Shown one piece after another: positions 1 to 64,000 of a DNA stretch of 64,000 nt. The notes beneath the pieces were generated by a model. That model ran no database searches. It was not told where the DNA came from and saw only the letters and a list, made by a program, of their open reading frames with translations. Source of the stretch: a bacterium (GTDB lineage Bacteria; Hydrothermota; Tepidihabitantia; SM23-42; JAOAFX01); contig DASVHD010000016.1 of assembly GCA_036382775.1 (NCBI GenBank), positions 8,323 through 72,322 on the forward strand. Reading direction: 5' to 3'. Position 1 is the stretch's first letter, and each line of letters starts with the position of its first letter. The position numbers and the translations under genes are program-made.

Positions 1-59
1 TATGCTTTCAATGATTCGGTAAGAATTACTATTGCATTAAGGAAATTTGACCCCATATC

Positions 60-250
60 CATATCCTAATAAAGGATGAGATTGCTTCCCCTCTTTCCTC
101 GGGACTCCAGTTATCCCCCTCACCCTTACCCTCCCCCTCGAGGGGGGAGGAAAAAGGAGGGGGTGTAAGGTTGCGCACGATGATTGCTCGCAATGACCAC
201 AATAAGACGCTTTGCATCTAATCGGGCAGGCAAAGGGGAGAGGTGAAGAA
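60..250. repeat. composite hairpin-rich repeat cluster (units A', B, E)
   Basis: gagattgcttcccctc...ggactccagttatcccc, ccctcgaggggggaggaaaaaggagggggtg.aaggttgcgcac and gctcgcaatgacc...tgcatctaatcgggcaggca recur at 1255-1700 and 37190-37570. Confidence 0.7.
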
Positions 251-287
251 ACGTGAAACCAATGAGTTCATAATTAAAGTTTTACGC

Positions 288-315
288 TTGACATATACTT
301 ACCTATCGGTATAAT
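288..315 (+). promoter_or_regulatory. sigma70-like promoter TTGACA(288-293)-16 nt-TATAAT(310-315); the ATG at 321 lies 5 nt after the -10, so the transcript is probably leaderless
   Basis: Exact consensus hexamers read directly; no Shine-Dalgarno sequence between the -10 and the ATG. Confidence 0.55.
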
Positions 316-320
316 AGACC

Positions 321-530
321 ATGAAAGCAATGAATATTTTGAGAAAGATTGAGAAGAAATATATCGTGGATGATAAAGGAAGAAAATCCGCAATCATTGT
401 TCCAATCGAAAAATACGAGGAACTTCTTGAAGACATTCATGACCTTGCCATTGTCGCCGAGCGGCGCGATGAAGAGACGGTTAGTTTTTATGACCTTAAG
501 AAAAAATTGAAGAAAAATGGGCTCCTATGA
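321..530 (+). CDS. type II antitoxin (Phd/YefM- or RelB-like), 69 aa
   Basis: Small acidic protein immediately upstream of, and overlapping by 14 nt, a RelE/ParE toxin gene; AT-rich cassette. Confidence 0.6.
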   Translation: MKAMNILRKIEKKYIVDDKGRKSAIIVPIEKYEELLEDIHDLAIVAERRDEETVSFYDLKKKLKKNGLL

Positions 531-789
531 AATTCGATGGAAGAAATCGGCGATTAGCGATCTGCGGAGAATCGACAAGCAGTTTGTCAGCCGAATCATA
601 AGAGGAATTGAAGACTTAGTAACAAATCCTTACCCTGCTCACTCCAAAAAACTCAAGGCCACGGAGCATATTTATCGTTTGCGCATCGGTGATTACCGGG
701 TTGTTTATCATGTAGATGCAGGTGCAAGAACAATAACCATCTATCATATAAGACATCGCAAAGATGTTTACCGCTTCATGAAATTGTAA
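517..789 (+). CDS. RelE/ParE family toxin, 90 aa
   Basis: C-terminal ...YRLRIGDYRVVYHVDAGARTITIYHIRHRKDVYR matches the RelE/ParE signature; start overlaps the antitoxin. Confidence 0.75.
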   Translation: MGSYEIRWKKSAISDLRRIDKQFVSRIIRGIEDLVTNPYPAHSKKLKATEHIYRLRIGDYRVVYHVDAGARTITIYHIRHRKDVYRFMKL

Positions 790-1283
790 TGACAATAATA
801 CAAGGGAAAGCTAAGCTCAACCATCTAAATTCATATAGTCAAAAAAAAGTCGCAACATCCATGTATCAAAAAGGAAAGGATTTCATTCTCGCTGCCATGT
901 TATTAAATCAAAAGAACAGATTTAACTATGTCTACCGCCATTTGATTTGCCAAGAACTTGAAAATATTCTAAAATCATTACTTCTATTCAAAGATTTCAA
1001 ACGGTTCAAACCGCTCTTAAAACCAAGAAGAGAGTTGGGACATGATCTAGAAAAAATAGTACTATGTTGGTCAAAGGAACTTAATGGAAATCGTATTAAC
1101 GTTAAATTGCTTAATGAAATCAAAACACCGAACATATTTTATAAAAATCATCGTCTGAGATACGGGTCAATTGCCGATTTGCTCTTTGATCTTAGAAAAA
1201 GCAAAGTAAAGTCAACAATGAAATTTATTCATAAGATTATTATTAAAGTCAATAAGAAATTGAGATTGCTTCGTCCCGCTTAA
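789..1283 (+). CDS. hypothetical protein, possible HEPN-like (R-x4-H: RRELGHDLEKI) third gene of the TA operon
   Basis: Its ATG overlaps the toxin TAA stop (TAATG); AT-rich; the 3' end runs into a repeat element, so the true stop may be earlier. Confidence 0.35.
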   Translation: MTIIQGKAKLNHLNSYSQKKVATSMYQKGKDFILAAMLLNQKNRFNYVYRHLICQELENILKSLLLFKDFKRFKPLLKPRRELGHDLEKIVLCWSKELNGNRINVKLLNEIKTPNIFYKNHRLRYGSIADLLFDLRKSKVKSTMKFIHKIIIKVNKKLRLLRPA

Positions 1284-1700
1284 GCGGAACTCGCAATGAC
1301 AGAGAGAAAGATAAGATTGCTTTGCACGAGGCATGCTCGCAATGATCCCGATTAGATGCTCTGCATCTAACGGGGCAGGCAGAGGGAGGGATGTAAAAGC
1401 AGAAAACCAGCGACCTTCGGTATGTGAGACCGACGCTCTTTTGCGGACACCCTCAAACCCCATGAAATATCGGGAGTTTTCAGCGAACGCCGCCAGGTCA
1501 CCTTTGGATTCCCCATTTTACTTATTTCATAAGTCCCCTCTCCCACAGGGACACCAATTATTTTTGATGTTCAATTTTTTGATGTTCCTTTTAAAGGGAG
1601 AGGAATAAGGTATGGGTTTAATCCTTAGGTTGCCCCACAGGGACACCAGTATCTTTTATCCAAATTTGTTGAAGCCATCAAGGGAGGGGATTTGTTATAG
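1255..1700. repeat. composite repeat cluster (units A, E, C, D), downstream flank of the TA cassette
   Basis: gagattgcttcgtcccgcttaagcggaactcgcaatgacag (near-identical to 37276-37325); unit E again (1335-1390); cccacagggacacca x2; agggagaggaataaggt.gggttta. Confidence 0.7.
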
Positions 1701-1810
1701 GATTCATGGATGCAAACCGTTGACAACGTCGGTTTTATCAATATAATTGGGGTAAATTCGCAGACAGTTTCTTTGTGAATCCAGCAAGGAGATAAATGAA
1801 ATTCTGACTC

Positions 1811-2722
1811 ATGATGTTGTTTTTTTCAGCGTTGTTTATTTACGCGGATGAACCAGTGACCGCTAAGATCACGGCCCTCGAAGGTGATGTCCGCATTGTA
1901 AAAAGATCCGACGGCCAGGAGTCCATGGCTCAGCTCCTGGGCGTACTATTTGACGGCGACAGTTTGAAGACCGGGTCTGGATCAAAGGCCACGGTTCTTT
2001 ACGCTAACGGAAAGATCCTGGCGATAAACGATCAGGCGCAGATGGAAATAAAGGGCGCGGTACCGGATACGATCAGGGGCAAAGCGAATGACGGCGCCGG
2101 CGCGACCGCGGGTGACGCGTCAGTTCTGTTCGCGTTCGTCACGGAGAATGAGGCCGGGACGAGGAAACTGATGGTGAGGGGTCCGGAGGATTCTTTCGTT
2201 ATCTATAAACCCGGCAATACGGCGCTGATGGACAGCCGACCCGAATTGCTGTGGAGTTCTCGGCCGGACGCCCAGGCTTACGTGGCGGTTTTCCAGAAAA
2301 TGGGTGATATCGTCATGAGCGTGATCACGGTCGATACATTTCTGGCTTATCCCCAGACCATGAATGATCTTGACCCCGGTTCTTACATGCTAAAAGTAAG
2401 CGCGATCAAAGGAAACGACACGGTCGGGTCCGTAGCGCGGTTCGTGAAGATCTTGAAACCCGAGGATATCGAAGGCGTAAAGACTTTGCTTAAACAGATC
2501 GCCGCGCAGAAGTGTGATCCATTCACGCTTCATTTGCTAAAAGCCCAGGTCTATGAGAAAAAGGGATTGATCGCCGACGCGATCGAACAATATGAGATAT
2601 TGCTCTCGCAAAAGCCGGATGCCGCGGTGATCCACCAGGCATTGTGTACTTTGTACACAAAGCTTGGCGTACAGGCAGCGGCAAATAGTCATCTTGACCA
2701 GTACCGGGAACTCAAACAGTGA
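1811..2722 (+). CDS. FecR-like domain protein with C-terminal TPR-like helices
   Basis: ITALEGDVRIVKR...GDSLKTGSGSKATVLYANG resembles the FecR sensor domain; stop overlaps the CHAT gene start (TGATG). Confidence 0.45.
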   Translation: MMLFFSALFIYADEPVTAKITALEGDVRIVKRSDGQESMAQLLGVLFDGDSLKTGSGSKATVLYANGKILAINDQAQMEIKGAVPDTIRGKANDGAGATAGDASVLFAFVTENEAGTRKLMVRGPEDSFVIYKPGNTALMDSRPELLWSSRPDAQAYVAVFQKMGDIVMSVITVDTFLAYPQTMNDLDPGSYMLKVSAIKGNDTVGSVARFVKILKPEDIEGVKTLLKQIAAQKCDPFTLHLLKAQVYEKKGLIADAIEQYEILLSQKPDAAVIHQALCTLYTKLGVQAAANSHLDQYRELKQ

Positions 2723-5496
2723 TGCTGATCGCCGTCTTTATTTTCGCTGCCTCGTTAGACTTAAGAGTACAAAAGGCGGATTCATTATTCGACATCGAGA
2801 ATTACGCGTCAGCGGAAAGCATTTATACCGGCGTCCTGGCGACCGCCCAGGGCGCGGATAAGGCCGCCTGTTTGAAAGGCCTGGGTAACATCCGGTTCAG
2901 TTATGGCGCGTTCGATAAAGCTTACGTATATTACAACGATGCGTTATCGATATTCAAAAAGATCAAAGACCGGCGCGGGGAGGCCAGGATTGCCATCAAC
3001 CTGGGAAGCCTGTCCGTGTACCGCGGGACGCCCGATAAAGCCATTAAATACTACGACCGGGCGCTGGTCCTGGTGCAAAAGATCAAGGACCCTACCGATG
3101 ATGACCGAAAAGACGAGGCGGCTGTTTACCTGAACAGGGGCCAGGTCTATGAGGACGGACGGCAATACGACAGGGCACGCGGGCAATATCAGGAAGCGCT
3201 GGCGATTTCAGCGGCGATCGGTTATGAACGGGGGATGGCCGACAGTTATTACCACAGCGCGTCGCTTTTCCAAAATGCCGGCGAGGCGGACAGCGCTCTG
3301 TTGTACTTGGGTAAGGCGCAGCGGTCTTATCGACAGCTGAATAACGGCAAGGGCGCAGCCGATTGCCTGCGCGAAGCCGGGAACATCCACCGGAAACTTT
3401 CAGATTACACCGCCGCGCTCGACTGTTTCTTCCGGGCGTTAGACCTGGTGAAGGCGGCAAGAGGTAATGAAAAGAGCGTGCTGGGCGAAGCCGAACTGTG
3501 CATGTACATTGGCCGGTTATATCTTGAGATGGGCAAATACCACGATGCCTTGCAGAACTTCACGGCAGCACGGAAAATATTTGAAGGTTCATACGACCGC
3601 ATGGGCAAGGTCTCGGTATTCGAGAGTATCGCCCAGGCCCATTTGTTCACCGCGATGTACGATAGTGCTTTGTATTATTATGAACAGGCGCAGCAAACAG
3701 CAGTTTCAGATATTCAGAAAGCGAGCCTTGTCAATAATGCAGGCATTGTCTATGAAAAGGAGCATAATTACGATGCCGCCATGAAACAATTCCGGTCTGC
3801 CCTTGACATATATACTTTTTGGCACGACAGCGTTGGCATTGCCAAGGTGATGGGCAATATGGCCAACTGCGCACTGGCCAAAGGTGACTATAACAGTGCC
3901 ATAATCTGGTACCAGACAGCTTTGAGTACTGTAAAGAAACTAAAGCGCCAGGACTGGGAAGTCGGGCTATTCTCCAACCTGGGTCGCGCGCAGCAGGGTG
4001 CCGGCAGGACGAACGATGCGATCCAGTCAATGTGCTCAGCGGTTGACCGCATCGAGGCGCTGCGCGGTAATATAACAAGCCAGGAATTCAGGTCGACGTA
4101 TTTTGAGGATAAGATCAAAGTCTATGAGGAACTGGTCAGTCTGTATTGCGACCAGGGCGACGCGGTCAGCGCATTCAACACGGCCGAGAGAGCGAAAGCC
4201 CGGGCTTTCCTTGATCTGGTCGGCAGCGTGGATTTGAGCAAGCGGGATGACATTGATCCCGGGGTGCGCGTTTTGATCGAAAAGGAGCAGCGCCTGGCGC
4301 GGAAGGTGGAATATTTAACGGGCAGTCCCCAGCAGCCGGCCGCGATCGTGGAGCACGTCCGGGTGACTGACAGCCTGGCGCGGCTGTGGCCCGAATACGC
4401 GGCGCTGAGGTCGGCCCGGCCGGTCGATGTCGGCGGTCTGCAATCGGTCCTGGACAGCAGCACGGCGTTCGTGGAGTATTTTCTTGGCGTCCGCAAGGGA
4501 TTCGTATTCGTAGTGAGGAACAAGAAGATCAGCGTTTTGCCGCTGGGCAAGGATCCGGCCGTCATATATCAGGCCGTGGACTCTTTACGGCGCGAGGTCA
4601 GGCGCAAGGGTAACTATGCTCCCTACGGGCGAATGCTCTTTAACACCTTGCTTTCGCCGGTGTATTCTGACCTGGCGTCGGCCAAACGGGTGGGGATAGT
4701 CCCTCACGGCGTGCTTCATCACCTGCCCTTCTCATTGCTCGTTACGCGGGAAGATCCCCGCCGGCTTTTGATCGAGGACCACGATATTTTTTACGTACCC
4801 TCGGCCTCGGTCTTCGAGATCGCGCACCGGCGGAACACACGGCAGAAAGACCGCGCTGTGGTTTTTGCTAAATCGGATTTTGCCGAACACCCCGACTGGT
4901 TCGACGTGCCGTTGCCGGGCACGAATATCGAGAAAGACTCGCTTCTGGCGCACCGGGTTTTTCCCAAGGTCATAGTATTTTCAGACCGGGACAGCGTTCT
5001 TCCCCTGCCCACCGAAAGCAGTGCCAAGCGCCTGCTCGATTCGTTCGACATTATCCATTTTGCCACGCACGGCAAGCTTGACGAAGAATCACCGCTTGAT
5101 TCCCGCATCGTGCTGGGGGCGGATCCGGCCGAGGACGGCAACCTGAAAGTACGCGAGATCTTCAATCTGGCGGCGCACGCTTACCTGATTACACTTTCCG
5201 CCTGTGAAACCGGGCGGCTAAAAACCTTCGCCGAAACCGGAAAGTACGGCGCGGGCGATGAGCTGACCGGCTTGAGCCGGGCATTCATCTATGCTGGCGC
5301 CGCGTCCGTGGTCGCCTCGCTGTGGAAGGTGAGCGATGCCTCAACCGCCCTGCTCATGGTGGATTTCTATGAGCGTCTGAAGGATCATGACAAAGCTGGC
5401 GCGCTGTGCGCGGCTCAGCGCCGGCTGATGAAAAGCGAATATTATGCTGAACCGTTCTACTGGGCGCCGTTCGTGGTGATCGGGGACTGGAGATGA
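2722..5496 (+). CDS. TPR-repeat protein with C-terminal CHAT (caspase-like) protease domain
   Basis: Many TPR units; C-terminal HFATHG...LSACETG His/Cys dyad typical of CHAT. Confidence 0.8.
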   Translation: MLIAVFIFAASLDLRVQKADSLFDIENYASAESIYTGVLATAQGADKAACLKGLGNIRFSYGAFDKAYVYYNDALSIFKKIKDRRGEARIAINLGSLSVYRGTPDKAIKYYDRALVLVQKIKDPTDDDRKDEAAVYLNRGQVYEDGRQYDRARGQYQEALAISAAIGYERGMADSYYHSASLFQNAGEADSALLYLGKAQRSYRQLNNGKGAADCLREAGNIHRKLSDYTAALDCFFRALDLVKAARGNEKSVLGEAELCMYIGRLYLEMGKYHDALQNFTAARKIFEGSYDRMGKVSVFESIAQAHLFTAMYDSALYYYEQAQQTAVSDIQKASLVNNAGIVYEKEHNYDAAMKQFRSALDIYTFWHDSVGIAKVMGNMANCALAKGDYNSAIIWYQTALSTVKKLKRQDWEVGLFSNLGRAQQGAGRTNDAIQSMCSAVDRIEALRGNITSQEFRSTYFEDKIKVYEELVSLYCDQGDAVSAFNTAERAKARAFLDLVGSVDLSKRDDIDPGVRVLIEKEQRLARKVEYLTGSPQQPAAIVEHVRVTDSLARLWPEYAALRSARPVDVGGLQSVLDSSTAFVEYFLGVRKGFVFVVRNKKISVLPLGKDPAVIYQAVDSLRREVRRKGNYAPYGRMLFNTLLSPVYSDLASAKRVGIVPHGVLHHLPFSLLVTREDPRRLLIEDHDIFYVPSASVFEIAHRRNTRQKDRAVVFAKSDFAEHPDWFDVPLPGTNIEKDSLLAHRVFPKVIVFSDRDSVLPLPTESSAKRLLDSFDIIHFATHGKLDEESPLDSRIVLGADPAEDGNLKVREIFNLAAHAYLITLSACETGRLKTFAETGKYGAGDELTGLSRAFIYAGAASVVASLWKVSDASTALLMVDFYERLKDHDKAGALCAAQRRLMKSEYYAEPFYWAPFVVIGDWR

Positions 5497-5802
5497 ATGA
5501 AAAAACACGCTGACGCTGCAGATACGCCTGCGGCTGTAGACACGGCACAAAGTGCCTGTAGTCATGGGATGCAGCGGTGAAAAAGAATGAAGATGCGAGG
5601 TTGTGAGGATTGGAGGATATGAAAAAGCATATGGGTAAGGGGATATGGGGATGGAAAACGGTGAAGTTATGAAGTTGAGAAGTTATGAGGTTGGGAAATA
5701 ATTAAGAAGTATCTCTGCGGTTTTCCGCGAAAATTTCTGCGGGATCCACGGTTTTGGCTTTAAGCCAAAACAACGAATGGCTAATCTAAAAAAGGAGGAT
5801 GC

Positions 5803-6513
5803 ATGAAAGCCATAACAAAGACACTGGCGATCGTAATGATCGCCGCATTGGTCATACCGGGGCTCGTGATTGCCCAGGCAAAAGGACCAGGGGAAAAAGT
5901 CGGGGCCGGGAAAAAGGAAGTGGTCAAGCTCAAGTACGTGAATATCCAGGATGAGATCAATCCCGATTACAATTTTCTGGCTGATATCGGGTCGATGATC
6001 GACGATGCGCGTCATCTGAAAGACGGTAACAGCATGCTGGCATCGGCGCTCATGCTGATCTACGCGGAAAAGAACGCGGGGAAGAAGAGCCCGGCGGTTA
6101 CGGGCGAAGCGCTGGTGAACGAAGCCGGTGATATCGCCAAGGAGCAGAAGAACGTGAAACTGGCCAAGGCGGTAAGCGACATTTATAGCGATGCCGTCTT
6201 CGGTCTGGGTAACAAGGCGAAAGCCGATGAATTCACCAAGCTGGCGAAGGAATATGACGCGGTCGCGGCCACGACCCGCGGCTATGGCTGGGTGAAGATC
6301 ATCAACGAGTCATCGTATTTTGTCGATATTTACGTTGATGGATATTACAAAGGACGTCTGTACAGCGGTTATTACGCGTTTTACAAGATCTGGGAAGGCA
6401 CGACCAAGCTGTACGCCGAAGCGCCCTATACCGAACCTAACAACTGGTTCTGGGGTCCGAAATGGGTCGAGCTGTACGAAGACGAAACCTACGAATGGAC
6501 GATCACTGACTAA
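5803..6513 (+). CDS. secreted hypothetical protein (signal peptide), 236 aa
   Basis: RBS AAGGAGG 5 nt upstream; N-terminal MKAITKTLAIVMIAALVIPGLVIAQA. Confidence 0.6.
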   Translation: MKAITKTLAIVMIAALVIPGLVIAQAKGPGEKVGAGKKEVVKLKYVNIQDEINPDYNFLADIGSMIDDARHLKDGNSMLASALMLIYAEKNAGKKSPAVTGEALVNEAGDIAKEQKNVKLAKAVSDIYSDAVFGLGNKAKADEFTKLAKEYDAVAATTRGYGWVKIINESSYFVDIYVDGYYKGRLYSGYYAFYKIWEGTTKLYAEAPYTEPNNWFWGPKWVELYEDETYEWTITD

Positions 6514-6521
6514 AAAAGTGC

Positions 6522-6553
6522 GCAATCCCTCCCCTGCAAAGGGGAGGGATTGC
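6522..6553 (+). terminator. GC-rich hairpin (13-bp stem gcaatccctcccc/ggggagggattgc, loop tgcaaa) after the 5803-6513 gene
   Basis: Perfect inverted repeat; no clean U-tract follows. Confidence 0.5.
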
Positions 6554-6603
6554 CAGCCGTTTCAATGGTGCCGGAACCATATGATCAAGGCCTGGGGGTG
6601 GCA

Positions 6604-8331
6604 ATGAAGATATCTTTACTTTCCCTGTTATGCGGTGTTTGTTTTGTGACCTCTATCGGTTTTTGCGATGATGTCGGCAAAGGTCCCGCGTTCGTCGTCA
6701 AGATCAGCGAGGAAGCGGCAAAGGAGATCGAAGCCGAGGATGGCGTGCTGAATAGCCCGGTACTGCTGGATCGCCTGCAGCCGATAGTCGAGGATATCAT
6801 GAAGGCCTCGGACGTGCGGCAGATCTTTCCGTGCCGGATCCTGAAGAGCGACGTCGTGAACGCCTTCGCTTTGCCCGCCGGCCCCGTTTACGTGACGCTG
6901 GGGATGCTGGATTTCCTCGATTCTTTGCGCGATGAAGGCTCACGCTCGGTGATCGCGGGCATCATCGGTCATGAGATCGCCCACGTCTATCTGCGGCATT
7001 CGGTCGCATGGGCGCGCCTTAATAATTTCATGAAAGAACAGCCCTCCCAGATACCGACAGACATTGCCCGCATCCTCGAGCTGGGCTACGTGCGCGAGCA
7101 GGAATTCGAAGCCGATGAATACGGCATCTTGTACGCGATGCGGGCCGGCTATGATTTTGAATCGATCATCAAATTTTACAAAAAAGTGCGGGAAACGTAC
7201 GGTGAAACAGCGCCCGGCGACGAGATGTACGCCGACCATCCTCGAATGACCGAGCGGATCGCGCGGCTGTACGAAGTAAGGGCTCAGATCGAACGGGATT
7301 TTGACCAGTTCAACTACGGGGTCGCGGCACTGGCTGAAGGCCGTTACCCGGACGCCATTTCGGCGTTCCGGGCATTCACCTCGACGTTCGCCAACAGCGC
7401 GACCGGCTGGACGAACCTGGGGACCGCCTATTTGTTCGAGGCCATAGCCAAGGTCGAGGGGCCGCCGGTCCGTTATATGATAACTTATTACGAACAACCC
7501 AAGGATGTTCTGCGCGGAAAACCCGAGGAGCTGATCGAAGCCGAGGAAGCATTCCGGAGGTCGGTCGAGATCGATACTGCGTATAATATCGTGTACAACG
7601 GGAATATGGGGATAATCGCGGCACTAAACGGCGAATATGACAGGGCGCTGGAATTCACAAAAAAAGCCCTGGAGGGCAATGAGGGGCAGCATTTTTTCTA
7701 TAACAATCTCGGCAATATTCTGTTTTTAAAAGAAAGCTATGAGGACGCTGCCGACGCATATAAAAAAGCACTGGACCTGAACGCTTATTGGCCCTTGCCA
7801 AGGTACAACCTCGCCCTTACGTTTGAAAAGGCCGGTCAGAAAGAACTGGCGATCGATACCTGGAAGGAGCTCCTCGACGTGTCCGGTTTCAGCGGCGAGG
7901 CTGTTAAACATCTGACCGCGCTGGACAGCAAATTCAAATCGCCGGTGTACGGGGTAGAGCCTGAAACATGCCTGGCCGGTGTGAAAATAGGCATGATCGA
8001 AGATGACGTGCGCGGACTGTTTGGTGAACCGGGCAACCGGATCGTCCTGGAAAAGATCATCGCCCTTGAGTATGATGTGCCGGGAATCCTGGTCTTTATC
8101 CGCGAAAAATTGGTGAGCGGCGTGCTTGCCGAAGGGGCATTTCAGGGAGCGACGGCCAAGGGCATCAAGATCGGTTCGACCGTTGCGGATGTTCAGGCTG
8201 CGTACGGGCTTCCCGACGACATCATCCAGCAGAAGAGCGATGAGCAGTGGGTCTACGGCCGGGTCGGTCTGATGGTAGGAGTCAGCGGCGGTTACGTCAA
8301 TGGACTGCAGCTGGTGGAGGCGAACAAGTGA
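6604..8331 (+). CDS. M48-family metallopeptidase with TPR repeats (BepA-like)
   Basis: HEIAHVYLRH HExxH motif; lipoprotein-like signal MKISLLSLLCGVC; TPR units in the C-terminal half. Confidence 0.75.
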   Translation: MKISLLSLLCGVCFVTSIGFCDDVGKGPAFVVKISEEAAKEIEAEDGVLNSPVLLDRLQPIVEDIMKASDVRQIFPCRILKSDVVNAFALPAGPVYVTLGMLDFLDSLRDEGSRSVIAGIIGHEIAHVYLRHSVAWARLNNFMKEQPSQIPTDIARILELGYVREQEFEADEYGILYAMRAGYDFESIIKFYKKVRETYGETAPGDEMYADHPRMTERIARLYEVRAQIERDFDQFNYGVAALAEGRYPDAISAFRAFTSTFANSATGWTNLGTAYLFEAIAKVEGPPVRYMITYYEQPKDVLRGKPEELIEAEEAFRRSVEIDTAYNIVYNGNMGIIAALNGEYDRALEFTKKALEGNEGQHFFYNNLGNILFLKESYEDAADAYKKALDLNAYWPLPRYNLALTFEKAGQKELAIDTWKELLDVSGFSGEAVKHLTALDSKFKSPVYGVEPETCLAGVKIGMIEDDVRGLFGEPGNRIVLEKIIALEYDVPGILVFIREKLVSGVLAEGAFQGATAKGIKIGSTVADVQAAYGLPDDIIQQKSDEQWVYGRVGLMVGVSGGYVNGLQLVEANK

Positions 8332-8374
8332 CCGCTCAAACGATCGGTGTTGGGTCGCTCACGAAGGAGGTATC

Positions 8375-10342
8375 ATGAAACGGTCGGCGATCCTTGTGAT
8401 ATTGACCGGCGTAATAGCCGCTGGTGTGGACATCGCAGAGAATTATTTTGTCAAGGGAGTCGAGTCGTATGACGCGGGAGATATCCAGAAAGCGATCCAG
8501 CAGTACACTTATGCGGTAAAACTCCAGCCCGAAGTCGGCATATACCGTCTGGCATTAGGAACCGCATTCGGGAAAAACAACCAGTATCAGGAAGCCCTTC
8601 CGCACCTAAAAAAAGCGGTGGAATACGATTCCACGCTGACCGACGCATATTACTTAATAGAAGATTATTATGCGAAGACCGGCGGCAGCAGACAAGCATT
8701 TGCTTTTTTTTCGGAGCAGCGCCAGCTGCATCCCGAGCGGGCAGCCATCGCGATAAATCTGGGTCATCTTTATTACCGGAGCGGCGATACCGAGAAGGCG
8801 ATAGCCGAATATAGCACAGCCCAGATACTCGATCCTGGCAACCCCGTTCCTTTTTGCGGTCTGGGCGTGGTAGCTCTGGCCCAGGGACGCGATTCCATCG
8901 CTGAAGGTTTCTTTTTAAGCGCGCTGGAAATGGATTCGACGTATGCGGCAGCCCATCTTTATTACAGCTACGTGCTGGAAAGAAAAGGGATGTTGGAACA
9001 GGCCGCGGTTGAAAAAGAAATCGCTTTCAGGTTAAAACCGGAATTAAAAGACCTCGACTTGAGCGGTATCCTGCCGCTGCGCGGGGAAAAGGCTGATATC
9101 CCGTTCATTGTCAGCACACTGGATATCATTATCGATAAGCTCGTCCGTCCCGAAGAACGACGGGCGCTCATGGCCATGCGCAAGCCGTTCGACCTCAATC
9201 TGGGATTGGGATTTGCAAGCGTTGACAGCGATTCCACGCTCTGGCTGGCCTTGACCTCGGCTCCGGAAATGGATATGAACTGGCTCGGCTTCAAGTTGTC
9301 GCTGGGTTTTTTCTTCAATCAGAACGGCGATATGAGGCAGAAGGAACTGGATTACACCAAGATCTTCCAGAACGTTAGGATCGGGCATCCGAACCTTCCG
9401 GTTCACGCGGGGTTCGGCGTGGTTCGGGACTACACGCTCGGGTACGGCTTGATCGTGCGCAGTTATTTTAACCAGGCTGACGAAAATAACCGCAAGTTGG
9501 GCGGCCTTTTCACGCTGCAGACGCCAACCAATACCATCGGGATACATGGCATGCTCAATGATTTCAAGGACCGGGGCGTTATCGCCGGACATGCTTTCCT
9601 TGGCCGCTGGGCTCCGTACCCGGAAGATGTTTTCCAGCGTTTTGAACTGGGTTGTACCTATGCGCAGGATGCCGATAACGAACTCAAGGTCGTCGGCGGG
9701 GACGCGTTGGTCTACCTGGCTTCAAGCGGGAAGTTCCACTTCCTGTTCGTGACCGAAGGAGCCAAGATCCAGGAACACGGGTTTGGTGATATGTCGGGGC
9801 TGATGCTGCATTTTGGCGGTCTTTCACCGCGTGCCTTTTCTTTTTCGCTGTTCGGCGCGGGATTGTTCCTGGCTGCGGATTTTGTCCCGGCGCCTTTTGA
9901 TGCATTTTATGAAAAGAACCGCAAACAATACGGATCTAACGCGGTCAGCACGATGCTGGCGGATTATCAGAGCGCAGGGACCGGTATGTATACAATGACG
10001 GGGTTGCAGCTGGGACCGGTCATCAAACTGACGGTCGATCTCCAGAGCGTTTCCGGCGTGCCAGAGAGCGGCGTTTTTTCCTGCCGCGGCATTGTCGGCG
10101 ATGATATTCCCTATGTTAAGCTCCAGGGGTTTTTCTACAAATACCAGTTCGATGATATGTCAACTCTGACGACGATGGATGAAAATACGTACGTCGCCGG
10201 TTTGGCTGGTATAAAGCTCGTGGGTGAGCTTTTATCAGTGAATTTTCTTTACGAACGCACATACGCGTGGCAGGAAACATCCGGCTCTTATGAAGTGCAG
10301 GAGAGGATCTCGCCTTTTATCCAGTTCGGGACCAGATTTTAG
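8375..10342 (+). CDS. TPR-repeat protein with large C-terminal domain of unknown function
   Basis: RBS GAAGGAGG before the ATG at 8375; signal-anchor MKRSAILVILTGVIAAG; TPR units. Confidence 0.6.
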   Translation: MKRSAILVILTGVIAAGVDIAENYFVKGVESYDAGDIQKAIQQYTYAVKLQPEVGIYRLALGTAFGKNNQYQEALPHLKKAVEYDSTLTDAYYLIEDYYAKTGGSRQAFAFFSEQRQLHPERAAIAINLGHLYYRSGDTEKAIAEYSTAQILDPGNPVPFCGLGVVALAQGRDSIAEGFFLSALEMDSTYAAAHLYYSYVLERKGMLEQAAVEKEIAFRLKPELKDLDLSGILPLRGEKADIPFIVSTLDIIIDKLVRPEERRALMAMRKPFDLNLGLGFASVDSDSTLWLALTSAPEMDMNWLGFKLSLGFFFNQNGDMRQKELDYTKIFQNVRIGHPNLPVHAGFGVVRDYTLGYGLIVRSYFNQADENNRKLGGLFTLQTPTNTIGIHGMLNDFKDRGVIAGHAFLGRWAPYPEDVFQRFELGCTYAQDADNELKVVGGDALVYLASSGKFHFLFVTEGAKIQEHGFGDMSGLMLHFGGLSPRAFSFSLFGAGLFLAADFVPAPFDAFYEKNRKQYGSNAVSTMLADYQSAGTGMYTMTGLQLGPVIKLTVDLQSVSGVPESGVFSCRGIVGDDIPYVKLQGFFYKYQFDDMSTLTTMDENTYVAGLAGIKLVGELLSVNFLYERTYAWQETSGSYEVQERISPFIQFGTRF

Positions 10343-10379
10343 GTTCAGCAGCAGGCGATCCGTGACAAAACCTTTCAGG

Positions 10380-11537
10380 ATGGGCATTACGTTCATCGTG
10401 CTGGCGCTTGGATTGTCGGCGCAGAATGTACGTCTGCCAAACCTGATTCCCTACCGGAAAGACACTTTATGGGGATACTGCGACAGCAATAAGACGCTCA
10501 TTATCCAGCCGCAGTATGACCAGGCTTTCTTGTTTACGGAAGGCCGAGCCCTGGTAGTGCTCGATGGAAAATTCGGATTTATCGACACCCTCGGCAATAT
10601 TGCAGTGCCGTTCATCTATGATAATGCCGGGATATTTAAGGACCGCGCAGCGAAAGTTTGCTTTCAGGGATACTGGGGATTTGTTGACCGGTACGGCAAG
10701 GAATTCCAACCGGCGATATATGATGATGTTGGTGAATTCAGCGACGGTATGGCCGCGGTCAATTACCGCGGAAAGTGGGGTGTAATAGACCGCGCCACCA
10801 GGACGATACTGCCAGTGAAATATGAAGGGGTAAGCAACTTCTACGGTGGATTTGCCCTGGTGCTGCTTGGCGATAAGTACGGTTTCGCCGACGACCAGGG
10901 TCACGAAATCAGTCCGCCTATCTATGATGATGCAGCTGGATTTTTTAGTGATGGTCTGGTCTGGGTGCGGAGCGATAAGAAATTCGGTTTTGTCGATACC
11001 GCGGGGAAAATGGTCATACCTTTAAAGTATGACGGAGCTGGGTCGTTCAGTGAAAATCTTGCGGCCGTGAAAATAAAAAACAAGTGGGGTTATATTGATG
11101 GCCACGGCCGGTTTGTTATCAAGCCAAAGTACGATCAGGCGGCGTGTTTCAGTCAGGGATTAGCGGCCGTAAGGAATAATGGTAAATACGGCTATATTAA
11201 CACGAAGGGAAAGATTAAGATCCCGTTTCGGTATGATCATGCCGGCGATTTTGCATGGGGTCTTGCGGTGGCGGGAGTAGACAGCGGAGTTGGGATTATC
11301 GATAAAAAAGGAAAGGTGATTATACCACTGACCTATACGTCGGCTTATATCATGGGCGATGGGCTCTTCAGGATTGAAATGGATGGTAAGTACGGGTTGG
11401 TCAATGCGACGGGTGGAATAGTGGCATCAATAAAATATGACGATATCTTAACGACGTACCAGGGCTTAATCCCGGTGCTCTACCACGGGGAGCGGGGGTT
11501 TATCGATTGCCGGGGCCGGGAATATTTTGAAGATTGA
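10380..11537 (+). CDS. WG-repeat (KWG) protein, secreted
   Basis: Repeated ~35-aa units with KFGFIDTxGKxVIPxKYDxA; signal peptide. Confidence 0.7.
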   Translation: MGITFIVLALGLSAQNVRLPNLIPYRKDTLWGYCDSNKTLIIQPQYDQAFLFTEGRALVVLDGKFGFIDTLGNIAVPFIYDNAGIFKDRAAKVCFQGYWGFVDRYGKEFQPAIYDDVGEFSDGMAAVNYRGKWGVIDRATRTILPVKYEGVSNFYGGFALVLLGDKYGFADDQGHEISPPIYDDAAGFFSDGLVWVRSDKKFGFVDTAGKMVIPLKYDGAGSFSENLAAVKIKNKWGYIDGHGRFVIKPKYDQAACFSQGLAAVRNNGKYGYINTKGKIKIPFRYDHAGDFAWGLAVAGVDSGVGIIDKKGKVIIPLTYTSAYIMGDGLFRIEMDGKYGLVNATGGIVASIKYDDILTTYQGLIPVLYHGERGFIDCRGREYFED

Positions 11538-11567
11538 CCAGTGGGTATTTGAGTTAAGGGGGAACAT

Positions 11568-14500
11568 ATGACCAGATGTCGCATTCCTTCGAAGAGATCG
11601 CGGAGATATTGGATGTTAATGATCGCGGCCTTGTGCATTATCCCCGTGCTTTCATTTGCCGGACCGGATGAACCTTATTTGATAACGGGTCGGGTTCTTG
11701 CGGTCTCGGAAGACGGGCGCCAGGTCGTGATAAACAAGGGCGCGAATGACCGTGTCCTGAAGGATTCTTTATGCGCTTTCCGGCCTAACCGGGGGTATGA
11801 TCAGGGTGATGTAGAATGGGATATCCTGCTGGCGAGCGGGGAGATCACCTTCATCGGACCGGATACGGCGGTGATCGAGCTTACCGACGTCCGCGACAGT
11901 GTCCTGGTCAATGATTGCTGCGAGCTATTTGTCCGGGTTCCGTCATTTGTCCTCGACAGCGATCTGGGAAAGATCGCGATATGGGATATTGCTTTCGTGG
12001 ATTACGACAATTCGCTCCCCTTTTTCACTCTGGGCGGTATCATCAGCGATCCCCATCCAACTTACACTGACAGCATTGTCAACCGGATGGCCGAAGAGAT
12101 AAGATCTCATCCTGATGCCGTTGATTACGGCGGCGACAAAGTTCAGGGCGGGATATTCAACGGCATGACCGTCCGGGAAGCCATGCTTAAAACGACCGCC
12201 GAGCATGTCAAGCTCTACCTTGAATACGTACGGTATTATCCGGGGCGTTATATAAATTTTGACTGGTATCTTACCAATACCTACCCGTGGTGGGTCTTTC
12301 TGGGCACCAAAACCGCCGAGCGTGACCGTAAATTGAAAGTCATCGGGCCCCTGCTCGACAGCGCCTATTACGCGACCCAGCGCAGTGATTTCCATGCGGC
12401 GATCGGCTACTACAAAAGGGTTCTCGGCCAGGTGCCGGACCATGCAGACGCGGTTAAATCCATGAAACTGCTCAACACGATACTCCAGGACCGCAAGATC
12501 GTCGAGAACGACCCGAGTGATGTCACCACCTGTTTCGCATTGGGCAAGGCTTATTATGACATAGACCTGTTTGACAGCGCGCTGGTCTATTTTCGCAGGG
12601 CACGCAACCTTGGTTATGACAGTCTTGATATCGATAGGAACGTCGGTTATGTGCTGGTTTCACAGCGCGCTTACAAAGACGCGCGAAAGATCTTTGAGAA
12701 GCTGAACAAAGTCATGCCCAGGGATGAGAACATCCTGAAATGGCTCAATTATTCGAACGCGCGCGAAAAACAGTCCAGATCGGCATCCACCCTGGAGTCG
12801 TACATCATGACCGGTGATATAAAGTATGCCGAGGACAATTATGATGACGCGATCTCCGAGTATAAGAAGGCACTGGCGATCCAGCCCCATTCAGACCGCG
12901 TCCAGGATCTGATCGAGAAGGCAGCAAAACGGCGGAAAGCGCAGGAGCGGCAGACCTGGGCTGCGGACTACTGGGAAAAGGGCAAATTTGAGGAGGCCAA
13001 GGGTTTCTGGCAGGAAGCATTCGGTCTGTGCGAGGAGATCGGCGATACCTCTGCCATGGAGACCGTCTTTGATGAAATGGCAGACGCGATGTACGATGGG
13101 ATGTTCTACGATGACGCGATCGGCGTCTACGAGCGCATACTGGAAATAAATTCTGGATCCTACGATTCCTATATCAGCCTCAGCAACTGCTACAAGGCCA
13201 AAAAGGACTATGAAACTGCTGTTTCCTGGGCGGAAAAAGGGATCACGGTAGATCCCCAGGACGCGTGGGCATATAATATCCTTGGTTTGATCTACAAACA
13301 GACAAAAAAGTACGACCAGGCGATCGAATATTTTCTCAAGGCCAGCGAAATGGACGAGGAATACAAATATCCCAATTACAACGCCGCGCTCGTATATGTT
13401 GCGGGACAGGAATATGAAAAGGCCCGTATCTACCTTCACAAGGCCCTCGAGATCGACATCGAATACTCCGATGCCCGATACGACCTCGTCGCCCTGGAAT
13501 GCCTGCTGGAAACATCACAAAAGGTTTCATCGGACCCGGATGATGCCGACACCCGTTTGAGGTACGGACGGGCGCTGTACAACCTGGAGGATTACAGCCG
13601 TGCGATCACGGAATTGAATACCGTGATCGCGAAAAGGGGAGATGATGCGGTGGCCTGGGCGTATCTGGGTTTTGCTTATAATGAATCCGGCCAGCTGGAT
13701 AAAGCACGGGACTGTTTTGAACGTTCGTATAAGCTTCATCCATATCCGAACATCAAGGCATGGATATTCCACAACGAAGGTACCAGCGCCCTGGAGAATG
13801 ATCCTTATGATCCGGCCGCCTACCTGAAACTGGCGGACAGCGATCTTTACTGGGAATATTTCGATGAGGCGCTGTCCGATTGCGAGCTGGCGCTGCAGAT
13901 GGGTGCCGATACGCAGGTAGTGTACGAGAAGTCAGCGATCGCCCGTACCGGTCTGCAGGGGAACGAGCTGTACAGCACGGCCAGCGATTACTATGACCGC
14001 GCCGAGTATGATAAAGCGATCGAGTACGCGGACAGTGCCTGCAAGGTCTACGAGAGCATCGGGGATATATTCGGCGAAATGTGGGCGCTATTGAAACTGG
14101 GCTGGTCGCATGCCAATCTTTTCGAACACGACAGGGCGCTGGAGTACTACGACCGTGCCGGAAAGGTCGCTGAGCTGATCTTCGACCGGGCTAACAAGGG
14201 CAATTACCTATCGGCGGTCGGCGATTATCACTGGAACATGGGTGATTACAATAAAGCGCTCGAGTACAAGAAAGAAGCGCGCGATATCTTCCACCGCAAC
14301 AATGATCTCACCAACGAGGCCAATGTCCTGATCAGCATAGGTTCGCTCACCGGCGGCGGCGGTGAGTTCGACCAGATGATCGAGTATTACACCAAGGCGC
14401 TCGATATCCACGTAAAGACAATGAATTACACAGGTGAGAGTTATGCCCTGGGCACCTTGGGTTGGGCGTACCAGGATGACGGCGATTTCGCCAATGCATT

Positions 14501-16595
14501 GGAATACCAGAAAAAAGCTCTCAAGATCGCGCAAAAATATAACGATAAATGGCGGGAGATGAGCGCCTACAGCGGTATCGGGAACATCTACGAGGACCTA
14601 GGTGACACTTTGAACGCGATCCGTTACCTCCATTATTACCTCGATGCCGCGACCGCGATCGGCAGCAGGACCGACCGCGCGAATGCCCTGAACACGATCG
14701 GCCTGGTCTATCTCGAGATCGTCAAGGATTACGAAAAGGCTTACGATTTCTTTGTCCGTTCCAGGGATCTGTCGAAGGCCACCGGTTATATCCTGGGCGA
14801 AGGGGTGGCGATCGCCAATATCGGCGTGACCTTTTCCCGGAGAAAGATGTACACTGAAGCCATGCCCTTTCACGAGCAGAGCCTCGAGATCGTCAGGAGT
14901 AAGAACGCATCCTATCAGGAAATGCAGGGGCTGAACGAGTACGGGGAGACCTACCTGGGGCTGAAGGACTATGACAAGGCTCTGGAGTGCTTCAAGCGGT
15001 CGATCGCCCTGGCGGACACGATCGGCGTAAGGCGGGAAAAATGGAAGTATGAGCTAAATGCCGGCATCGCCCACGAAGCAAGGGGTGACCTGGAAGCCGC
15101 GGTCGAGATGTACAAGGACGCGGCCGCGACCCTGACCAATATCAAGAACAAGATCAAGAGCGAGCAGTTGAAAAAGGGTTTTTCTGAACTGGACAAGCAG
15201 ATCGACGTGTATAAACGGCTGGTCGACATCCTGATACGAGCCGGCAAGCCGGACGAAGCCTTGAAATACATCGAAGAGAGTAAATCAAAGATCATCAAGG
15301 ATGCTTTTGGCGATATCAAACCCAAAGCTGAAGATTCCAACCTTCAAGAAACCCTTGCCAACGTCGACAAGATGGAAAAGCAGAAGGAGACGCTGGAACA
15401 AAAGTTGGTCGAGGAACGGCAAAAACCGGCGAATGAACAGGACCAGACCAAGATCCGGATCTTGAGCAGCACCCTGGCCACGACCGAAGGCGAGTTCAAT
15501 CAATGGATGCTGAAACTGAAATTCCAGAACCGGAAGATGTATGATGCACTGACTATCAATCCCACGACCCTGGGCGATGTCCAGAAGGATATACCGGCAA
15601 ACACGATCCTGCTCGAGTATTTTATATCGTCCGACAAGCTCTATATTTTCGGCATCGGTCGAGAACAGTTCATCGCCAAGTCGGTCGATGTCACGGAGCC
15701 GGACATCAACGCGACCGTTGATTTTTATCTAGGCCTGCTGCGCGATCCGCAGTCCGGTATGGACGAGGATCTGAAGGCCGCGTCCCACAAGCTGTACGGA
15801 TACTTGATCAAGCCGATCGAGCCGGAAGTCAGCGTTTTTGAAAATATCGTGGTCGTGCCCTACGGGATCCTGTACTATCTTCCATTCCACGCGCTGCGGC
15901 GGGACGATGATCAGTACGTCATTCAGTGGAAGCGGTTGTCATACACGACATCGGCGACGTTTGCCGATCTGCTGAAACAGGAACGAGGGGAAATGAATAG
16001 CCTGCTGGCGATCGGCAATCCCGATGGCAGTCTGCCGGGCGCTGCCGATGAAGTGAAAGAGGTCAAGGATGAGGTTTTCAAACAGGACGCGATCATCTGG
16101 ACGCTGTCCGAGGCGACGAAGAAAAAATTTCTGGAACAGGCAAAAAACTACAATATCGTGCACCTGGCGACGCACGGTTTTATCCAGAACAATCCTCTTG
16201 AATCATACCTGCTATTCGCCGGCGATAACTCGGAAGAACAGCGGCTGACCCTGCTGGAAGTTGCCGGTTACACTTCTTTAAGAGAAAGGACCGATCTGGT
16301 CTTTTTATCCGCCTGCCAAACGGCCATGGAAAAAGGCGCCACCAGCGGATCCGAGCTTATTTCCCTGGCCGAGGCGTTCGCGATGGCCGGACCGCCAACG
16401 CTTATCGCCACGCTCTGGCAGGTCAGCGATGTTTCAACCAGCCGGCTCGTGATATCGTTCTACACCAGGCTTAAAAGAAAAAAAGATGATAAATTAGGCG
16501 CGCTGCGGGACGCGCAGCTGGAGCTCCTGGCGACGCCGGAATATGCCCATCCATTTTACTGGGCGCCGTTCATCCTGATCGGAAACTGGAGATAA
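11568..16595 (+). CDS. giant TPR-repeat protein (1675 aa) with C-terminal CHAT domain
   Basis: RBS AAGGGGGAA; dozens of TPR units; C-terminal HLATHGF...LSACQTA. Confidence 0.8.
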   Translation: MTRCRIPSKRSRRYWMLMIAALCIIPVLSFAGPDEPYLITGRVLAVSEDGRQVVINKGANDRVLKDSLCAFRPNRGYDQGDVEWDILLASGEITFIGPDTAVIELTDVRDSVLVNDCCELFVRVPSFVLDSDLGKIAIWDIAFVDYDNSLPFFTLGGIISDPHPTYTDSIVNRMAEEIRSHPDAVDYGGDKVQGGIFNGMTVREAMLKTTAEHVKLYLEYVRYYPGRYINFDWYLTNTYPWWVFLGTKTAERDRKLKVIGPLLDSAYYATQRSDFHAAIGYYKRVLGQVPDHADAVKSMKLLNTILQDRKIVENDPSDVTTCFALGKAYYDIDLFDSALVYFRRARNLGYDSLDIDRNVGYVLVSQRAYKDARKIFEKLNKVMPRDENILKWLNYSNAREKQSRSASTLESYIMTGDIKYAEDNYDDAISEYKKALAIQPHSDRVQDLIEKAAKRRKAQERQTWAADYWEKGKFEEAKGFWQEAFGLCEEIGDTSAMETVFDEMADAMYDGMFYDDAIGVYERILEINSGSYDSYISLSNCYKAKKDYETAVSWAEKGITVDPQDAWAYNILGLIYKQTKKYDQAIEYFLKASEMDEEYKYPNYNAALVYVAGQEYEKARIYLHKALEIDIEYSDARYDLVALECLLETSQKVSSDPDDADTRLRYGRALYNLEDYSRAITELNTVIAKRGDDAVAWAYLGFAYNESGQLDKARDCFERSYKLHPYPNIKAWIFHNEGTSALENDPYDPAAYLKLADSDLYWEYFDEALSDCELALQMGADTQVVYEKSAIARTGLQGNELYSTASDYYDRAEYDKAIEYADSACKVYESIGDIFGEMWALLKLGWSHANLFEHDRALEYYDRAGKVAELIFDRANKGNYLSAVGDYHWNMGDYNKALEYKKEARDIFHRNNDLTNEANVLISIGSLTGGGGEFDQMIEYYTKALDIHVKTMNYTGESYALGTLGWAYQDDGDFANALEYQKKALKIAQKYNDKWREMSAYSGIGNIYEDLGDTLNAIRYLHYYLDAATAIGSRTDRANALNTIGLVYLEIVKDYEKAYDFFVRSRDLSKATGYILGEGVAIANIGVTFSRRKMYTEAMPFHEQSLEIVRSKNASYQEMQGLNEYGETYLGLKDYDKALECFKRSIALADTIGVRREKWKYELNAGIAHEARGDLEAAVEMYKDAAATLTNIKNKIKSEQLKKGFSELDKQIDVYKRLVDILIRAGKPDEALKYIEESKSKIIKDAFGDIKPKAEDSNLQETLANVDKMEKQKETLEQKLVEERQKPANEQDQTKIRILSSTLATTEGEFNQWMLKLKFQNRKMYDALTINPTTLGDVQKDIPANTILLEYFISSDKLYIFGIGREQFIAKSVDVTEPDINATVDFYLGLLRDPQSGMDEDLKAASHKLYGYLIKPIEPEVSVFENIVVVPYGILYYLPFHALRRDDDQYVIQWKRLSYTTSATFADLLKQERGEMNSLLAIGNPDGSLPGAADEVKEVKDEVFKQDAIIWTLSEATKKKFLEQAKNYNIVHLATHGFIQNNPLESYLLFAGDNSEEQRLTLLEVAGYTSLRERTDLVFLSACQTAMEKGATSGSELISLAEAFAMAGPPTLIATLWQVSDVSTSRLVISFYTRLKRKKDDKLGALRDAQLELLATPEYAHPFYWAPFILIGNWR

Positions 16596-16843
16596 ACAAT
16601 GAAGAGATGCAGAGAAGCAGGGGAGAAAATAGATGGGATGAAGGGATGCAAGAACCGCGAACCGTCAATCCTAAACCGTAAACCGTGGAAAAAGAGATGT
16701 AGGGCAAGGTCATGATCCCGCGACGCGAGGCTTTAGCCTTGCAAAAAAGGAGTTAACTCGTAAGAGTTTTAAATAAAAGCCTTACGGCTTAATTCCTGGC
16801 AATGCATCGAAGGCTCCCTTAAAAGGGTAAAGGGTGATAAGAA

Positions 16844-16874
16844 CCCGCTGGATGCATTTGATGCATCCAGCGGG
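16844..16874. terminator. perfect 14-bp-stem hairpin cccgctggatgcat-ttg-atgcatccagcggg
   Basis: Inverted repeat read directly; lies ~30 nt 3' of the minus-strand gene 16903-17529. Confidence 0.4.
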
Positions 16875-16902
16875 GTAGGAAGGAGGGAGGAACAAAGAAG
16901 AA

Positions 16903-17529
16903 TCAAAAGTGACCGAATTTGAAGGTCAGCGCACCACTGGGCCCGCTCATGTCCTGATCAGAAAGACCGGCGAGACTAATGCCCTGGATCAGCCGGTACG
17001 TACCGCCAAAACCGATCCGGAAGTGGTGACTGACATTCAATTCCAGGTCAGCACCGGGTTCGAACACGAAAAAGGCATCGTCATCCCAGTAATCATAGTA
17101 GGGCGTCCGGTATTGGGCGCCGCCACCGCCGATAAGGGCATTCATCGACAGATGCACTAGTTTGTGCGAACCCAGGACAAACTCAAAGAAAACGCCGCCA
17201 TAACCAAAATCAAGAAGGAGGTCAGGCGACGGATAAATAGGCGGAGCCTCGATCTCATTTACCAGGCCATAACCGCCTCCGCCGATGACAAACATATGAT
17301 TGAACATCAGGCCGCCCTTGCCGCCGACTAAACAGGCAAAATCATCGTTCAGTTCGCTGAACATGATAATAGGGCCGCCATAAAGACCGATTGATAAGGG
17401 ACTATGAAGCAGGGTCTCATCGTCTGATTCTTTGGGAACACACTCTATAGCATTATGGATCTCGCCAATGGGGAACGGAAATGGGCACCACATTTGCCCG
17501 ATCAAGAAAGCAATGCAAAGACCTGTCAT
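16903..17529 (-). CDS. small secreted Gly-rich hypothetical protein
   Basis: RBS GGAGGAAAA before the ATG; hydrophobic N-terminus. Confidence 0.5.
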   Translation of the reverse strand: MTGLCIAFLIGQMWCPFPFPIGEIHNAIECVPKESDDETLLHSPLSIGLYGGPIIMFSELNDDFACLVGGKGGLMFNHMFVIGGGGYGLVNEIEAPPIYPSPDLLLDFGYGGVFFEFVLGSHKLVHLSMNALIGGGGAQYRTPYYDYWDDDAFFVFEPGADLELNVSHHFRIGFGGTYRLIQGISLAGLSDQDMSGPSGALTFKFGHF

Positions 17530-17664
17530 TTTTCCTCCTTGTTTCCTTTTGACTTGTATGATCTCATACCATTATATTATGCAAAGACCGTGCCAGGGAA
17601 AAGTATCGTGAAACAATGACTTTGTACTTATATATGCAGCAAAATGTGGTGGTCTTGCACAAAA

Positions 17665-17681
17665 AAAGTGCCCAGCACTTT
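17665..17681. promoter_or_regulatory. palindrome AAAGTGC-CCA-GCACTTT (second copy at 37908-37924)
   Basis: 7-bp perfect inverted arms; identical 17-mer at both island borders; half-site also at ~37998-38008. Confidence 0.45.
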
Positions 17682-17952
17682 CTGAATGTATTTTGCCGTT
17701 ATAATAAATGTTGCATATTATTGAAGCTGGACCGCTGCTACTAGTCAGACACCCCTATATTCTTTATATGTTTTGATTTTACGAACATATAGCGGACAGG
17801 CCGGTTATGGTTGGTTTTGATGCACTATCTTACGTGATTTCAAGATGTTACTAAAAATGAACTGCGAGTGAGTGATTTTTTGTGTTATTTTGGTCGGTTT
17901 TAAGCCTAAAACACCATGAAATATCGTGAGATTCAGGCGCGCTGACAAGTCT

Positions 17953-18023
17953 ATTCCGGATTCCCCGTTTTTTTTATAATCATAGAAACATATAAGGAAA
18001 CGGGACTATAGTGTACCATGTTG
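17953..18023. repeat. ~70-bp direct repeat, left copy (attccccgtttt...gggactatagtgtaccatgttg); candidate island boundary
   Basis: Matches 37166-37226 (attccccgcttt...gcgggactatagtgtgccatgttg). Confidence 0.55.
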
Positions 18024-18229
18024 TCTGAAACACAACTAGCTATAACATCCTTGAGAATTGGAAAAATAAGGGAAATTAGTACTGGAAATAATTTTTTAAT
18101 CCAGGCGACAATATTGTCGAACAGATGACTTGAGTGCCGTAAGAAACTTATTGCAACAAGTATCCTCTGTCAACGCAATTCGTGACTACTCCAAATGATG
18201 TCCCTCATCGACCGAATTAAAAAACATAT

Positions 18230-18679
18230 CTAAGGCCATCTGTAATACTGTGCTTTTTTATGAGGGCACAATTCTTCAAATATTATATAATCATCTTTCT
18301 TGGTATAAAATACCCGCCAAGAAACCGATATGTAGAAATGCCATAGACCGGGACTTTCCTTGATCGGCGCATCACGCAAACCGCTGCAGGGTATCCGGTG
18401 TACTATTTTCATCATAGAATCTATCAATTTAAATCTCAAGGTTTTTGTTGTGCAGTATCTGTTTACTGATTTAATGAATCCTTCGCTAAACCCAAATTTA
18501 ACGGGCTCCCTTATAGTGTGATTGTACTGCTTCATTTCCGGACTGGTCTTATAATGCAATTCCATACACAGTTTCAAATCCGGCCATTTGTCGAGCACGT
18601 TGACAGTGGCCTCATCGGTATCGTCCCATCGAATTTTCTTATGACGCTGGTACAATAAGATCTTTACATTTCTTTTCAT
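18230..18679 (-). CDS. hypothetical protein in AT-rich segment; weak RelE/HigB-like C-terminus
   Basis: C-terminal ...WRVFYTKKDDYIIFEELCPH resembles RelE-superfamily ends; no partner ORF seen. Confidence 0.35.
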   Translation of the reverse strand: MKRNVKILLYQRHKKIRWDDTDEATVNVLDKWPDLKLCMELHYKTSPEMKQYNHTIREPVKFGFSEGFIKSVNRYCTTKTLRFKLIDSMMKIVHRIPCSGLRDAPIKESPGLWHFYISVSWRVFYTKKDDYIIFEELCPHKKAQYYRWP

Positions 18680-18751
18680 GATGCTTTTCGGTTATTAAAC
18701 ATTATTACTCGGTGTTAACGCGTAACGATAAAATCAACACGAAGGAGATAA

Positions 18752-19198
18752 TCAATCATACGCGCGGCGGGTTATTTCATCGGTCACGATCGGTTGAATC
18801 AAAGCCTCCCATTCCGGAGAATCCCAGGTTTTAAGTGCAGTATGCATAATGTAATATTTTTGAGGAATCGGGTGAGTTCCAACGACAACTTCAATTCCGT
18901 ATTTATTCTTGATGAAATCGCGCAATTGGGTGATGTACGGGCACGGCGGGTAACCAACAACCATGCCCGTCGCGAAATGGATGACGCTGGCTCCGTTTTT
19001 CTTCATTTCTTCAGGCGCGTATTCAATATTGCCTCCGGGGCAACCATTGCAGGTCGCGTACCCCACGATTTCTAAATTCTGCTTCTGGTACCGGCCGAAA
19101 GCACCCTCTCTGTTTCTGGCGGCACGAAAGCATTTTCCTCCGGCGCAGGTTCGATAACGGTCACAAATTATTATGCCGATCTTCACTTTTTCTTTCAT
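18752..19198 (-). CDS. CGGC-domain protein
   Basis: KIGIIICDRYRTCAGGKCF...GYATCNGCPGG...VIHFATGM...PCPY matches the CGGC family pattern; RBS AAGGAG before the ATG at 19198. Confidence 0.6.
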   Translation of the reverse strand: MKEKVKIGIIICDRYRTCAGGKCFRAARNREGAFGRYQKQNLEIVGYATCNGCPGGNIEYAPEEMKKNGASVIHFATGMVVGYPPCPYITQLRDFIKNKYGIEVVVGTHPIPQKYYIMHTALKTWDSPEWEALIQPIVTDEITRRAYD

Positions 19199-19234
19199 CG
19201 CAGCTCCTTGTTCATATATTGCAGATACCAATGG

Positions 19235-20542
19235 TCACGGTATGACCGTAATTCTCCCCGGATTTTTTTTGGTTACCCTGCCAATTACCGGCGATAAGTT
19301 CGGATACCTTTCCCAGAAAAACCCCAGTTTATCCTCAGGCAATACGACTGCCAATCCACCCGATGTTTCAGAACTGAAGATGAGCTTGCCAAGCAGAGAA
19401 TTTTTATCTTTTCTCCGCACGTTATTTGAAAAAGAACCAAGGTTCATGGAAATGCCTGGTTCCTCAACTCCTTTTTTCAAAACTTCCAGAACTCCTTTGT
19501 GCACAGGTATTTGAGAAAGCCGCAGTTCAATGCCCACCCTGCTCGCCTGCGCCATCTCTACCAAATGGCCCGCCAATCCATAGCCAGTAATATCGGTGGC
19601 AGCGTGAGTTCCTGCCTGCCTCATGGCAAGCGAGGCATCACGGTTCAAAGTAGTCATTGCTTCAACAACCTGCTGTAAATCAATCCCTTGGTCTTTTTTT
19701 TCGATAACCGATTGAATGATGGTCCCGGTACCGATTGGTTTGGTGAGTACAACCACATCCCCCGGTTGGGCTCCAGTATTGGTGATTATTCTATCCGGGT
19801 GAATATAGCCAAAAACCGCGAGCCCATATCTAATCTCGTTGGCAACAAAGGTATGCCCGCCAAGGATAGTGACTCCTGCTTCTTGTGCCCTTTCTTCGCC
19901 ACCAAGCAGAATTTGCCCTAATATTTCAGGATCGCCGTCCCCTGGAAAACCGATGATATTTAGACCGAGTTTTGGATCCCCGCCCATCGCGTAGATGTCA
20001 GAAATAGAATTCGCGGCCACAATCATACCATACACTTTTGGATCCGAGATAACGGGGGTGAGCATATCAACAGTAAAGACAACTGCGGAATTCTTACTTA
20101 TCCGATAGACACCTGCGTCATCAGCAGTATTAATGCCAACCAGAAGATTTTTATCCTTGCTCCGGGGGAGAATGGAAAGTGCTTGCGCCAACTGCGCAGC
20201 CGACATCTTTGACGCTCAACCCGGGCAGGTAATGGTCTCGAGAATATTGAATATCTCTCGTTTATAGTCTTTTTTGCAAAAGAGCCGACAGTGGCAATAA
20301 CCATCCTGCTCCACCTCATCATCCAGGGTCGGACAGGGGCATACGACATCGCATTCTCGATCTACCGGATGGTGTTGTTTGCAGGGGCAATAATATTTGC
20401 CATGCTCTTTCAGGTTATTGGTCATGAGCCCGATTATCTGTTCATCCCAATCCCGATTGGGATTTATTATAAATCCTTTCCTTTCGGCAATTTTTTTTAA
20501 CCGCTGATAGTTCATTTGACAATCATTATCATGTTCAAACAT
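19235..20542 (-). CDS. selD: selenophosphate synthetase SelD with in-frame UGA (selenocysteine) codon and an N-terminal FTR-catalytic-subunit-like domain (fusion)
   Basis: The track's ORFs 20216-20542 and 19235-20206 are in the same frame, separated by TGA(20216-20218)+GCG TCA AAG. ...ITCPG-U-ASKMSAAQL aligns to E. coli SelD GAGCGCKISPKVL with U at the catalytic Cys. The N-terminal 95 aa carry CPC-x13-CPC-x11-CHC. Strong RBS AAGGAG at the 20542 ATG. Confidence 0.7.
20181..20200 (-). ncRNA. SECIS-like stem-loop 16 nt 3' of the UGA in the selD mRNA
   Basis: mRNA GCUGCGC-AGUUG-GCGCA(A)GC: 7-bp stem with a bulged A and a 5-nt G/U-rich loop. Confidence 0.45.
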
Positions 20543-20648
20543 TTTTTCTCCTTAAATTTTCCGTGTCGGCAATAAGTTTGGGTGTTCCAAACTGACAACA
20601 AACACAATTAAAGATAATGATTTGGTTTTTCAATTCGATCTCAGCCTT

Positions 20649-21899
20649 TCATCTATCGAGCGACGTATCTTTATCTGAACCTTTGCCGCTGCTGAACTTT
20701 TTCAAATCTATGGCCATTCCAAGTATTTTCTGTTTTTCATTCTCGAAGAGTTGTTTATATTCTTTCTTAACTGAGGGTGCTCTGGGTATCTTTATGCTTA
20801 AAGGATTGACGGGCACATTGTTGATATGAAGCTCAAAATGGAGATGGGGACCGGTGCTTAGACCGGTATTCCCCGAATAGGCGATCAAATCACCCATTTT
20901 GACATATTTACCTACCTTTATGCCTGGGGCAATTTTTGAAAGATGACCATACCGCGTCAAATAATTATTCGGATGCTTAATCTCAACCAGGTTGCCGTAT
21001 CCCCCTTTCCAACCCGCATAGGTGATCTTTCCATCGCCGATCGAAGATACCGGAGTGCCGATCGGTGCAACATAATCAAGACCATGGTGAGGACGCCAGA
21101 TACGCAGGATCGGATGAAAACGGCGGTTAGAAAAATAGGAGCTTATCCGGCTGTAACGGAGCGGCGACTTAAGCAGCGATTTCCTTAAAGATTCGCCTTT
21201 CAAGCTGTAAAAATCATCATAACCTTCAGGATCGTCGAAATAGATGCCCGCGTAATCACCGACATAACCCTGATAGCGAACATAAAATATCTTCGGATAG
21301 CTTACCGAATTCGAATCGACAATTTCTTTCTCAACTAAGATTTCAAAGCTATCCCCATTCTGGGTCTCAGTGGAAAAATCTATCTCCCGGGCAAAAATGT
21401 CGGCAAAATTGTAAACCAGTTCTGGTGTTTCGCCCATCTTCAGCATCGTCTCGTAGAGCGAAGAATTGATCTTACCCCAAATAATAACCATGTGCCGTTC
21501 GATATAGGGGGAATGCATGTAGCAGATTAATCCCTGGGAATCTTTCTCGACAATATATTTTTCTTTCGGACTCATTGTATAGCAAAATTTTGAAAACTCA
21601 CCATTAATCCGCACGATATAGACCGAATCAGCGGGACGGCAGTACCGAAAGGGAAATTGGGATATTTTTAATTCATCGATAATTTGCAGGGCAAGTGAAC
21701 GATCAAGGCTCGTGCGGAAGAGAGCTGCCTGAAGGTGATCATTTCTCTTGATCTGTACAAACTCAGTCGTGACAACCGGCTGATGAATTTTTCCGGTGAC
21801 TTTATCTTCTTTTCTTCTGGAACAGCCTAAAATGAGAAGCGACAATAACAAAAGAAATTCAGCAAACCGAGTAAGAAGAAGGGGTCTCATCTTATGCAC
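20649..21899 (-). CDS. M23-family peptidase lipoprotein (copy 1)
   Basis: HHGLDY...GYGNLVEIKH...GHLS...GNTGLSTGPHLHFELH LytM/M23 motifs; lipobox LILGC. Confidence 0.75.
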   Translation of the reverse strand: MHKMRPLLLTRFAEFLLLLSLLILGCSRRKEDKVTGKIHQPVVTTEFVQIKRNDHLQAALFRTSLDRSLALQIIDELKISQFPFRYCRPADSVYIVRINGEFSKFCYTMSPKEKYIVEKDSQGLICYMHSPYIERHMVIIWGKINSSLYETMLKMGETPELVYNFADIFAREIDFSTETQNGDSFEILVEKEIVDSNSVSYPKIFYVRYQGYVGDYAGIYFDDPEGYDDFYSLKGESLRKSLLKSPLRYSRISSYFSNRRFHPILRIWRPHHGLDYVAPIGTPVSSIGDGKITYAGWKGGYGNLVEIKHPNNYLTRYGHLSKIAPGIKVGKYVKMGDLIAYSGNTGLSTGPHLHFELHINNVPVNPLSIKIPRAPSVKKEYKQLFENEKQKILGMAIDLKKFSSGKGSDKDTSLDR

Positions 21900-22135
21900 T
21901 TCCTATCATCAGCACAGGGTGGTTTTCCGCACCGCTCATTTTTGCCGCAGCAGGTCTTGTCTTTATTTAAGCCACCTGCCTTTGTGCTCAGCGGGACGTG
22001 GCTCTTTGAAAATATCCGGTTCAATTCCTTGCTGCCACAATATTGGCATTTAATCTCTGCATCGCCTTGTTCCATGCCGACTAGGAATTCGTTAATCGCA
22101 GCATAGAGTGCGCACCGGTATTCATAAATCGGCAT
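21887..22135 (-). CDS. FmdB-family zinc-ribbon protein (copy 1)
   Basis: MPIYEY-R-C... CQYCGSKEL; paralog of 26978-27226; its stop overlaps the next gene's start by 13 nt. Confidence 0.6.
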   Translation of the reverse strand: MPIYEYRCALYAAINEFLVGMEQGDAEIKCQYCGSKELNRIFSKSHVPLSTKAGGLNKDKTCCGKNERCGKPPCADDRKCIR

Positions 22136-22237
22136 CTGAATTCCCTTTATTTAACCCTTATATTGTATCTCACTAAACAATAATCTCCTCTTTTAGCACG
22201 ATCTACCATAACATCAAACAAATTTTCAATTACTGGT

Positions 22238-23407
22238 TCAGATCTTTTCAAGAGCCTGCTGTAAATCAAATATAATATCTTGGACATTTTCAATGCCAAC
22301 TGACAAGCGCACAAAACCCGGACTGATTCCGCATTTCTGTAAATCGTTTTCAGAATAGTTCGAATGGGTCATTGAGGCAGGATGCTCGATCAAAGTATCG
22401 ACATCTCCGAGACTCACCGCGAGGATGCACAATTTGACTGAATTCATGAGAACCTTCCCCGCTTCTTTCCCGCCCTTCATATCAAAACCAATCATGCCGC
22501 CGAAATCACTCATCTGTTTCCTGGCGGTCCCGTGTCCGGGATGATCTGGCAAACCAGGGTAATATACTTTTTCAACCCTGGGCTGGCTTGTGAGAAACTG
22601 AACAATTCTTTTTGCGTTTTCGCAATGACGGGTCATCCGCACGGCGAGTGTTTTCAATCCTCTTAAAATCAGCCAGGCATTGAAAGGCGATGCCGTTGCA
22701 CCCATTTCTTTAGCAGTCTCGGCCTGCATTCTCGCGATAAAATCCCCCTTGCCGACAACCATGCCGCCGACAATATCACCGTGCCCGCTCAAATACTTGG
22801 TTGCCGAATGGACCACGATGTCGGCCCCAAGTTCTATTGGTCGCTGGAGATATGGGGTCGCAAAAGTATTGTCCACACATACCGGGATATTACGGCTTCG
22901 GGCGATTTCAGAGCACCGTGCAATATCGATAATTTTGAGCGTAGGATTGACCGGCGTCTCAATAAATATCATTCGGGTGTTCGGTTTTATTGCTTTGTTT
23001 AATTCATCAATTTTCGTCGCATCAACAATAGTAACCTGAATGCCCAGGCGGGGCAGGATTGTGTTGAATAAAGCAAATGTGCCGCCGTAAATTGTATTGT
23101 CCGAGATGATGTAATCATTGCAGCCCGCGCAAGTTATGATCGTGGCTAAGATTGCGGCAAGACCAGAAGAGAATACCAAACCGGACTCGGCTGACTCCAA
23201 CCGCGCAATTTTGCCTGCCAGAATGTCAATCGTGGGGTTGCTGATCCTTGTATAGATATATCCTTCTTCTTCATTTTTAAACAAACGCGCCCCGTGATCG
23301 GCATCGCGGAAGGCAAAAGTTGATGTCTGATAGATGGGCGGCGAGATCGCACCGGTTGATTTATCCGGGTGCTGACCACCATGAACGATATCGGTCTCAA
23401 TACGCAT
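22238..23407 (-). CDS. Cys/Met-metabolism PLP-dependent enzyme, methionine gamma-lyase-like (copy 1)
   Basis: Start chosen at MRIETDIVHGG by alignment with paralog 33853-35022; ...SATKYLSGHGD... PLP-Lys region. Confidence 0.75.
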   Translation of the reverse strand: MRIETDIVHGGQHPDKSTGAISPPIYQTSTFAFRDADHGARLFKNEEEGYIYTRISNPTIDILAGKIARLESAESGLVFSSGLAAILATIITCAGCNDYIISDNTIYGGTFALFNTILPRLGIQVTIVDATKIDELNKAIKPNTRMIFIETPVNPTLKIIDIARCSEIARSRNIPVCVDNTFATPYLQRPIELGADIVVHSATKYLSGHGDIVGGMVVGKGDFIARMQAETAKEMGATASPFNAWLILRGLKTLAVRMTRHCENAKRIVQFLTSQPRVEKVYYPGLPDHPGHGTARKQMSDFGGMIGFDMKGGKEAGKVLMNSVKLCILAVSLGDVDTLIEHPASMTHSNYSENDLQKCGISPGFVRLSVGIENVQDIIFDLQQALEKI

Positions 23408-23556
23408 TATCGCCTCGGGTTCGGCAAAGATGGGAAGAAAAAGGCTTCCCCTGATCAGATGCAATGGCAAGCTTGTTTAGGACATATCCTTTGTCTTCCC
23501 CCATCTCTGATGGTTTTTTGTAATCCTGCCGGTAAACTTCGTCTTCTTTATATTCT

Positions 23557-23832
23557 TTATACATCCTTTTTCTCCAGTTCTTCCATGCGTTTTTGCAATT
23601 CTTGCTTCTCTTTGGTCAAAGCCTCGAGTTCCGCCTTCAAATCCTCGGCCGTGGGTTCCGGCGGAATTATTCCGTGGTGCAGACTGCGTCCATGGACAAG
23701 TCTGCCGTTTCGGTCTTGATAGAATGCATGCGGGCCAGTGCTACAGCGACATGGCCCGACATATGTATATCCCGATGGGATGATCGTTTCTGGCCACCGA
23801 CATCTGTTCCAGCTTCTTCCATATCCATACAT
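23557..23832 (-). CDS. DUF5320-like protein (Gly/Arg/Cys-rich N-terminus plus coiled coil)
   Basis: GPCRCSTGPHAFYQD followed by EDLKAELEALTKEKQELQKRMEELEK; from memory this family co-occurs with DUF134/NifX-like/Mrp genes. Confidence 0.45.
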   Translation of the reverse strand: MYGYGRSWNRCRWPETIIPSGYTYVGPCRCSTGPHAFYQDRNGRLVHGRSLHHGIIPPEPTAEDLKAELEALTKEKQELQKRMEELEKKDV

Positions 23833-23833
23833 T

Positions 23834-24034
23834 TCAGACTCCTTTCTTTTTTTCTTCTATTAACTGATGATGGTAAGAGCATTCTCGGACCATCTTTGAC
23901 CCGCACTGGGGACATTTTTCTTCTCGGCATGGCACCCCTGCTTCATGCGATTGCTTAAAGCCACGTTTCGGACAGACACAAAATCCATTAGGCACTGTTA
24001 CCACGGGACCCCCTAATATTGTTTTTTCTTTCAA
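23834..24034 (-). CDS. small CxCPxCG...CPxCG zinc-ribbon protein (TTG start); paralog of the C-terminal extension of 27710-28183
   Basis: FCVCPKRGF...[31 protein letters not shown] versus FCLCPKCGE...[31 protein letters not shown]. Confidence 0.5.
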   Translation of the reverse strand: MKEKTILGGPVVTVPNGFCVCPKRGFKQSHEAGVPCREEKCPQCGSKMVRECSYHHQLIEEKKKGV

Positions 24035-24334
24035 TAAACTTGCTCTCTGCTCTTGCGAGAAGTTCGCCGTTTGATGACAATTCTGCTTTCAACTTATATA
24101 AAGAATAGCCGGCAGATATAACCCAAGCTTTAATGAACAAAGATGAATCACAGGGCACCGGTTTTATGAATCGGACAACAAGTTCTGCGGTTCGGGCTTC
24201 AACATTACGGCTGAACAGGCAATATGTCATCGCGCAATCTAATAAAGAGCTGATGATTCCTCCATGCATTAGTCCTTTATACCCTTGCAGATTACGGTTC
24301 CCTTAAAAAATCGTGGTGACGTTTCCTGTTTCAT
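23988..24334 (-). pseudogene. hotdog-fold (PaaI-like) thioesterase, apparently frameshifted or N-terminally truncated
   Basis: ...GLMHGGIISSLLDCAM... core; an in-frame stop 12 codons upstream; a short ORF MKQETSPRFFKGTVICKGIKD sits in another frame overlapping the start. Confidence 0.3.
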
Positions 24335-24473
24335 CCAAATTGAATTTCAAGTGAAATGATAATTCATTGTTGGATCCACACATAATGCATTCTTTATGCG
24401 AATCGGGAATCGAAACCGGGCCGCGTTTTTCATTGCTCATAGGTGTCCCCCCATAGGCTTCCCGCTATACGAA

Positions 24474-25016
24474 TTACGGCACCAGAACCGCAGCCGCAAG
24501 AACGGTGGTCCAAAGACCGTACTTCTCGCCGATCGCGGTCTGGCTGATGTTCATGGTTTTCACGATTTTAGTGGAAATTTTCCAGATTTCCTTTCTTTCA
24601 TCATAACTGACATCCGGTTCAAACGGCACGCCCAGAGTCGTGGCAAGCATTTGCGCCGCCAGATCTTCGGCTTTATCTCCGGAATTTGTTTCGGTCTCGC
24701 CATAAGAGTGGTATTCGGAAAGATAACCGTACTGGGACCGCTCCGCGGGAACCGCGACTCCGATTGACGCGGCGATCAGCCGGTATGGTTCATTGGTGCT
24801 GCATTCGGCAATAACCGCGTAGACGATCTCGCCCGGCGAGAGATATTGAAGACCTTTGAACCGGGAAAGGATTTTTGCTCCCGGCGGCAGGATGCTCGAT
24901 ACGCGAACGATATTAAAAGGGGCGGTACCGGCGTCACGGAGAGCGGCCTCGAAACTGGCTAGCTTCTCCTTGTGCCGGCCGGCGCCTTTCGTCAGAAAAA
25001 TTCTTTTAGGTATAAT
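24474..25016 (-). CDS. pdaD: pyruvoyl-dependent arginine decarboxylase PdaD, with non-canonical start (ATT at 25014-25016, or ATA at 25011-25013)
   Basis: Not in the ORF track. Translation IIPKRIFLTKGAGRHKEKLASFEAALRDAGTAPFNIVRVSSILPPG... (Ser-Ser self-cleavage site); no ATG/GTG/TTG in frame near the N-terminus; GGAG 7 nt upstream of the ATT. Confidence 0.65.
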   Translation of the reverse strand: MIPKRIFLTKGAGRHKEKLASFEAALRDAGTAPFNIVRVSSILPPGAKILSRFKGLQYLSPGEIVYAVIAECSTNEPYRLIAASIGVAVPAERSQYGYLSEYHSYGETETNSGDKAEDLAAQMLATTLGVPFEPDVSYDERKEIWKISTKIVKTMNISQTAIGEKYGLWTTVLAAAVLVP

Positions 25017-25051
25017 GATTACGCTCCGTTTTCATATCTATCATACACTTC

Positions 25052-26137
25052 TCAAATAATCTTTTTAAGGGCATCGATCAACCGGCGGTTCTGACTCTCG
25101 GTGCCGACCGTAATCCGCAGGGCATTGGGAAAACCGTATTCTTTAATCGGGCGGGTAATGATACCCCTTTTTTGCAATTCTTCAAAGACAATTTGACTGT
25201 TTTTATCGAAATCGACGAAGATGAAGTTCCCATAAGTCGGCAGATAAAAAAGTCCCAGTCTTTTGTAAACATCGAAAAGAAATTCTTTGCCTGCCTCGTT
25301 TACTTCTTGTCCTTGTTTCACATGATCAAAATCCTCAAGCGCGGCGATTCCCGCGGCCTGGGAAATTCTGTTGACATTGAAAGAAATCCTCAATTTCATC
25401 AGATTTGAAATTATTTCTCTTTTCGCAAATCCATAACCCAGTCGAGCGCCAGCCAGCCCGTAGATCTTGGAAAAGGTCCGCAGGATCAGCATATCCTTCC
25501 CGGCGCGGAAATAATTGAATGAGCTTGGATAATCCGGGTCGGATATGTACTCATAATAGGCTTCATCCATGATCACCAGCACATCTGACGGCAGTTGCCT
25601 GAAAAAATCATTAACTTCGGCCTTGGTGACCATCGTGCCGGTAGGATTATTGGGATTGTCAATATAGATCAGTTTTGTATCCTTTTTTACGGCCATAAGC
25701 ATGCTTTTTAAATCATGGGTATAATGCTTCATCGGCACTTCAATTAATCGGGCACCGGCAATACTGACGGCAATCTTAAACCAGATGAATGCCCCCTCGC
25801 TCGTGATCGCGCTGTCGGCCGGATCAAGGTAGGCTAAAGCAGCGAGCAGCAGAATTTCAACCGAACCGTTGCCAATAATGGTCGCTTCCGGGTCAACCTG
25901 GAATCTCCGGGCCAAGACATTCCTTAATTTACAACAGTTGTCATCCGGGTAAAGAAAGCATTCATTTATCGCCTTTTGCATGGCTTTGATCGCCAGCGGA
26001 GATGTACCCAGCGGATTTTCATTGGAGGCGAGTTTAATCACATCTCCTTTCAGGTTCAGCTCCCGAATCACTTCCTCTATGGGCTTGCCCGGTTTGTAAG
26101 GTCTTATTCTCTTGACTAAATCTCTCGCTTCAATCAT
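25052..26137 (-). CDS. hisC: histidinol-phosphate aminotransferase-like class II aminotransferase
   Basis: LASNENPLGTSPLA motif; ~360 aa. Confidence 0.65.
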   Translation of the reverse strand: MIEARDLVKRIRPYKPGKPIEEVIRELNLKGDVIKLASNENPLGTSPLAIKAMQKAINECFLYPDDNCCKLRNVLARRFQVDPEATIIGNGSVEILLLAALAYLDPADSAITSEGAFIWFKIAVSIAGARLIEVPMKHYTHDLKSMLMAVKKDTKLIYIDNPNNPTGTMVTKAEVNDFFRQLPSDVLVIMDEAYYEYISDPDYPSSFNYFRAGKDMLILRTFSKIYGLAGARLGYGFAKREIISNLMKLRISFNVNRISQAAGIAALEDFDHVKQGQEVNEAGKEFLFDVYKRLGLFYLPTYGNFIFVDFDKNSQIVFEELQKRGIITRPIKEYGFPNALRITVGTESQNRRLIDALKKII

Positions 26138-26138
26138 A

Positions 26139-26990
26139 TTATTTCTCTTTATCTTTAATAGGCCTTATTCTTTCGTCTATTGAGCGGCATATCCTTTCCA
26201 GGATCTTTGCCGCTTCGGCATCCGGATACATTTCGACAAATGGTCTACCATTATCAGTGGTCTCGACGATCCGCGGGTCTAAAGGGACTTGTCCTAAAAA
26301 TGGCACACCCATTTCCCTGGCGGCTTTCTCGCCCCCGCCGGACTTAAAGAGATCGATTTTGGTGCCACAGTTAGGACAGCTCAAACCGCTCATGTTTTCC
26401 AACATGCCAAGGACTGGAACGGAAAGCTGCTGGAGAAACCGGACGCATTTGCGTGAATCAAGCAGGGCAATATCCTGAGGTGTGGTAACGATGATCGCGC
26501 CGGTCAGCTTATTTATCATCTGGCATATGGAAAGCGGCTCATCACCCGTGCCCGGGGGCGAATCAATGATCAAATAGTCAAGTTTACCCCAGTTTACTTC
26601 GGCAAGGAACTGCCTCAAAACGCCCATTTTCATCGGTCCCCGCCAGATTACCGGCATATCGGTATTCTGAAGCAGGGAAGCCATGGAAAAGGCAACAAGA
26701 TTAGGATTAATTTGAAACGGAACCATTCCCTCAGTATCCATCTGCAGCTCTTTGCCTTCAAAACCGAGCATTTTTGCGACCGAAGGGCCATGGATATCCG
26801 CATCAAGCAACCCCACTTTTGCTCCCCGGCGGCTCAGACAAGCCGCTATATTGATAGCCACAAAACTTTTGCCGACCCCGCCCTTGTTGGATAAAACCAG
26901 TATCTTCGCCAAGATTTGCGCCATATTCTTGGCTAACATCGCTTCCAGGCGTTTCAGGTCATTTTCTTTATCACTACTCATCTTCTGCAC
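26139..26990 (-). CDS. Mrp/NBP35 (ApbC) family Fe-S cluster carrier ATPase
   Basis: SNKGGVGKSFVAINIAACL P-loop; C-terminal CPNCG. Confidence 0.8.
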   Translation of the reverse strand: MQKMSSDKENDLKRLEAMLAKNMAQILAKILVLSNKGGVGKSFVAINIAACLSRRGAKVGLLDADIHGPSVAKMLGFEGKELQMDTEGMVPFQINPNLVAFSMASLLQNTDMPVIWRGPMKMGVLRQFLAEVNWGKLDYLIIDSPPGTGDEPLSICQMINKLTGAIIVTTPQDIALLDSRKCVRFLQQLSVPVLGMLENMSGLSCPNCGTKIDLFKSGGGEKAAREMGVPFLGQVPLDPRIVETTDNGRPFVEMYPDAEAAKILERICRSIDERIRPIKDKEK

Positions 26991-27226
26991 TTCCCATCAC
27001 CAGAACAGGGCGGCTTTTCGCAGCGATCATCCCGACCGCAACAAGTCTTACCTTGTTGTGATCCGATCGCACGTCCGCCCACGGCAACATTACTTTTAGA
27101 AAGTATCCTATTCAATTCTTTACTGCCACAATACTGGCATTTAATTGCTATGTCACCCTGTCCTATGCCAATAAGAAATTCGTTTATCGCATTACAGTGT
27201 TTGCATTGGTATTCATAAATAGGCAT
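26978..27226 (-). CDS. FmdB-family zinc-ribbon protein (copy 2)
   Basis: MPIYEYQCKHCNAINEF...CQYCGSKEL; 13-nt overlap with the next gene, as in copy 1. Confidence 0.6.
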   Translation of the reverse strand: MPIYEYQCKHCNAINEFLIGIGQGDIAIKCQYCGSKELNRILSKSNVAVGGRAIGSQQGKTCCGRDDRCEKPPCSGDGKCRR

Positions 27227-27315
27227 ATGGACTTTGCGTTATCGCGCTGGTCTCATATATATCTCCTTGGCTCAAGCCTTCATTAGATGAACAATTAATA
27301 GGGGACCAAGGGACC

Positions 27316-27705
27316 TTACTTTACCTCCGGCTCGTTGTGAGAGCAACCGAGTTCCGGTCGGTTCACCAGATTGCCGTTCAGGAAGAGTTTCAGCGCATTT
27401 TCAACGTCTTCTATCTCTGTAATAAATGCTTCGATCTTTGCGTTGCTGAGATCGTCATAGATCCGTCTACCCATACCGTGCGATATGACAACCCCGCAAT
27501 CGCTAAGGGCCTCAAGAATGGGGGCGTGGCGGTCAAAGCTATGGTTTGAGCCTTCGAGACCCCGGGCATGACCCGTAAAAGTATTGTCGCGATACTCCTG
27601 TTTCTTGATCTCCATGCCTTCGATCTCAAAAATCACAAAACCTCGGGTTCGACCGAAATGTGAAGAAATAGTTTTCCCGTCATCAGATGCAATGGCAATC
27701 TTCAT
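27316..27705 (-). CDS. NifX/NifB-like dinitrogenase FeMo-cofactor-binding domain protein
   Basis: MKIAIASDDGKTISSHFGRTRGFVIFEIEG; RBS AAAGGAG before the ATG at 27705. Confidence 0.7.
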   Translation of the reverse strand: MKIAIASDDGKTISSHFGRTRGFVIFEIEGMEIKKQEYRDNTFTGHARGLEGSNHSFDRHAPILEALSDCGVVISHGMGRRIYDDLSNAKIEAFITEIEDVENALKLFLNGNLVNRPELGCSHNEPEVK

Positions 27706-27709
27706 AAAT

Positions 27710-28183
27710 TCAATCTCCTTTCTTTTTTTTCTCAACTAACTGGTGATGGTAAGAACCTTCTCTTATCATTCTTACTCCGCATTTTGGACATTTTTCTTCC
27801 CGGCACGGCATTCCTGGTTTATGCGGTATCTTTTCGCCGCACTTTGGACATAAACAGAATCCGCATGAACCCATACCTGTTTTTAACATGGCATTCATTT
27901 GTATATTACCTCCTTCAATCCTTAATGCCTTGCCTTTGACCAAGGCAGCAGCCACCTTTCTGTGCGCCGACTCAATGATTCTGCCGAAAGTCTGACGCGA
28001 CACCTTCATTTTTTCTGCCGCCTGTTCCTGGTAAAGACCCTCAAGGTCGGCAAGCCTCACAGCCTCGAATTCATCCAAAGTCAATATTTCGACTTCAAGC
28101 ATGACCAGGGGTACACCACGGGGTTTAAAATAACAGCACCTGGGTTCAGACCCGATTTGTCGGCAGCATTGCGGTCTCGCCAT
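27710..28183 (-). CDS. DUF134 (UPF0251) DNA-binding protein fused to a CPxCG zinc-ribbon module
   Basis: [25 protein letters not shown]...[37 protein letters not shown] matches the DUF134 pattern; C-terminus paralogous to 23834-24034. Confidence 0.6.
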
Positions 28184-28213
28184 CTATTCGATACTCCTTA
28201 CCATAGCCTATAT

Positions 28214-28241
28214 ATTATAGGCATATGCTCATAATTGTCAA
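28214..28241 (-). promoter_or_regulatory. consensus promoter TTGACA-16-TATAAT for the DUF134-NifX-FmdB-Mrp operon, overlapped by the near-palindrome cctatatattatagg (28207-28221)
   Basis: Hexamers read on the minus strand; 30-nt leader with RBS AAGGAG. Confidence 0.5.
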
Positions 28242-28309
28242 GGGAGTAAATTATATCAGCAATAAACATCAACCATTGATTCCGTACACTTCTTGGTTAA
28301 AATACCGCT

Positions 28310-28837
28310 ATGGACCAAAAAAAATTTATTGAACCAAAAGACCTTGATAAAAAACAACTGCTGGAATTACTGGAAGATGCCGCGAGAAACTGGCTTGCCC
28401 ACGACGGACTGTGGTTTCAAGCGGTTGAAAAAAAATGCGGTTTGGAGACGGCGATCGAACTTGATGGCAATGCCTGGAAAGAGTTCACTCAGATCGAAGC
28501 CCGGAGAATCATGAAACGCCTGAACATCAAACCCGGCGGCGGAATCCCGGCATTGCATCAGGCATTAAAATTTCGACTTTATGCGTTTGTAAATGTACAA
28601 GCAATAACTGAAGTTTCAGATAACCGATGCCTTTTCCGCATGATGAATTGTCGCGTACAAGAAGCGCGCAGAAGGAAAAACCTGCCTGACTTTCCATGTA
28701 AACCCGTAGGCATGATTGAATATTGCCATTTTGCAAAAACTATTGACCCGCGCATAGAAACACGCTGTATCGCGTGCCCGCCGGATCCCCATCCGGGAGA
28801 ATTCTATTGCTGCTGGGAATTTACTGCAGTTAAATAA
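28310..28837 (+). CDS. Cys-rich hypothetical protein (C-terminal CIACPPDPHPGEFYCCWEF)
   Basis: ORF only; no family recognised with confidence. Confidence 0.4.
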   Translation: MDQKKFIEPKDLDKKQLLELLEDAARNWLAHDGLWFQAVEKKCGLETAIELDGNAWKEFTQIEARRIMKRLNIKPGGGIPALHQALKFRLYAFVNVQAITEVSDNRCLFRMMNCRVQEARRRKNLPDFPCKPVGMIEYCHFAKTIDPRIETRCIACPPDPHPGEFYCCWEFTAVK

Positions 28838-30545
28838 TTTTAAAGATCAAATTTAGGATTCCACCAACCAGGAAACCGGAGCCGAGCAGGATCAACAGTA
28901 TTCTTAACGCATCACGCCACCCAAGTTCCCTCGCCATGGTGAAGAAGGTCGCGCAACAAGGAAGGTAGAGCACCAAAAAAATGCAGGCGATAACGAGCTG
29001 TTCAGGCCCGAGGTTATAAGGCGCCAACAATGCGATGGAGACATCTTTGCGCAAAAAACCGGATATCATAACCAGCGCCGTCTGCGGCGGCAGTCCGAGG
29101 ATGTACTCAAGTGGCGCGCCCAATATCACCGATAACGCATTGATCACCTTGAGCTGTTCTAAGATTCCAATGAAAAAGACACCCAGTATGATCAGCGGTA
29201 TCGCTTCGATGAAAAATGTACTCAACCGCAGCCAGACCTTCCTGAAAAGAATCGAAAGTCTCGGAATACGATAAGGCGGGATTTCGACGAACAGCTCGGG
29301 CGTCTCGCCCCTGAGCAGCTTATTCAGGAAAAAGCCCGTTAGGGCCGCGATGACGATGAGGATACCAAAGATTAATGCCACGTATCCGGCGCCATGGGGC
29401 ATGACCAGGCTTACGATCATAGCGGTCTGGGGCATGCAGGGCGCACTCATCATAATCAGAGCGACGGCTATCACCTTCTCCCGTCTGGTTTCCAGGATCC
29501 TCGTGGCGAGCATCGCCGGGACTTTGCATCCAAGACCTAATATGATGGGGATAGCGGAATAACCGTGCAGTCCCAGCCGATGAAAAATGCTGTCCAGAAG
29601 GACGGCCAACCGGGGGAGATAGCCCCAATCCTCCAGGAAACTCAATACTAAATAGAAGCCGAAAAGATAGGGAAGCACAACAACCAGCGGAATATAGAGA
29701 GCGGTTGTCAAAAGCCCGAATGATTCCAGAACATTCGGAGTTGTTCCCAGAAGCAGGGCACGGATAAACGGCACCGGTATCAAACTCACAATCCTTGCGA
29801 TAAAAGGTAAATAAAGGTTGTTGAACAAGGGATCGAGCAGAATGTTGATCAGTCCTTCACCGATAAGCCTGATAACATAAAATGTAGCCGCGAGGATAAC
29901 GAGGGCAATCATGATCCCGGTCACCGGTTTTATGGTCAGGTCGCCCAACATCTCCCAGAACGTGTGATGCCGGTGCCTCACGGTCTGGACCTGCTCTATG
30001 ATTTTCCCAACCTCGTGCCATTTTTCGGCATCTTCGTATTCATAAATACTTTTTTTAGCTTCGTTCAGCCTCCCGATCAATTCCTTTATTCTTTCACCCG
30101 TAACCGCGACCGTGGGTACGACCGGAATGCCGAGGATCGCCTCGAGCTTACCGATATTAATAGTGATACCAGTGTGTTTTGTTTCATCCCAGAGGTTAAG
30201 CACAACGATCAACAGGATATCTTTTTTCAGGAGCTGGAGCGTCAAGTTCAGATTTCTCTCCAGATTCGTGGCATCCAAAACATTTACCACAACAACGCCC
30301 TTGTCGCCGACCGCATCGTTAAGCAGCTCCAGCGCGACCTTTTCGGCCGGATTGGTCGGCTCCAGGCTGTATGTTCCCGGCACATCAACCACATCAACCT
30401 TCTGGTCGCCGACCTTCATGCTGCCCGACACGAATTCTACCGTGGTTCCCGGATAATTCGACGATATGACCCCGACGCCGGTAAGCCTTGAAAAAACGAC
30501 ACTCTTACCCACGTTGGGATTACCCATTAGCAAGATCTTTTTCAT
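28830..30545 (-). CDS. feoB: ferrous iron transporter FeoB
   Basis: N-terminal G-domain MGNPNVGKS; polytopic membrane C-terminus. Confidence 0.8.
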   Translation of the reverse strand: MKKILLMGNPNVGKSVVFSRLTGVGVISSNYPGTTVEFVSGSMKVGDQKVDVVDVPGTYSLEPTNPAEKVALELLNDAVGDKGVVVVNVLDATNLERNLNLTLQLLKKDILLIVVLNLWDETKHTGITINIGKLEAILGIPVVPTVAVTGERIKELIGRLNEAKKSIYEYEDAEKWHEVGKIIEQVQTVRHRHHTFWEMLGDLTIKPVTGIMIALVILAATFYVIRLIGEGLINILLDPLFNNLYLPFIARIVSLIPVPFIRALLLGTTPNVLESFGLLTTALYIPLVVVLPYLFGFYLVLSFLEDWGYLPRLAVLLDSIFHRLGLHGYSAIPIILGLGCKVPAMLATRILETRREKVIAVALIMMSAPCMPQTAMIVSLVMPHGAGYVALIFGILIVIAALTGFFLNKLLRGETPELFVEIPPYRIPRLSILFRKVWLRLSTFFIEAIPLIILGVFFIGILEQLKVINALSVILGAPLEYILGLPPQTALVMISGFLRKDVSIALLAPYNLGPEQLVIACIFLVLYLPCCATFFTMARELGWRDALRILLILLGSGFLVGGILNLIFKII

Positions 30546-30563
30546 GTCATTAATTTATTATTG

Positions 30564-30815
30564 CTATTGGCTACGATCATTGTCTGCAGGTTTGACAATA
30601 ATCCGGCGGGCTATGCCAAAACCTATCGCAACCTGGGCTTTGCCAACGCCTACGATCACCGGTCCGTGCATAATCTGCGTACTCACTTTGGTTATTTCTA
30701 CTCCGGGACGGATCTCCAGTGCCTCCAGTTTCATGGCCATTCCCCTGCCGCCCTGGATTTCAATAACTTTTCCCTTTTGGCCCGGTTGCATTACTGTTAA
30801 ATCGATCTTGTTCAT
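30564..30815 (-). CDS. feoA: FeoA
   Basis: 83-aa SH3-like protein immediately upstream of feoB. Confidence 0.7.
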   Translation of the reverse strand: MNKIDLTVMQPGQKGKVIEIQGGRGMAMKLEALEIRPGVEITKVSTQIMHGPVIVGVGKAQVAIGFGIARRIIVKPADNDRSQ

Positions 30816-31277
30816 TTACCTCTCCTTTGAAGAGCACTTCTTACAAAGCCCGTACAATTCCAATTTATGCGATTCTACTTTAAACCCATGCTTCGCCGCA
30901 ACCTGTTTTTGCAATTTTTCTATCTCATCTTGAGAAAATTCTATTATTTGCCCGCACCTCAAACAGATCAGGTGGTCGTGATGCTCGGCTTTGTGTCTGG
31001 GTTCAAATCTTGTCTCTTTGCCTTTAAATTGGCAGATATGCGCCAAACCCATATTGGCAAGTAATTTCAACGCGCGATAAACAGTCGCATAGCTGATCTG
31101 GGGATTGATTTTTTTGATTTCGTTATAGAGTTCCTCGGCCGTAAAATGCCGGTCCTCCTTAAGAAAATAATTAACGATGGATGTTCTTTTTTTAGAAGCT
31201 TTCAGCTTTTGTTCTTTTTTATATTTCTGGTACTCGTCCAGTCCATTTTGCTTTTTGATTTTGATTTGCATTTTCAT
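30816..31277 (-). CDS. Fur-family metalloregulator (copy 1), probably translated from a leaderless mRNA
   Basis: HHDHLICLRCGQIIEF...CKKC; start reassigned to the ATG at 31277 (MKMQIKIKK) because the track's TTG start is the -35 box itself. Confidence 0.7.
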   Translation of the reverse strand: MKMQIKIKKQNGLDEYQKYKKEQKLKASKKRTSIVNYFLKEDRHFTAEELYNEIKKINPQISYATVYRALKLLANMGLAHICQFKGKETRFEPRHKAEHHDHLICLRCGQIIEFSQDEIEKLQKQVAAKHGFKVESHKLELYGLCKKCSSKER

Positions 31278-31283
31278 TATTAT

Positions 31284-31311
31284 ATTATACTTAAAGAGCC
31301 GCAAATGTCAA
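31284..31311 (-). promoter_or_regulatory. consensus promoter TTGACA-16-TATAAT, 6 nt before the fur ATG
   Basis: Read on the minus strand: ttgaca tttgcggctctttaag tataat ataata ATG. Confidence 0.55.
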
Positions 31312-31407
31312 GAACCATTGTTACCGGCTGTCAATCTCTCCGCAATCGGCGCGTTCCGATTTATGCTCATTATGCGAGACCGCGAAGTAATTTTTCTCCA
31401 TCCGGAT

Positions 31408-31435
31408 TGACTAATATGAATAAAACCCTATAATA
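31408..31435 (+). promoter_or_regulatory. promoter TTGACT-16-TATAAT for the DUF192 gene, with ~7-nt leader
   Basis: Hexamers read directly; the ATG at 31449 has no obvious RBS. Confidence 0.5.
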
Positions 31436-31448
31436 TTCCTGAGACACG

Positions 31449-32006
31449 ATGAGATCAATGAGGCAAGAAATAAGGCAAAAAACAATATTAGTCCCGAATA
31501 AGATAATTGATCATACGGTTGTATGCACATTGTGTTTCCTCGCATGGTGGGTGCTCAACGCAGCCTGCAAAAAATCCGAGCGGGCACCTGCTTCGGATAA
31601 GCGGTACGAAGTTCCATTCAAGAAAGAAGGCCGGCTCGCGTTTATCAAAAAGGACACAAACGATACATTGATCGTGATCGATATTGAAATCGCCGATAAC
31701 GAGGAAGAAAGAACCCGGGGACTCATGTGGCGCTATTCAATGCCAGACGGCGATGGCATGCTATTTGTTTTCGGAGAGGAAAGTCCGTTGTCGTTCTGGA
31801 TGAAGAACACGTATATACCTCTAGATATTGTGTTTGTCAATAAGAGATATGAAATCATCACAATTCGGCAGAACACAACTCCTTTGGATGAAATGCCGAT
31901 ACCGTCGGATAAACCAGCCCAGTACGTGGTCGAAGTAAATGCCTGGTTTTGCGCCCGCCGCCGGATTAAAACCGGCGATGGGATCGGGTATGTTAAAGTC
32001 AAATAA
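31449..32006 (+). CDS. DUF192 (UPF0127/COG1430) protein with N-terminal membrane anchor
   Basis: MPDGDGMLFVF...FWMKNTYIPLDIVFV matches the DUF192 pattern. Confidence 0.5.
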   Translation: MRSMRQEIRQKTILVPNKIIDHTVVCTLCFLAWWVLNAACKKSERAPASDKRYEVPFKKEGRLAFIKKDTNDTLIVIDIEIADNEEERTRGLMWRYSMPDGDGMLFVFGEESPLSFWMKNTYIPLDIVFVNKRYEIITIRQNTTPLDEMPIPSDKPAQYVVEVNAWFCARRRIKTGDGIGYVKVK

Positions 32007-32011
32007 AAACG

Positions 32012-32314
32012 TCAGTGCTTTTTTACCCGAAAAAACAGTTTGCAGTAACAATGGCCGTCCTTTTTTACCTCTTCATCGAGCGCGGGGCACGGGCAGAGGA
32101 CGTCATTAACCTCATCCAGTGGATCACTCTGCTTGCAGGGACAGAAGTATTTCCCATGCTCCTGATAATTCATGGTCATTAGTCCCACAACTTTTTTAAC
32201 CCGCTCATTATTCTGGTTCAGCCTGTATCCTTTGCTATTAGCAATACCTTCGATTCTTTTTAGATTTTCATCGTATTCTGTCATGCCGACAACGTCATCC
32301 CACTCATTAGCCAT
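32012..32314 (-). CDS. ferredoxin:thioredoxin reductase catalytic-subunit-like protein, standalone (copy 2)
   Basis: CPC-x13-CPC-x11-CYC motif; paralog of the N-terminal domain of the selD fusion. Confidence 0.6.
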   Translation of the reverse strand: MANEWDDVVGMTEYDENLKRIEGIANSKGYRLNQNNERVKKVVGLMTMNYQEHGKYFCPCKQSDPLDEVNDVLCPCPALDEEVKKDGHCYCKLFFRVKKH

Positions 32315-32564
32315 GTTGCCTCCCTTTTTTTAGTTTTAGAAAATCAGGAACTAAACAGGAATTTTTGGAATGTATTAAATGTAAATTGCGTAGATTGAAT
32401 AACTGGTGATGATTTTCTAAAGAGACCCGACCGGGTCGAAAAACCCGGAGAGTCATTTGTTATTTCCCCAAAAGGTAATGAGTTCTCTCATATTCAAGGC
32501 AATCATATGCGAATAATTTTTAATGTCAACATGGCAACTTGTTTTTTGCATGGTGCACCATGTG

Positions 32565-32930
32565 TCAATACATATTCCATTTCAATTTTGTTTCAAGGAT
32601 TTTGTTCTCTTTTATTTTTTCTTCACGCTGTTCAGAGTCGCATTCTAAAAGCAATGTTTTGAGCACTTCGGCATGCGCCTTTGCGTCTCTCGCCAGGTCA
32701 AGGAGAATCTTCCTAATGTGCTCGTTCGTGGTGAGCGTTGACAATTGTTCATAGAGATTTATCGCATCCGACTCCGCATTAGTACCAGCCCTGATGATTT
32801 CTTTGTCTAATTCCTCTTTGTGCAATTTATCCCATTTTGAAGGAATTTGGAATGGCATTTTTACCTCCTTCTCAAACATTTCGTCCTTAATATGTTCAAA
32901 AGACACCCAGAGCTTTTTTAACAAAATCAA
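32565..32930 (-). CDS. small ferritin-like/rubrerythrin-like protein
   Basis: AESDAINLYEQLS...EHIRKILLDLARDAKAHAEVLKTLL four-helix-bundle-like pattern; ATGA-coupled to the upstream M23 gene. Confidence 0.4.
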   Translation of the reverse strand: MILLKKLWVSFEHIKDEMFEKEVKMPFQIPSKWDKLHKEELDKEIIRAGTNAESDAINLYEQLSTLTTNEHIRKILLDLARDAKAHAEVLKTLLLECDSEQREEKIKENKILETKLKWNMY

Positions 32931-33844
32931 TCATAAATCATATCGGACAGATTGATGTAATTAGATGGATTTACTCTGATGCCTGAGACGTGTACTTCAT
33001 AATGCAAGTGCGAACAGGTTGCACGGCCTGTTGAGCCGACAGTGGCAATTATCTGTCCCCGCTTTATTATATCACCTAATTTCACCAAAATACTTTGACA
33101 ATGAGCATAGCGGGTTACATATCCATAACCATGGTCAATTTCAACCGACAATCCAAAACCCTGATTCCATCCCGTAAAGATAACTATGCCATCAGCTGTT
33201 GCATAAATTTGTGTTCCGGTCGGAGCACCGATATCAACGCCCCAATGCATGCGGATTTCTTTGGTGAACGGATCAACCCGGTAACCAAAGGGCGAGCCAA
33301 GAATACGCCCAGGTAAAGGATTTACTGAAGGCATATGTGCATAGCAATTCAGGTTGTCATCGATTTTGCGTTTTATTTCACCAAGACTCTTTCCTCTGAG
33401 ATTGCATTGACCACATAGGATATTAAGAGCATCGTGGATATCATCCAACATTTTTTGCGTCTGACTCGACAAATTTTTATCTGAGAAATCACTGGTGCTG
33501 CCGCCTATTCCCATAGACCACACATCGGGGTGTATATTGGCCATTTCCAGATAGGTGCGCTCGCGATAATCTCTGGCAATTTGTGTTTCCAGTTGCTGAT
33601 TTGCAGCTTGAACTAAGTGAGATAGTGAATCCGATTTCGCCAACAAGAATAAGTGTTCATCTTCAAGTCTGGCAAGGTTTGTCTTGGCAGCCGTAGTACA
33701 TGCGCGATAACAAAATAAGGCTATCGTAAAGGTAGTGAGAATCAAAAAGAGTGTAGCAATAAAATATGGTAGTATCCATGGCAGAGAAAGGCGGCGTGTC
33801 CAATTCCTCTTTCTGGATATCAACACTAAGTTGATTTTTTCCAT
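32927..33844 (-). CDS. M23-family peptidase (copy 2) with N-terminal membrane anchor
   Basis: HWGVDIGAP...GFGLSVEIDHGYGYVTRYAH...GSTGRATCSHLHYEVH. Confidence 0.75.
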   Translation of the reverse strand: MEKINLVLISRKRNWTRRLSLPWILPYFIATLFLILTTFTIALFCYRACTTAAKTNLARLEDEHLFLLAKSDSLSHLVQAANQQLETQIARDYRERTYLEMANIHPDVWSMGIGGSTSDFSDKNLSSQTQKMLDDIHDALNILCGQCNLRGKSLGEIKRKIDDNLNCYAHMPSVNPLPGRILGSPFGYRVDPFTKEIRMHWGVDIGAPTGTQIYATADGIVIFTGWNQGFGLSVEIDHGYGYVTRYAHCQSILVKLGDIIKRGQIIATVGSTGRATCSHLHYEVHVSGIRVNPSNYINLSDMIYD

Positions 33845-33852
33845 TATCCCTT

Positions 33853-35022
33853 TTATATTTTATCCAGCGCCTGTTTCAAATCATCAATCAAGTCGTTTAT
33901 GTTCTCAAGTCCAACTGACAACCTGACGAAACCTGGTTTGATACCGATTCTCATTAACTCTTCTTCAGTGTATGCCACGTGTGTCATTGAAGCCGGGTGT
34001 TCGATCAATGTATCAATATCACCGAGACTAACAGCAAGGATGCACAGTCTGACCGAATTCATTAATTTTTTACCTGCTTCAATGCCATTCTTAAGATCAA
34101 AACCGATCATACCTCCGAAGTTTGTCATCTGTTTCTTAGCCATTTCATAGCCGGGGTGCCCGGGCAGACCGGGATAATAAACTCTTTCAACTTTAGGGTG
34201 AGCCGCGAGGAAATCGGCAATTTCCATCGCATTTAAACAGTGCCTGTCCATTCTCACGGCAAGCGTCTTCAATCCACGTAAAACCAGCCAAGCGTTGAAA
34301 GGCGACATTGTTGCGCCGGTATGTTTTGCGAATTCTGACTGCATCCTTACAATGAAGTCGTTTTTACCGACAACTGCGCCGCCGATTATATCACCATGTC
34401 CGCCAAAATACTTCGTTGCCGAGTGAACAACTACGTCAGCACCGAATTGTATGGGCCTTTGCAGATATGGCGTTGCAAAGGTATTATCTACACACAAGTA
34501 TATTTGGTGTTTTTTTGCAATTTCTGCACATCGTTCAATGTCAATAATTTTCAATGTTGGATTTGCCGGGGTCTCAAAGAAAATCAGCCTGGTATTGGGT
34601 TTTATTGATCTTTCTATCTCCCCATTTTGCGCTGCATCAATAAAAGTTGTATGAATGCCCAACCGCGGCAGGACAATCTTGAATTGAGCGTATGTTCCAC
34701 CGTAAATTGTATTGTCACAAATGATATGCTCATTACTTTTAACACAGGTTATTATCGTCGCGAAAATAGCGGCGAGGCCCGAAGCAAATATAAGTCCGGC
34801 TTCGGCTGATTCCAGAAGGGCAATCTGCCGAGCAAGAAGGTCGGTGGTCGGATTTCGAAGCCGGGTGTAGATATATCCCGCTTCTTCATTTTGGAAAAGA
34901 TCAGCGCCGTGCTCGGCACTCTTGAAAGCAAAAGTTGATGTTTGATATATAGGCGGTGAAATGGCGCCCGTAATTTTGTCGGGATGCTGTTCCCCGTGAA
35001 CGATTATCGTTTCAACCCGCAT
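33853..35022 (-). CDS. methionine gamma-lyase-like PLP enzyme (copy 2)
   Basis: Colinear with 22238-23407 and similar along its whole length. Confidence 0.75.
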   Translation of the reverse strand: MRVETIIVHGEQHPDKITGAISPPIYQTSTFAFKSAEHGADLFQNEEAGYIYTRLRNPTTDLLARQIALLESAEAGLIFASGLAAIFATIITCVKSNEHIICDNTIYGGTYAQFKIVLPRLGIHTTFIDAAQNGEIERSIKPNTRLIFFETPANPTLKIIDIERCAEIAKKHQIYLCVDNTFATPYLQRPIQFGADVVVHSATKYFGGHGDIIGGAVVGKNDFIVRMQSEFAKHTGATMSPFNAWLVLRGLKTLAVRMDRHCLNAMEIADFLAAHPKVERVYYPGLPGHPGYEMAKKQMTNFGGMIGFDLKNGIEAGKKLMNSVRLCILAVSLGDIDTLIEHPASMTHVAYTEEELMRIGIKPGFVRLSVGLENINDLIDDLKQALDKI

Positions 35023-35181
35023 AGAACCTCCTCAACCATTGAAATGTGCTTGGATCCAGTGCCCTTAAAACGCTGGTTGCCCGTGCACGCGAAATTAATG
35101 ACCTTGCATGCAGTCGGTAGGAAAGAGAAATCGTTACGATGTTAATGAAAACCATTATCACTTATGAAAAAAAATATATCA

Positions 35182-36393
35182 TCATGATTTACCAACGGCG
35201 TTTTCTGCTATTTCACTTATCGCTTGTATTGTTCTTTGGATTTCCACGGCGGTGTTGAATGGTCCGATCGACAGCCGAACAGTACCGTCTGGCATCGTGC
35301 CGATGTTGTCATGAACAAGAGGGGCACAATGCAAACCCGTCCGCGAGTAAATGCCGTATCTGGTTTCAAGCATAGCACCTGTTTTATCCACGTCAAGTCC
35401 CTTTATTCGGAATGAGATTATGGCAGTGTGCTTTCCCATAACCGGTTCATTATAAAGAACGACATTGTCGATCTTCCGGAGTTCATTGCACAGCATTTTT
35501 GCGAGTTTCATTTCGTGTTTATATATGTTTTCTATTCCTTTTTCGAAAATATAATCATGCGCTGCAAAAAGACCCGCCACTCCAACCATATTTATCGTGC
35601 CGCACTCCAGATAATACGGAAACTTTTCTGGTTGATATCTTTCCTGGGAAAGTATTCCTGTACCGCCGAAACGAACCGCTTCTATTTTCACTCCATCCCG
35701 GATTTGCATGCCGCCGATGCCCATTGGACCCAACAACGATTTGTGTCCTGTAAACGCCACGACGTCAATATGCGATTTTTCCATATCGATGGGCACAACA
35801 CCAGCCGTCTGCGCGGCATCAAGCGCGAAAATCACGCCTGCTTTTGTGCATATTTCGCCGATATCCTTTATCGGTTGAATTGAGCCGATTACATTAGAGC
35901 AATGATTGACGATGACCAGTTTCGTATTCTTTTTGATTTTTTTCTTTATATCAGCAGGATCGATAAATCCTTTTTTATCGAATCCGATCCAATCTACATT
36001 GATATGCATCCTTAACGCCAGGTGATTCAATGGCCGAATAACCGCATTATGCTCCAGCGCAGTTGTTATGACGTGATCGCCATTTTTCAGAATACCATTG
36101 ATTATCATATTGAGCGAATCAGTTGCATTGTATGTAAAAATCAACCGATTGCGGTTCTCGGAATGAAAGAACCGCGTTAGTTTATCGCGTGTTCTCTCAA
36201 GTATCGTCTCCGCCTGTTGATAAGCATAACCTTTTGCCCGGCCGGGATTGACTCCATATTGTCGATAAAAGGCATTCATGAATTTGTAAACGCAATCCGG
36301 CTTGGGAAAAGTAGTTGATGCATTATCAAGATAGACGAAAGAAGTTCGCCTGAATTCTTTGGTGGCTCTTGTAATTTTTTTCATTTTACTCAC
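35182..36393 (-). CDS. class V aminotransferase, cysteine desulfurase/selenocysteine lyase-like (NifS/CsdA family)
   Basis: ~400 aa; ...VAFTGHKSLLGPMGIGG... PLP-Lys region. Confidence 0.7.
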   Translation of the reverse strand: MSKMKKITRATKEFRRTSFVYLDNASTTFPKPDCVYKFMNAFYRQYGVNPGRAKGYAYQQAETILERTRDKLTRFFHSENRNRLIFTYNATDSLNMIINGILKNGDHVITTALEHNAVIRPLNHLALRMHINVDWIGFDKKGFIDPADIKKKIKKNTKLVIVNHCSNVIGSIQPIKDIGEICTKAGVIFALDAAQTAGVVPIDMEKSHIDVVAFTGHKSLLGPMGIGGMQIRDGVKIEAVRFGGTGILSQERYQPEKFPYYLECGTINMVGVAGLFAAHDYIFEKGIENIYKHEMKLAKMLCNELRKIDNVVLYNEPVMGKHTAIISFRIKGLDVDKTGAMLETRYGIYSRTGLHCAPLVHDNIGTMPDGTVRLSIGPFNTAVEIQRTIQAISEIAENAVGKS

Positions 36394-36446
36394 GTTACCT
36401 CCTTTTTTCAGCGGGAAAGATAATTTTCATGATTAAGTTATCCTAA

Positions 36447-36466
36447 TAGTAATGATAATCATTTTC
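36447..36466. promoter_or_regulatory. Fur box: AATGATAATCATT, an exact 13-mer core of the Fur consensus GATAATGATAATCATTATC
   Basis: tagtaatgataatcattttc lies ~55 nt upstream of the NifS-like start and directly downstream of the Fur copy 2 gene. Confidence 0.6.
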
Positions 36467-36483
36467 ATTAATAAAAAAAATTT

Positions 36484-36987
36484 TTATTTCTGACAATCGG
36501 CACATAATCCGCAAAATTGAATTACATGATTTGTGATCTTGAAACCAAATTTCTGTGAAAGTCCTCTTTCAGTCCGTTTTACCAGCTCGAGTTCGTCCTC
36601 GATAAAATCCGTATAATCTATCACTCGGCCACAACGTTTACAGACAAGATGATGATGATGCTGTTGACCCTTTGGACCTTCCGACAACTCATAACGAGCA
36701 CGGTCATCGCCAAAGTCAAATTTAAAAACCAATCCCATTCGGACCAGCAATTCAAGGGTGCGATATATTGTGGTTAATCCGATATTCGGATAAACTTTAT
36801 GCACAATAAAATAAATGTCTTCCGCGCTTAAGTGCTCAGTTGTGCTGTGCAACACATCCAAGATCGCCTCACGGGGTACAGTCATTCTATAGCCATGACC
36901 ATTGAACTTATGGCGCCAATATGACCATAATTTATATTTCTTTTTTAGCATATTTTCTTTCTTGGCAACTGTTGATAATGCAACCAT
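36484..36987 (-). CDS. Fur-family metalloregulator (copy 2)
   Basis: HHHHLVCKRCGRVIDY...CADC. Confidence 0.7.
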   Translation of the reverse strand: MVALSTVAKKENMLKKKYKLWSYWRHKFNGHGYRMTVPREAILDVLHSTTEHLSAEDIYFIVHKVYPNIGLTTIYRTLELLVRMGLVFKFDFGDDRARYELSEGPKGQQHHHHLVCKRCGRVIDYTDFIEDELELVKRTERGLSQKFGFKITNHVIQFCGLCADCQK

Positions 36988-37001
36988 TTTTGACCTATTC
37001 C

Positions 37002-37029
37002 ATTATAAACATAAGATGCGGAGTGTCAA
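37002..37029 (-). promoter_or_regulatory. consensus promoter TTGACA-16-TATAAT for Fur copy 2, with ~8-nt leader
   Basis: Read on the minus strand: tcttgaca ctccgcatcttatgtt tataat ggaataggtcaaaa ATG. Confidence 0.5.
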
Positions 37030-37165
37030 GACCGTTCACATTTTATGTCATATAAAACCAAAAGCACATTTATTAATCAATTCAAAATCTAAAAACACAT
37101 ACCCGAGAAAGGTTCTCTGTTTCAATATCGTTAGTTTTAACGCTTTGGTCTTTGATATTTTGAGC

Positions 37166-37226
37166 CATATTCCCCGCTTTGGCCGCTAATACAAACAATG
37201 ATGCGGGACTATAGTGTGCCATGTTG
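37166..37226. repeat. ~70-bp direct repeat, right copy (candidate island boundary)
   Basis: Matches 17953-18023. Confidence 0.55.
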
Positions 37227-37259
37227 CGACTGAAATGTACAGCAGCCCTATAATAAATA

Positions 37260-37570
37260 TAATGTGAAATAAAAAGTTGAGATTGCTTCGTCCCGCTTAA
37301 GCGGAACTCGTAATGACAGGGAGACAGATGAGATTGCTTCCCCTCGTTCTTAGGGACACCAGTTATCCCCCCCACCCTTACCCTCCTCCTAACAGGACTC
37401 CAGTTATCCCTCACCCCTACCCTCTCCCTTTCCAAGGGAGAGGAATAAGGTGAGGGTTTAGTCTTTGATGCTGCCCTCGAGGGGGGAGGAAAAAGGAGGG
37501 GGTGAAAGGTTGCGCACAAAGAGCGTTCGCCATGACAACAAACAAACAGCCGATTCTGCTTTTTTTCAAA
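37260..37570. repeat. composite repeat cluster (units A, A', C, D, B); full-length counterpart of the elements flanking the TA cassette
   Basis: 37276-37325 matches 1264-1312 with 2 mismatches; 37327-37375 matches 78-125; 37433-37465 matches 1596-1630; 37473-37518 matches 133-178. Confidence 0.7.
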
Positions 37571-37745
37571 TCTGAACTTTTCAGTGGTTAGTATCCATGG
37601 CAAGGAACGAAAACTGACCTGCCATACATTTTATAGTTTCATGCCATAAAACTACCGATATTTCAGAACATATTTTGGACGTAAAACGTTTTTATAGAAT
37701 TCATTATAGTTTTGAAGTTGAAGAGAAAAACATTATTGAGCACCT

Positions 37746-37769
37746 GTCCACAAATTCGAATTTGTGGAC
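37746..37769. repeat. perfect 24-bp palindrome GTCCACAAATTC|GAATTTGTGGAC
   Basis: Read directly; lies in an intergenic AT-rich segment. Confidence 0.6.
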
Positions 37770-38015
37770 TAATGGCTCGGTTTTATTCCCCTCCCTCTTA
37801 TTCCCTCCCGCAGGGGGAGGGAAGTGAGTAGGAGGGGCGGGAGCCGGCAAAGAGTCACAAGCCCTTCGTAATGGTAATAGTCCGATGCAGGCGGATGATA
37901 TTGTTTGGAAAGTGCCCAGCACTTTTTGAAACCTGACCGATTGAGCAACAAATACGATTTATTGTAAAAGCAGTATGCGATGATTTGTTCTGCGGTGGTG
38001 TTAAAAAGTGCTGGG

Positions 38016-38534
38016 TTATCCGGTGATAATGAGCTGCATGATAAGGACGTCGAGCCGGCGGTTGAATTTCTTGCCGATCTCCTTAAGGACGCCGACTTTC
38101 TGAAAATAGAATTTTTCCAGGACGTGGATGATCACGCTGTTGCTCGTTTCGATGCGGGCGACGACCGAGTGCAGGTGGTGCTTGGTCGCTTCCAGCAAGA
38201 CCGCGCGCACAAGCTCGGTGCCGATCCCCTTGCCTTGATGGCCGGCATTGATATAGATCGACAGCTCGACGCTGTCTGAATAAGCGCACCGGTCAGACCA
38301 CGGGCTCAATGAACACCAGCCGACAACATCCGGTCCGATCTCCGCAACGAGGATCGGGTGTTTTGGACCATGGCTTTTGAACCAAACGACCTGGTCGTCC
38401 ATGGTCTTGGGCTCGGTGTCAAAGGTCGCGACCGAAAGCACGACCGATTCATTGTAGATATCCGTGATCGCCTTGAGGTCGCTGATCGTGGCACGGCGGA
38501 TCGTGGGTTTTACTTTACCGGGTTGGTCGGGCAT
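38016..38534 (-). CDS. GNAT N-acetyltransferase (phosphinothricin-acetyltransferase-like)
   Basis: ...IRRATISDLKAITDIYNE...HQGKGIGTELV... Confidence 0.65.
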   Translation of the reverse strand: MPDQPGKVKPTIRRATISDLKAITDIYNESVVLSVATFDTEPKTMDDQVVWFKSHGPKHPILVAEIGPDVVGWCSLSPWSDRCAYSDSVELSIYINAGHQGKGIGTELVRAVLLEATKHHLHSVVARIETSNSVIIHVLEKFYFQKVGVLKEIGKKFNRRLDVLIMQLIITG

Positions 38535-38599
38535 GATCTAAGATTATAGTCATTATCGCAAGGCGGTCAAGGATATGATAAACACGATGCGGTACCGGT

Positions 38600-40399
38600 T
38601 CAATAAGCGATGCCGAAACGGTCGATGAGGAATTTCCTTGCTTGGTCAAACCCCAGGTCCGCCGCTTTTTTTAGATCCCAGACGGCGGAATCGCGGTTGC
38701 CGTTCTTATCGTAGGCGATACCGCGGTTATAGTATGCTTCAACGTACAACGGGCTCAGCTCGATCGCTTTGGTAAAGTCCTTGACCGCTCTGGCATATTC
38801 GGTCTTGGAATAATAAACGGTCCCCCGGTTAAAATAGGCTTTCACGTGCCCGGGATCGAGCTTCAGGGCGCTGCTGTAATCCTCCAGCGCCCGTGTCCAT
38901 TCTTTTATCAGCGTATGCGCCAGCCCGCGGTTGAACAGCAGTTCCGGGTCGTCAGGTCTTAGTTCCAGCGCCCTGGTGTAATCCTTTACGGCTTCCTCTA
39001 CTTCTTTTTTCTTGAGGTATGCGTGCGCCCTGAACGTGTAAGCCATGATATTTGCGGGGTCGAGTGTTTGCGCACGGGAACAATCCTTTATAGTGCTTTC
39101 GTAATCACCGGTATTATAGAAAGCGATCGCCCGGTTGACCAGGGCGGTCGTGTTATTGGCATCGCGCGCAAGGACCTTGTCGCAGTCAGCCGCGGCGCTC
39201 CTGTAGTTGTTGACCTTGAGGTAGGCTGAAGCCCGGCTGCAATATGCCGCAGCGTAACCGGCATCGATGCCAATAGCCTTCGTGAGATCGTTGATCGCGG
39301 ACTGGTACTCGCCCGCGTCCAGCTTGATAATACCGCGGTTAAAATAAGCTTCTTTGTAGCGCGAGTTGAGCTCGATCGTTCTGGTAAAGTCCTTCAGCGC
39401 TTTATCCTTTTGGCCTAGTTCGCAGTAAACGTTCCCGCGCCGGAAAAAGAGCGAATCATCTTTGGAATTGATATTGATCGCTTTGATAAGATCGGAGACC
39501 GCTTTGGGATATTGCTTCTGGGCAGTGTAGATCGTGCTCCGGAGTACATAGGCTTGCGCCATGGCCGGTTTGAGCTCCAGCGCCCGGTCTAAATTTTCAA
39601 GCGCCTTCTCGAAGTCATGTTTGCGGTACAGGTCGGATCCCCGGCGATAATATCGGTCGGCTTTCGAGACGGTTCCCAAAATTTCATTACCGGCATATTC
39701 TTTATCAAGTTTCGCCGCCATCGCCAGATCGGCGTCGGATTTTTCATAAAGACCTTTATGTTCATAGGCAATGCTGCGCTGGAAATATGCTTTTGCATAC
39801 TTGGCATCAATATCAATGGCGCGCGAGAGGTCCGCGATCGCGGTTTCATAAGATTCTTTTTTTAAATACGCGATCCCCCGGTTGCAGAATGCCCTGGCAT
39901 TTCGGCTGTCATGTTCGATCACAGCCGAGTAATCTTTTATTGCTAATTCGGTCTTGCCGATACTGTAATAAGCAGTGCCCCGGTCCGTGCGAAAAGCGGC
40001 GTTGTTCGGCTCCAGTTCGACCGCTCTGGTTAGATCCTTGATCGCCAGGTCGTAATCGGCGGTTTTTATGTAGATCCCGCCCCGGCTCGCGTAGGCCGCC
40101 GCAAAATCCGGACGCAACCGGACCGCGCTGGCAAGATCATCACAGGCTGCGCCATGATTCCCGGTCATTATGTACGCCAGCCCCCGGTTAAAATATGCCT
40201 GCGCCTCGCCCGGGTCCTGTTCCAGGGATTTTGTATAATATTCGACCGCAAGTTTATAGTTGCCTTTTTTGTATGCTTCAAGCCCCAGCTTGTTATAGTC
40301 GGTGGCAGCATAGGTGACGGCGACGATAATCGCCAGCGCCATCAACGCCTGGCCACTGCCCAGCGGATCAATGCTCATGCGTTTCCAGTGTAGTTTCAT
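38600..40399 (-). CDS. secreted TPR-repeat protein (599 aa)
   Basis: Signal-anchor plus >12 TPR units (AYFNRGLAY...). Confidence 0.7.
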   Translation of the reverse strand: MKLHWKRMSIDPLGSGQALMALAIIVAVTYAATDYNKLGLEAYKKGNYKLAVEYYTKSLEQDPGEAQAYFNRGLAYIMTGNHGAACDDLASAVRLRPDFAAAYASRGGIYIKTADYDLAIKDLTRAVELEPNNAAFRTDRGTAYYSIGKTELAIKDYSAVIEHDSRNARAFCNRGIAYLKKESYETAIADLSRAIDIDAKYAKAYFQRSIAYEHKGLYEKSDADLAMAAKLDKEYAGNEILGTVSKADRYYRRGSDLYRKHDFEKALENLDRALELKPAMAQAYVLRSTIYTAQKQYPKAVSDLIKAININSKDDSLFFRRGNVYCELGQKDKALKDFTRTIELNSRYKEAYFNRGIIKLDAGEYQSAINDLTKAIGIDAGYAAAYCSRASAYLKVNNYRSAAADCDKVLARDANNTTALVNRAIAFYNTGDYESTIKDCSRAQTLDPANIMAYTFRAHAYLKKKEVEEAVKDYTRALELRPDDPELLFNRGLAHTLIKEWTRALEDYSSALKLDPGHVKAYFNRGTVYYSKTEYARAVKDFTKAIELSPLYVEAYYNRGIAYDKNGNRDSAVWDLKKAADLGFDQARKFLIDRFGIAY

Positions 40400-43011
40400 G
40401 GTCCGTGTTTTCCCTGATTTATAATCCGGACGGTTCCCTGGTCGCCATCCACCTCGAGCATCTGACCGGTCCTGATTATCTTCGTGGCCGGCCCTACGTT
40501 CACCACGGCCGGTATCCCGTATTCCCGCGCCACAATGCTGCCGTGACTCAGCAAACCTCCCATGTCGACCACGATCGCGGCGGCGGACATGAAGTAAGGC
40601 GTCCAGCCCGGGTCCGTGAAGGGTGCGACGAGGATCTCGCCGGGTCTGACCGTCTCCCTGGAACGCGTGTCGAGGATGACCCGGGCTTTTCCCCGGACCA
40701 CGCCGGAGCTGACCGCGAGGCCGGTCATGACCCGCTGTCCCTGCGCCACCGGCTCGGGCTGGTGTCTGCGCGGATCGAAGACCCCCCTGATAACCTTGGG
40801 CGGCGTGATGGTCCGGTCCAGATCGTACTCCCGGCGCCGTTCCTTGAGCAGACCGCGGACGCCGGAGCGCGGGGAGCCTTTTAATAGCGGACCGATCTCC
40901 TCCATGCGGAGGAAGAAAATATCATCGACCTTCGATATGATGCGCCTTTGACGAAGTCGGTTCCCGAATTCCAGGATGATGCGGCGTATGACAAACCAGG
41001 CCTTCATCCACATGTTCTTCAAATTCTCCCGGATGACGCTGCCCTGCTGGGCCTTCCGCAGGTAATAGTTGAAAACGAATCGATGAACGGGATTCTTGAG
41101 TTTCGCGCGTAAATCGGCGGTGAGTTTGACGCGGCGCTCCGTGACGCGGTCATAGTGCTCGGTCGGGTTCCCGTCCGTATCCGAGGCTCTGAGGTAATTG
41201 CGGATCATGCCCAGGACGAAATCGGAGGACTCGCTCCACCGCGGATTCATGAGTTCGATCTCGCTGCCGGTATGATGGCCGTACCGGATCATGAAATCAT
41301 GCCAGGCGTGAAGGAATTCCCGACCGTCTTTCACGCGCGCGATCCGCGGCCGCAGAGCTTGCCAATTTTGCCGACCCGAAATGTTCCGCAGTAACACTGG
41401 GTGCTGTCGGGCGGACCGGGACAGTTCGTAAAGGGCCAGGCCGGCCTTGGCCGGCTCGATATCGCCGATGCCAGCGAGCAATTGGTTGGTCTGTTCGCCG
41501 GGCCGGCCCTTGAACCATTTTTGGCACAGTTTATCCAGGTTCGTGTAGTACATCATGGCCAGAGCGAGGAATCCTGACTGATGGATAGTGGAATATATCT
41601 TATCACACACCTCGCGCCATAGGCCGAAAAGATCGTCATCGGAAAGGCCGGCAAGGTCATACTTGTAAAGGCGTTCGATATTGGTTTTGATATTTTCCAG
41701 GTCCTTTATGGCCGTTTTCGGGTTGAAGGTGAGGAGCTGGAGCGTGCGCAGGGGCAGGAAAAGGAAGGCACGGGAGACCTTGAACCGGATCACGGGGATG
41801 TCTTCGTCCGCGATCGTCAGGTTCCCCATGTCACCCATGGAACCCTGGGCGCCGCCGAAAACGTTCGTTATATCGAACTTCCGGAAGCCGGGTATGCTGC
41901 GTAAAATGCCAGCAAGGGTATTGAGATTGAAATAGGCCCGGCCGGCTATGCGATTGAACAGGACGATGTCGCCCAGCTCAGCGCCGACGATGCCGAGGAA
42001 TGAGTCGAAGATGCATTTGACGAACGGCACGACCACGGTCCAGGTCATGGGCGTGACCACGTCGGGAAGCACCTCGCCGGTGTTGGCGTTCGTCCATATC
42101 TGGCGGTCTTCCCAACTGCTTTCCGCGCGCGCCGTGGTTATGGGCCGGGTCTGGAGGATAAATATTTTCTTACCAGCCACCGCCCATTCGATGTCCTGCG
42201 GGACGCCGAATTTTTTCTCGATCCGGACCGCCTGAACGGCGAGCTTCCTGATAATCCCGGGATCGAGCCCGCGTCCGGTCGTCTCCGCGGAGGGGGTTTT
42301 GGAGATCTTGCCGCCGCACTTGACCACGGTCGCCCGGTCCGGCGCGGCATGGCCTGAGACCAGCCGGTCACCCAAACCAGAGACATATTCGATCATCACT
42401 TTGTCCTGCCCACCGGTCGCCGGATCACGCGTGAAGGCAACACCGGCAAAGTCCGCGGGAACCTGTCGCTGGACGATTACCGCCATCCCCAGCGAAGCGT
42501 GGGCGATGTTGTTCTTCCGGCGGTATTCGTATGCCCGTTCGCTCCACAGCGAAGCCCAGCACTTTTTAACGGCGGTCTGAAGACCTTGGAACGAACTAAC
42601 GCCCAGGATTGTTTCATATTGCCCGGCAAAGGATAACCGCGCCTGGTCTTCGGCGGTCGCCGACGAACGGACCGCCATGAGCGGAGCCTTCAATGTTGAA
42701 TAGTATTCAAGTAGCCCCCTGACCAGTTGGGGATCGATGGTCGGTTCGAGTATCTGACGGCGGATCCCGGCCAGGATTTTGGGCCGGTCATTCTTTTTTG
42801 CTTTTTGGATATCCCCGAGAGCGTCGTGCAATGGCATGCTTAAGCGTTCGTTAACATGCTGTTCATACGCCATGCAGGTAAGGCAAAAACCGGGCGGCAC
42901 GGGCAAGCCATACTTACGAAGGATGAAAAGGTTGCGCGCTTTACCGCCGACTTGTTCGGTCGAAGGCTGATGACGAGATCTTAGATCGATTATCAGATCG
43001 GCTAGCGACAC
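40396..43011 (-). CDS. PEP-utilising enzyme, PEP-synthase/rifampin-phosphotransferase-like (ATP-grasp plus swivel phospho-His domain, no TIM-barrel C-domain)
   Basis: N-terminal GGKARNLFILRKYGLPVPPGFCLT; C-terminal GGLLSHGSIVAREYGIPAVVNVG; ATGA overlap with the TPR gene. Confidence 0.7.
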   Translation of the reverse strand: MSLADLIIDLRSRHQPSTEQVGGKARNLFILRKYGLPVPPGFCLTCMAYEQHVNERLSMPLHDALGDIQKAKKNDRPKILAGIRRQILEPTIDPQLVRGLLEYYSTLKAPLMAVRSSATAEDQARLSFAGQYETILGVSSFQGLQTAVKKCWASLWSERAYEYRRKNNIAHASLGMAVIVQRQVPADFAGVAFTRDPATGGQDKVMIEYVSGLGDRLVSGHAAPDRATVVKCGGKISKTPSAETTGRGLDPGIIRKLAVQAVRIEKKFGVPQDIEWAVAGKKIFILQTRPITTARAESSWEDRQIWTNANTGEVLPDVVTPMTWTVVVPFVKCIFDSFLGIVGAELGDIVLFNRIAGRAYFNLNTLAGILRSIPGFRKFDITNVFGGAQGSMGDMGNLTIADEDIPVIRFKVSRAFLFLPLRTLQLLTFNPKTAIKDLENIKTNIERLYKYDLAGLSDDDLFGLWREVCDKIYSTIHQSGFLALAMMYYTNLDKLCQKWFKGRPGEQTNQLLAGIGDIEPAKAGLALYELSRSARQHPVLLRNISGRQNWQALRPRIARVKDGREFLHAWHDFMIRYGHHTGSEIELMNPRWSESSDFVLGMIRNYLRASDTDGNPTEHYDRVTERRVKLTADLRAKLKNPVHRFVFNYYLRKAQQGSVIRENLKNMWMKAWFVIRRIILEFGNRLRQRRIISKVDDIFFLRMEEIGPLLKGSPRSGVRGLLKERRREYDLDRTITPPKVIRGVFDPRRHQPEPVAQGQRVMTGLAVSSGVVRGKARVILDTRSRETVRPGEILVAPFTDPGWTPYFMSAAAIVVDMGGLLSHGSIVAREYGIPAVVNVGPATKIIRTGQMLEVDGDQGTVRIINQGKHGP

Positions 43012-43037
43012 GCAATATCATAATCAACCGGCATAAA

Positions 43038-43838
43038 GTGTCAACAGCCGCGGGCGACCTAGCGGAACGCTCCTCCTTGACGAGTAATGCTGAGTGGGTA
43101 GACTATCATGATATGGGTATGGGAACAAAAATGCACCTGGGAGATCTCGGTTCACCGGTCGTACAGTGTGGTTTATTCTTGATTTTGTACAATAATGTCG
43201 TTAATCTGATCCCGCCGGCAGTACACGCGCGACTGTATGTGGGATTGAACGTCCTTGTACTGATCATTCTGTGGTCATACGCACACCGTTACTGGAATTT
43301 CCGGCCAGCTGATGCGGGGATAAGAGCGGGCGGTTTTTGGACGAGCCTGGGGCTGGGGATATGCCTGGCAGCGATCATCATTATTCCTTTTTATATTGCG
43401 CTGGTGATCTTGCCCAAGATCGGTATATCGCTGCCCGCGATCCATCTTGATGAGGTCGATCAGGAAGGTCTGATAAGAAGGTTGCTTGTCCGGATCCCGG
43501 TGGGCACGGTTCTTTTCGAGGAGATGCTATTCCGTGGTATTTTTCTTGGCCTGTTATTGAGAGAACAAAATCGGCCACGGGCCCTGATTGTATCAAGCTT
43601 TGTTTTTGGCGTCTGGCATATCGTTCCGGCATTAAAAGTAATGTTCAGGAATTTTGGAGTTTCCAGCATTCTCCCCGGGATCGGCATGTTCATCCTCGGG
43701 ATAATTGGAGCTGTGATCGCTGGCTATGTTTTTGGTTGGGTGAGGATTAGAAAGAACAACATCATCGGACCGGTCATTGCCCATCTGCTCATAAACGATA
43801 CCGCACTCGTCTTGATATATTTCATGTGGCGGGCTTGA
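43038..43838 (+). CDS. CPBP-family (CAAX/Abi) intramembrane metalloprotease
   Basis: EEMLFRG motif; polytopic. Confidence 0.65.
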   Translation: MSTAAGDLAERSSLTSNAEWVDYHDMGMGTKMHLGDLGSPVVQCGLFLILYNNVVNLIPPAVHARLYVGLNVLVLIILWSYAHRYWNFRPADAGIRAGGFWTSLGLGICLAAIIIIPFYIALVILPKIGISLPAIHLDEVDQEGLIRRLLVRIPVGTVLFEEMLFRGIFLGLLLREQNRPRALIVSSFVFGVWHIVPALKVMFRNFGVSSILPGIGMFILGIIGAVIAGYVFGWVRIRKNNIIGPVIAHLLINDTALVLIYFMWRA

Positions 43839-43857
43839 CCGGTGCGCTTAAAAAGCG

Positions 43858-45675
43858 CTAAAAGTAGATAATATTCCGGTACTTAACCGTCGCCGGCCTG
43901 TCCTTGTACATCATTTCATATAATTCCTGGTAAGCTTCCTGGATCCGGTTCCTTTTGAGTTTCAAGGTCTGTGTGAGCATGCCATGTTCGACTGTAAGGC
44001 TTTCTTCAAGCAGTATGCACGCCTTTGGTTTTTCGTACGAAGGCAGATCGGCGATCGCGTTGGAGATCTCCTTTTTTAAAAGCGTTTTGATCACATCATT
44101 TTCAAGTAGCTCGCCGTAGCGCTTGAACTCGATCCCCTGTGCTTTTGCGTGCTTCTCGATCGCCTCGCGGCTGGGAATAACGAGAGCGACAAGATACTGT
44201 TTATTCTCGCCCCACACCACTGCCTGTTCAATAAATGGGCTGAACGTGATCCTCGCTTCGATCGGCGCGGGAGGGATCTTCTTCCCGCCGGACGTGACTA
44301 TCAACTCTTTTATCCGGCCGGTGATCACAAGATGGCCATGCTCGTCGAATTTACCCTGGTCACCAGTATGCAGCCAGCCATCCGGATCAAGCACTTTTGC
44401 CGTTTCCTCCGGTTTATGGTAATACCCTTTCATCACGTTCGGGCCCCTAACCAGGATCTCATCGTTTTCGCCGATCTTAACTTCAATGCTGTCGAACGGT
44501 CGGCCCACGGTACCAAGGATATTGTCTTCGACGGTATTGCTGGATACGACCGGCGCGGTTTCGGTCAGACCATATCCTTCGATAATATTGAAGCCCAGGA
44601 CATAAACGATCTTGGCGATCTGACGGTTTAACGGCGCGCCGCCAACAACGATGGCGCGTATCCTGCCGCCGCCGAGTTTTTTGAATTTTGACGCGACTAA
44701 TTTTTTATACACCGCGCACTTCATGGTAAGACCAAGAGACACCTTTTGTTTTTTATATATCCGATTCGCCCGTTCATTCAGTGTTTTGATCGCCGATGTC
44801 ACCAGCATTTGCATGAATCGGGAACTACCGGTGATCTTGGCGACCCCGGAATTGTAAGCTTTTTCTATGACCCGCGGCACGGCCAGCAGAATTGTCGGGC
44901 GGATCTCTTCGGCATCATCAACGACCGTCGTCAGGTCCTGCGCATAACCGATGGAACCGCCGGCGAAAAGCACCGAGTAGTAACCGCAGGTCCTTTCCAG
45001 CATGTGGCCGATGGGAAGATAGGAGATCACAACGTCATCCGGCGTAAAATTGAATTTTTTGATCGCGATATCGGTGTTGGAGACGATATTGGTATGCGTG
45101 AGCATGACGCCTTTAGGTTCGCCGGTGGTGCCTGAAGTATAGACGACCGTTGCCAGGTCATTGGGTGAGATCCCGGTTATTGCCGTATCGAGGCGTTTAC
45201 TACTGGTTTTCATATCGGCAAAACTGATAGTTCTCTTATCGGTCTTACCTTCGTGGTCGAATATGACGATTCGCTGAATAGACGGAGTTTCAGGCAATAT
45301 CTGCTCGACGATCGACAATAACTCGCGGTTTTCTACAAAGATCAACTTCGCTCCAGAGTCATTGAGAATGTATTTCACACTGGCCGGGGGCAGAACATGA
45401 CCCGGCATATGATAGATGGGAACGACGATCGCGCCCAGCTTCAGTATCGCCAGGTCAGTCATCGCCCATTCGGGTCGGTTGTACGACATGATGGCGACAG
45501 TGTCACCCTGCTTTATTCCCAGCGAGCGCATCTCCGCCGCCACGGCGTCGATTATGGCGCTCAGCTCTTTATAGGTCATTGACCGGTAGATACCTTGTTC
45601 CTTGTGCCGGAGCGCAATGCGGTCAGGGTAGCGCACAACCGCGTCGTGGAATGTTTCATAGACCGTCTTATACAT
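43858..45675 (-). CDS. long-chain-fatty-acid--CoA ligase (AMP-binding)
   Basis: YTSGTTGEPKGVMLTH; start reassigned to MYKTVY, which has RBS GGAGGAGG. Confidence 0.75.
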   Translation of the reverse strand: MYKTVYETFHDAVVRYPDRIALRHKEQGIYRSMTYKELSAIIDAVAAEMRSLGIKQGDTVAIMSYNRPEWAMTDLAILKLGAIVVPIYHMPGHVLPPASVKYILNDSGAKLIFVENRELLSIVEQILPETPSIQRIVIFDHEGKTDKRTISFADMKTSSKRLDTAITGISPNDLATVVYTSGTTGEPKGVMLTHTNIVSNTDIAIKKFNFTPDDVVISYLPIGHMLERTCGYYSVLFAGGSIGYAQDLTTVVDDAEEIRPTILLAVPRVIEKAYNSGVAKITGSSRFMQMLVTSAIKTLNERANRIYKKQKVSLGLTMKCAVYKKLVASKFKKLGGGRIRAIVVGGAPLNRQIAKIVYVLGFNIIEGYGLTETAPVVSSNTVEDNILGTVGRPFDSIEVKIGENDEILVRGPNVMKGYYHKPEETAKVLDPDGWLHTGDQGKFDEHGHLVITGRIKELIVTSGGKKIPPAPIEARITFSPFIEQAVVWGENKQYLVALVIPSREAIEKHAKAQGIEFKRYGELLENDVIKTLLKKEISNAIADLPSYEKPKACILLEESLTVEHGMLTQTLKLKRNRIQEAYQELYEMMYKDRPATVKYRNIIYF

Positions 45676-46810
45676 TTGCACCTCCTCCGGCCGGTGTTTT
45701 TTCAAATCGCTGGAAAGCGATCACCAGCATGACCAGAATTATCCCGGGAATGATGATCCATAACGGTCTTTCGACCCAAAATCTGGACAGGTCCATCATA
45801 TTCCGCCCAAAACCGGCAACGCGCAAGACCAAATATCCAAAAGCAAAAGCTACGAGGTGCCATAAGTACAAGGTCATGATCATGGAGTTGGCGAGGATCA
45901 CTGCCATCCATGGTTTTGTTCGGCTCAACCACCGCGTCAGGGGGTTTCGCAACAGCATGGCCAGACCAACCAGCCAGATGGCCAGGGCGGCAATGCAGAT
46001 TGTGGGCGGGTGCATATTGGAGAATTTTTCAAAACCCGTGCCGACCATACTGCGGGGGTAGACACCGATATTAGTAAGGACAATGAGGGCGGTTAGACCG
46101 GCTGCGGCGATCGCTCCGTGCACCCGGCGGGGTATCCGCGTCAAAGTGCCGTCGGCATAGAAAAATCCCAGTTGGTGCACAAAAAGCCAGACAAATGCGA
46201 CATTGAACCATCGGATCAAGTGTATTTGCGAGTTGATCGCGATTATGTCCACGCAGATCGCAAGCAGAAGCAGCGCCGCGGGGATAGCCAGACCGAAACG
46301 CCGGTGCACCGCGCGCATGAGCGGCGTCAAGAGCACCATGAAAAGGTATACGCCCAAAAACCACAAAGGCAGCACGACCATTATGCCGACCCGTGCGTAC
46401 GTTTGCCAGTTCGGGATGACACCGATCATGATCACGTACATCAGGGCGATTATGAACAGAAAGGCGAAGGTCGGTTTGAACAAACGTACCAGCCTTGTCC
46501 GGTAAAAGTCAAAAAGTGATTGTCCCTTGCGTTTATACGAGTCGTAGGTGATCATGTTCGAGAACCCCCCGACGAAAAAAAACAGCGGCATGACCTGCAG
46601 TATCCAAGTTGCCGCCCACATGCCGGGGATCATGCCCACGGCGTTGCAGCCCCTGATTCCCTGACTATCGTTCACTATCATTGAGCTCAGCCAGTGTCCC
46701 AGGACCACGACCATGATGCTCATTGCCCGCAGGAAGTCAACATACCGGTCGCGTGTAGCTGGCGTTCGAGCCGCCAGTTGCGCGAGTTTTGAGTTGAATA
46801 TAATACCCAT
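45668..46810 (-). CDS. acyltransferase-3 family membrane protein
   Basis: FLRAMSIMVVVLGHWL; polytopic. Confidence 0.6.
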   Translation of the reverse strand: MGIIFNSKLAQLAARTPATRDRYVDFLRAMSIMVVVLGHWLSSMIVNDSQGIRGCNAVGMIPGMWAATWILQVMPLFFFVGGFSNMITYDSYKRKGQSLFDFYRTRLVRLFKPTFAFLFIIALMYVIMIGVIPNWQTYARVGIMVVLPLWFLGVYLFMVLLTPLMRAVHRRFGLAIPAALLLLAICVDIIAINSQIHLIRWFNVAFVWLFVHQLGFFYADGTLTRIPRRVHGAIAAAGLTALIVLTNIGVYPRSMVGTGFEKFSNMHPPTICIAALAIWLVGLAMLLRNPLTRWLSRTKPWMAVILANSMIMTLYLWHLVAFAFGYLVLRVAGFGRNMMDLSRFWVERPLWIIIPGIILVMLVIAFQRFEKTPAGGGANV

Positions 46811-46917
46811 GAGATCCTGTTACCTCCGTTTGGCTATTGGGCTATTGCGCTGCGCGTTATTATACAGTTGTCTGCTATTTTGTCAATGGCGTGTATTGGC
46901 AGTCGCATAACATATGG

Positions 46918-47664
46918 CTATTCGGCATCCTGTATCTCTTCTTCACATGGCAGCGTGTCTTTAGATCCTATATTCCCGAGTTCAAACTGTTCGGCACGCG
47001 TGCGCAAAATTTCTTTTAGCCAGGATTCCGGGTATTCCCGGTACTGACGTTCGCCATTTTCATCCTGAACATATCCGTCATTGTATTTGGTTACCAGGCG
47101 TTCCCCAAGTTCACGCCATTTTCCTACGACCATTTCAGCCTGAATGACGGAATAGTTTGAAAGATAATCAACCATTGCTGTCGTATCCGATCGATACAGA
47201 GCCAGGGCGGTTTTTTCAATGGAAGGTTGTAATTGAAGGAAGCTGCTTTCGAGCTCGCCTGGCACCGATTGGATATCTTTTATCATGTAACAATACCGAA
47301 GGTTTGAGTAATTGGAAACAAAGTTGAAAACCCACCAACCGCAGTCCCGGGAGAATTTTTTTTGATCTCCGCGGGTGAAAGATTCAGGAACGGTGTTATT
47401 ACCGCAGTAAAAGGGAATATAACAGGAGGCGTATGTATCGTCCAGCCCGTACCAGTAGACGCCGCCGATTTTGTCCGGCAGCCACGAGCGTGATTGCGAA
47501 ACGAAGGAATATGCGGTCGGCTGGGTCGAAATTGCACGTTCCCATCCATACTGCACGCTGTCGATGGTCCAGAATAGAGGCCGCCAGCGGTAAGGAAGGC
47601 CGTGCGCGCCGGCGTCAACACCTTTGGTCATGTCATAGTCTGTATTTTCAAAATGATCCCGCAA
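46918..47664 (-). pseudogene. C69-dipeptidase-like C-terminal fragment; the catalytic N-terminal half is missing
   Basis: ...YWYGLDDTYASCYIPFY...; only ~50 nt separate it from the upstream gene and contain no N-terminal ORF. Confidence 0.35.
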
Positions 47665-47717
47665 TAAAAAACCACAGACCTTGATCCGCGCTTGAGCGCT
47701 GAGTTACTTAACGTGAG

Positions 47718-48692
47718 TTATTCAAATATTTTGAGGTATTTGCCGTATCCTTCTTTTTCCATGGCTTCTTTGGGTATAAAACGAAGCGAAGCCGAGTTTA
47801 TGCAATAGCGCATGCCAGTCGGTGCCGGTCCGTCGTAAAAAACATGGCCCAGGTGAGAATTGGCGTGTGCGCTTCTCACCTCTGTCCGCGTCATGCCCTG
47901 AGTCGTATCTTGTTTTTCCATAATGTTTTCAGGTTCGATCGGGCTCGTGAAACTGGGCCAGCCGCATTCGGAATCGAATTTGTCGCGAGAACTGAACAAG
48001 GGCTCGCCCGATACCACGTCGACATATATCCCTTCACGCTTGTTGTTCCAGAATTCATTGAAAAAAGGCGGTTCGGTCGCGTTTTCTTGCGTGACCTTAT
48101 ACCGCACAGAAGTGAGTTTTTTCTTAAGTTCCTTTTTGAGCGGCACACTGTACGTTTCGGTGCCATTGTCCTGCTGAAATTTTTCAATAAACCGTTTTCT
48201 ACCGGACAGGAGCTTGTAGGTTTCATAACGCGCCGGGTTTTTTTGATAAAAATCCTGATGGTATTCTTCCGCCGGGTAAAAGACCTTGAAGGGCTTGATC
48301 TCGGTCCTTATCGGCTTTTTGAACCATCCTGATTTCTTAAGTGCATCCCTCGATGCAACGGCCTGCTTAAGCTGGTTTTCATCGTGGTAAAATATCGCGG
48401 TCCGGTATTGGGGTCCCTTGTCGCTGAACTGTCCGTCAGCATCGGTCGGATCGATCTGCTGCCAGAATACCGTCAGCAGCTGATCATAGGATACCTTAGC
48501 CGGATCATATGTGATCTGTACTGCTTCATAATGCCCGGTCGTTTCAGAACATACCTGCTCATAGGTCGGGTTCTCTACAAACCCGCCCGTGTATCCAGAC
48601 TTAACGTCGATGACGCCGTCCAAGTTCTTAAAGGCCGGCACTACGCACCAGAAACAGCCGCCGGCAAATGTCGCAATTGCAAGTGATCCCAA
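47718..48692 (-). CDS. msrAB: bifunctional peptide-methionine sulfoxide reductase MsrA/MsrB
   Basis: GCFWC (MsrA) N-terminal; CGWPSF...HLGHVF...RYCINS (MsrB) C-terminal. Confidence 0.8.
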
Positions 48693-48813
48693 GCCAAACC
48701 CCCTTTTTAGTTTTCATGATTTAGACACTACAGAGTATCCTTTGTTTATGTCCAAGCATGGTCGACATTGATTTTCGTATGGCTATCTGTATAATCCTTT
48801 GCCAGGAGATATT

Positions 48814-50943
48814 ATGATAATAAAGCATTTATCCATCAGCTTTATCGCGATCGTAGCGTTAGCGGTCTGTTCATGCAGTCTGCCAACTATGAAAAATATT
48901 GAGTGGATCCATTGGCCTAAAATGTACAATCCGGTCAGCGAAACTCTGCATGGCCGGGTTGTCGTCGACGAATTCCGGGGATTGGAAAATTTCGACGATC
49001 CGGTGGTCCAGGAATGGATTAATTGGCAAAACAGGATCTCAAGGAAGTTCCTTGACGGATTGCCGCAGAGGGATTATTTGAGGAAGAGGCTCACTGAGTT
49101 AAGGCGGTATGACGATGAATCAACGCCAGACCAGGTTCTTGTCGGTGACCGGATCTTTTATTCAGTCATTAAAAAAGACTGGGAGCGCTGGGCCTACTAC
49201 ACTAAAGAGAATGAAAATGCCGGTCCGGAGTTGCTGCTGGACCCCAACCAATGGGGATTGAAACAGCTGGGCGCGGTCTATCCATCGAGGGACGGTAAAT
49301 ACCTCGCTTACAGCGTGGAAGAGGCAGGCAAAGAAAACCCGGTGATAAAAATTATGGTCGTAGGAACGAAAGAGATCTTGCGCGACTCCCTTGCGGGCTG
49401 GCGCCAAGCCGGAATCTCGTGGCTGCCGGATAACTCCGGTTTTTACTATACTGCTAATCCTCTCAAGAGAACTGTCCCTGCTGGTGAGGAAAATTACTGG
49501 GACGCGGTCTATTTCCATAAACTGGGGACGATGGCAAGCGAGGATGCCAAGCTGTTTTATCATGATAAGGTCAAGGAGTATTTTCACTCTGCCGAAGTCA
49601 GCGAGGACGGAAAATATATCCTGTTCTACCGCTCACAGTTCTATAAGAACGAGGTGTATCTGCAAAAGCTCGGGTCAGACCAGCCTATGATACCGGTTAT
49701 AACGTTTATGGACGCTGAATACTCGATAAATGTAATCGATGATAAGATTGTCATTACTACGAACTGGGACGCTCCCAAACGCCGGGTTATGATAACTGAC
49801 ATTGACAAACCTGATCGGTCAAGCTGGACCGAGATCATTCCGGAGACCGAAGATAACCTTGAATACATCAATACAATCGCCGGTCAGCTATATGCGGTTT
49901 ATATGCATAATGCGCATACGGTTATCAAGATCTTCACGCTTGAAGGAAAATACGTCAGAGACCTTCCTTTGCCCACGTTCGGTACCGCCGCGGTGTGGGG
50001 ATACTGGTCAAAATCCGATATATGGGTTAATTTTACTTCATATACATATCCCGGGACGGTTTTTAAATATGACTTCAGCCGGGACACGCTCGTCCTTTTT
50101 CACCGGCCGCCGATCGATATTGACCTTTCCGACTACACTGTGGAACAGGTGTGGTACCAATCGAAAGACGGCACTTTGATCCCGATGTTCCTTGTTTATC
50201 GCAAGAGCTTGAAACTAAACAGCAATAATGGGGTGTATCTGACCGGCTACGGGGGATTCAATATTCCTAAGAATCCGTCTTTTTCTTCAGGCTACGCGGT
50301 CTGGCTGGAATCGGGCGGCATGATCGCGATACCCGGTCTGCGGGGCGGTAGTGAGTTCGGCGAGGAATGGCACAAAGCGGGCATGCTTAATAAAAAACAA
50401 AACGTGTTTGACGATTTTATATACGCCGCGAAATGGCTCATAGGCAACAAATATACAAGCACGGAAAAACTGGGCATTGCCGGCGGCAGCAACGGCGGTC
50501 TGCTCACTGGTGCGGCCCTTGTGCAGGCACCAGAGCTTTTCAGAGCAGTCTACGTTGGCGTACCCCTACTGGACATGTTGCGCTACCACAAATTCAGCTA
50601 CGCAAACATCTGGGCCGAAGAGTACGGCAGTGCGGATGATTCCGCGCAGTTTGAATGCATATTGAAATATTCTCCTTACCATAATGTCACGTCGAATACG
50701 ATCTATCCAGCTGTGCTGTTCGAGGCGAGCGATAACGACCCCAGGTGCCATCCCATGCATGCCATGAAAACGGCGGCAAAGATGCAGGCGGCACAAGCGG
50801 GTAAGGAGCCTATTTTGCTTTTGGTGCGCAAACACGCCGGCCACAGCGGCGGCATTACCCTGTCCGAGAGCATCGATGAGCAGGTGGATGAGTGGTCGTT
50901 CATGATGGAAGAGCTGGGTCTGAAAGCACCCAATAAAAAATAG
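48814..50943 (+). CDS. prolyl oligopeptidase family (S9) serine peptidase
   Basis: GGSNGGLL nucleophile elbow; start at MIIKH with RBS AGGAG. Confidence 0.75.
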   Translation: MIIKHLSISFIAIVALAVCSCSLPTMKNIEWIHWPKMYNPVSETLHGRVVVDEFRGLENFDDPVVQEWINWQNRISRKFLDGLPQRDYLRKRLTELRRYDDESTPDQVLVGDRIFYSVIKKDWERWAYYTKENENAGPELLLDPNQWGLKQLGAVYPSRDGKYLAYSVEEAGKENPVIKIMVVGTKEILRDSLAGWRQAGISWLPDNSGFYYTANPLKRTVPAGEENYWDAVYFHKLGTMASEDAKLFYHDKVKEYFHSAEVSEDGKYILFYRSQFYKNEVYLQKLGSDQPMIPVITFMDAEYSINVIDDKIVITTNWDAPKRRVMITDIDKPDRSSWTEIIPETEDNLEYINTIAGQLYAVYMHNAHTVIKIFTLEGKYVRDLPLPTFGTAAVWGYWSKSDIWVNFTSYTYPGTVFKYDFSRDTLVLFHRPPIDIDLSDYTVEQVWYQSKDGTLIPMFLVYRKSLKLNSNNGVYLTGYGGFNIPKNPSFSSGYAVWLESGGMIAIPGLRGGSEFGEEWHKAGMLNKKQNVFDDFIYAAKWLIGNKYTSTEKLGIAGGSNGGLLTGAALVQAPELFRAVYVGVPLLDMLRYHKFSYANIWAEEYGSADDSAQFECILKYSPYHNVTSNTIYPAVLFEASDNDPRCHPMHAMKTAAKMQAAQAGKEPILLLVRKHAGHSGGITLSESIDEQVDEWSFMMEELGLKAPNKK

Positions 50944-50949
50944 TCTTTT

Positions 50950-51010
50950 TTGTCTGTCTAGACTGTTTGGTCTTTTTGGTTTTTAACTAAAAAGACGAAA
51001 AAGACCAAAT
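50950..51010 (+). terminator. long imperfect hairpin with T-runs (ttggtcttttt...aaaaagaccaa) after the S9 peptidase gene
   Basis: Inverted repeats read directly. Confidence 0.5.
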
Positions 51011-51114
51011 AGATTAAATGGACTTCGTTATTAATTCATTCCTCCCTTGAAATTTGTTCCTTTTTGAATATAATATCACTGGCAATTTGATTATTTTTAA
51101 AAAAGGAGGCTTTT

Positions 51115-51954
51115 ACGGCTAAAAAAGAATACGTCGACAAGCTGGTAAAGTTAGGAATATCCGAGGCACAGGCGCGGATCTATGTCGCTCTGCTCGAAAA
51201 ACGGGAATTGAGCGCGATGGAGATCCATGAGCAGACCCACGTGCCCCGGTCCAAGGTCTACGAGATAACCCGGAACATGATGCTCAAGGGCATGTGCATC
51301 GAAAAGACCATGGGCCGGAACAAAAAGTACCAGGCGGTCGAACCGCAGCGCGCGTTCAACAATATCATCGCGGAGCAGGACCGCATACTGCAGGAGAAAA
51401 AGGACATAGCAAGTTCGATCAGCAAGATGTTCAGCCCGCTGTACAGCCAGGGAATGCAAAACGTCAACGTCTTTGAATATGTCGAGATCATCAGGGATAT
51501 GGCTTCGATCCACGAGCGGTATGTGAGCCTGCTGAAGAATACGCGCCATGAGCAGCTCGGTTTTGTTAAACCGCCGTTCTCTTACCAGGTCAGGCGCAAG
51601 CTTCAAGAACAGGAGAATACCGAGCTTGAGATTCTGAAAAAGGGTGTGATGGTCCGCGTGTTGTACGAATATTCAAGCCGGGACCTGGGGGAATTGTACG
51701 AACATGTCAAGAAATGCACGACTGCTGGAGAACGGGCAAGGGTTGTGGAGAAACTGCCGATCAAGATGTACGTCTTTGACCGGCGGTATGTGCTGATGGC
51801 ACTGCCCAACCGGCGCTCCGCCACCTCGCCTTTGACCATGCTGGTGATCGACAATCCGGCACTTGCCAACGCCTTGAAGATATTATTCGACCATCTCTGG
51901 GAAGGCGCGTATGAATACCAGTTCATAAAGTCATTGATCGACAAGAAGAAATAA
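51115..51954 (+). CDS. TrmB-family transcriptional regulator; ACG occupies the start position 5 nt after RBS AAGGAGG
   Basis: In-frame translation (T)AKKEYVDKLVKLGISEAQARIYVALLEKRELSAMEIHEQTHVPRSKVYEITRNMMLKG is the TrmB winged helix; the track begins it at an internal TTG (51208). Confidence 0.55.
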   Translation, partial: TAKKEYVDKLVKLGISEAQARIYVALLEKRELSAMEIHEQTHVPRSKVYEITRNMMLKGMCIEKTMGRNKKYQAVEPQRAFNNIIAEQDRILQEKKDIASSISKMFSPLYSQGMQNVNVFEYVEIIRDMASIHERYVSLLKNTRHEQLGFVKPPFSYQVRRKLQEQENTELEILKKGVMVRVLYEYSSRDLGELYEHVKKCTTAGERARVVEKLPIKMYVFDRRYVLMALPNRRSATSPLTMLVIDNPALANALKILFDHLWEGAYEYQFIKSLIDKKK

Positions 51955-52051
51955 CGGCATTGACAAGGCTAATGCCGAAGATTACGGTGATAAAAAAATA
52001 GATTACAGTGATAAAGCAAAAAAATAAAGTGATCTTGAACGGAGGAAACCA

Positions 52052-54373
52052 ATGGACATTCTGAGTCTTGGATCAAGGCACGGGCTTAATGGTTTTGAAC
52101 AGCTCGCGATCATTGGCGTGCTCGTCACCGCGTTTATCAGTCTGTTATACGCGTGGCTGCTGCGGGGCACGGTCTTGAAAAAGGATAAAGGCACACCAAA
52201 AATGCAGGAGGTCTGGGACGCGATACGCATCGGCGCCGACAGCTATCTTAACCGGCAGCTGCGGTCGATATTGCCATCGATCGCATTGATGTGCGTTGCA
52301 TTGTTCTTCAGCGTCTACATTGCCAGGCCGACATACGAGGCGGTCGAGGAATTCGGCCAAGCCGCCCAGATCGTGATCGCCATTGGCAGGACCCTGGCTT
52401 TTATCGTGGGAGCGACATTCTCGGTCCTGGTCGGCCAGCTGGGCATGCGCATGGCAATCCAGGCCAATGTTCGGGCTGCGTCAGCCGCAAAACGCAGTTT
52501 CAACGAGTCATTATCGATCGCCTACTACGCCGGGACTATTACCGGCATGCTGACCGACGGGCTGGGTTTGCTCGGCGGCACGGTCATTTTCATTATTTTC
52601 GGCAAAGCCGCACCCGACGCCCTGCTGGGATTCGGTTTTGGCGGGACCCTGATCGCGTTGTTCATGAGGGTCGGCGGGGGGATCTATACCAAGGCAGCGG
52701 ATGTCGGCGCTGATCTTGTCGGTAAGGTAGAGAAAGATATCCCGGAAGACGACCCGCGCAACGCGGCGGTGATCGCAGACCAGGTCGGTGACAATGTCGG
52801 CGATTGTGCCGGTATGGCCGCCGATATCTTTGAAAGTTATGAGGTCACGATCGTTTCGGCTCTGATCCTGGGTATCGCACTGGTCCAGCTGGATCCCAGC
52901 CATAGCCTGAAATGGATCGTCTATCCCCTGATCATCCGCGGTATCGGCGTCATCAGTTCGATCCTGGGAACGTTCGCGGTTCCGATCTGGGAAAGATTCC
53001 CGTTGAAGTTTCTGAGAGCAAAGGACGCGGAAGCGGCTATGTTCCGCTCCTACGAAGTCTCAAGCGTAAACACAGTTCTCTGGTCTTTTTTGGTCGCGAC
53101 ATTGTATGCCGGTGACTGGCGGCTTGCCATGCTCACGACCATCGGTGTGGGTCTGGCAGTGGCCTTCAATCCCCTGACGTCGTACTTTACTTCCACCAAA
53201 CACACGCCGGTCAAAGAGATCGTGAAATCGACGCGCGCGGGCCCGGCGACGACCATCCTTTCCGGGCTTTCCGTCGGTATGGAATCAAGCGTCTGGGCAT
53301 TGCTGGTCATTGCCCTATCATTCGTTTTTGCGCTGTTGTTGTACGGCGGTTCGACCAATGCCACCTACGTGCTGTACGCCGTTGCCATGATCGGCATCGG
53401 AATGCTCAGCCATACCGGCAACAATGTTGCCATGGATTCTTATGGTCCGATCTCCGACAATGCCAACGGGATCGCCGAGATGGCATGGCATGATCTGGAC
53501 GATCAGGAGACGCGAAAAGCCAGACAGATTCTAGCAGACCTCGACGCCGTCGGCAACACCACAAAAGCGATTACCAAGGGAGTCGCGATCGCGTCGGCGG
53601 TGATCGCAGCGGTGAGCTTGTTTTCGTCGTACATTACGGATATCGGCAGGGTTCAGGCACAGCTGGGCTTCAAGCTTGACCAGATCATCTCGTCCATCCG
53701 CGTCTCCAATACCAAGGTTTTTGTCGGCATGCTGCTCGGCGGTGCTTTGCCATGGTTATTCAGCGCGCTATCGATCCGCGCTGTATCCAGGGCTGCCAGC
53801 CAGATCGTGGAAGAGGTCCGTCATCAGTTCCGCATTCCCGGCATCATGGAAGGAACGGTGAAACCGGATTACGCCCGCGTGGTCGGGATATCGACTCGGT
53901 CCGCACAGAAGGAATTGATACCGCTGGCTGCGATCGCAGTGCTGCTGCCCATCGTAGTAGGGTTGGTGCTTCAGGTCGAAGCGCTGGGCGGGTTCCTCGC
54001 GGGTGTCATACTGAGCGGACAGCTGCTTGCCGTTTTCATGGCCAACAGCGGTGGCGCGTGGGACAACGCGAAAAAGAGCATCGAAGATGAAAAGCGCGAC
54101 CTCAAAGCCAACACGGGCAAAGGCAGCGAACGGCACAAAGCCAGCGTGGTCGGAGATACGGTCGGTGATCCGCTCAAAGACACGGCCGGCCCGGCGCTCA
54201 ATCCAATGATCAAGGTCGTGAACCTGGTCAGTCTGCTGATCGCACCGCTCCTGGTGTCTGCCGACTTGCACAAGTGGTATGTCTGGGTTATCATCGTAAT
54301 ATTGCTTGCTGCCATGATCTGGGCGATCTCGAAGAGCAGCCGCTCGCCAAAGGAAAAGACTGAAAGTAAATAG
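52052..54373 (+). CDS. hppA: membrane-bound H+-translocating pyrophosphatase (V-PPase)
   Basis: GDNVGDCAGMAADIFESYEVT; 773 aa polytopic. Confidence 0.85.
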   Translation: MDILSLGSRHGLNGFEQLAIIGVLVTAFISLLYAWLLRGTVLKKDKGTPKMQEVWDAIRIGADSYLNRQLRSILPSIALMCVALFFSVYIARPTYEAVEEFGQAAQIVIAIGRTLAFIVGATFSVLVGQLGMRMAIQANVRAASAAKRSFNESLSIAYYAGTITGMLTDGLGLLGGTVIFIIFGKAAPDALLGFGFGGTLIALFMRVGGGIYTKAADVGADLVGKVEKDIPEDDPRNAAVIADQVGDNVGDCAGMAADIFESYEVTIVSALILGIALVQLDPSHSLKWIVYPLIIRGIGVISSILGTFAVPIWERFPLKFLRAKDAEAAMFRSYEVSSVNTVLWSFLVATLYAGDWRLAMLTTIGVGLAVAFNPLTSYFTSTKHTPVKEIVKSTRAGPATTILSGLSVGMESSVWALLVIALSFVFALLLYGGSTNATYVLYAVAMIGIGMLSHTGNNVAMDSYGPISDNANGIAEMAWHDLDDQETRKARQILADLDAVGNTTKAITKGVAIASAVIAAVSLFSSYITDIGRVQAQLGFKLDQIISSIRVSNTKVFVGMLLGGALPWLFSALSIRAVSRAASQIVEEVRHQFRIPGIMEGTVKPDYARVVGISTRSAQKELIPLAAIAVLLPIVVGLVLQVEALGGFLAGVILSGQLLAVFMANSGGAWDNAKKSIEDEKRDLKANTGKGSERHKASVVGDTVGDPLKDTAGPALNPMIKVVNLVSLLIAPLLVSADLHKWYVWVIIVILLAAMIWAISKSSRSPKEKTESK

Positions 54374-54440
54374 TAAATATTATTTAGTTATTTGTAGACA
54401 GATCGCTTCTGATCATTATCCCAGGTAAATCAACCTGATC

Positions 54441-55432
54441 TTAACGGTTTTTGTTGTTTTGTCCGTGGTTGAGTTTTTTATTCCGGTACATCAGGTGGTC
54501 GGCCCGCGCCAGGAGTTCATCCAACGATACCGGCGAAGCGGGGTCAAAACAGCAATGCCCGATGCTGAGCGAAATGGGGTAGGGGTATAGCTTTTTTTGT
54601 TAAACTCATCGACCGCCTGATCCAGCCGGATTTCAATATTATCATTGCTGACATCCTGTGTCTGGATCGTCAGCACGGAAAATTCATCGCCTCCATAGCG
54701 GGCGACAATATCCGATTCCCGATATGTGCTGCGCAGGATATAAGCGGTCTCGAACAACGCTTTGTCGCCCTCAAAGTGACCGTACTGGTCGTTGATCTGC
54801 TTGAGGTTGTTTATATCAATAAAATAAACATGGACTTTTTTGTCCAGTCTCCGGGCCAGCCGCAGTTGCTGCTCGCCAAGCGTATGAAAAGCCCGGCGGT
54901 TATAAAGCCCGGTGAGCTCATCAGTCAGGGATAGTGAACGGAGCTCGTCCTCCATCACCTTTTGCTCGGTAATATCGCTCATGATACCGTTGGCTGCCAT
55001 GAGTTGGTCTCCATCCCACTCGAACCTCATCGAATCACGGATCCATAGGATCCGGCCGTCAGAGCGCACCATCCGGCATTCCACGATCAGCGGTTCAGAG
55101 TCGCCCTTTTTATCAGCCATGTGCTTTTGTATTTCCTGCGATAGCCGGTCGCGGTCATCAGGATGCATCACGCGCAGCGTGAATTCCCGGGGATGCTGGA
55201 GGGGTTCTGACAGGGGATATCCGAGCATCGATTCCAGGACCGGTGAGAGGTATTCATATTTGCCGGTCAGCATGTTGATGCGGTAAAGCACGTCCGGCAC
55301 CGTTGCCGCCAGCTCCTCGAACAGCTCGCGTTCCCGGAATAGCATTTCTTCGCTCTTTTTATATTCCTTGATCTCGGATTCGAGGTCCGCGATCCGCCTT
55401 TTTAGATCCGCGATCAATTCATCACTGTCCAT
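54441..55432 (-). CDS. PAS-GGDEF diguanylate cyclase with -1 frameshift in a T7 run (54592-54598)
   Basis: RYGGDEFSVL; after the homopolymer the conserved C-terminus ...SLSIGHCCFDPASPVSLDELLARADHLMYRNKK continues in another frame. Confidence 0.6.
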
Positions 55433-55447
55433 GTCGGGACCGGAGCA

Positions 55448-56395
55448 TCAGTTGTTCTCAAAATACTCATAAGCGTCGATGATGTCGAGGTAAACGCCGT
55501 CAAAACCGCCTTCTACGATCTTTTTAACGTAGCCGAAGATGATCGCCTGCCATTGCGGATCCCAATACGTCACCTTGAAATTCCCCGGCCAGTCAGGATT
55601 TTCCTCATAAATGAATGACGGATCGCCTTCCTCCCAGCCGCTCTGCCAGTAGTGACGGTAATCCTCGGCTTCGCCGATCGAGAGGTAGGCGATGACCTTG
55701 CGGCGCTTGCCGTCGGCCTTTGTTTTCATCTGCGAGACCTGCTGGGGGGTGAACCGCTCTGCGTCCGTTCCGTCGAATGAGTAATCGATGATGGCGAGAT
55801 CATAATATGTGTTGGCCAGCGCCGCTACGAATGAATCGGCATTGCCGAAAGATTGGTACTGCAGGATATACACAAAGTGCCCGATATCGTTCCACGAGAC
55901 AACATCGTGGGAAGCGGATGAATCGGGCGCGTGCAGGTTATCGCGGATCCGGTCCAGCGCCCGGACGGTCACATACGGAACGTATTGCCGGTCAAGCGAT
56001 CTTTGATAAGCGTCGTCAACGTTCGCCTGGGTGGTCGCGTAATCTACCGTCATGACCAGCCGTCCCGCATTTTTAAAGATCTCGAGAGCCGACTCCATTT
56101 CCGTGGTTACTGCCGCCGGTGTAGGTTCATCGTCCGCATCGTAACCGTAGTAGATGTCTTCGCAACCGATACCGTCGACAGCCAGAACGTATGACTGGTC
56201 ACTGCCCAGGCCTTCGCCATTTTGTGGGAAGATGCCAAAGCCGGTTATCCCCAGGGAATCGCGCGCATAATCCCCGATGGCAGCGACGAACCCGACCATT
56301 TCCTGCCTGAAATCGATGTTGTCAAATTCATCCTTCTTGCATCCCATCGCAAGAAGAGCGATCATGGCGATGCCTGACAGATTCTTCATTATCAC
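55448..56395 (-). CDS. lipoprotein, GH114-like (endo-alpha-1,4-polygalactosaminidase/PelA-like) TIM-barrel glycosidase
   Basis: Lipobox LAMGC; ...IAYLSIGEAEDYRHYW...GFDGVYLDIIDAYEY. Confidence 0.45.
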   Translation of the reverse strand: MIMKNLSGIAMIALLAMGCKKDEFDNIDFRQEMVGFVAAIGDYARDSLGITGFGIFPQNGEGLGSDQSYVLAVDGIGCEDIYYGYDADDEPTPAAVTTEMESALEIFKNAGRLVMTVDYATTQANVDDAYQRSLDRQYVPYVTVRALDRIRDNLHAPDSSASHDVVSWNDIGHFVYILQYQSFGNADSFVAALANTYYDLAIIDYSFDGTDAERFTPQQVSQMKTKADGKRRKVIAYLSIGEAEDYRHYWQSGWEEGDPSFIYEENPDWPGNFKVTYWDPQWQAIIFGYVKKIVEGGFDGVYLDIIDAYEYFENN

Positions 56396-57238
56396 TTAAG
56401 TCCCTTCGAACAGGGTAGCGACAAAATCGGCAGCGTTGAATTCCAGGATATCTTCAAGCCCTTCGCCGATTCCAAGGAAAAGGATTGGCAGGCCGAGTTC
56501 ATGGCAGATCGGGATGATCGCGCCGCCCTTCGCAGTACCGTCGAACTTAGTGAGGACGATGCCGTTAACGCCGAGTTCCTGCTTGAAGACCCGAGCCTGT
56601 TGGATGGAATTCTGGCCCAGCGTGGCGTCGATCGTCAATAGGTTAAGGTCGGGACCAGACGGTTTGCACTTCATGGTCACGCGCCTGATTTTTTTGAGCT
56701 CGTCAATGAGATCGATGCGCGTATGCAGCCGGCCGGCGGTGTCAATGAGCACGGCATCGATGGATTGCGACTTCGCTTTGGCAAGCGCATCAAAAACGAC
56801 CGCGCCCGCGTCCTGGCCGCGCCGGGACCGGACGACCTCGACCTGAGCCCGCTCTGCCCAGATGCTGAGTTGTTCCGATGCAGCGTCCCGATAGGTGTCG
56901 GCGCTGGTGAGAAGCACGGAGCCGCGCTGTCGGTACAACCAAGCCAGCTTTGCCAGGGTCGTTGTTTTGCCCGATCCATTGACACCGCTGATCATGATGA
57001 TACGGGGAGGGATGTTGTCGACAACCGGCGGGGGCAGGTTTATTAGTTTGGATACGGTTTCTTTGAACGCCTTATCTTTTTGCGACGCGGAGCTGATCCG
57101 GTCCATGATCAGTTTCGTGCATGCAGTGCCCACGTCCGCCTGCAGGAGAATCTCCTCGATCGCTGCCAGCTCGGCACCCCTGGTTCGGTCGAAGATCCCT
57201 GATATTTTGGCGAGAGCCAGTTTTAATCGGCCCAGCAT
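56396..57238 (-). CDS. ftsY: signal recognition particle receptor FtsY (NG domain only)
   Basis: GVNGSGKTTTLAKLA; ...DTAGRLH... Confidence 0.85.
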   Translation of the reverse strand: MLGRLKLALAKISGIFDRTRGAELAAIEEILLQADVGTACTKLIMDRISSASQKDKAFKETVSKLINLPPPVVDNIPPRIIMISGVNGSGKTTTLAKLAWLYRQRGSVLLTSADTYRDAASEQLSIWAERAQVEVVRSRRGQDAGAVVFDALAKAKSQSIDAVLIDTAGRLHTRIDLIDELKKIRRVTMKCKPSGPDLNLLTIDATLGQNSIQQARVFKQELGVNGIVLTKFDGTAKGGAIIPICHELGLPILFLGIGEGLEDILEFNAADFVATLFEGT

Positions 57239-57244
57239 GATGCC

Positions 57245-60200
57245 TTACAGGGCGGCATCCAATTTTTCCAGATCAGCGAGGCGCACGGATATGATCTTGC
57301 TCTGACCGGCCCTTTCCATGGTCAATCCGTACAGGTAATCGGCATACTCCATGGTCGCCCGGTTATGGGTGATGATGACGACTTGTGTCCTCTGGGAGAG
57401 ATCACGAAGGAATTTGTTGAACCGCACGACATTCGCATCGTCGAGCGGCGCGTCGATCTCGTCGAGGATGCAGAACGGCGCCGGTTTGACCAGGTAGAAA
57501 GCCAGCAGAAGGCTCACCGCCAGCAAGGTGCGTTCGCCGCCGGAAAGCTGGTTGATCATCTTGACGCGCTTCCCTTTCATGCGCACCACGATCTGGACTT
57601 CCGACGTCAGGGGGTTGGCGGCATCGCTGAGTACAAGGTCGGCTTCTCCGCCCTCGAAGAAATTGGCAAAAACCGTATTGAATTTTTCCTTGACTTCATT
57701 GAAGGTCGTGATGAACCGATCCCGGGCGCGCTGGTCGAGTTCATCGATGGATTTCAAAAGGCTCTGCTTGGCGGCGATGATGTCGTTGCGTTGGGTAAAA
57801 AATTCATCGAGCCGTTTTTTCTCCTGCTCGTAAGCCTGGAGGCTCAGGGGGTTTATTTCTCCGAGTTTTTCCAGCCGTTCTCTGATCTCCACCTGTTTTG
57901 CATTTATGTCCGGTATTTTCTCAGACTGGTAAACAGCGAGGTCCGTGCTGAATTCAGCCATCGCTTTTTTGGCAAGTTCTTCCTGGCGATACTCAAACTG
58001 AAAGACCTCGTAATCGATCTTCAAGACGTCATTCTGGATCTCCTCAAGGGATTTTTGCTTCGCGGTCAATTCCTCGTACAGGCTTTCCTGTTTTCCGGAG
58101 ATCTCCTCGATCCTTTTGTCTTGGGCCGTGAACTCGAGTTCTGCCAGCGTCTGTTTTTTGACCGCAGCTTCGCTTTTAAGCGATCGGAGGCGTTCCTGGA
58201 TCTCGACCAGCTGCTGGGTGACCTCGTTTTTGTGGATGGCGGCGATCTCGTTTTCAACGGTTTTGTTGTCCTGAAGCATCGCGGCGATCGTCTTTTCAAT
58301 GCTGTCATGCCGTTCCTTGAGAACGGACGTCTGCAGAACGAACTCGTTGAGCGCGGCGGTCTGCTCCTCGATGCGACTTTTCAACTGCGCAGCGATTGAA
58401 GTGCTCTGCTCGACGGCACTGGTAAGCGAAGTTATTTCGGCCGCAGCCGTATTCTTTTTTATATCAAAATCGGCCGTTTGTTTTTGGATAAGCTCGATAT
58501 CCCCGGCCAGCGCGTCCCGCTCAGCGGTCAGATGATCCTGTTCCCGGGTCAGCCGCTGGACCTGTTGCGACAGCTCGTTTAAATGGAGGGTGGCCTCGGA
58601 TCTGGTCATGCTAAGGTTGATCAAGGCGCCGCTCAGTTGTTCAATGTTCTGCCTGAGTCCATCCAGGTCAGCGATTGCATGTTTCTTGCGGTCCCGAGTG
58701 AAGATCATTTCATTGCTCAGCGTCTCATGGCGTCGCCGGCTTTCCTGCAGCGCCTGGGTGATCCGGAAATACCCGATGTCGCCTTTGAGCACGGTGATCG
58801 TTCCGCGGTCGAACAATATCCCTTCGCGTACGACAAAACCGTACTGATCGAATTTTTCGGAAAGCGACAGCGCCTGGCCTGCGTTATCAGCAACGAGAAA
58901 ACGCCGGAGGTGCGCGTTGACGGCCGGTCGGTCGGTTTTCAAGCGGACTACATCGGCGAGCGATTTCAACCCCGCCAGTTCGGCTGGAAGCGCTGGTCCC
59001 TCGCCTGGAGCGCGAAGCGCGATGAACCCGATCCTGCCTTCCGGCAGGTTGCGGAGATCTTTAAGATCGAAATCACTGAGGACGAAATACCCAAGGATAT
59101 CTGCCAGACATATATCGACCGCGGTTTCATACCCGGCGTCGACCTCGGTGATCTCGCGCAGCAAGCCCGTGATCTTCGCTCCGAACTGCTGACGCACCTG
59201 TTTAATGCCGTCCGGCTGCCCGATCCGGTGGGTTAGCGTGTCAATAGTGACTTTCAGATCGCTCAGTTCTGCCTGCCTTTGATCGATCTCGTCTTCCAAC
59301 GCCTGCAATTCGGTTTCTTTGGCCTTGAGCAGGCCCTGCGCCTCGCTCAGTTGCGCAGAGAGTTTGTCTTGTTCGCGGATCGTCTCCTGCAGTTCATTGT
59401 CTTTTTGTTTTTTGTTTGACTGGTACTGGACCAGTTCCTGCGCTATTTCCGAGAGCTCGTTATTTATCCGGTCAATGATCGCGGTTTTGTTCAACCGGGA
59501 AGATTCCAGTTTGACGATCTCGTCCCGGTCCAGATCGATGATCGACTTCAGTTCACCGATCTCCTCATCCTGTTTCTTGAGCGCCTGCTGGGACGCAAAA
59601 TACTCGGCCTGGGTTTTTACCAGATCAGCCTTTGTGTTCCGGGATCGTTCCTCGTTCGCTGATAGTTCCGCTTGCAAGTGCGCCAGGGATTCCTCGTGTT
59701 CGATCATCCGCTTGCGGTTGGACGCGACAAACTCCTGTTTCTCCTTGGCGCTGGCCACAAGGCGTTCCGAAGTTATGAGCAGGTCTTTTGCTTTTTCATC
59801 CGACTGAGCAATAGCGGCTTCTAGTTCGGCGATCGCTTGCTTGATGTCATTGATCCGGGCCGCGCTTTCTTTTTTCTGCTGCTCGGCAGCGGTCAGTTCT
59901 TCTTTCCACCGCTTCCGCTCTTCTTCAAGGCGGCTGAGAGCCTGGAGCGCTGACTGCCGCTCATTATCCCTGCTTGCCTTTCGCTCGCGGGCATCGCTGA
60001 TACTCTTCATGATCCCGAGATGATCGGCTTTCATGATCGTCAGGTTCACGGTCTTGTATTCTTCACGCAGTTCCTGGTACATCTGGGCTTGGCGTGCCTG
60101 CCTTCTCAGGCTCCGGATACCTCGTTCCATCTCGCCGATCACGTCCTCGAGCCTCAACAGATCCTGTTCGGTTTGCTCAAGGCGCCGGTTGGTTTGTTCG

Positions 60201-60703
60201 CGGCGTTCCTGGTAGCGGAGGATGCCCGATACATCGTCGAACATGTCCTTGGTATCACCATGGATGATTTTTTCGATCTCGGCAAGTTCCAGGAATGAAT
60301 AGGTTAGCGTTCCCGAGTTAAGGAAAAGGGCCTGGATGTCTTGCAAACGGCATTTGACGCGGTTTAGATAAAATTCGCTTTCGCCCGTGCGATAGAATCT
60401 CCTTTTGATCTCGAATTCACTGCCGAATTGGGGAAAAAAGTCTTCGTTCTCGATGATCACGCTTACTTCCGTGAAATTAGTATCGTCGATAAGCTCCGGC
60501 GAGGTATGGATAAGATCTTCATTTTTCTCGCATCGCAGAGCCTTCATACTCTGTTCACCGAACACCCAACGGAGGGCATCAAAAATGTTCGATTTGCCGC
60601 TGCCGTTAGGACCGACAAAAGCGGTGATCCCCGGCGTCAGGACACACTTGGTCTCGCCGGCGAATGATTTGAAACCGTACAGCCCGATATCCTTGATCTT
60701 CAC
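57245..60703 (-). CDS. smc: chromosome segregation protein SMC
   Basis: N-terminal Walker A GPNGSGKSN; long coiled coils; C-terminal LSGGERTL...ILDEIDAPLD; conserved smc-ftsY synteny. Confidence 0.85.
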   Translation of the reverse strand: MKIKDIGLYGFKSFAGETKCVLTPGITAFVGPNGSGKSNIFDALRWVFGEQSMKALRCEKNEDLIHTSPELIDDTNFTEVSVIIENEDFFPQFGSEFEIKRRFYRTGESEFYLNRVKCRLQDIQALFLNSGTLTYSFLELAEIEKIIHGDTKDMFDDVSGILRYQERREQTNRRLEQTEQDLLRLEDVIGEMERGIRSLRRQARQAQMYQELREEYKTVNLTIMKADHLGIMKSISDARERKASRDNERQSALQALSRLEEERKRWKEELTAAEQQKKESAARINDIKQAIAELEAAIAQSDEKAKDLLITSERLVASAKEKQEFVASNRKRMIEHEESLAHLQAELSANEERSRNTKADLVKTQAEYFASQQALKKQDEEIGELKSIIDLDRDEIVKLESSRLNKTAIIDRINNELSEIAQELVQYQSNKKQKDNELQETIREQDKLSAQLSEAQGLLKAKETELQALEDEIDQRQAELSDLKVTIDTLTHRIGQPDGIKQVRQQFGAKITGLLREITEVDAGYETAVDICLADILGYFVLSDFDLKDLRNLPEGRIGFIALRAPGEGPALPAELAGLKSLADVVRLKTDRPAVNAHLRRFLVADNAGQALSLSEKFDQYGFVVREGILFDRGTITVLKGDIGYFRITQALQESRRRHETLSNEMIFTRDRKKHAIADLDGLRQNIEQLSGALINLSMTRSEATLHLNELSQQVQRLTREQDHLTAERDALAGDIELIQKQTADFDIKKNTAAAEITSLTSAVEQSTSIAAQLKSRIEEQTAALNEFVLQTSVLKERHDSIEKTIAAMLQDNKTVENEIAAIHKNEVTQQLVEIQERLRSLKSEAAVKKQTLAELEFTAQDKRIEEISGKQESLYEELTAKQKSLEEIQNDVLKIDYEVFQFEYRQEELAKKAMAEFSTDLAVYQSEKIPDINAKQVEIRERLEKLGEINPLSLQAYEQEKKRLDEFFTQRNDIIAAKQSLLKSIDELDQRARDRFITTFNEVKEKFNTVFANFFEGGEADLVLSDAANPLTSEVQIVVRMKGKRVKMINQLSGGERTLLAVSLLLAFYLVKPAPFCILDEIDAPLDDANVVRFNKFLRDLSQRTQVVIITHNRATMEYADYLYGLTMERAGQSKIISVRLADLEKLDAAL

Positions 60704-60716
60704 TTATCCGCTTGGT

Positions 60717-61670
60717 TTATTCTTCTTCCTTAAGATAGATCTCCCGCTCAAGGAAGGGATGATAGTCACTCCATTCTTTTTCGATCCCCCGGCTCCGGCG
60801 GATGGCGTCGTTCATCATTTCCACTTTGGAATCAAGGTTATCGATGAAGTGCAGTATGATCGCTTCGGGAAAGGAGGGCAGTTTGGGGGAGCCGTATTCC
60901 AGTTCGCCGTGGTGCGACAGGATCATGTGCAGGACCTTGAGTTTTAACTCTTCGGGGAAATGCGGGATTTTGTCGATTTTTTCTTTCACCATGTCGCAGC
61001 CGATGACGATGTGCCCTATCAGCCGTCCGCGCGTCGAGATATCGATCTTCTTGTGGTACGTGTACTCGTAGATCTTGCCAATATCGTGTAGCAGTGCGCC
61101 GGCGATCAGTAGGTCCTTGTTCACGAACGAATATGTTGTCTGGATCAGGGTTACCTGTTTCACGACGGTCCGGGTGTGGACGGCTAACCCGCCGAGGTGG
61201 GCATGATGAGCTCTTTTGGCGGCCGGGGCCTGGCGGAAGAGGTTGGTGATGAACATGTCGCCGAAAAAAAGGTCTAGCAGTTTACGCAGGTGAGTGTTCT
61301 GTACCTGCTTTACGTAGTCCGTGATCTCGGACATCACTGCATTGATGTCCTCATCGGGACCGGGTAAAAAATCCTCGCTGTTGATCTCATCCTCAGAGAG
61401 GCGGCTGATGGCCTGGACCACGATCTGGAGCCGATCATTGTACTCATTGACGTTCCCGGAGACGTATACGAACTCGCCGGCCGGGATCGCCCGTACCTCG
61501 TCACTGGCGTTGTCCCAGGCGATGCCTTCGATCGTGCCGGTGCGGTCCGAAAATTCGGTGAGTGAAAAAGATCCTCCATCTTTTTTCTCTTTCAGGATCT
61601 TTTTCGATAAAATGAACTTGTCCTTGACAGTCTGTCCGGCCTTAAGTTCTTCGACAAACTGGCTTTTCAT
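60717..61670 (-). CDS. YhaM-like 3'-5' exonuclease (OB-fold plus HD domain)
   Basis: HTRTVV...LLHDIGK...HHGELEYGSPK. Confidence 0.6.
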   Translation of the reverse strand: MKSQFVEELKAGQTVKDKFILSKKILKEKKDGGSFSLTEFSDRTGTIEGIAWDNASDEVRAIPAGEFVYVSGNVNEYNDRLQIVVQAISRLSEDEINSEDFLPGPDEDINAVMSEITDYVKQVQNTHLRKLLDLFFGDMFITNLFRQAPAAKRAHHAHLGGLAVHTRTVVKQVTLIQTTYSFVNKDLLIAGALLHDIGKIYEYTYHKKIDISTRGRLIGHIVIGCDMVKEKIDKIPHFPEELKLKVLHMILSHHGELEYGSPKLPSFPEAIILHFIDNLDSKVEMMNDAIRRSRGIEKEWSDYHPFLEREIYLKEEE

Positions 61671-61773
61671 GGGTCCTGGCGGTGATGGCGCTGGCGGCGA
61701 CGGTAACGATCAAATAAGCGCTGCAACAACGTATCGTTGGCGGATGGTCTACCGGAGTGGCGGTAAAACAACG

Positions 61774-62769
61774 TTATTTACTCGGAGTCTCAAGATGAAG
61801 GATCTTTTTCTTGATCAGGTCAAGTTTTTCCCGCAAAACGCTTTCTTCTTTTTTCTCGGCCTCAAGCGCGCTCCGGATTTCTTCACGCTGCTGTTTTACT
61901 AGCGCCGTTTCACTCTGGATCTTGGTTTCCTCTTTTTTCAATGTTTCAAGGCGCTTGATGAGCTCGGCTTCTTGAACCTTGAGTTTTTCGATCGTATGCA
62001 CTACGGGATTGGCTTCCAACTCTCTTTTACGGGTAAGGTATTCTTCATTCAATTTGTTCAGGGCAACCTGAGTATCCGATGTTTGTTTTTTCGCTTCATC
62101 GAGGTTCTTCTTGACCTCTGCTGTTTCGTTCTTCAGCGAGTCGATCTTCGGCAGGAACACTTCTTCCTGGCGTTTGTTAATATTCTCGACCATCTTCGAC
62201 TCAAGGCCCTTGCTCATCACGAGAGTGATGAAAAACGACAGAACGGCAAATACGAGACCGACGCCCAGGATGATGGGATTCGGGGTAACGGTGACGTTGA
62301 TCTGCGGGACCTGCGGCCTGGATGTGAAATACAGCGCGCCGACCCGGGTGGTCCCGATGTTGATGGCAAAGCCGCCTTCGTAAACAGAAGAGTTGGCCTG
62401 GACAGTGTTCTTACCCGAAGCCAGGGTCGTGCTGTTGTAGACCTTCCCGACCTGAGTTTCGTCCGACGACGCGATGACGTTGTTCTTGGCGTCGGTGAAA
62501 TAAAGGTTGGTTATCTCCGGCTCGTCCTGCTTGACCGTCGTTATGATCTCGTTTAGTTTTTCCGTCTGGTTTTCGAGGATGGCATCAAGCACGAACGTGG
62601 CGTGAGCGATCGAGTTCCCGATGCTCATGAGCCTTTTGTTCACGAGTTCGTTCAGCACGCTGTTTTCACCCGATCCTTTCTGCCCGAAAAAATTCGGAGC
62701 CATATAGGCGAAAACCGAAATGAGTGCGATAAGGATGAACGATATGATACTAAAACCGATCCTTGACAT
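61774..62769 (-). CDS. membrane-anchored coiled-coil hypothetical protein
   Basis: N-terminal TM helix plus a second TM helix, then a long Lys/Glu-rich coiled coil. Confidence 0.45.
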   Translation of the reverse strand: MSRIGFSIISFILIALISVFAYMAPNFFGQKGSGENSVLNELVNKRLMSIGNSIAHATFVLDAILENQTEKLNEIITTVKQDEPEITNLYFTDAKNNVIASSDETQVGKVYNSTTLASGKNTVQANSSVYEGGFAINIGTTRVGALYFTSRPQVPQINVTVTPNPIILGVGLVFAVLSFFITLVMSKGLESKMVENINKRQEEVFLPKIDSLKNETAEVKKNLDEAKKQTSDTQVALNKLNEEYLTRKRELEANPVVHTIEKLKVQEAELIKRLETLKKEETKIQSETALVKQQREEIRSALEAEKKEESVLREKLDLIKKKILHLETPSK

Positions 62770-63612
62770 TTATCCTCCTATGCTCAAAGACACCCTGTGT
62801 CCGCCGCCCAGGTCAAAATAGGGCGCGTATATATAAGAAATACGGATGGAATTTTTAGAGATGCTAAATCCCATGTTTAAACCAGTCAGCACATCAATAC
62901 CATTCCCGGTCCTCATGGACGAGAGCAGCGTGCTGTATGATGCTTTGATCGTGAAAAATTGGTTCACGATATATTCACCCCCGAAACGGATACCGAAATT
63001 GATCAGAGCAGGTTTTACCAGGTCAACGCCGAACCATCCCTTGCTCGATGTTTTGGCCACGCCAAGATCAATCTCGTAGGGCAGAGTTTCTTTTTGATCG
63101 ATAAAGGGTTTTACGGTCGTACCGAGGTTTTTCAGGGCCAGTCCGCACTGGATATTATGGTCAGTGAAGAAATACATCGCCCCGACATCGACGCCGGCGC
63201 CAAGCGAAAAAAGGGAATCGATATTCTCGTAAACCAATTTGACTGACGCCCCCAAAGCGATCTCGTTGATGAAAAAACCCTTGCCGACGCTAAGGTCGAT
63301 GAAATTTGTGGAAAAGGTCCCATACTCGTTGCCCAGAGCGTCGGTCTTTTTAATGCTTCCGCTGTAAAAATATTTGACACCAACACCGACCTGGTTTGTC
63401 TCATAGCCCAGGTAACCAAAATGGGTGCCGGCGATATAGCCAAGGTATGATGCCGAATAAAACGGTACCGAAGATATACTCAGCCCCGCCGGATTATAAT
63501 TGACGGAGTAGCCATCCGCGGCCATCGCATAACCCATACACGCGCGACCCGCAACCGGGTCGACCTGCAGATATTCGAAACCCGTTGAGGCGATCAAAAA
63601 AATGATAAGCAT
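62770..63612 (-). CDS. putative outer-membrane beta-barrel protein (PorQ/UPF0164-like)
   Basis: Signal peptide; alternating amphipathic strands rich in Gly/Tyr/Phe; C-terminal aromatic residue. Confidence 0.35.
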   Translation of the reverse strand: MLIIFLIASTGFEYLQVDPVAGRACMGYAMAADGYSVNYNPAGLSISSVPFYSASYLGYIAGTHFGYLGYETNQVGVGVKYFYSGSIKKTDALGNEYGTFSTNFIDLSVGKGFFINEIALGASVKLVYENIDSLFSLGAGVDVGAMYFFTDHNIQCGLALKNLGTTVKPFIDQKETLPYEIDLGVAKTSSKGWFGVDLVKPALINFGIRFGGEYIVNQFFTIKASYSTLLSSMRTGNGIDVLTGLNMGFSISKNSIRISYIYAPYFDLGGGHRVSLSIGG

Positions 63613-64000
63613 TGAACCTCCACTTATATTAAGTATATTAAACGCTTCATGAAAGTCAAGAGGTGCCTATGCGATGCGTCATGATAAAAATAAGGCAATC
63701 CCGGAAATTTATGGGATCAGATTTCTGTATTCTACATCAACATTGAAATAAGCCAGATGTTATATAGACTGAGACCATGGCTGGAGCGTTAAAGATTCGG
63801 GTCCCCGGCGTTTATTGTCATCGTTGAGAAGTTGTGAAAAGAAAAGTAATGACTGAATGAAAAAGCGCAAACTTGTTCTGATTAATCCGGTTAATCCGGC
63901 GCGCGGGCATTGCCGTTGTGGGTGCCTTTATCTTTGGTCTTGATAGCGATACGCCGGATATGCTGCGAAGACGCGCCAGTTACGTGATACGAAGCGGAGT

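What the first reader, a model, noticed from the sequence alone, without database searches (positions are those of the whole stretch)
60..1700. TA cassette embedded between copies of a composite hairpin repeat; the same element is intact at 37.3 kb
The AT-rich antitoxin/RelE/HEPN-like cassette (321-1283) is flanked by sub-units of a repeat family whose contiguous version sits at 37260-37570.
- Unit A' and unit B lie upstream (78-178). Unit A lies downstream (1264-1312; identical to 37276-37325 with 2 mismatches) together with units C and D.
- A ~60-bp unit E (gctcgcaatgaYc...tgcatctaa.gggcaggca.agggagg) occurs as a direct repeat on both sides of the cassette (190-245 and 1335-1390).
- Units contain short perfect palindromes (ccgcttaagcgg; ccccctcgaggggg), i.e. 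they are stem-loop forming.
- This looks like a MITE/REP-like or attC-like structured element that has captured, or been split by, a foreign TA cassette. No integron integrase or transposase is in the window.
Basis: seen in the sequence. Interest (0 to 1): 0.55.

Follow-up and report, generated by a model that had tools for sequence, protein, structure and literature searches.

The report
Hairpin repeat mosaic flanking toxin-antitoxin cassette
The repeats around this toxin-antitoxin cassette are real: they are a patchwork of small hairpin-forming mobile DNA units that probably derive from one end of a single-strand (Y1/HUH) transposase element, not an integron-like site that captured the cassette.

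Summary
The repeats exist and are far beyond chance, but they are not one element that is "intact" at 37.3 kb. They are a mosaic of at least three hairpin families.

- **Shell:** GAGATTGCTTCG-[variable stem-loop]-CTCGCAATGAC. It occurs in genomes titled as more than 15 bacterial groups and in viral contigs, often as head-to-head doublets like REPINs.
- **Long hairpins:** C-rich/G-rich hairpins that sit nested inside shells and inside each other.
- **E hairpin plus tail:** specific to this lineage.

The RelB/ParE/HEPN-like cassette sits in a slot that holds different cargo in a related genome. Two 81%-identical shell-E-tail modules flank it in direct orientation.

On a contig from the same sample as a close relative, the same cassette (94.5% nt identity) lies elsewhere. 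There a 267-aa Y1 transposase gene cuts its third gene. That Y1 gene carries a shell 31-40 nt after its stop codon in all four orthologues examined, across three genomic contexts.

Best reading: these are REP/BIME-like non-autonomous remnants of one end of a Y1 element, and the cassette is a separately mobile neighbour. The attC and "capture/split" readings are not supported. No Rfam family matched, and two sequence-word literature searches found no description of the shell.

The parts
72..265 (+). Upstream shell-E-tail module. Shell arms GAGATTGCTTC (78-88) and CTCGCAATGAC (187-197); nested long C-rich/G-rich hairpin at about 89-171 (core 117-163); E hairpin at about 198-226; tail ending GAAACCAATGA at 265.
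280..1283 (+). Three-gene cassette with its own perfect sigma-70-type promoter (288-315): RelB-like antitoxin 321-530, ParE/RelE toxin 517-789, HEPN-like ORF3 789-1283. ORF3's last 6 codons and its stop codon come from unit A.
   Evidence: Window 280-1163 is 94.5% identical to L144 3934-4818.
1251..1300 (+). Unit A: A-rich leader plus a shell (1262-1300) whose interior is the palindrome CCGCTTAAGCGG.
   Evidence: 39.6 bits. The same interior occurs in relative L138 at 4780-4818.
1305..1413 (+). Downstream shell-E-tail module. Degenerate left arm 1313-1323, 12-nt interior GCACGAGGCATG, right arm 1336-1346, E hairpin 1347-1375, tail ending GAAAACCAGCGA at 1413.
   Evidence: Window 1290-1439 is 90.7% identical to L136 2789-2938.
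1404..1480 (-). Unit F. On the minus strand it reads like the anticodon arm, variable loop and 5' half of the T stem of a Met/Val-like tRNA. It also holds the terminator-like hairpin at 1417-1433.
   Evidence: (93.5% to L144 5895-5971). ARAGORN calls no tRNA here, so the tRNA reading is my inspection of the sequence.
1452..1520 (+). Unit G (CCATGAAATATCGGGAG...GGATTCCCC), repeated at 17905-17975.
   Evidence: One search compared, by eye.
1537..1690 (+). Both start with the CCCACAGGGACACCA motif (1545-1562, 1633-1650). The right arm 1587-1626 is 85% identical to 37427-37466.
   Evidence: (D6).
37205..37263 (+). GGGACTATAGTGTGCCATGTTG motif (also at 17996-18023) plus a promoter-like block (TGTACA-16-TATAAT, 37236-37263) directly upstream of unit A. 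The block is conserved in L134.
   Evidence: (82.5% to L134 1045-1123).
37268..37317 (+). Second copy of unit A (shell 37279-37317, 1 mismatch in the right arm).
   Evidence: 31.8 bits.
37327..37536 (+). Shell (left arm 37330-37340; degenerate right arm TTCGCCATGAC 37526-37536) containing long hairpin 1, which in turn contains an 87-nt long hairpin 2 inserted at its apex (about 37389-37475 in alignment A1).
   Evidence: (z = -4.0 for 37390-37470).
37776..37848 (+). A separate long C-rich/G-rich hairpin of the same general type, in the same intergenic region.
   Evidence: z = -4.55.

Best explanation
The composite repeat is a REP/BIME-like mosaic. It was built by successive, partly nested insertions of small hairpin-forming units into permissive intergenic DNA at the edges of variable genome segments.

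Its backbone is the shell: GAGATTGCTTCG-[variable stem-loop]-CTCGCAATGAC. In this lineage the shell forms the hairpin-bearing end of a roughly 1.1-1.2-kb element. That element encodes a 267-aa Y1 (HUH) tyrosine transposase of the RAYT/TIRYT type, with a C-terminal helix-turn-helix in some family members.

The two shell-E-tail modules that flank the cassette in direct orientation are transposase-less copies of that end. E is a secondary hairpin inserted between shell and tail. The long C/G-rich hairpin is a further insert inside the upstream shell.

The proposed mechanism is inferred, not shown. The units fold as hairpins in single-stranded DNA and are cut and re-joined in trans by the Y1 enzyme, as for REP/REPIN-RAYT systems and IS200/IS605 ends. 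Hairpin apexes and the position just after GAGATTGCTTC act as preferred insertion points.

The RelB/ParE/HEPN-like cassette is a separate horizontally moving module. It landed in, or travelled with, this repeat-rich junction. It did not split the element and was not captured by it.
For: Shown:
1. Repeats are non-random. Some units fold more stably than shuffles: unit A minus strand z = -3.45, downstream module z about -2.6 to -3.0, 37390-37470 z = -4.0. The 75-200 unit and the upstream E region do not (z about -1 to -1.75 and +0.75 / -1.1).
2. Shells recur at another locus of the same contig as a head-to-head doublet (L001 5984-6118), which is conserved in two relatives. Short-read contigs end at window 149, 1289 and 1543, all inside units.
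3. The exact-arm shell was found in at least 120 genome stretches, spanning Chloroflexota, Patescibacteria, Bacteroidota isolates, Planctomycetota, Omnitrophota and others, and in at least 120 viral-contig stretches.
4. The shell's inner stem covaries: 88% of cells pair, 4 of 6 inner pairs change on both sides, and 0 of 500 shuffles reach the observed value.
5. Shells show no orientation bias relative to flanking ORFs (32 same, 30 opposite).
6. Adjacent shell pairs prefer the '-+' arrangement: 61 against 12 for '+-'. This is REPIN-like.
7. Nested insertion: relative to window 70-205, the 37.3-kb copy has an 87-nt insert and the L006 copy has a different 51-nt insert at the same column, the hairpin apex. 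Both inserts begin TCC..ACAGG(G)AC.CCA.
8. The E hairpin is present in 4 modules and absent from the 2 modules that sit next to a Y1 gene.
9. Y1 link: L137 10227-11030 is a Y1_Tnp protein (PF01797, E 4.4e-9). It has 244 relatives, many named RayT by JGI. All 4 orthologues at 79-100% identity (L137, L138, L144, L145) have a shell 31-40 nt after the stop codon, in 3 different genomic contexts. L138 comes from the same genome as the window's 82% relative.
10. In L144 the same cassette (94.5% nt) is cut in ORF3 by the Y1 unit. That unit's shell and tail join the same F sequence as in the window (93.5%).
11. In L137 a copy without the Y1 gene (left end + 3 shells + E + tail) lies beside the full copy.

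Background: REP-RAYT and BIME biology (PMC2817692, PMC3333891, PMC3116915); Y1 subclass 2.1 / TIRYT (PMC6006769, PMC3733652).
Against: - No Y1 gene or left-end motif occurs in the 64-kb window. The source genome's own Y1 copy was not recovered.
- The three more distant family members examined (46-50% identity to the L137 protein; L139, L140, L142) have no shells. They have other inverted repeats instead.
- None of about 240 shell-bearing loci from other groups or viruses encodes a detectable relative of this Y1 family. The cross-group spread of the shell therefore cannot be credited to this enzyme.
- The Y1 unit's other end has no shell-like hairpin, unlike IS200/IS605 ends. Shells flank the gene in direct orientation, not the inverted orientation typical of RAYTs.
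- The Y1 protein scores below the NCBIfam cut-offs for both REP_Tyr_transpos (33.8 against 80) and IS200 (17 against 55).
- Quentin et al. found no REPs near subclass 2.1 genes (PMC6006769).
- Genome-wide copy number in the source organism is unknown.
- L144 may belong to a different population from L006. The comparison "cassette more conserved than core" (94.5% against 83.8%) is therefore only suggestive.
Confidence: 0.55

Rival explanations
1. Host-function hairpins. The units are mainly transcription terminators, mRNA 3'-end stabilisers, or parts of a small structured RNA (promoter, then A, shell, E, then terminator). They are kept by selection rather than spread by transposition.
For: - Unit A starts at the last codons of ORF3 and supplies its stop codon.
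- A terminator-like hairpin lies at 1417-1433.
- A promoter-like block directly upstream of unit A at 37236-37263 is conserved in L134, where promoter-like block, shell, E and F are contiguous.
- The shell folds better on one strand as RNA in 115 of 134 cases.
Against: - Shells show no orientation bias relative to neighbouring genes (32/30) and are as frequent between divergent genes as between convergent ones (13/14).
- The L001 doublet lies between divergently transcribed genes and, by my reading, upstream of a promoter-like site for the downstream gene.
- Shells have no T-run.
- No Rfam family matches, even at E up to 10.
- The strand asymmetry in folding energy could come from the GA/GAA internal loop rather than from G-U pairs; I did not count G-U pairs.
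- Nested, site-specific insertion polymorphisms are not expected of a regulatory element.
Confidence: 0.15
2. Integration scars. The two 81%-identical direct repeats are attL/attR-like products of site-specific or homologous (Campbell-type) integration of a small island that carries the cassette. The tRNA-like F would be the remnant of a tRNA target.
For: - Two modules in direct orientation bracket the cassette.
- A tRNA-like fragment lies right after the downstream module.
- The slot is hypervariable between relatives.
- A homologue of ORF3 lies about 230 nt upstream of a sequence at the L130 contig end that looks like the reverse complement of a tRNA 3' end. This is my reading; ARAGORN calls no tRNA there.
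Against: - Divergence between the two copies is spread evenly, with no identical core longer than 12 nt.
- The fragment is the 5'/middle part of a tRNA, not the 3' part that integrases usually duplicate. ARAGORN finds no tRNA.
- In L144 the cassette has no upstream module.
- No integrase was found among the ORFs scanned.
- F is joined to the same tail at 4 or more different loci, so it behaves as part of the repeat rather than as a target.
Confidence: 0.12
3. A single MITE-like or attC-like structured element (A-A'-B-C-D-E) is intact at 37.3 kb and was split by, or captured, the TA cassette.
For: Two unit types (A; shell plus long hairpin) are shared between the two loci and are contiguous at 37.3 kb. 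TA cassettes with their own promoters are typical cargo of chromosomal integrons (general knowledge).
Against: - The 37.3-kb locus lacks E, tail and F, and carries an extra insert.
- Unit order at locus 1 (shell-E | TA | A-shell-E) cannot be obtained by cutting A-shell once.
- No target-site duplication was evident by eye in the 15-nt flanks of the shells. The shell arms are complementary over only about 5-6 nt.
- E has no attC box layout or length. No IntI was found.
- Each unit occurs independently elsewhere.
Confidence: 0.04

Closest known systems
REP / BIME elements and REPIN-RAYT systems (E. coli, Pseudomonas; PMC2817692, PMC3333891, PMC3116915)
   Same: - Short imperfect palindromes in intergenic DNA.
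- They occur singly, as preferred inverted doublets with a short spacer, and in mosaic clusters with other motifs.
- They are associated with a Y1/HUH transposase gene that carries the repeat next to it.
- They are non-autonomous.
   Different: - There is no GTAG or CGTC tag.
- The conserved part is the outer arms, with a free, covarying interior. In classical REPs the whole palindrome is conserved.
- The same arms occur in many bacterial groups and in viral contigs, whereas REP/REPIN families are lineage-specific and vertically inherited.
- Shells sit on the 3' side of the Y1 gene in direct orientation.
- The Y1 protein scores below the RAYT equivalog cut-off.
IS200/IS605 ends and their transposase-less derivatives
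   Same: - A Y1 transposase gene has a subterminal hairpin about 30-35 nt from one element end.
- The junction is conserved (…GGGAAACCAG-YGA).
- In L144 the left end abuts the interrupted gene directly. No target-site duplication was looked for.
- Transposase-less copies of the end exist.
   Different: - Only one end carries the shell hairpin; the other end has an unrelated sequence (GGCRGCTGCC-ATTAATTGTAAACTTT).
- The protein is about 267 aa with a C-terminal extension.
- The NCBIfam IS200 score is 17 against a cut-off of 55.
TIRYT / TIRtrons, equivalent to Y1 subclass 2.1 (PMC3733652, PMC6006769)
   Same: - Long Y1 proteins, with a C-terminal HTH_23 or Bac_DnaA_C-like domain in some family members.
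- Three more distant family members (L139, L140, L142) are bracketed by inverted repeats.
- The 5' motif of the long-hairpin units (AGGGACAC / CGGGACTC) resembles the published TIR consensus GGGGWSAS in 6-7 of 8 positions.
   Different: - The orthologue group linked to this locus is not bracketed by terminal inverted repeats. It carries a REP-like shell, which the published surveys did not find for this subclass.
- The GGGGWSAS resemblance is a short-motif observation, not a test.
Small nested repeats: cyanobacterial small dispersed repeats (my recollection), and REP dimers inserted inside longer palindromes (PMC3733652, section 7)
   Same: Very small hairpin units are found inserted into one another and into the loops of other palindromes, preserving overall foldability.
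   Different: The sequences and host lineages differ. Here three layers (shell, long hairpin 1, long hairpin 2) are documented, with two independent inserts at one apex.
Integron attC sites
   Same: Imperfect palindromes flank a promoter-bearing TA cassette.
   Different: There are no R''/L''/L'/R' boxes, no 57-141-nt bipartite stem, no extrahelical-base pattern, no intI, and no cassette array.

Membership tests
REP/BIME (REPIN-RAYT) | Short (20-40 nt) imperfect palindrome able to form a stem-loop | tested here: met
   Shells are 30-60 nt with an ATTGC/GCAAT outer stem plus a covarying inner stem.
REP/BIME (REPIN-RAYT) | High copy number (over 100 per genome) in extragenic DNA of the host genome | tested here: inconclusive
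   I count 8 shells at 3 loci in the roughly 72 kb available (window plus L001). Short-read contigs break inside units. The whole genome was not available.
REP/BIME (REPIN-RAYT) | Organisation as inverted doublets (REPINs) and mosaic clusters | tested here: met
   Adjacent pairs: '-+' 61 against '+-' 12. The L001 5984-6118 doublet is conserved in L006 and L007. Window loci are mosaic clusters.
REP/BIME (REPIN-RAYT) | Cognate single-copy RAYT gene flanked by the repeats in inverted orientation | tested here: inconclusive
   A shell lies 31-40 nt 3' of the Y1 gene in 4 of 4 orthologues. Shells lie 5' of the gene only in L137, and all are in direct orientation. The protein scores 33.8 bits against a cut-off of 80 for NF047646.
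REP/BIME (REPIN-RAYT) | GTAG or CGTC tetranucleotide tag at one end (Di Nocera superfamilies) | tested here: not met
   Shell ends are GAGATTGC... and ...GCAATGAC. No GTAG or CGTC tag is present.
IS200/IS605 | Y1 HUH transposase (HUH motif and catalytic Tyr) | tested here: met
   PF01797, E 4.4e-9. H60, H62 and Y119 are invariant in the family alignment; I read these as the HUH histidines and the catalytic tyrosine. This holds for relatives' loci only; there is none in the window.
IS200/IS605 | Similar subterminal hairpins at both ends (LE and RE) | tested here: not met
   One end carries the shell. The other carries GGCRGCTGCC-ATTAATTGTAAACTTT, and that palindrome is not conserved.
IS200/IS605 | Insertion next to a fixed 4-5-nt target, without target duplication | tested here: inconclusive
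   All six module ends read ...GAAACCA(G/A)(C/T)GA and then diverge, so a short conserved junction is possible. There are too few independent junctions to separate element end from target.
TIRYT / Y1 subclass 2.1 | Long Y1 protein with a C-terminal HTH (HTH_23, HTH_28 or Bac_DnaA_C) and flanking terminal inverted repeats | tested here: inconclusive
   Some family members carry PF13384 or PF08299. The L137 protein itself hits only PF01797. TIRs were seen for three more distant family members but not for this orthologue group.
Integron attC | R''-L''...L'-R' boxes (RYYYAAC / GTTRRRY), 57-141 nt, an adjacent intI, and a cassette array | tested here: not met
   E is an 8-13-bp stem with a 3-nt loop. 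ATCTAAC fits RYYYAAC only as one arm of a simple palindrome. No integrase was found in the ORFs scanned. There is a single cassette, not an array.
MITE | Terminal inverted repeats plus target-site duplication | tested here: not met
   The arms are complementary over only 5-6 nt. No duplicated flank was evident by eye in the 15-nt flanks listed for 152 units.
Type II toxin-antitoxin (RelB/ParE-RelE) | Small overlapping antitoxin and toxin genes with matching Pfam domains and their own promoter | tested here: met
   PF18506 at 33.2 bits (cut-off 27); PF05016 at 57.8 bits (cut-off 23); 14-nt gene overlap; perfect TTGACA-16-TATAAT at 288-315.
HEPN domain | Four-helix up-down bundle with an Rx4-6H motif | tested here: inconclusive
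   All-helical model with pLDDT 89.7. Best PDB hit is HEPN 4nqf (TM 0.50-0.55, E 0.6). 11 of 40 relatives hit PF05168 weakly. H85 is invariant, but the preceding Arg is not conserved.

The most novel reading that the evidence does not exclude
The shell hairpin (invariant arms GAGATTGCTTCG / CTCGCAATGAC around a free, covarying stem-loop) may be an undescribed pan-bacterial and phage-borne REPIN-like replicator. It may also be the long-missing repeat partner of the large HTH-bearing Y1 transposase subclass 2.1 / TIRYT. Small hairpin units of this system would then insert site-specifically into the apex of other hairpins, building nested mosaics that mark the borders of variable genome segments.
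Probability: 0.25. Interest if true: 0.75.

Novelty: new variant of a known kind. Interest (0 to 1): 0.55.

Why it matters
REP/REPIN elements are usually lineage-specific passengers tied to one domesticated RAYT. Here a hairpin keeps the same 11-nt arms in genomes titled as more than 15 bacterial groups and in viral contigs. It still shows REPIN-like doublets and a covarying interior. In one lineage it forms the end of a Y1 transposase unit that demonstrably sits at different loci.

If the link holds, it would give a testable substrate for the large Y1 subclass that currently has no known repeat. It would also give a marker for junctions of variable genome segments in uncultured bacteria.

There are practical consequences too. 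These units break short-read assemblies. They also create spurious ORFs and artificial C-termini, as with the last six codons of ORF3 here.

Tried and rejected
- **Rfam.** The whole window at gathering threshold, and both loci at E up to 10, gave only noise matches such as miRNA precursor families and the archaeal Pab91 snoRNA.
- **Literature by peptide words and by the 11-mers.** Only unrelated papers and primer sequences came back.
- **"Empty versus filled shell" idea.** I first read the downstream shell as an empty site. L136 shows that the GCACGAGGNNTG interior is itself a normal shell subtype, so only the insertion point is kept as evidence.
- **E as a high-copy or cassette-bounding family.** A metagenome scan found only 4 stretches, one of them this locus.
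- **Y1 genes next to shells in other groups or viruses.** A family HMM found none in about 240 loci. A search of viral contigs with the Y1 protein-family alignment found no relative. Plasmid tblastn gave only 26-33% identical homologues.
- **tRNA at F.** ARAGORN was negative.
- **Left-end motif of the Y1 unit, and the inverted repeat of the distant family members, in the window.** Neither is present.
- **Taxon names for the relatives.** None are on record.
- **attC and classical MITE readings.** Rejected on their defining features; see the membership table.
Full report

Yes in substance. The repeat finder on the whole window links the start of the window to 37.3 kb:
- 75-138 to 37327-37390 (91%)
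- 135-202 to 37474-37541 (88%)
- 1251-1322 to 37268-37339 (92%)
- 1587-1626 to 37427-37466 (85%)

It also links the two sides of the cassette, 175-237 to 1324-1386 (81%). The 39-nt core of unit A occurs twice with at most one mismatch, against 0 expected in 100 shuffles. The motif GGGACWCCAGTTATCC occurs 4 times against 0.66 expected.

The cassette is as described:
- RelB-like antitoxin, 321-530
- ParE/RelE toxin, 517-789
- a third ORF, 789-1283
- a perfect TTGACA-16-TATAAT promoter at 288-315

The third ORF has no Pfam hit of its own. It belongs to a family of at least 244 proteins of about 160 aa. Eleven of 40 aligned members weakly hit HEPN. A confident AlphaFold model (pLDDT 89.7) has a HEPN protein as its best solved match (4nqf, TM 0.50-0.55). 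"HEPN-like" is therefore plausible but not proven.

GC is 33-41% over the cassette and 50-58% in the genes that follow.

**2. Anatomy**

(a) **Shell.** Left arm GAGATTGCTTC(G), a variable interior, right arm CTCGCAATGAC. The arms pair as ATTGC/GCAAT, and the interior forms its own stem-loop. The window holds five:
- 78-197
- 1262-1300
- 1313-1346
- 37279-37317
- 37330-37536 (right arm degenerate)

A covariance model built from foreign copies finds the three with short interiors.

(b) **Long C-rich/G-rich hairpins**, such as CCCTCACCC..CCCTCCCC-loop-GGGGAGG..GGGTGAGGG. They usually begin with (C)ACAGGGAC(A/T)CCAGTTATCC. They are one shell whose interior is such a long hairpin.

Alignment A1 shows that window 70-205 is the basic form. 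The 37.3-kb copy carries an 87-nt insert, itself a strong hairpin (z = -4.0). A copy in a relative (L006 8960-9140) carries a different 51-nt insert. Both inserts sit at the same column, the apex of the long hairpin, and both begin TCC..ACAGG(G)AC.CCA. Two different inserts at one apex argue for site-specific insertion rather than deletion. The result is three nested layers: shell, long hairpin 1, long hairpin 2.

(c) **E hairpin plus tail.** Aligning six copies defines a module:

AAAGAT-shell-[E hairpin CCCGATTAGATGC-TNT-GCATCTAACGGGG-CAGGC]-AGAGGGAGGGATG..GGGAAACCAG(C/T)GA

After the final GA the sequences diverge. E is present in four copies and absent in two, so it is a secondary insert. 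The window's two copies are 72-265 (with the long hairpin nested in its shell) and 1305-1413. These two modules, in direct orientation and 81% identical, are what flank the cassette.

Downstream follows F (1404-1480). On the minus strand F reads like the anticodon arm, variable loop and T-stem 5' half of a Met/Val-like tRNA. ARAGORN calls no tRNA, so this is my reading of the sequence.

After F comes a unit G (1452-1520) that recurs at 17905-17975. Two degenerate long-hairpin units follow at 1537-1690.

**3. The 37.3-kb locus is not the intact element**

It contains a conserved promoter-like block, unit A, and a shell with doubly nested long hairpins. It has no E, tail, F or G. The unit order at locus 1 (shell-E-tail | cassette | A, shell-E-tail, F) cannot be produced by one cut in A-shell. 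The two loci are independent clusters that share unit types.

**4. Genomic context**

The window start is 100% identical to JGI and Logan contigs. The Logan contigs end at window positions 149, 1289 and 1543, all inside units. Upstream lies a hybrid-cluster-protein (HCP) gene, and a further shell doublet (L001 5984-6118) lies between rubrerythrin and HCP.

Two relatives were found through the 303-aa TPR protein:
- L007 (NCBI GCA_040961595.1, 82% aa identity)
- L006 (JGI 3300060291, 84% aa identity; 83.8% nt identity over 10.3 kb)

Homology between the window and L007 ends at about window 60 and, by BLAST, resumes at 1675. By eye, a short match already appears at about 1519. In L007 the slot holds about 3.6 kb of other cargo: a HicB-like gene (by eye), a PIN gene with a small 73-aa partner, and others. 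In L006 the HCP gene is missing and IS3 fragments are present. The cassette and its repeats therefore fill a hypervariable slot.

The 37.3-kb cluster lies near the right edge of a 20.3-kb segment (17694-38002) that L007 lacks. In both cases the hairpin clusters sit at borders of variable segments.

**5. The shell is very widespread**

The record titles span Chloroflexota (including Chloroflexus islandicus), Patescibacteria, Bacteroidota isolates (Chryseobacterium, Pedobacter, Lacinutrix), Planctomycetota, Omnitrophota, Atribacterota, Gammaproteobacteria and others. A scan of IMG/VR also hit the limit.

Properties of the family:
- Interiors differ but pair. In a gap-free set of 26 units, 88% of cells pair, 4 of 6 inner pairs show double changes, and no shuffle reaches the observed value.
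- Units show no orientation bias relative to neighbouring ORFs, and no preference for convergent over divergent intergenic regions. That argues against a strand-specific RNA role.
- Adjacent units strongly prefer the head-to-head arrangement, 61 against 12. This is the geometry of REPINs (PMC3116915).

No Rfam family matches. Two full-text searches with peptide fragments and with the 11-mers found no description. The library covers only open-access papers, so absence there is weak evidence.

**6. Link to a Y1 transposase**

A metagenome scan for the E core found only four stretches. One of them (L137) has three shells + E + tail directly upstream of a 267-aa protein with a Y1_Tnp domain (PF01797, E 4.4e-9). 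The protein scores below the NCBIfam cut-offs for both RAYT and IS200. It has 244 relatives, many labelled RayT by JGI, and several with named sources from candidate divisions WOR-3 and TA06. Some carry HTH_23 or Bac_DnaA_C domains. This corresponds to Y1 subclass 2.1 / TIRYT, for which published surveys found no REPs (PMC6006769; PMC3733652).

All four orthologues examined have AATAAAGAT-shell starting 31-40 nt after the stop codon. All have A-rich-GGCRGCTGCC-ATTAATTGTAAACTTT upstream. They lie in three different gene neighbourhoods:
- L137
- L138, from the same genome as L007
- L144, from the same sample as L006
- L145

Gene and shell therefore move as one unit. L137 also holds a version without the Y1 gene (left end + shells + E + tail) beside the full copy. 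Three more distant family members (46-50% identity to the L137 protein) lack shells and are bracketed by other inverted repeats. No Y1 gene or left-end motif is in the window.

**7. The cassette moves independently**

L144 carries the same cassette at a different locus: 94.5% nt identity over 885 nt, matching window 280-1163. No shell module lies upstream of it. Its left flank instead resembles, by eye, sequence found just downstream of the HCP gene in L007.

In L144, ORF3 is cut at the equivalent of window position 1163 by the left end of the Y1 unit. After the Y1 gene come shell, a short tail and the same F (93.5%). The downstream composite in the window (A, shell-E-tail, F) thus occupies the place of the hairpin-bearing end of a Y1 unit in that contig. 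The simplest reading is that the window's modules are transposase-less copies of that end.

The cassette's 94.5% identity against about 84% for core genes suggests recent exchange. The caveat is that L144 and L006 may belong to different populations within one sample.

Comparison with the only close ORF3 homologue shows that the native protein ends near residue 158. The last six codons and the stop codon come from unit A.

**8. Mechanism: shown and inferred**

Shown:
- hairpin potential and covariation
- dispersal across loci, relatives and distant groups
- REPIN-like doublets
- nested insertion at fixed points
- physical linkage of the shell to a mobile Y1 gene
- independent relocation of the cassette

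Inferred:
- the Y1 enzyme acts in trans on shell-bearing modules as single-stranded hairpins, by analogy with TnpA of IS608 and TnpA-REP (PMC3333891)
- the long hairpins and E use the same or a related activity
- hairpin apexes are the targets

Unexplained:
- why the same arms occur across so many groups when no relative of this Y1 family is detectable next to them
- what F is

**9. Verdict**

The "REP-like" reading is right. The "attC-like" and "captured or split" readings are not supported.

I file this as a new variant of a known kind: a REP/BIME-like mosaic tied to a Y1 transposase. The shell family's very broad distribution is a notable side finding that deserves a dedicated survey.

Noticed in passing
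window 17694-38002: A 20.3-kb lower-GC segment (FeoB, two Fur-family genes, two Cys/Met PLP enzymes, two M23 peptidases, a ParA/NUBPL-type ATPase and others) is absent from relative L007, where 158 nt take its place. Identical copies of the small palindrome AAGTGCCCAGCACTTT lie near both edges (17666-17681, 37910-37925), and L007 has similar copies close together.
   Followed up: partly
window 17905-18023: Another small repeat cluster. 17905-17975 resembles 1452-1520 (unit G), and 17996-18023 (GGGACTATAGTGTACCATGTTG) resembles 37205-37232. The latter motif is also in L134 and L137.
   Followed up: partly
window 1404-1480 (minus strand); L137 12605-12700: Unit F reads like part of a Met/Val-like tRNA (anticodon arm TCGGT-CTCACAT-ACCGA, T stem GCTGG). 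A copy in L137 also has the T loop and acceptor 3' strand. ARAGORN calls none of them. It could be a tRNA pseudogene, a target, or a tRNA-derived repeat.
   Followed up: partly
window 21886-23474 vs 26977-27862 and 33976-34968: Diverged paralogous blocks (71-82% nt; families D1-D3, D11, D13 and D17). They include a second Cys/Met PLP enzyme plus M23 peptidase pair.
   Followed up: no
window 2719-16595: Large TPR/CHAT-domain genes (925 aa, 1675 aa and neighbours; Pfam labels taken from the orthologous L002/L006 gene tables) are present in the window and in L006. They are largely absent from L007 (window 2724-5756, 6516-10400 and 11534-16843 have no counterpart).
   Followed up: no
window 6522-6553; 16844-16874; 50942-51024: Other strong local hairpins: GCAATCCCTCCCCT-N4-AGGGGAGGGATTGC and CCCGCTGGATGCAT-N3-ATGCATCCAGCGGG, both in gaps between listed ORFs, and a 40-nt-arm AT-rich hairpin.
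   Followed up: no
L137 10227-12100: Tandem partial duplication around the Y1 gene. There are three copies of its upstream region and a 65-aa 5' fragment identical to the full gene's start. By eye there is also a duplicated 3' end of the neighbouring DUF4438-type gene.
   Followed up: partly
L139, L140, L142: More distant members of the Y1 family are bracketed by repeats of a different sequence, in inverted orientation in L139 (e.g. CAGACAGGTGTAAACTTGTAAAC ... GTTTACAAGTTTACACCTGTCTG). This fits the published TIRtron layout. The GTAAACTT motif also occurs upstream of the shell-linked orthologues.
   Followed up: partly
L012, L043, L050 (Chloroflexus): Shells occur as tandem direct arrays with about 50-nt periodicity and near-identical 15-nt spacers.
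   Followed up: no
L130 (homologue of ORF3): The only close homologue of the HEPN-like ORF3 (46% identity) lies in a defence-island-like context: a type I restriction-modification system, an HNH gene and DUF4314. The contig end, about 230 nt downstream, looks like part of a tRNA gene. No RelB/ParE genes are present.
   Followed up: no

What the first reader, a model, noticed from the sequence alone, without database searches (positions are those of the whole stretch)
288..1283. Three-gene toxin-antitoxin operon with HEPN-like third gene and a leaderless consensus promoter
A classical antitoxin/RelE-ParE pair is followed, with a TAATG stop-start overlap, by a 164-aa alpha-helical protein. It carries RRELGHDLEKI (Rx4H, the HEPN RNase signature) and has no other obvious homology.
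- HEPN domains normally pair with MNT antitoxins. A HEPN-like gene riding on a RelE module would be an unusual tripartite arrangement, possibly a second toxin or an Abi-like effector.
- The operon is driven by TTGACA-16-TATAAT with the ATG 5 nt after the -10, implying a leaderless antitoxin mRNA.
- The ORF's 3' end extends into repeat unit A, so the annotated stop may be created by the insertion context.
Basis: partly seen in the sequence, partly recalled or inferred. Interest (0 to 1): 0.5.

Follow-up and report, generated by a model that had tools for sequence, protein, structure and literature searches.

The report
relBE toxin-antitoxin operon carrying HEPN gene
A small mobile toxin-antitoxin operon (relB-relE) carries a third gene that is a real but divergent HEPN-fold (probable RNase) protein, and comparison with relatives indicates an optional passenger rather than an obligatory third part of the system.

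Summary
TTGACA-16-TATAAT (288-315) lies 5 nt before the ATG of a RelB-like antitoxin (321-530). This overlaps a RelE/ParE toxin (517-789), which overlaps by TAATG a 164-aa helical ORF (789-1283) whose last ~11 codons lie in a repeat unit.

What is conserved is G-H85-[DN]-L after a basic loop, E58x3K62, and H121xLR124Yx4D130. This is the 'alternative histidine' layout of AF0298-type HEPN-T and AbiV.

The HEPN gene is not a fixed partner of relBE:
- 17 other family members have no RelBE, no MNT and no recurrent neighbour.
- A 91%-identical relBE exists without it (L030).
- In a 94%-identical three-gene copy (L032) it is broken by a stop codon and a transposase insertion, while relBE stays intact.

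Most likely it is an optional RNase cargo gene, co-transcribed with a self-sufficient, leaderless relBE cassette. Interest is modest.

The parts
288..315 (+). Sigma-70 consensus promoter: TTGACA (288-293), 16-nt spacer, TATAAT (310-315).
   Evidence: It is a 12/12 match. It is one of six such sites in the window against 0.04 expected. It is conserved in L030, L032 and L033.
321..530 (+). relB-like (Phd/YefM-RelB type) antitoxin gene, 69 aa. The ATG lies 5 nt after the -10, so the mRNA is probably leaderless.
   Evidence: PF18506 gives 4.5e-8 and PF02604 gives 4.5e-5. phrog_2268 is an antitoxin family. A close variant, P0203, has Thr at residue 4, so the second ATG is not conserved and the first ATG is favoured. 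dN/dS is 0.07-0.16 against relatives.
517..789 (+). RelE/ParE-fold toxin gene, 90 aa. It overlaps relB by 14 nt.
   Evidence: PF05016 gives 1.7e-15. TIGR02385 RelE_StbE is above its cutoff. phrog_1213 RelE-like gives 4e-21. dN/dS is 0.12-0.33.
789..1283 (+). HEPN-fold gene, 164 aa. Its start overlaps the relE stop (TAATG). Its GC content is 31%.
1026..1049 (+). Codons 80-87 (RRELGHDL). This is the basic loop plus the nearly invariant G84-H85-[DN]86-L87, in the insert between core helices 2 and 3. It is the probable catalytic histidine.
   Evidence: H85 is present in 133 of 135 and G84 in 117 of 135. R80 and R81 are gaps in 112 and 118 of 135 relatives. The position comes from the secondary structure of the model read against PMC3710099.
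1149..1178 (+). Codons 121-130 (HRLRYGSIAD). This is the family motif H-x-L-R-Y-x4-D at the end of core helix 3, the canonical place of the HEPN Rx4-6H motif, with D in place of H.
   Evidence: R124 is present in 129 of 135, Y125 in 126, H121 in 104 and D130 in 102. The model has a helix at 105-119 followed by a loop.
1251..1322 (+). Hairpin repeat 'unit A' plus the start of the next unit. It supplies the last ~11 codons and the stop of the HEPN ORF.
   Evidence: It is 92% identical to window 37268-37339. The pattern GATTGCTT..CTCGCAATGA occurs at 1264-1299 and 1315-1345.
1396..1480 (+). 3' end of the shared unit. It includes a terminator-like hairpin followed by a T-run at 1417-1443.
   Evidence: It is 90.6% identical to L032 5716-5800, downstream of the transposase insertion.
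175..258 (+). Left copy of an ~85-nt imperfect direct repeat. The right copy lies at 1324 to about 1408. Together they bracket the cassette.
   Evidence: The copies are 81% identical over 63 nt. The extension beyond 63 nt was read by eye.

Best explanation
Window ~267-1480 is one small, low-GC, horizontally moving transcription unit.

**The relBE part.** A perfect sigma-70 promoter starts an mRNA at or next to the relB AUG, so the mRNA is leaderless. relB (antitoxin) and relE (ribosome-dependent mRNA interferase type toxin) form a complete, self-sufficient type II toxin-antitoxin module.

**The third gene.** It is translationally coupled to relE through TAATG. It encodes a genuine HEPN-fold protein from an uncharacterised family that normally stands alone. 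The family is close to HEPN-T (PF05168, AF0298-like) and AbiV.

**Probable activity (inferred).** I infer that it is a dimeric, metal-independent RNase or RNA binder.

**How it got there and what follows (inferred).** The gene was captured exactly at the 3' end of relE. It is therefore expressed from the RelB/RelE-autoregulated promoter and would rise together with RelE whenever RelB is degraded. It is optional cargo that gains expression and stabilisation from the addiction module. It is not an obligatory third component.

**Shown:** gene identities, the fold, motif conservation, lack of a conserved partner, existence of relBE alone, and decay of the HEPN gene in a sister copy.

**Inferred:** RNase activity, co-transcription, the leaderless start, and the direction of the gain.
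For: - **relBE identity.**
- **Conserved residues.** E58 is invariant. K62, H85, R124 and Y125 are each kept in at least 93% of 135 relatives.
- **Mapping onto HEPN.** The helices of the model match the description in PMC3710099. The acidic Ex3[KR] motif lies in helix 2. The alternative histidine comes from the insert between helices 2 and 3. The canonical motif lies at the end of helix 3.
- **Precedent for activity.** AbiV has its catalytic R91 and H97 in the same insert. Its nearest structures are 2hsb, 1ufb and 3o10, as here.
- **No fixed partner.** 17 other family members in very different bacteria have no MNT, no RelBE and no recurrent neighbour. They also have no recurrent tandem-repeat RNA.
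- **relBE alone.** L030 matches window 267-782 at 90.7% and stops 7 nt before the relE stop. A hycI gene on the other strand follows.
- **Decay in a sister copy.** L032 and L033 match window 280-1163 at 94.5%, but the HEPN gene has TAA at codon 19 in both. In L032 (L033 ends before this point) a ~1-kb insert encoding a Y1 transposase follows codon 125. relB and relE remain intact.
- **Different origins.** GC is 0.31 for the HEPN gene, 0.37-0.42 for relBE and 0.52-0.56 for neighbouring genes.
- **The core was a real gene.** dN/dS of the HEPN core against L032 is 0.23.
Against: - The TAATG overlap and the absence of any promoter-like site between relE and the HEPN start show tight coupling. That would also fit a functional three-part system.
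- The three-gene order is kept in two genomic contexts (window; L032/L033), so it moved or persisted as a unit.
- No residue-level structural superposition was possible, so the active-site mapping rests on secondary structure and a published description.
- The window protein deviates from the family at three well-conserved positions: R50 for L, E56 for G and P114 for L. It could be partly degenerate.
- Foldseek found no statistically significant match; the best E-value was 1.5.
- No sequence-level link to any PDB entry was found.
Confidence: 0.6

Rival explanations
1. It is a true tripartite or dual-toxin system. The HEPN protein is a second toxin held in check by RelB or by the RelBE complex, or it is an accessory factor that modulates RelE, as the chaperone does in TAC systems.
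For: - The stop and start overlap as TAATG, and the only promoter is the one upstream.
- The three-gene order is kept at 94% identity in a second genomic context.
- Purifying selection acted on the HEPN core, with dN/dS 0.23.
- Three-gene TA operons are known, namely relBEF and paaR2-paaA2-parE2.
Against: - relBE occurs alone at 91% identity.
- The HEPN gene is broken in L032/L033 while relBE stays intact.
- 17 other family members have no RelBE and no other recurrent partner. The protein therefore does not need an antitoxin in general.
Confidence: 0.12
2. It is an abortive-infection-like module. relBE acts as the trigger, because phage-induced shut-off depletes labile RelB. The HEPN RNase is a co-induced effector, so RelE and the HEPN protein together shut down translation.
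For: - The protein is HEPN-T/AbiV-like.
- Relatives lie beside type I R-M, HNH nuclease, integrase, resolvase, Tn3 and other TA genes.
- HEPN-T genes cluster with R-M systems according to PMC3710099.
- The promoter is shared with an autoregulated TA module.
Against: - There is no PADLOC hit for any of the three proteins.
- There are no homologues in phage or plasmid collections.
- Several relatives sit among housekeeping genes such as RACo, bshC and ABC permeases.
- There are no experimental data.
Confidence: 0.15
3. The HEPN gene is a catalytically dead or decaying passenger. It would be a nucleotide- or RNA-binding helical protein, or a pseudogene in the making, with no role in the cassette.
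For: - The canonical Rx4-6H is absent at the canonical site, where D130 stands in place of H.
- The window copy has non-consensus residues at three conserved positions, including P114 inside a helix.
- The C-terminal tail is supplied by a repeat.
- The sister copy is already disrupted.
- PMC3710099 notes that some HEPN domains lacking the motif may act non-catalytically.
Against: - All family-wide polar residues (E58, K62, H85, H121, R124, Y125, D130) are intact in the window copy.
- The ORF is full length.
- dN/dS is 0.23.
- AbiV, with the same motif placement, is an active RNase.
Confidence: 0.13

Closest known systems
E. coli relBEF operon (relB-relE-relF/hokD)
   Same: A relBE type II module is co-transcribed with a third, downstream, unrelated toxin-like gene from the autoregulated relB promoter (PMC3598666).
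   Different: The third gene there is a Hok-family membrane peptide, not a HEPN protein. The E. coli relB mRNA is not known to me to be leaderless (own knowledge). The overlap here is TAATG.
HEPN-T family (Pfam PF05168; AF0298/2hsb, TT1696/1ufb, ST0689/1wol) as classified by Anantharaman et al. 2013
   Same: - It shares the four-helix HEPN core with an insert between helices 2 and 3.
- It has Ex3K in helix 2.
- D replaces H in the canonical motif after a conserved R.
- A second conserved H sits in the insert.
- Stand-alone genes occur, some beside R-M systems.
   Different: - The window protein does not match PF05168 at E<=1.
- Only 16% of relatives match it, mostly below or near the cutoff.
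- The family has its own motifs (GH[DN]L; HxLRYx4D) and an N-terminal extension.
- No MNT partner or fusion was seen.
AbiV (Lactococcus abortive-infection HEPN RNase, type III TA-like)
   Same: - The nearest structural neighbours are the same (2hsb, 1ufb, 3o10, LinB 3jyy).
- The catalytic R/H motif lies in the loop after core helix 2.
- R and H spacing is not strictly conserved across the family.
- The N-terminal helix is needed for the active conformation (bioRxiv 10.1101/2024.05.05.592566).
   Different: - There is no sequence match to AbiV models in PADLOC or Pfam.
- No RNA antitoxin-like repeats lie next to family members.
- Here the gene sits behind relBE.
HepT/MntA (HEPN-MNT, type VII TA; 5yep, 7ae2, 8xdj)
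   Different: - There is no adjacent MNT nucleotidyltransferase in the window or in 17 related loci.
- There is no canonical Rx4H followed by an acceptor Tyr.
- It belongs to a different HEPN clade (DUF86).
paaR2-paaA2-parE2 of E. coli O157:H7
   Same: It is a three-gene operon containing a ParE/RelE-superfamily toxin, and its first gene is translated from a leaderless mRNA (PMC8630535).
   Different: The extra gene there is an upstream regulator that is part of the control circuit. Here the extra gene is downstream and optional.

Membership tests
Type II RelBE/ParDE toxin-antitoxin module | Small antitoxin gene with a recognised antitoxin domain, directly upstream of the toxin. | tested here: met
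   PF18506 RelB-like scores 33.2 bits against a cutoff of 27. PF02604 gives 4.5e-5.
Type II RelBE/ParDE toxin-antitoxin module | Toxin of the RelE/ParE fold. | tested here: met
   PF05016 scores 57.8 bits against a cutoff of 23. TIGR02385 scores 28.7 against 27.9.
Type II RelBE/ParDE toxin-antitoxin module | Overlapping or adjacent genes behind one promoter. | tested here: met
   The genes overlap by 14 nt, and a 12/12 promoter lies at 288-315.
Type II RelBE/ParDE toxin-antitoxin module | Toxin inhibits growth and the antitoxin neutralises it and represses the promoter. | not testable with these tools
   This needs expression experiments.
HEPN superfamily | Four-helix up-and-down core with an insert between helices 2 and 3. 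| tested here: met
HEPN superfamily | Rx4-6H motif at the end of core helix 3. | tested here: not met
At that site the family has R124-x5-D130. Such variation is documented for HEPN-T and AbiV.
HEPN superfamily | Conserved acidic residue in helix 2, typically Ex3[KR]. | tested here: met
   E58 is present in 135 of 135 and K62 in 134 of 135.
HEPN superfamily | Metal-independent RNase activity. | not testable with these tools
   This needs biochemistry.
HEPN-T, Pfam PF05168 | Score above the Pfam gathering threshold. | tested here: not met
   The window protein has no hit at E<=1. P0002 scores 21.1 bits against a cutoff of 22. 17 of 107 relatives match at E<=0.01. It is related to this Pfam family but is not a member as the family is currently defined.
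HEPN-T, AF0298-like subtype | H of the canonical motif is lost, the R is kept, and a second conserved H sits in the helix 2-3 insert. | tested here: met
   R124 is present in 129 of 135, D130 in 102 and H85 in 133. The placement comes from the model's secondary structure read against PMC3710099. It was not checked by 3-D superposition.
HEPN-MNT (type VII) toxin-antitoxin | Adjacent or fused minimal nucleotidyltransferase. | tested here: not met
   None was found in the cassette, nor next to 17 other family members.
Tripartite toxin-antitoxin systems (TAC, paaR2-paaA2-parE2, HipBST) | The third gene is linked to the TA pair across homologues and is required for control. | tested here: not met
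   Linkage is seen only in the window lineage and in L032/L033. relBE occurs alone in L030. The HEPN gene is disrupted in L032. Whether it is required for control cannot be tested here.
AbiV abortive-infection system | Match to AbiV models and an adjacent RNA antitoxin. | tested here: not met
   There is no PADLOC or Pfam AbiV hit. No recurrent repeats lie beside family genes.

The most novel reading that the evidence does not exclude
The cassette may be a TA-gated two-RNase defence or stress module. Loss of labile RelB, for example on phage-induced shut-off, would de-repress the leaderless operon. That would release RelE, which cuts mRNA on the ribosome. It would also raise the level of a stand-alone HEPN RNase that uses a non-canonical active site (H85 in the helix 2-3 insert plus R124). 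The wider family, with at least 244 clusters and no Pfam model, would then be a new class of partner-less HEPN effectors. These would borrow the regulation of whatever operon they land behind.
Probability: 0.15. Interest if true: 0.6.

Novelty: new variant of a known kind. Interest (0 to 1): 0.33.

Why it matters
The finding matters in three modest ways.

- **A defined, unstudied HEPN family.** It gives a concrete, testable example of a HEPN protein family that current domain libraries miss. The family has at least 244 clusters in Proteobacteria, Nitrospira, Gemmatimonadota, Dehalococcoidales and other groups. Its conserved residues are now defined: E58, K62, G84-H85, H121, R124, Y125 and D130.
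- **How TA operons pick up extra genes.** The junction sits exactly at the relE stop. The same relBE exists with the HEPN gene intact, with it broken, and without it.
- **A caution on motif spotting.** The 'Rx4H' that drew attention is an accident of a two-residue insertion. The real conserved histidine is the same residue, but in a different motif context.

If the protein proved to be an RNase co-induced with RelE, the cassette would be a simple model for TA-controlled effector expression. Otherwise it is an ordinary TA cassette with a passenger gene.

Tried and rejected
- **Family libraries.** Pfam, NCBIfam, PADLOC and PHROGs gave no hit for the 164-aa protein itself.
- **PDB sequence searches.** Searches with the protein, with P0002 and with the family profile found no HEPN entry. 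They returned only chance hits to designed repeat proteins and caspase-4.
- **Foldseek against PDB.** Nothing was significant (best E 1.5), although the top hit is a HEPN homologue. The afdb50 library was unavailable.
- **Related loci.** A 5-sequence alignment worked.
- **Repeat profile search.** A second profile search at E<=10, meant to fetch PF05168-labelled bridging sequences for a profile-profile alignment, returned the same 62 proteins. Residue-level mapping to PF05168 was therefore not obtained.
- **Mobile elements.** There are no homologues in the plasmid or phage collections.
- **RNA genes.** No Rfam family or tRNA lies in 1-2000, so the shared 3' segment 1396-1480 is not a known RNA or a tRNA attachment site.
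- **Type III antitoxin idea.** An RNA antitoxin of tandem repeats beside family genes was rejected, because no recurrent arrays were found.
- **Integron cassette idea.** This was considered because of the flanking repeats and the TA content. It was not pursued. No integrase or attC-like consensus was seen, and the repeats look like REP-type hairpins found elsewhere in the window.
- **Operator search.** A palindromic operator around the promoter was sought by eye. Only a 5-nt TATAC/GTATA pair turned up, and it is not kept in L032.
Full report
**1. What is in the sequence**

- TTGACA (288-293), a 16-nt spacer and TATAAT (310-315) are followed after AGACC by ATG at 321.
- The ORF 321-530 (69 aa) matches the RelB-like antitoxin family PF18506 above its cutoff, and Phd/YefM more weakly.
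- The ORF 517-789 (90 aa) matches ParE_toxin PF05016 (1.7e-15) and TIGR02385 RelE/StbE.
- The two genes overlap by 14 nt.
- The relE stop shares TAATG with the start of a 164-aa ORF (789-1283) that contains RRELGHDLEKI at residues 80-90.

The promoter is not a chance match. The window holds six perfect TTGACA-N16-TATAAT sites against 0.04 expected. So this organism uses exactly this consensus, and only the relB copy abuts its start codon.

The promoter, its spacing and the 5-nt distance to the ATG are kept in three related loci that are 91-94% identical. A close RelB variant has Thr at residue 4, so the second in-frame ATG is not conserved. Either way there is no room for a Shine-Dalgarno leader, so a leaderless relB mRNA is a sound inference.

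Leaderless TA transcripts are already known. TA transcripts are predominantly leaderless in M. tuberculosis (PMC8485053). The first gene of paaR2-paaA2-parE2 is leaderless (PMC8630535).

**2. The third protein is a HEPN-fold protein**

It matches nothing in Pfam, NCBIfam, PADLOC, PHROGs or PDB sequences on its own.

An exhaustive HMMER scan of 1.84 billion cluster representatives finds 244 relatives at E<=1e-3 and 122 at E<=1e-10. Nearly all are 140-190 aa single-domain proteins.
- Of 107 aligned relatives, 17 match Pfam HEPN (PF05168), best 1.9e-6, and no other family is matched.
- The closest relative outside this lineage, P0002 (46% identical), matches PF05168 over profile positions 2-112 of 117, at 21.1 bits against a cutoff of 22.

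With the family alignment, AlphaFold2 gives a confident model (pLDDT 92.3, pTM 0.86) with helices 15-41, 46-68, 70-73, 87-98, 105-119, 129-132 and 141-159.

- HEPN toxin 7ae2 (8.9), AF0298 2hsb (8.9), Csm6, 8xdj, AbiA and SO_3166 5yep.

Foldseek finds nothing significant, but its best hit is also a HEPN homologue, 1wol.

**3. The 'Rx4H' is not the conserved motif, but the histidine is conserved**

In 135 aligned relatives, R80 and R81 of the window protein fall in columns that are gaps in 112 and 118 sequences. They are an insertion special to this protein.

The motif counts among the relatives are as follows:

| Motif ending at H85 | Relatives |
|---|---|
| Strict R-x(4-6)-H | 38 of 133 |
| [KR]-x3-H | 88 of 133 |
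| [KR]-x(4-6)-H | 99 of 133 |

The segment before the histidine is simply a Lys/Arg-rich loop.

The following residues are conserved:
- G84-H85-[DN]86-L87, with H in 133 of 135;
- E58 (135 of 135) and K62 (134 of 135), which form an Ex3K motif;
- H121-x-L123-R124-Y125-x4-D130, with R in 129, Y in 126 and D in 102 of 135.

Anantharaman et al. (PMC3710099) place these features in the HEPN fold:
- the canonical Rx4-6H lies at the end of core helix 3;
- the acidic Ex3[KR] lies in helix 2;
- in HEPN-T (PF05168, AF0298-like) and AbiV, 'D replaces conserved H', while 'a second strongly conserved H' comes from the insert between helices 2 and 3.

Read against the model, E58/K62 lie in helix 2 (46-68). 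H85 caps the extra helix of the insert (87-98). R124...D130 follow helix 3 (105-119). So this family has the AF0298/AbiV-type layout.

For AbiV, the motif in that same insert (91-RNHKSKH-97) has been shown to be needed for RNase activity. R and H are reported not to be strictly conserved in spacing across that family. AbiV's nearest structures are 2hsb, 1ufb and 3o10, as here.

The mapping rests on secondary structure and published description. I could not superpose coordinates.

**4. Is it a three-part system? The comparative evidence says no**

*(a) No fixed partner.* I examined 17 other family members.
- Nine came from metagenome and genome contigs with precomputed Pfam annotations.
- Eight came from GTDB species genomes, including Nitrosomonas, Bradyrhizobium, Arenimonas, Nitrospira, Gemmatimonadota and Dehalococcoidales.
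- None has an MNT, none has RelBE in front, and all-against-all BLAST of the neighbours finds no recurrent partner.
- The only echoes are a ParE gene 1.2 kb downstream in L010, with an esterase gene in between, and shared synteny behind a RACo gene in two related alphaproteobacteria.
- No recurrent tandem repeats that could be a type III RNA antitoxin flank these genes.
- Contexts are mixed. Some are clearly mobile or defensive: type I R-M plus HNH in L001, integrase and Y2 transposase in L010, resolvase in L012, Tn3 in L018, BrnT modules in L011, HNH in L027. Others are housekeeping.

*(b) relBE exists alone.* On a 248-kb contig (L030), a relBE pair 90.7% identical to window 267-782 sits between a NUDIX gene and hycI. 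Homology stops 7 nt before the relE stop, and no HEPN gene follows.

*(c) The HEPN gene is decaying in a sister copy.*
- L032 and L033 come from the same two metagenomes as L030 and L031. They match window 280-1163 at 94.5%.
- Both have TAA at HEPN codon 19.
- In L032 the gene is cut after codon 125, right after R124-Y125, by about 1 kb encoding a 267-aa Y1 (IS200-like) transposase with an HTH.
- Downstream, L032 again matches window 1307-1345 and 1396-1480.
- relB and relE are intact there.
- Re-initiation at M25 would remove the first ten residues of helix 1. In AbiV an N-terminal truncation is inactive.

*(d) Composition.* GC is 0.31 for the HEPN gene, 0.37 and 0.42 for relB and relE, 0.52-0.56 for the neighbouring genes and 0.50 for the window.

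*(e) The HEPN core was nevertheless under purifying selection.* Between the window and L032, dN/dS is 0.23, against 0.16 for relB and 0.33 for relE. It was a working gene until recently in that lineage. In the window it keeps every family-wide polar residue, although R50, E56 and P114 depart from the consensus L, G and L.

**5. Most likely explanation**

The unit ~267-1480 is a mobile, compositionally foreign cassette. It runs from the promoter to a terminator-like hairpin at 1417-1443. It lies between a cooS-like gene (seen in L009, which is 100% identical and extends 717 nt upstream) and a TPR/CHAT operon. It is bracketed by REP-like hairpin repeats.

Its core is a self-sufficient, leaderless relBE module. 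A normally solitary HEPN gene has been joined to it exactly at the relE stop and is translationally coupled. It therefore inherits RelB/RelE-autoregulated expression and the stabilising effect of the addiction module.

The same family is found appended to the 3' ends of other unrelated operons. It overlaps the stop of a RACo gene in L013 and L025, and it lies 20 nt after bshC in L017. This fits a gene that borrows upstream transcription.

I infer that the protein is a dimeric, metal-independent RNase or RNA binder using H85, R124 and E58. I give this whole reading 0.6.

The rivals are a true dual-toxin or tripartite system (0.12), a TA-gated Abi-like effector (0.15, partly overlapping with the main reading), and a dead or decaying passenger (0.13).

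**6. Comparison with what is known**

- **relBEF.** The closest operon analogue is E. coli relBEF, where relBE is co-transcribed with the unrelated hok-like toxin gene relF (PMC3598666).
- **HEPN-T and AbiV.** The closest protein relatives are HEPN-T/AF0298-type proteins and AbiV. The window protein fails the PF05168 threshold and has no AbiV model match. It is a relative of those families, not a member as they are currently defined.
- **HepT/MntA.** It is not a HEPN-MNT (type VII) system, because no MNT is present anywhere.
- **Prior reports.** My literature searches found no report of a RelBE-HEPN operon. That search covers open-access text only.

**7. Verdict**

The motif that prompted it is accidental in its R, though not in its H. 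The 'tripartite' idea is not borne out by comparison. This is a new variant of known things: a relBE operon with an extra gene, and an undescribed subfamily of stand-alone HEPN-T-like proteins. Interest is modest at 0.33.

NCBI annotates the three genes in this MAG as hypothetical protein, RelE/ParE family toxin and hypothetical protein (HEX7319256-58). JGI calls the third gene 24 codons too short.

Noticed in passing
window 288, 1720 (+); 28241, 31311, 37029, 46886 (-): There are six perfect TTGACA-N16-TATAAT promoters in 64 kb, all with exactly 16-nt spacers, against 0.04 expected by chance. The organism appears to use the full E. coli-type consensus for a set of strong promoters. One sits 14 nt before a Fur-family gene (36484-36987, -).
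   Followed up: partly
window 72-262, 1251-1410, 1542-1657, 37268-37541, 37780-37830: Modular REP-like hairpin repeats (GATTGCTT..CTCGCAATGA units and CCCTCACCC..GGGTG units) flank the cassette and recur contiguously near 37.3 kb. An ~85-nt imperfect direct repeat (175 to about 258, and 1324 to about 1408) brackets the relBE-HEPN cassette. This might mark how it was inserted or could be excised.
   Followed up: partly
L032 4648-5658: A ~1-kb element encoding a 267-aa Y1 (IS200-like, PF01797) transposase with a C-terminal HTH has replaced the 3' third of the HEPN gene. The 58 nt at its left edge resemble window 37619-37676, next to the 37.3-kb repeat cluster. It is possibly a REP-associated (RAYT-like) transposase.
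   Followed up: partly
window 2719-5496 and 11568-16595: Two large TPR-CHAT domain proteins (925 and 1675 aa) lie downstream of the cassette, and their 3' ends are 80% identical over 55 nt. The 303-aa TPR protein at 1811-2722 precedes the first one, behind its own perfect promoter.
   Followed up: no
window 21886-28183 and 34517-34816: Several diverged duplicated segments (71-82% identity, 62-300 nt) suggest paralogous genes or a duplicated gene cluster (families D1-D3 and D11).
   Followed up: no
L001 1-3990; L016 608-877; L027 800-1768: Members of the HEPN family sit next to a complete type I R-M system plus an HNH_2 gene (L001), and next to other HNH nuclease genes (L016, L027). This is a weak hint of a defence-island habitat.
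   Followed up: partly
L013 1947-4474; L025 1938-4456; L017 1661-3555: In two alphaproteobacterial MAGs the HEPN gene overlaps the stop codon of a RACo corrinoid-activase gene. In L017 it follows bshC by 20 nt. The family repeatedly sits at the 3' end of unrelated operons.
   Followed up: partly
window 1212-1463 (-) and 1333-1608 (+): ORFs of 83 and 91 aa lie entirely within repeat DNA. JGI calls the former a gene in L009. They are most likely spurious.
   Followed up: no

Follow-up and report, generated by a model that had tools for sequence, protein, structure and literature searches.

The DNA analyzed here, a 64,000 bp stretch referred to as the window, contains a variable segment of low GC content from 17694 to 38002 (20,309 bp) that blastn and pairwise alignment against two related genomes, together with its composition, identify as a lineage-specific insertion. 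With a probability of roughly three in four, we regard this block as an ordinary metabolic island gained in this lineage, mosaic in structure, without an integrase and not self-mobile, with palindromes that are native to the site and a repeat that belongs to a dispersed family. The initial annotation had proposed a candidate genomic island bracketed by direct repeats and a shared palindrome. That description holds in the broad sense, given the deviant composition, the absence of the block from two relatives and the lack of a mobility gene, but the bracketing by repeats and palindrome does not.

The GC content of the block is 0.445, compared with 0.530 in the left flank and 0.523 in the right flank, and individual block genes range from 38 to 50% GC. 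Both edges are sharp; in 500 bp intervals GC drops near 17.5 kb (0.51 to 0.37) and climbs near 38.0 kb (0.42 to 0.55). GC3 is 0.475 for 23 block genes and 0.644 for 26 flank genes (Mann-Whitney p = 1e-8). Tetranucleotide deviations correlate at 0.72-0.79 between block and flanks and at 0.89-0.91 within each, and the two halves of the block are more similar to each other (r = 0.91) than either is to the flanks. GC content, tetranucleotides and codon usage thus all deviate in the block, and the composition is not uniform. The lower GC content had been recognized previously; the absolute values had been set too high, as the flanks are at 52-53% rather than 58-62% and the block is at 44-45% overall. 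The limits used here are the most conservative ones, set where homology to the sister genome ends. The right-hand palindrome at 37909-37925, along with about 20 nt next to it toward the block, can still be aligned to the sister genome, and the large insert proper may extend only from about 17694 to 37887.

Two related metagenomic genomes are collinear with the window, and both have a GNAT gene directly beside a gene for a 208-aa protein. These are the two empty-site genomes that were found. The first, L029 (GCA_040961595.1), together with an independent Logan assembly, L030, has the 208-aa gene 333 bp after the GNAT gene. In the second, L044 (JGI 3300060291, a 260-kb contig), 215 bp separate the two genes, and both flanks of the window are shared, including a 1675-aa CHAT gene. 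The same two genes border the block in the window, both on the minus strand: on the left the 208-aa Gly-rich protein (16903..17529), which has orthologues of 93% and at least 90% amino acid identity in the two empty-site genomes and matches no Pfam or NCBIfam family, and on the right the GNAT acetyltransferase (38016..38534; GC3 0.74). Nucleotide identity of the flanks is about 90% between the window and L029, 81-86% between the window and L044, and about 80% between L029 and L044. The adjacency of the two genes in both relatives indicates that the block is a lineage-specific insertion, and because the two block-less genomes bracket the branch of the window, a single gain is the parsimonious reading. 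A synteny comparison had been proposed as a check, and it produced empty sites in two relatives rather than relatives carrying the block. The right junction is not clean, in that the 79 nt separating the distal palindrome from the GNAT stop codon cannot be aligned to the 77 nt found there in L029; despite this, the palindrome lies at the same offset from the stop codon in both.

The strongest alternative, which we consider unlikely, is that the whole group originally carried the block and that the L029 and L044 lineages each lost it in independent deletions at the same position. The region is indeed rich in insertions and deletions, since L029 is also without several segments of native GC content that the window and L044 have kept, the 1675-aa CHAT gene for example, and the block carries genes of a housekeeping type (hisC, pdaD and selD). 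Two deletions with the same outcome would nevertheless be needed instead of one gain, and they would leave unexplained the 8-point drop in GC, the 0.17 drop in GC3 and the separate tetranucleotide signature. Alignment also found no remnant in the empty sites that matches the block ends.

The 17-bp palindrome AAAGTGCCCAGCACTTT, previously reported from both ends of the block, occurs as an identical pair at 17665-17681 and 37909-37925, the right copy having been placed 1 nt off. These are the sole matches in the 64 kb even when 2 mismatches are allowed (0.02-0.2 expected by chance), and the palindrome was found nowhere else in the window or in about 700 kb of loci searched. The closer empty site (L029/L030) already holds both copies, 93 bp apart, so the palindromes predate the insertion, are not a duplication made by it and do not bracket an island. 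The native, promoter-proximal copy (copy 2, 17665..17681) is centered about 103 nt upstream of the inferred start site, and the distal copy (copy 1, 37909..37925) has a counterpart in L029 that lies equally far from the GNAT stop codon. Direct reading of the sequence also revealed a half-palindrome, AAAGTGCTGGG, abutting that stop codon at 38005..38015, and the half-site and the two full palindromes of L029 are spaced about 94 nt apart. L044 has only the proximal copy, in degenerate form.

An exact sigma-54 (-24/-12) promoter, TGGCACGGTCTTTGCA, is present on the minus strand at 17580..17595, 51 nt upstream of the ATG of the 208-aa gene. This pattern has a single match in the window and is conserved in L029 and L044; among 44 loci it was found in exact form only upstream of homologues of the 208-aa gene, including one that is 55% identical. 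The palindromes lie about 100 and about 200 nt upstream of this sigma-54 promoter and, judged solely by position and conservation, most likely serve as tandem enhancer or activator-binding sites. The arrangement resembles that of NtrC/NifA-type enhancers in its exact TGGCAC-N5-TTGC element, which is suitably spaced from the start codon and conserved among orthologues, and in its dyad-symmetric sites about 100 and 200 nt upstream with a spacing of about 9 helical turns. Unlike in those systems, there is no activator gene nearby (no Sigma54_activat gene in the window, although such genes do occur in related contigs), and the distal putative site is now 20 kb away. To our knowledge, AAAGTGC-N3-GCACTTT matches no activator site that can be named.

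What had been described as a direct repeat of about 70 bp is a 36-nt core of 83% identity in the same orientation (17988-18023 and 37191-37226), which includes a 22/23 run, CGGGACTATAGTGTRCCATGTTG. The octamer ATTCCCCG lies 27-33 nt upstream of the core, and the intervening sequence differs in both length and content. This core is the first part of a dispersed non-coding element of about 250 nt, and the direct repeat consists of two truncated copies of that element. The left one (17905..18023, plus strand) comprises the first 120 nt or so in reverse orientation and shares 87-88% identity with copies in L040 and L046, while the right one (37166..37226, plus strand) is a fragment of about 60 nt, the terminal hairpin part, located 165-200 nt upstream of the promoter of the Fur operon. 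The window segment 61-1674 is replaced by other cargo in L029, and within this segment is a third partial copy (1380..1525, plus strand), from the central part of the element. Outside the window, there is one copy in L040/L045/L047 and there are two in L046 (75-89% identical); neighbors differ throughout, the outside copies adjoining unrelated genes for MacB/FtsX, a MazF toxin, and an AAA_14/DUF4143 ATPase. The alignment, in which full-length copies are few, showed two similar TCCCGT...ACGGGA hairpins in direct orientation, and the element has no match to an Rfam family. Both copies near the block ends lie inside the inserted DNA, about 210-330 bp (left) and 650-800 bp (right) from the breakpoints, and neither empty site (L029/L030, L044) contains one. 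The repeat is therefore real as a 36-nt core and not over 70 bp, and it marks no island boundary; it is largely what the initial annotation had named as evidence against that role, a dispersed family, with copies elsewhere in the window and, at 87-89% identity, on contigs of other organisms. The element is similar to MITE/REP-like repeats in that it is about 250 nt long, non-coding and multi-copy, is commonly truncated, sits in AT-rich intergenic DNA beside toxin-antitoxin and other accessory genes, and is better conserved between genomes (87-90%) than the neighboring genes are (72%); terminal inverted repeats and target duplications are not clearly established for it. It would appear to populate flexible, AT-rich intergenic DNA across this bacterial group.

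Both borders of the block are AT-rich, repeat-rich and gene-poor, as had been described, with no credible ORF and no Pfam hit. A 24-bp perfect palindrome, GTCCACAAATTCGAATTTGTGGAC, was located at 37746..37769 as reported, within the right margin of the insert. A cluster of other dispersed short repeats with C/G-tract hairpins (37268..37541) is 88-92% identical to window positions 75-237, 1251-1386 and 1587-1635, and two independent assemblies break at it.

Less probable again than a double deletion is the idea that an unrecognized trans-acting system uses the palindromes or the 250-nt element as recombination sites, the locus being a slot that exchanges cassettes of any size. All variable DNA does lie between motif copies (the half-site and the distal and proximal palindromes, regularly spaced in L029), the first spacer in the window is an unrelated sequence of the same length, and copies of the element flank accessory genes on L046 and are restricted to segments that L029 lacks. 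Nonetheless, this is a single locus with no candidate recombinase found, the palindrome is confined to it in all the DNA searched, L044 has one degenerate palindrome only, and position relative to the conserved sigma-54 promoter is a simpler reading of the motifs. More doubtful still is the model first proposed, a site-specifically integrated element, decayed or mobilized in trans, whose ends would be the att-like repeat, the duplicated palindrome or both. It is prompted by two cores in the same orientation near the ends with two identical palindromes outside them, but the empty-site sequences contradict it: both palindromes are there already and the repeat is not, its copies in the window being 0.2-0.8 kb inside the breakpoints and part of an element with copies elsewhere, and neither an integrase or its remnant nor a tRNA was found. 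That assembly or binning created a chimera, with DNA of a lower-GC organism joined to the contig at repeats, is very nearly out of the question. Repeats are plentiful in both borders, and two short-read assemblies break within the right one, but several independent ENA, JGI and Logan contigs from different samples span each junction with identical sequence. At least five samples and three assembly sources contributed these contigs, each of which crosses one junction; four cross the left junction, while at the right junction two reach into the block and two more end in the repeat cluster of the right border. The block is present in all contigs of the same species.

The reading that we prefer, an island gained without mobility functions of its own, was also examined from the side of its gene content and source. 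Using Pfam on all block ORFs and the stop-to-stop frames of both borders, we found no recombinase, integrase or transposase domain, in agreement with the initial annotation. The 64-kb window contains no tRNA or tmRNA, and the block has no match to an Rfam family, plasmid or phage. No target duplication was seen at the breakpoints (17693/17694 and about 37887-38003), and no att-type direct repeats lie exactly at the junctions, the palindrome occurring twice in the empty site. A composite transposon or IS-bounded element was rejected on the absence of a transposase domain and target-site duplication, and an integrase-mediated island on the absence of an integrase and a tRNA target and on the position of the repeats inside the breakpoints. 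Classical genomic islands are horizontally acquired, strain- or species-specific chromosomal blocks. This one resembles them in its 20 kb size, deviant GC, codon and oligonucleotide usage, sharp borders, accessory metabolic cargo and absence from the same site in close relatives. It differs from them in having no integrase, tRNA target, flanking att repeats, or conjugation or phage genes, and in being a patchwork of small modules that are separate in relatives rather than a unit seen moving whole. The nearest SelD homologues (78-83% amino acid identity) come from genomes of 40-44% GC, and two modules, Fur-NifS-MGL and FTR-B::SelD, recur in such relatives in other contexts. A horizontal origin from a lower-GC relative is accordingly probable. 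Two observations weigh against it. Named homologues of block and flank proteins alike belong to one broad group, candidate division WOR-3 and allies, with no cross-phylum signal among them. In its tetranucleotide signature, the block correlates better with the host flanks (r = 0.80) than with the low-GC relatives sampled (0.60-0.75); the comparison singles out no donor, and either the source was another relative or the DNA has been partly ameliorated.

The cargo is mosaic and includes gene fragments at a junction within it; the genes listed earlier, including pdaD and hisC, were correctly named. Module R1 (32012..36987, minus strand) encodes Fur (36484-36987), a class V cysteine-desulfurase family protein (35182-36393), a methionine-gamma-lyase (MGL)-type PLP enzyme (33853-35022), an M23 peptidase (32927-33844), a rubrerythrin-like protein (32565-32930) and a stand-alone FTR-B-like protein (32012-32314). 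Just upstream of this first Fur gene, on the same strand, is a putative sigma-70-type promoter, TTGACA-16-TATAAT (37002..37029), matching the consensus at 12/12 positions. The Fur-NifS-MGL order recurs on L042, at 41% GC (77-81% nucleotide and 88% amino acid identity). The adjoining segment (28310..32006) contains DUF192 (31449-32006) and DUF6125 (28310-28837) genes on the plus strand and Fur (30816-31304), FeoA (30564-30815) and FeoB (28830-30545) genes on the minus strand. All remaining genes are on the minus strand. Segment 24474..28183 encodes DUF134 (27710-28183), NifX-like (27316-27735) and Zn-ribbon (26978-27226) proteins, an Mrp/NUBPL-type ATPase (26139-26990), HisC (25052-26137) and PdaD, the last as an open frame with no canonical start codon (24474-25031; TIGR00286, 121.8 bits). 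The decayed junction (23397..24440) consists of a split 4HBT thioesterase (23988-24440), a C-terminal fragment of DUF134 (23834-24034; 69% to the full copy) and an N-terminal fragment of NifX (23397-23564; 71%). Module L (18230..23470) has a second MGL-type enzyme (22238-23470), a second Zn-ribbon protein (21887-22135), a second M23 peptidase (20649-21899), an FTR-B-like::SelD protein (19235-20542), a CGGC protein (18752-19231) and a 149-aa protein with no family assigned (18230-18679), a homologue of which adjoins the SelD cluster in L039. Each of the two MGL-type enzymes is followed by an M23 peptidase. The FTR-B-like::SelD gene is read through an in-frame TGA, and its product is a selenocysteine-containing SelD fusion. 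SelD neighborhoods of WOR-3-like genomes have a conserved set of Fur, NifX-like, Zn-ribbon, Mrp, NifU and FTR-B::SelD genes, and the block likewise has Fur, NifX-like, Zn-ribbon, Mrp and the read-through FTR-B::SelD gene (75-83% amino acid identity). Gene order and partners differ, MGL, M23, CGGC, FeoAB, HisC and PdaD in the block as against lactamase_B, methyltransferases and NifU there, and the genomic context differs in every genome.

Taken as a gain, 20.3 kb of DNA of foreign composition would have entered the lineage of this species after its split from the closest sampled relative, landing in the short intergenic spacer between the GNAT gene and the sigma-54-dependent gene for the 208-aa protein. 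Entry was probably by recombination that the island does not encode, either homologous exchange through the flanks or illegitimate insertion, and the insert would now hold two native palindromes 20 kb apart. Its cargo combines two Fur proteins, the FeoAB ferrous-iron transporter and Fe-S carrier-type proteins (Mrp, NifX-like and DUF134) with a sulfur and selenium part made up of two MGL-type enzymes, a class V desulfurase and two FTR-B-like proteins, one of them fused to SelD. The island may thereby serve this organism in mobilizing sulfur and selenium toward selenophosphate, together with iron uptake and Fe-S handling, under the control of Fur.

The 208-aa protein encoded to the left of the block (16903-17529, minus strand) was used as a homology query and retrieved one close relative with 93% amino acid identity. 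This sister genome is represented by two independent assemblies (L029, GCA_040961595.1, and L030), both of which have the gene order PMSR/SelR, acyltransferase, AMP-ligase, Rce1-like, PPDK-like, TPR and GNAT, with 333 bp from the GNAT acetyltransferase gene to the 208-aa gene. In blastn comparisons, L029 aligned collinearly to the window at approximately 90% identity, with 17694-38002 missing from L029. A farther relative, L044 (JGI 3300060291, a 260-kb contig), is 81-86% identical to the window on both sides, the 1675-aa CHAT gene included, and just 215 bp separate its GNAT gene from a 209-aa gene. The empty site joining both flanks, which the initial annotation had suggested looking for by synteny, therefore exists in the sister genome and in L044. 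Since L044 is further from the window and from L029 than the window is from L029, a single insertion on the window's branch explains the pattern, whereas a block that was ancestral and lost by deletion in the relatives would require two deletions. An assembly chimera was ruled out because same-species contigs in several ENA, JGI and Logan assemblies each span one of the two junctions. The species genomes of GTDB, scanned with the PPDK-like protein of the flank, gave only relatives of ≤44% identity (Planctomycetota and others) with no useful synteny, and L031, the locus of a 55%-identical homologue of the 208-aa protein, was not syntenic. The whole region is indel-rich: besides the block, segments 61-1674, 2724-5756, 6516-10400, 11534-16843, 46833-47723 and 48755-51027 are absent or replaced in L029. 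These variable segments hold a RelB/ParE cassette (other cargo, including a PIN gene, in L029), CHAT/TPR genes, a C69 peptidase and an S9 prolyl oligopeptidase, and most of them have native GC.

The shift in composition at the block is real and sharp. GC content in 1-kb windows was 0.50-0.58 between positions 2 and 17 kb, fell to 0.39-0.51 between 17 and 38 kb and was 0.47-0.60 beyond 38 kb, with whole-segment values of 0.445 for the block versus 0.530 and 0.523 for the left and right flanks. Mean GC3 was 0.475 in 23 block genes versus 0.644 in 26 flank genes (Mann-Whitney p=1e-8); the two sets of genes also differed at GC1, with no difference at GC2. Correlations of tetranucleotide deviations were 0.89-0.90 for flank pieces, 0.91 for the block halves and 0.72-0.79 for block versus flanks. 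The contrast with the flanks reported initially thus stands, while the absolute GC figures estimated at that time were too high. The reading of the block as a genomic island was also correct, in that it is real, lineage-specific and without an integrase. Such an integrase-less island is an ordinary kind of object and not surprising.

At the left junction, 92% homology to L029 runs from the 208-aa gene past the proximal copy of a 17-bp palindrome and ends at 17693, 12 nt beyond it. Unbroken homology on the right ends at 38003, at the GNAT stop codon, which is overlapped by a half-palindrome, AAAGTGCTGGG. The distal palindrome and about 20 nt on its block side also align to L029 (a score reached by 1/1000 shuffles), and apart from this stretch no significant alignment was found between the empty-site spacers and the block ends. 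The limits of the block are given conservatively as 17694-38002. The spacer from the GNAT stop to the distal palindrome is 79 nt in the window (37926-38004) and 77 nt in L029 (9679-9755) with no detectable similarity, and the intergenic DNA on the opposite side from this replaced spacer is 92% identical between the two.

The palindrome, AAAGTGCCCAGCACTTT, is exact in both of the copies that had been described (17665-17681 and 37909-37925, the latter 1 nt off the position first given) and has no other site in the window even at two mismatches. The L029 empty site contains both full palindromes, at 9756-9772 and 9849-9865, 93 bp apart, with a half-palindrome another 94 nt upstream; the palindromes are therefore older than the insertion and are neither att sites nor a target duplication. 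L044 has a degenerate copy of the proximal palindrome only. An exact sigma-54 -24/-12 element, TGGCACGGTCTTTGCA, lies at 17580-17595 on the minus strand, 51 nt 5' of the start codon (ATG) of the 208-aa gene. The window has no second match, and the element is kept in L029 and L044. Across 44 fetched loci (~700 kb) the exact pattern was found solely upstream of homologues of the 208-aa gene, including a 55%-identical one in a 40% GC genome. Measured from the inferred start site, the center of the proximal palindrome is approximately 103 nt upstream; in the uninterrupted site the distal palindrome lies approximately 94 nt beyond the proximal one. Sigma-54 promoters of the NtrC/NifA type classically have activator-binding enhancer sites upstream, and the spacing of the palindromes follows the same layout. 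This arrangement suggests that the 17-bp palindromes are probable activator-binding enhancer sites of the sigma-54 promoter. The window showed no gene for an activator.

A direct repeat of about 70 bp had also been placed near both ends of the block. We found a 36-nt core of 83% identity (17988-18023 and 37191-37226) together with the upstream octamer, but not the 70-bp extent. The left copy, extending over 17905-18023, has an 88%-identical counterpart in L040, a locus of another organism reached through a 75%-identical NifS homologue, where it occupies an unrelated intergenic region adjoining MacB/FtsX genes. Scanning the JGI metagenomes for a 21-base core returned three contigs, with the L040 locus again and a new contig, L046. 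Alignment of all copies defined a non-coding element of approximately 250 nt whose two TCCCGT...ACGGGA hairpins resemble each other. The element is present in the window as three truncated pieces, namely the first half (17905-18023), the first hairpin only (37166-37226) and the central part (1380-1525); all are within segments absent or replaced in L029 and none is at a breakpoint. No copy of the repeat or element was found in either empty site. Copies exist on L040 and L046, the pieces in the window lie off the breakpoints and the empty sites have none; the refuting outcome named initially, a dispersed repeat family, therefore largely applies, with the qualification that the family seems to occupy flexible DNA. 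The presumed brackets of the block are, on the one hand, a palindrome that is native and promoter-associated and, on the other, pieces of a dispersed element. The right border has other short repeats, common to 75-237, 1251-1386 and 1587-1635, and two assemblies end within them.

Both contigs gave further observations on the element. L040 carries a 100-nt 3' fragment of pdaD (425-524; 90% nucleotide identity to window 24464-24563) located 210 nt from a full-length element (735-987; 88% to window 17905-18023), and its Fur-NifS genes, 9 kb away, are just 72% identical to those of the window; small pieces are therefore better conserved between these genomes than genes. On L046 (684-3937), two element copies enclose an 81-aa ORF and an AAA_14/DUF4143 ATPase gene, a MazF-type toxin gene is immediately upstream of the first copy, and one copy contains a nested insertion of a different short repeat. 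Rfam E-value scans of both borders and L046 gave chance-level miRNA/snoRNA matches only. Single-sequence folds of the repeat were no better than shuffles, save one L040 strand (z=-2.6), and a three-sequence consensus fold of the element had little covariation.

Pfam and NCBIfam searches bore out the genes originally listed. The block comprises a minus-strand module of, in transcription order, Fur, a class V cysteine-desulfurase family protein (TIGR01977), an MGL-type enzyme, an M23 peptidase, a rubrerythrin-like and an FTR-B-like protein; next a plus-strand DUF192 gene; minus-strand Fur, FeoA and FeoB; a plus-strand DUF6125 gene; minus-strand DUF134, NifX-like, Zn-ribbon, Mrp, HisC and PdaD; a decayed stretch (23397-24440) with a DUF134 C-terminal fragment, a NifX N-terminal fragment and a split thioesterase; and beyond it, on the minus strand, a second MGL-type enzyme, a second Zn-ribbon, a second M23 peptidase, FTR-B-like::SelD, CGGC and a 149-aa protein of no family. 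The first Fur gene is preceded by a perfect consensus match to a sigma-70-type promoter. Paralogue pairs within the block (72, 63, 50, 31 and 27% amino acid identity) are old, and because of this and the gene fragments at 23397-24440 the block is a patchwork, neither a recent duplication nor a compact unit. The borders are gene-poor as described, with no credible ORF or protein-domain match in either, and no tRNA or Rfam family (at gathering threshold) was found in the window. The pdaD open frame (24474-25031, minus strand) scores above the TIGR00286 cut-off and has no ATG, GTG or TTG until about residue 127; either its start codon is unusual or it became a pseudogene recently. The 149-aa protein at the left block end (18230-18679, minus strand) has a homologue (L039 12120-12548, 69% nucleotide identity) adjoining a SelD/Mrp cluster in a 40% GC genome; it may belong with that cluster as a conserved partner and not be baggage peculiar to the island. 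The functional reading of the cargo is drawn from annotation alone: it would provide Fur-controlled iron uptake via FeoAB, putative Fe-S carrier proteins, and a predicted route from (seleno)methionine/(seleno)cysteine through the MGL-type lyases and class V desulfurase to selenophosphate, which SelD would make, with the FTR-B-like and CGGC proteins as probable thiol/selenol redox partners.

In the SelD fusion (19235-20542, minus strand), SelD is linked in frame to a ferredoxin-thioredoxin-reductase-B-like domain via UGA (TGA at 20216-20218), and the surrounding residues, …FNILETITCPG-U-ASK…, form a CxxU motif. A conserved hairpin, CUGCGC-AGUUG-GCGCAG, lies 19-37 nt past the UGA. The in-frame arrangement with a 9-nt gap is also present in five other genomes (L032, L033, L036, L039 and L043). 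SelD fusions listed in two papers are Ndh-, NifS- and methyltransferase-SelD (PMC4561486, PMC2398784), and FTR appears in PMC2398784 as a separate selenoprotein family only; an FTR-SelD fusion was not found by text search in either paper.

The nearest homologues of the block SelD (78-83% amino acid identity) are in genomes of 40-44% GC, where FTR-B::SelD lies amid Fur, NifX, Zn-ribbon, Mrp and NifU and the flanks differ from genome to genome. For NifS, the closest homologue from other species (88% amino acid identity) is on a 41% GC contig that keeps the Fur-NifS-MGL order, and the second closest (75%) has the Fur-NifS pair only. Named homologues of block and flank proteins alike are mostly from candidate division WOR-3 and its neighbors. 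Because homologues lie in these 40-44% GC genomes and in WOR-3 and its neighbors, the block probably came from a lower-GC representative of this broad group. Tetranucleotide signature singled out no sampled genome as donor, and plasmid and phage searches matched only a 100-nt conserved MGL stretch.

No gene able to move the island is found on it, and there is no target duplication. We infer that the most economical entry was either recombination through conserved flanks, which would have followed uptake of DNA from a carrier strain, or one illegitimate insertion. It is very improbable that the palindromes (~94 nt apart) and/or the two-hairpin element are recombination sites of an unrecognized trans-acting cassette-exchange system; if they were, DNA of whatever size (here 20 kb of metabolic genes) would be loaded by that system between sites upstream of a sigma-54 gene, and the island would be the cargo of a new kind of integrase-less insertion hotspot. 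An IS200/IS605-type giant element marked by the directly oriented hairpins was rejected because the hairpins are hundreds of bases off the breakpoints and a Y1 transposase is absent.

For annotation, these results mean that metagenomic empty sites can confirm a compositional island in an uncultured lineage, and that what resembles "boundary repeats" can consist of native regulatory sites and scattered repeat debris. The same-length spacer replacement beside the distal palindrome, the ~250-nt element tracking flexible DNA and the FTR-B::SelD selenoprotein fusion each merit follow-up more than the island itself. The island selD is the only selD seen in the region, and four of the best SelD homologues, checked for a selD of the sister genome, were all from other assemblies. 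The island suggests that genes for iron uptake, Fe-S handling and selenium activation belong to the flexible gene pool of these bacteria, and selenium use may therefore differ between sister species.
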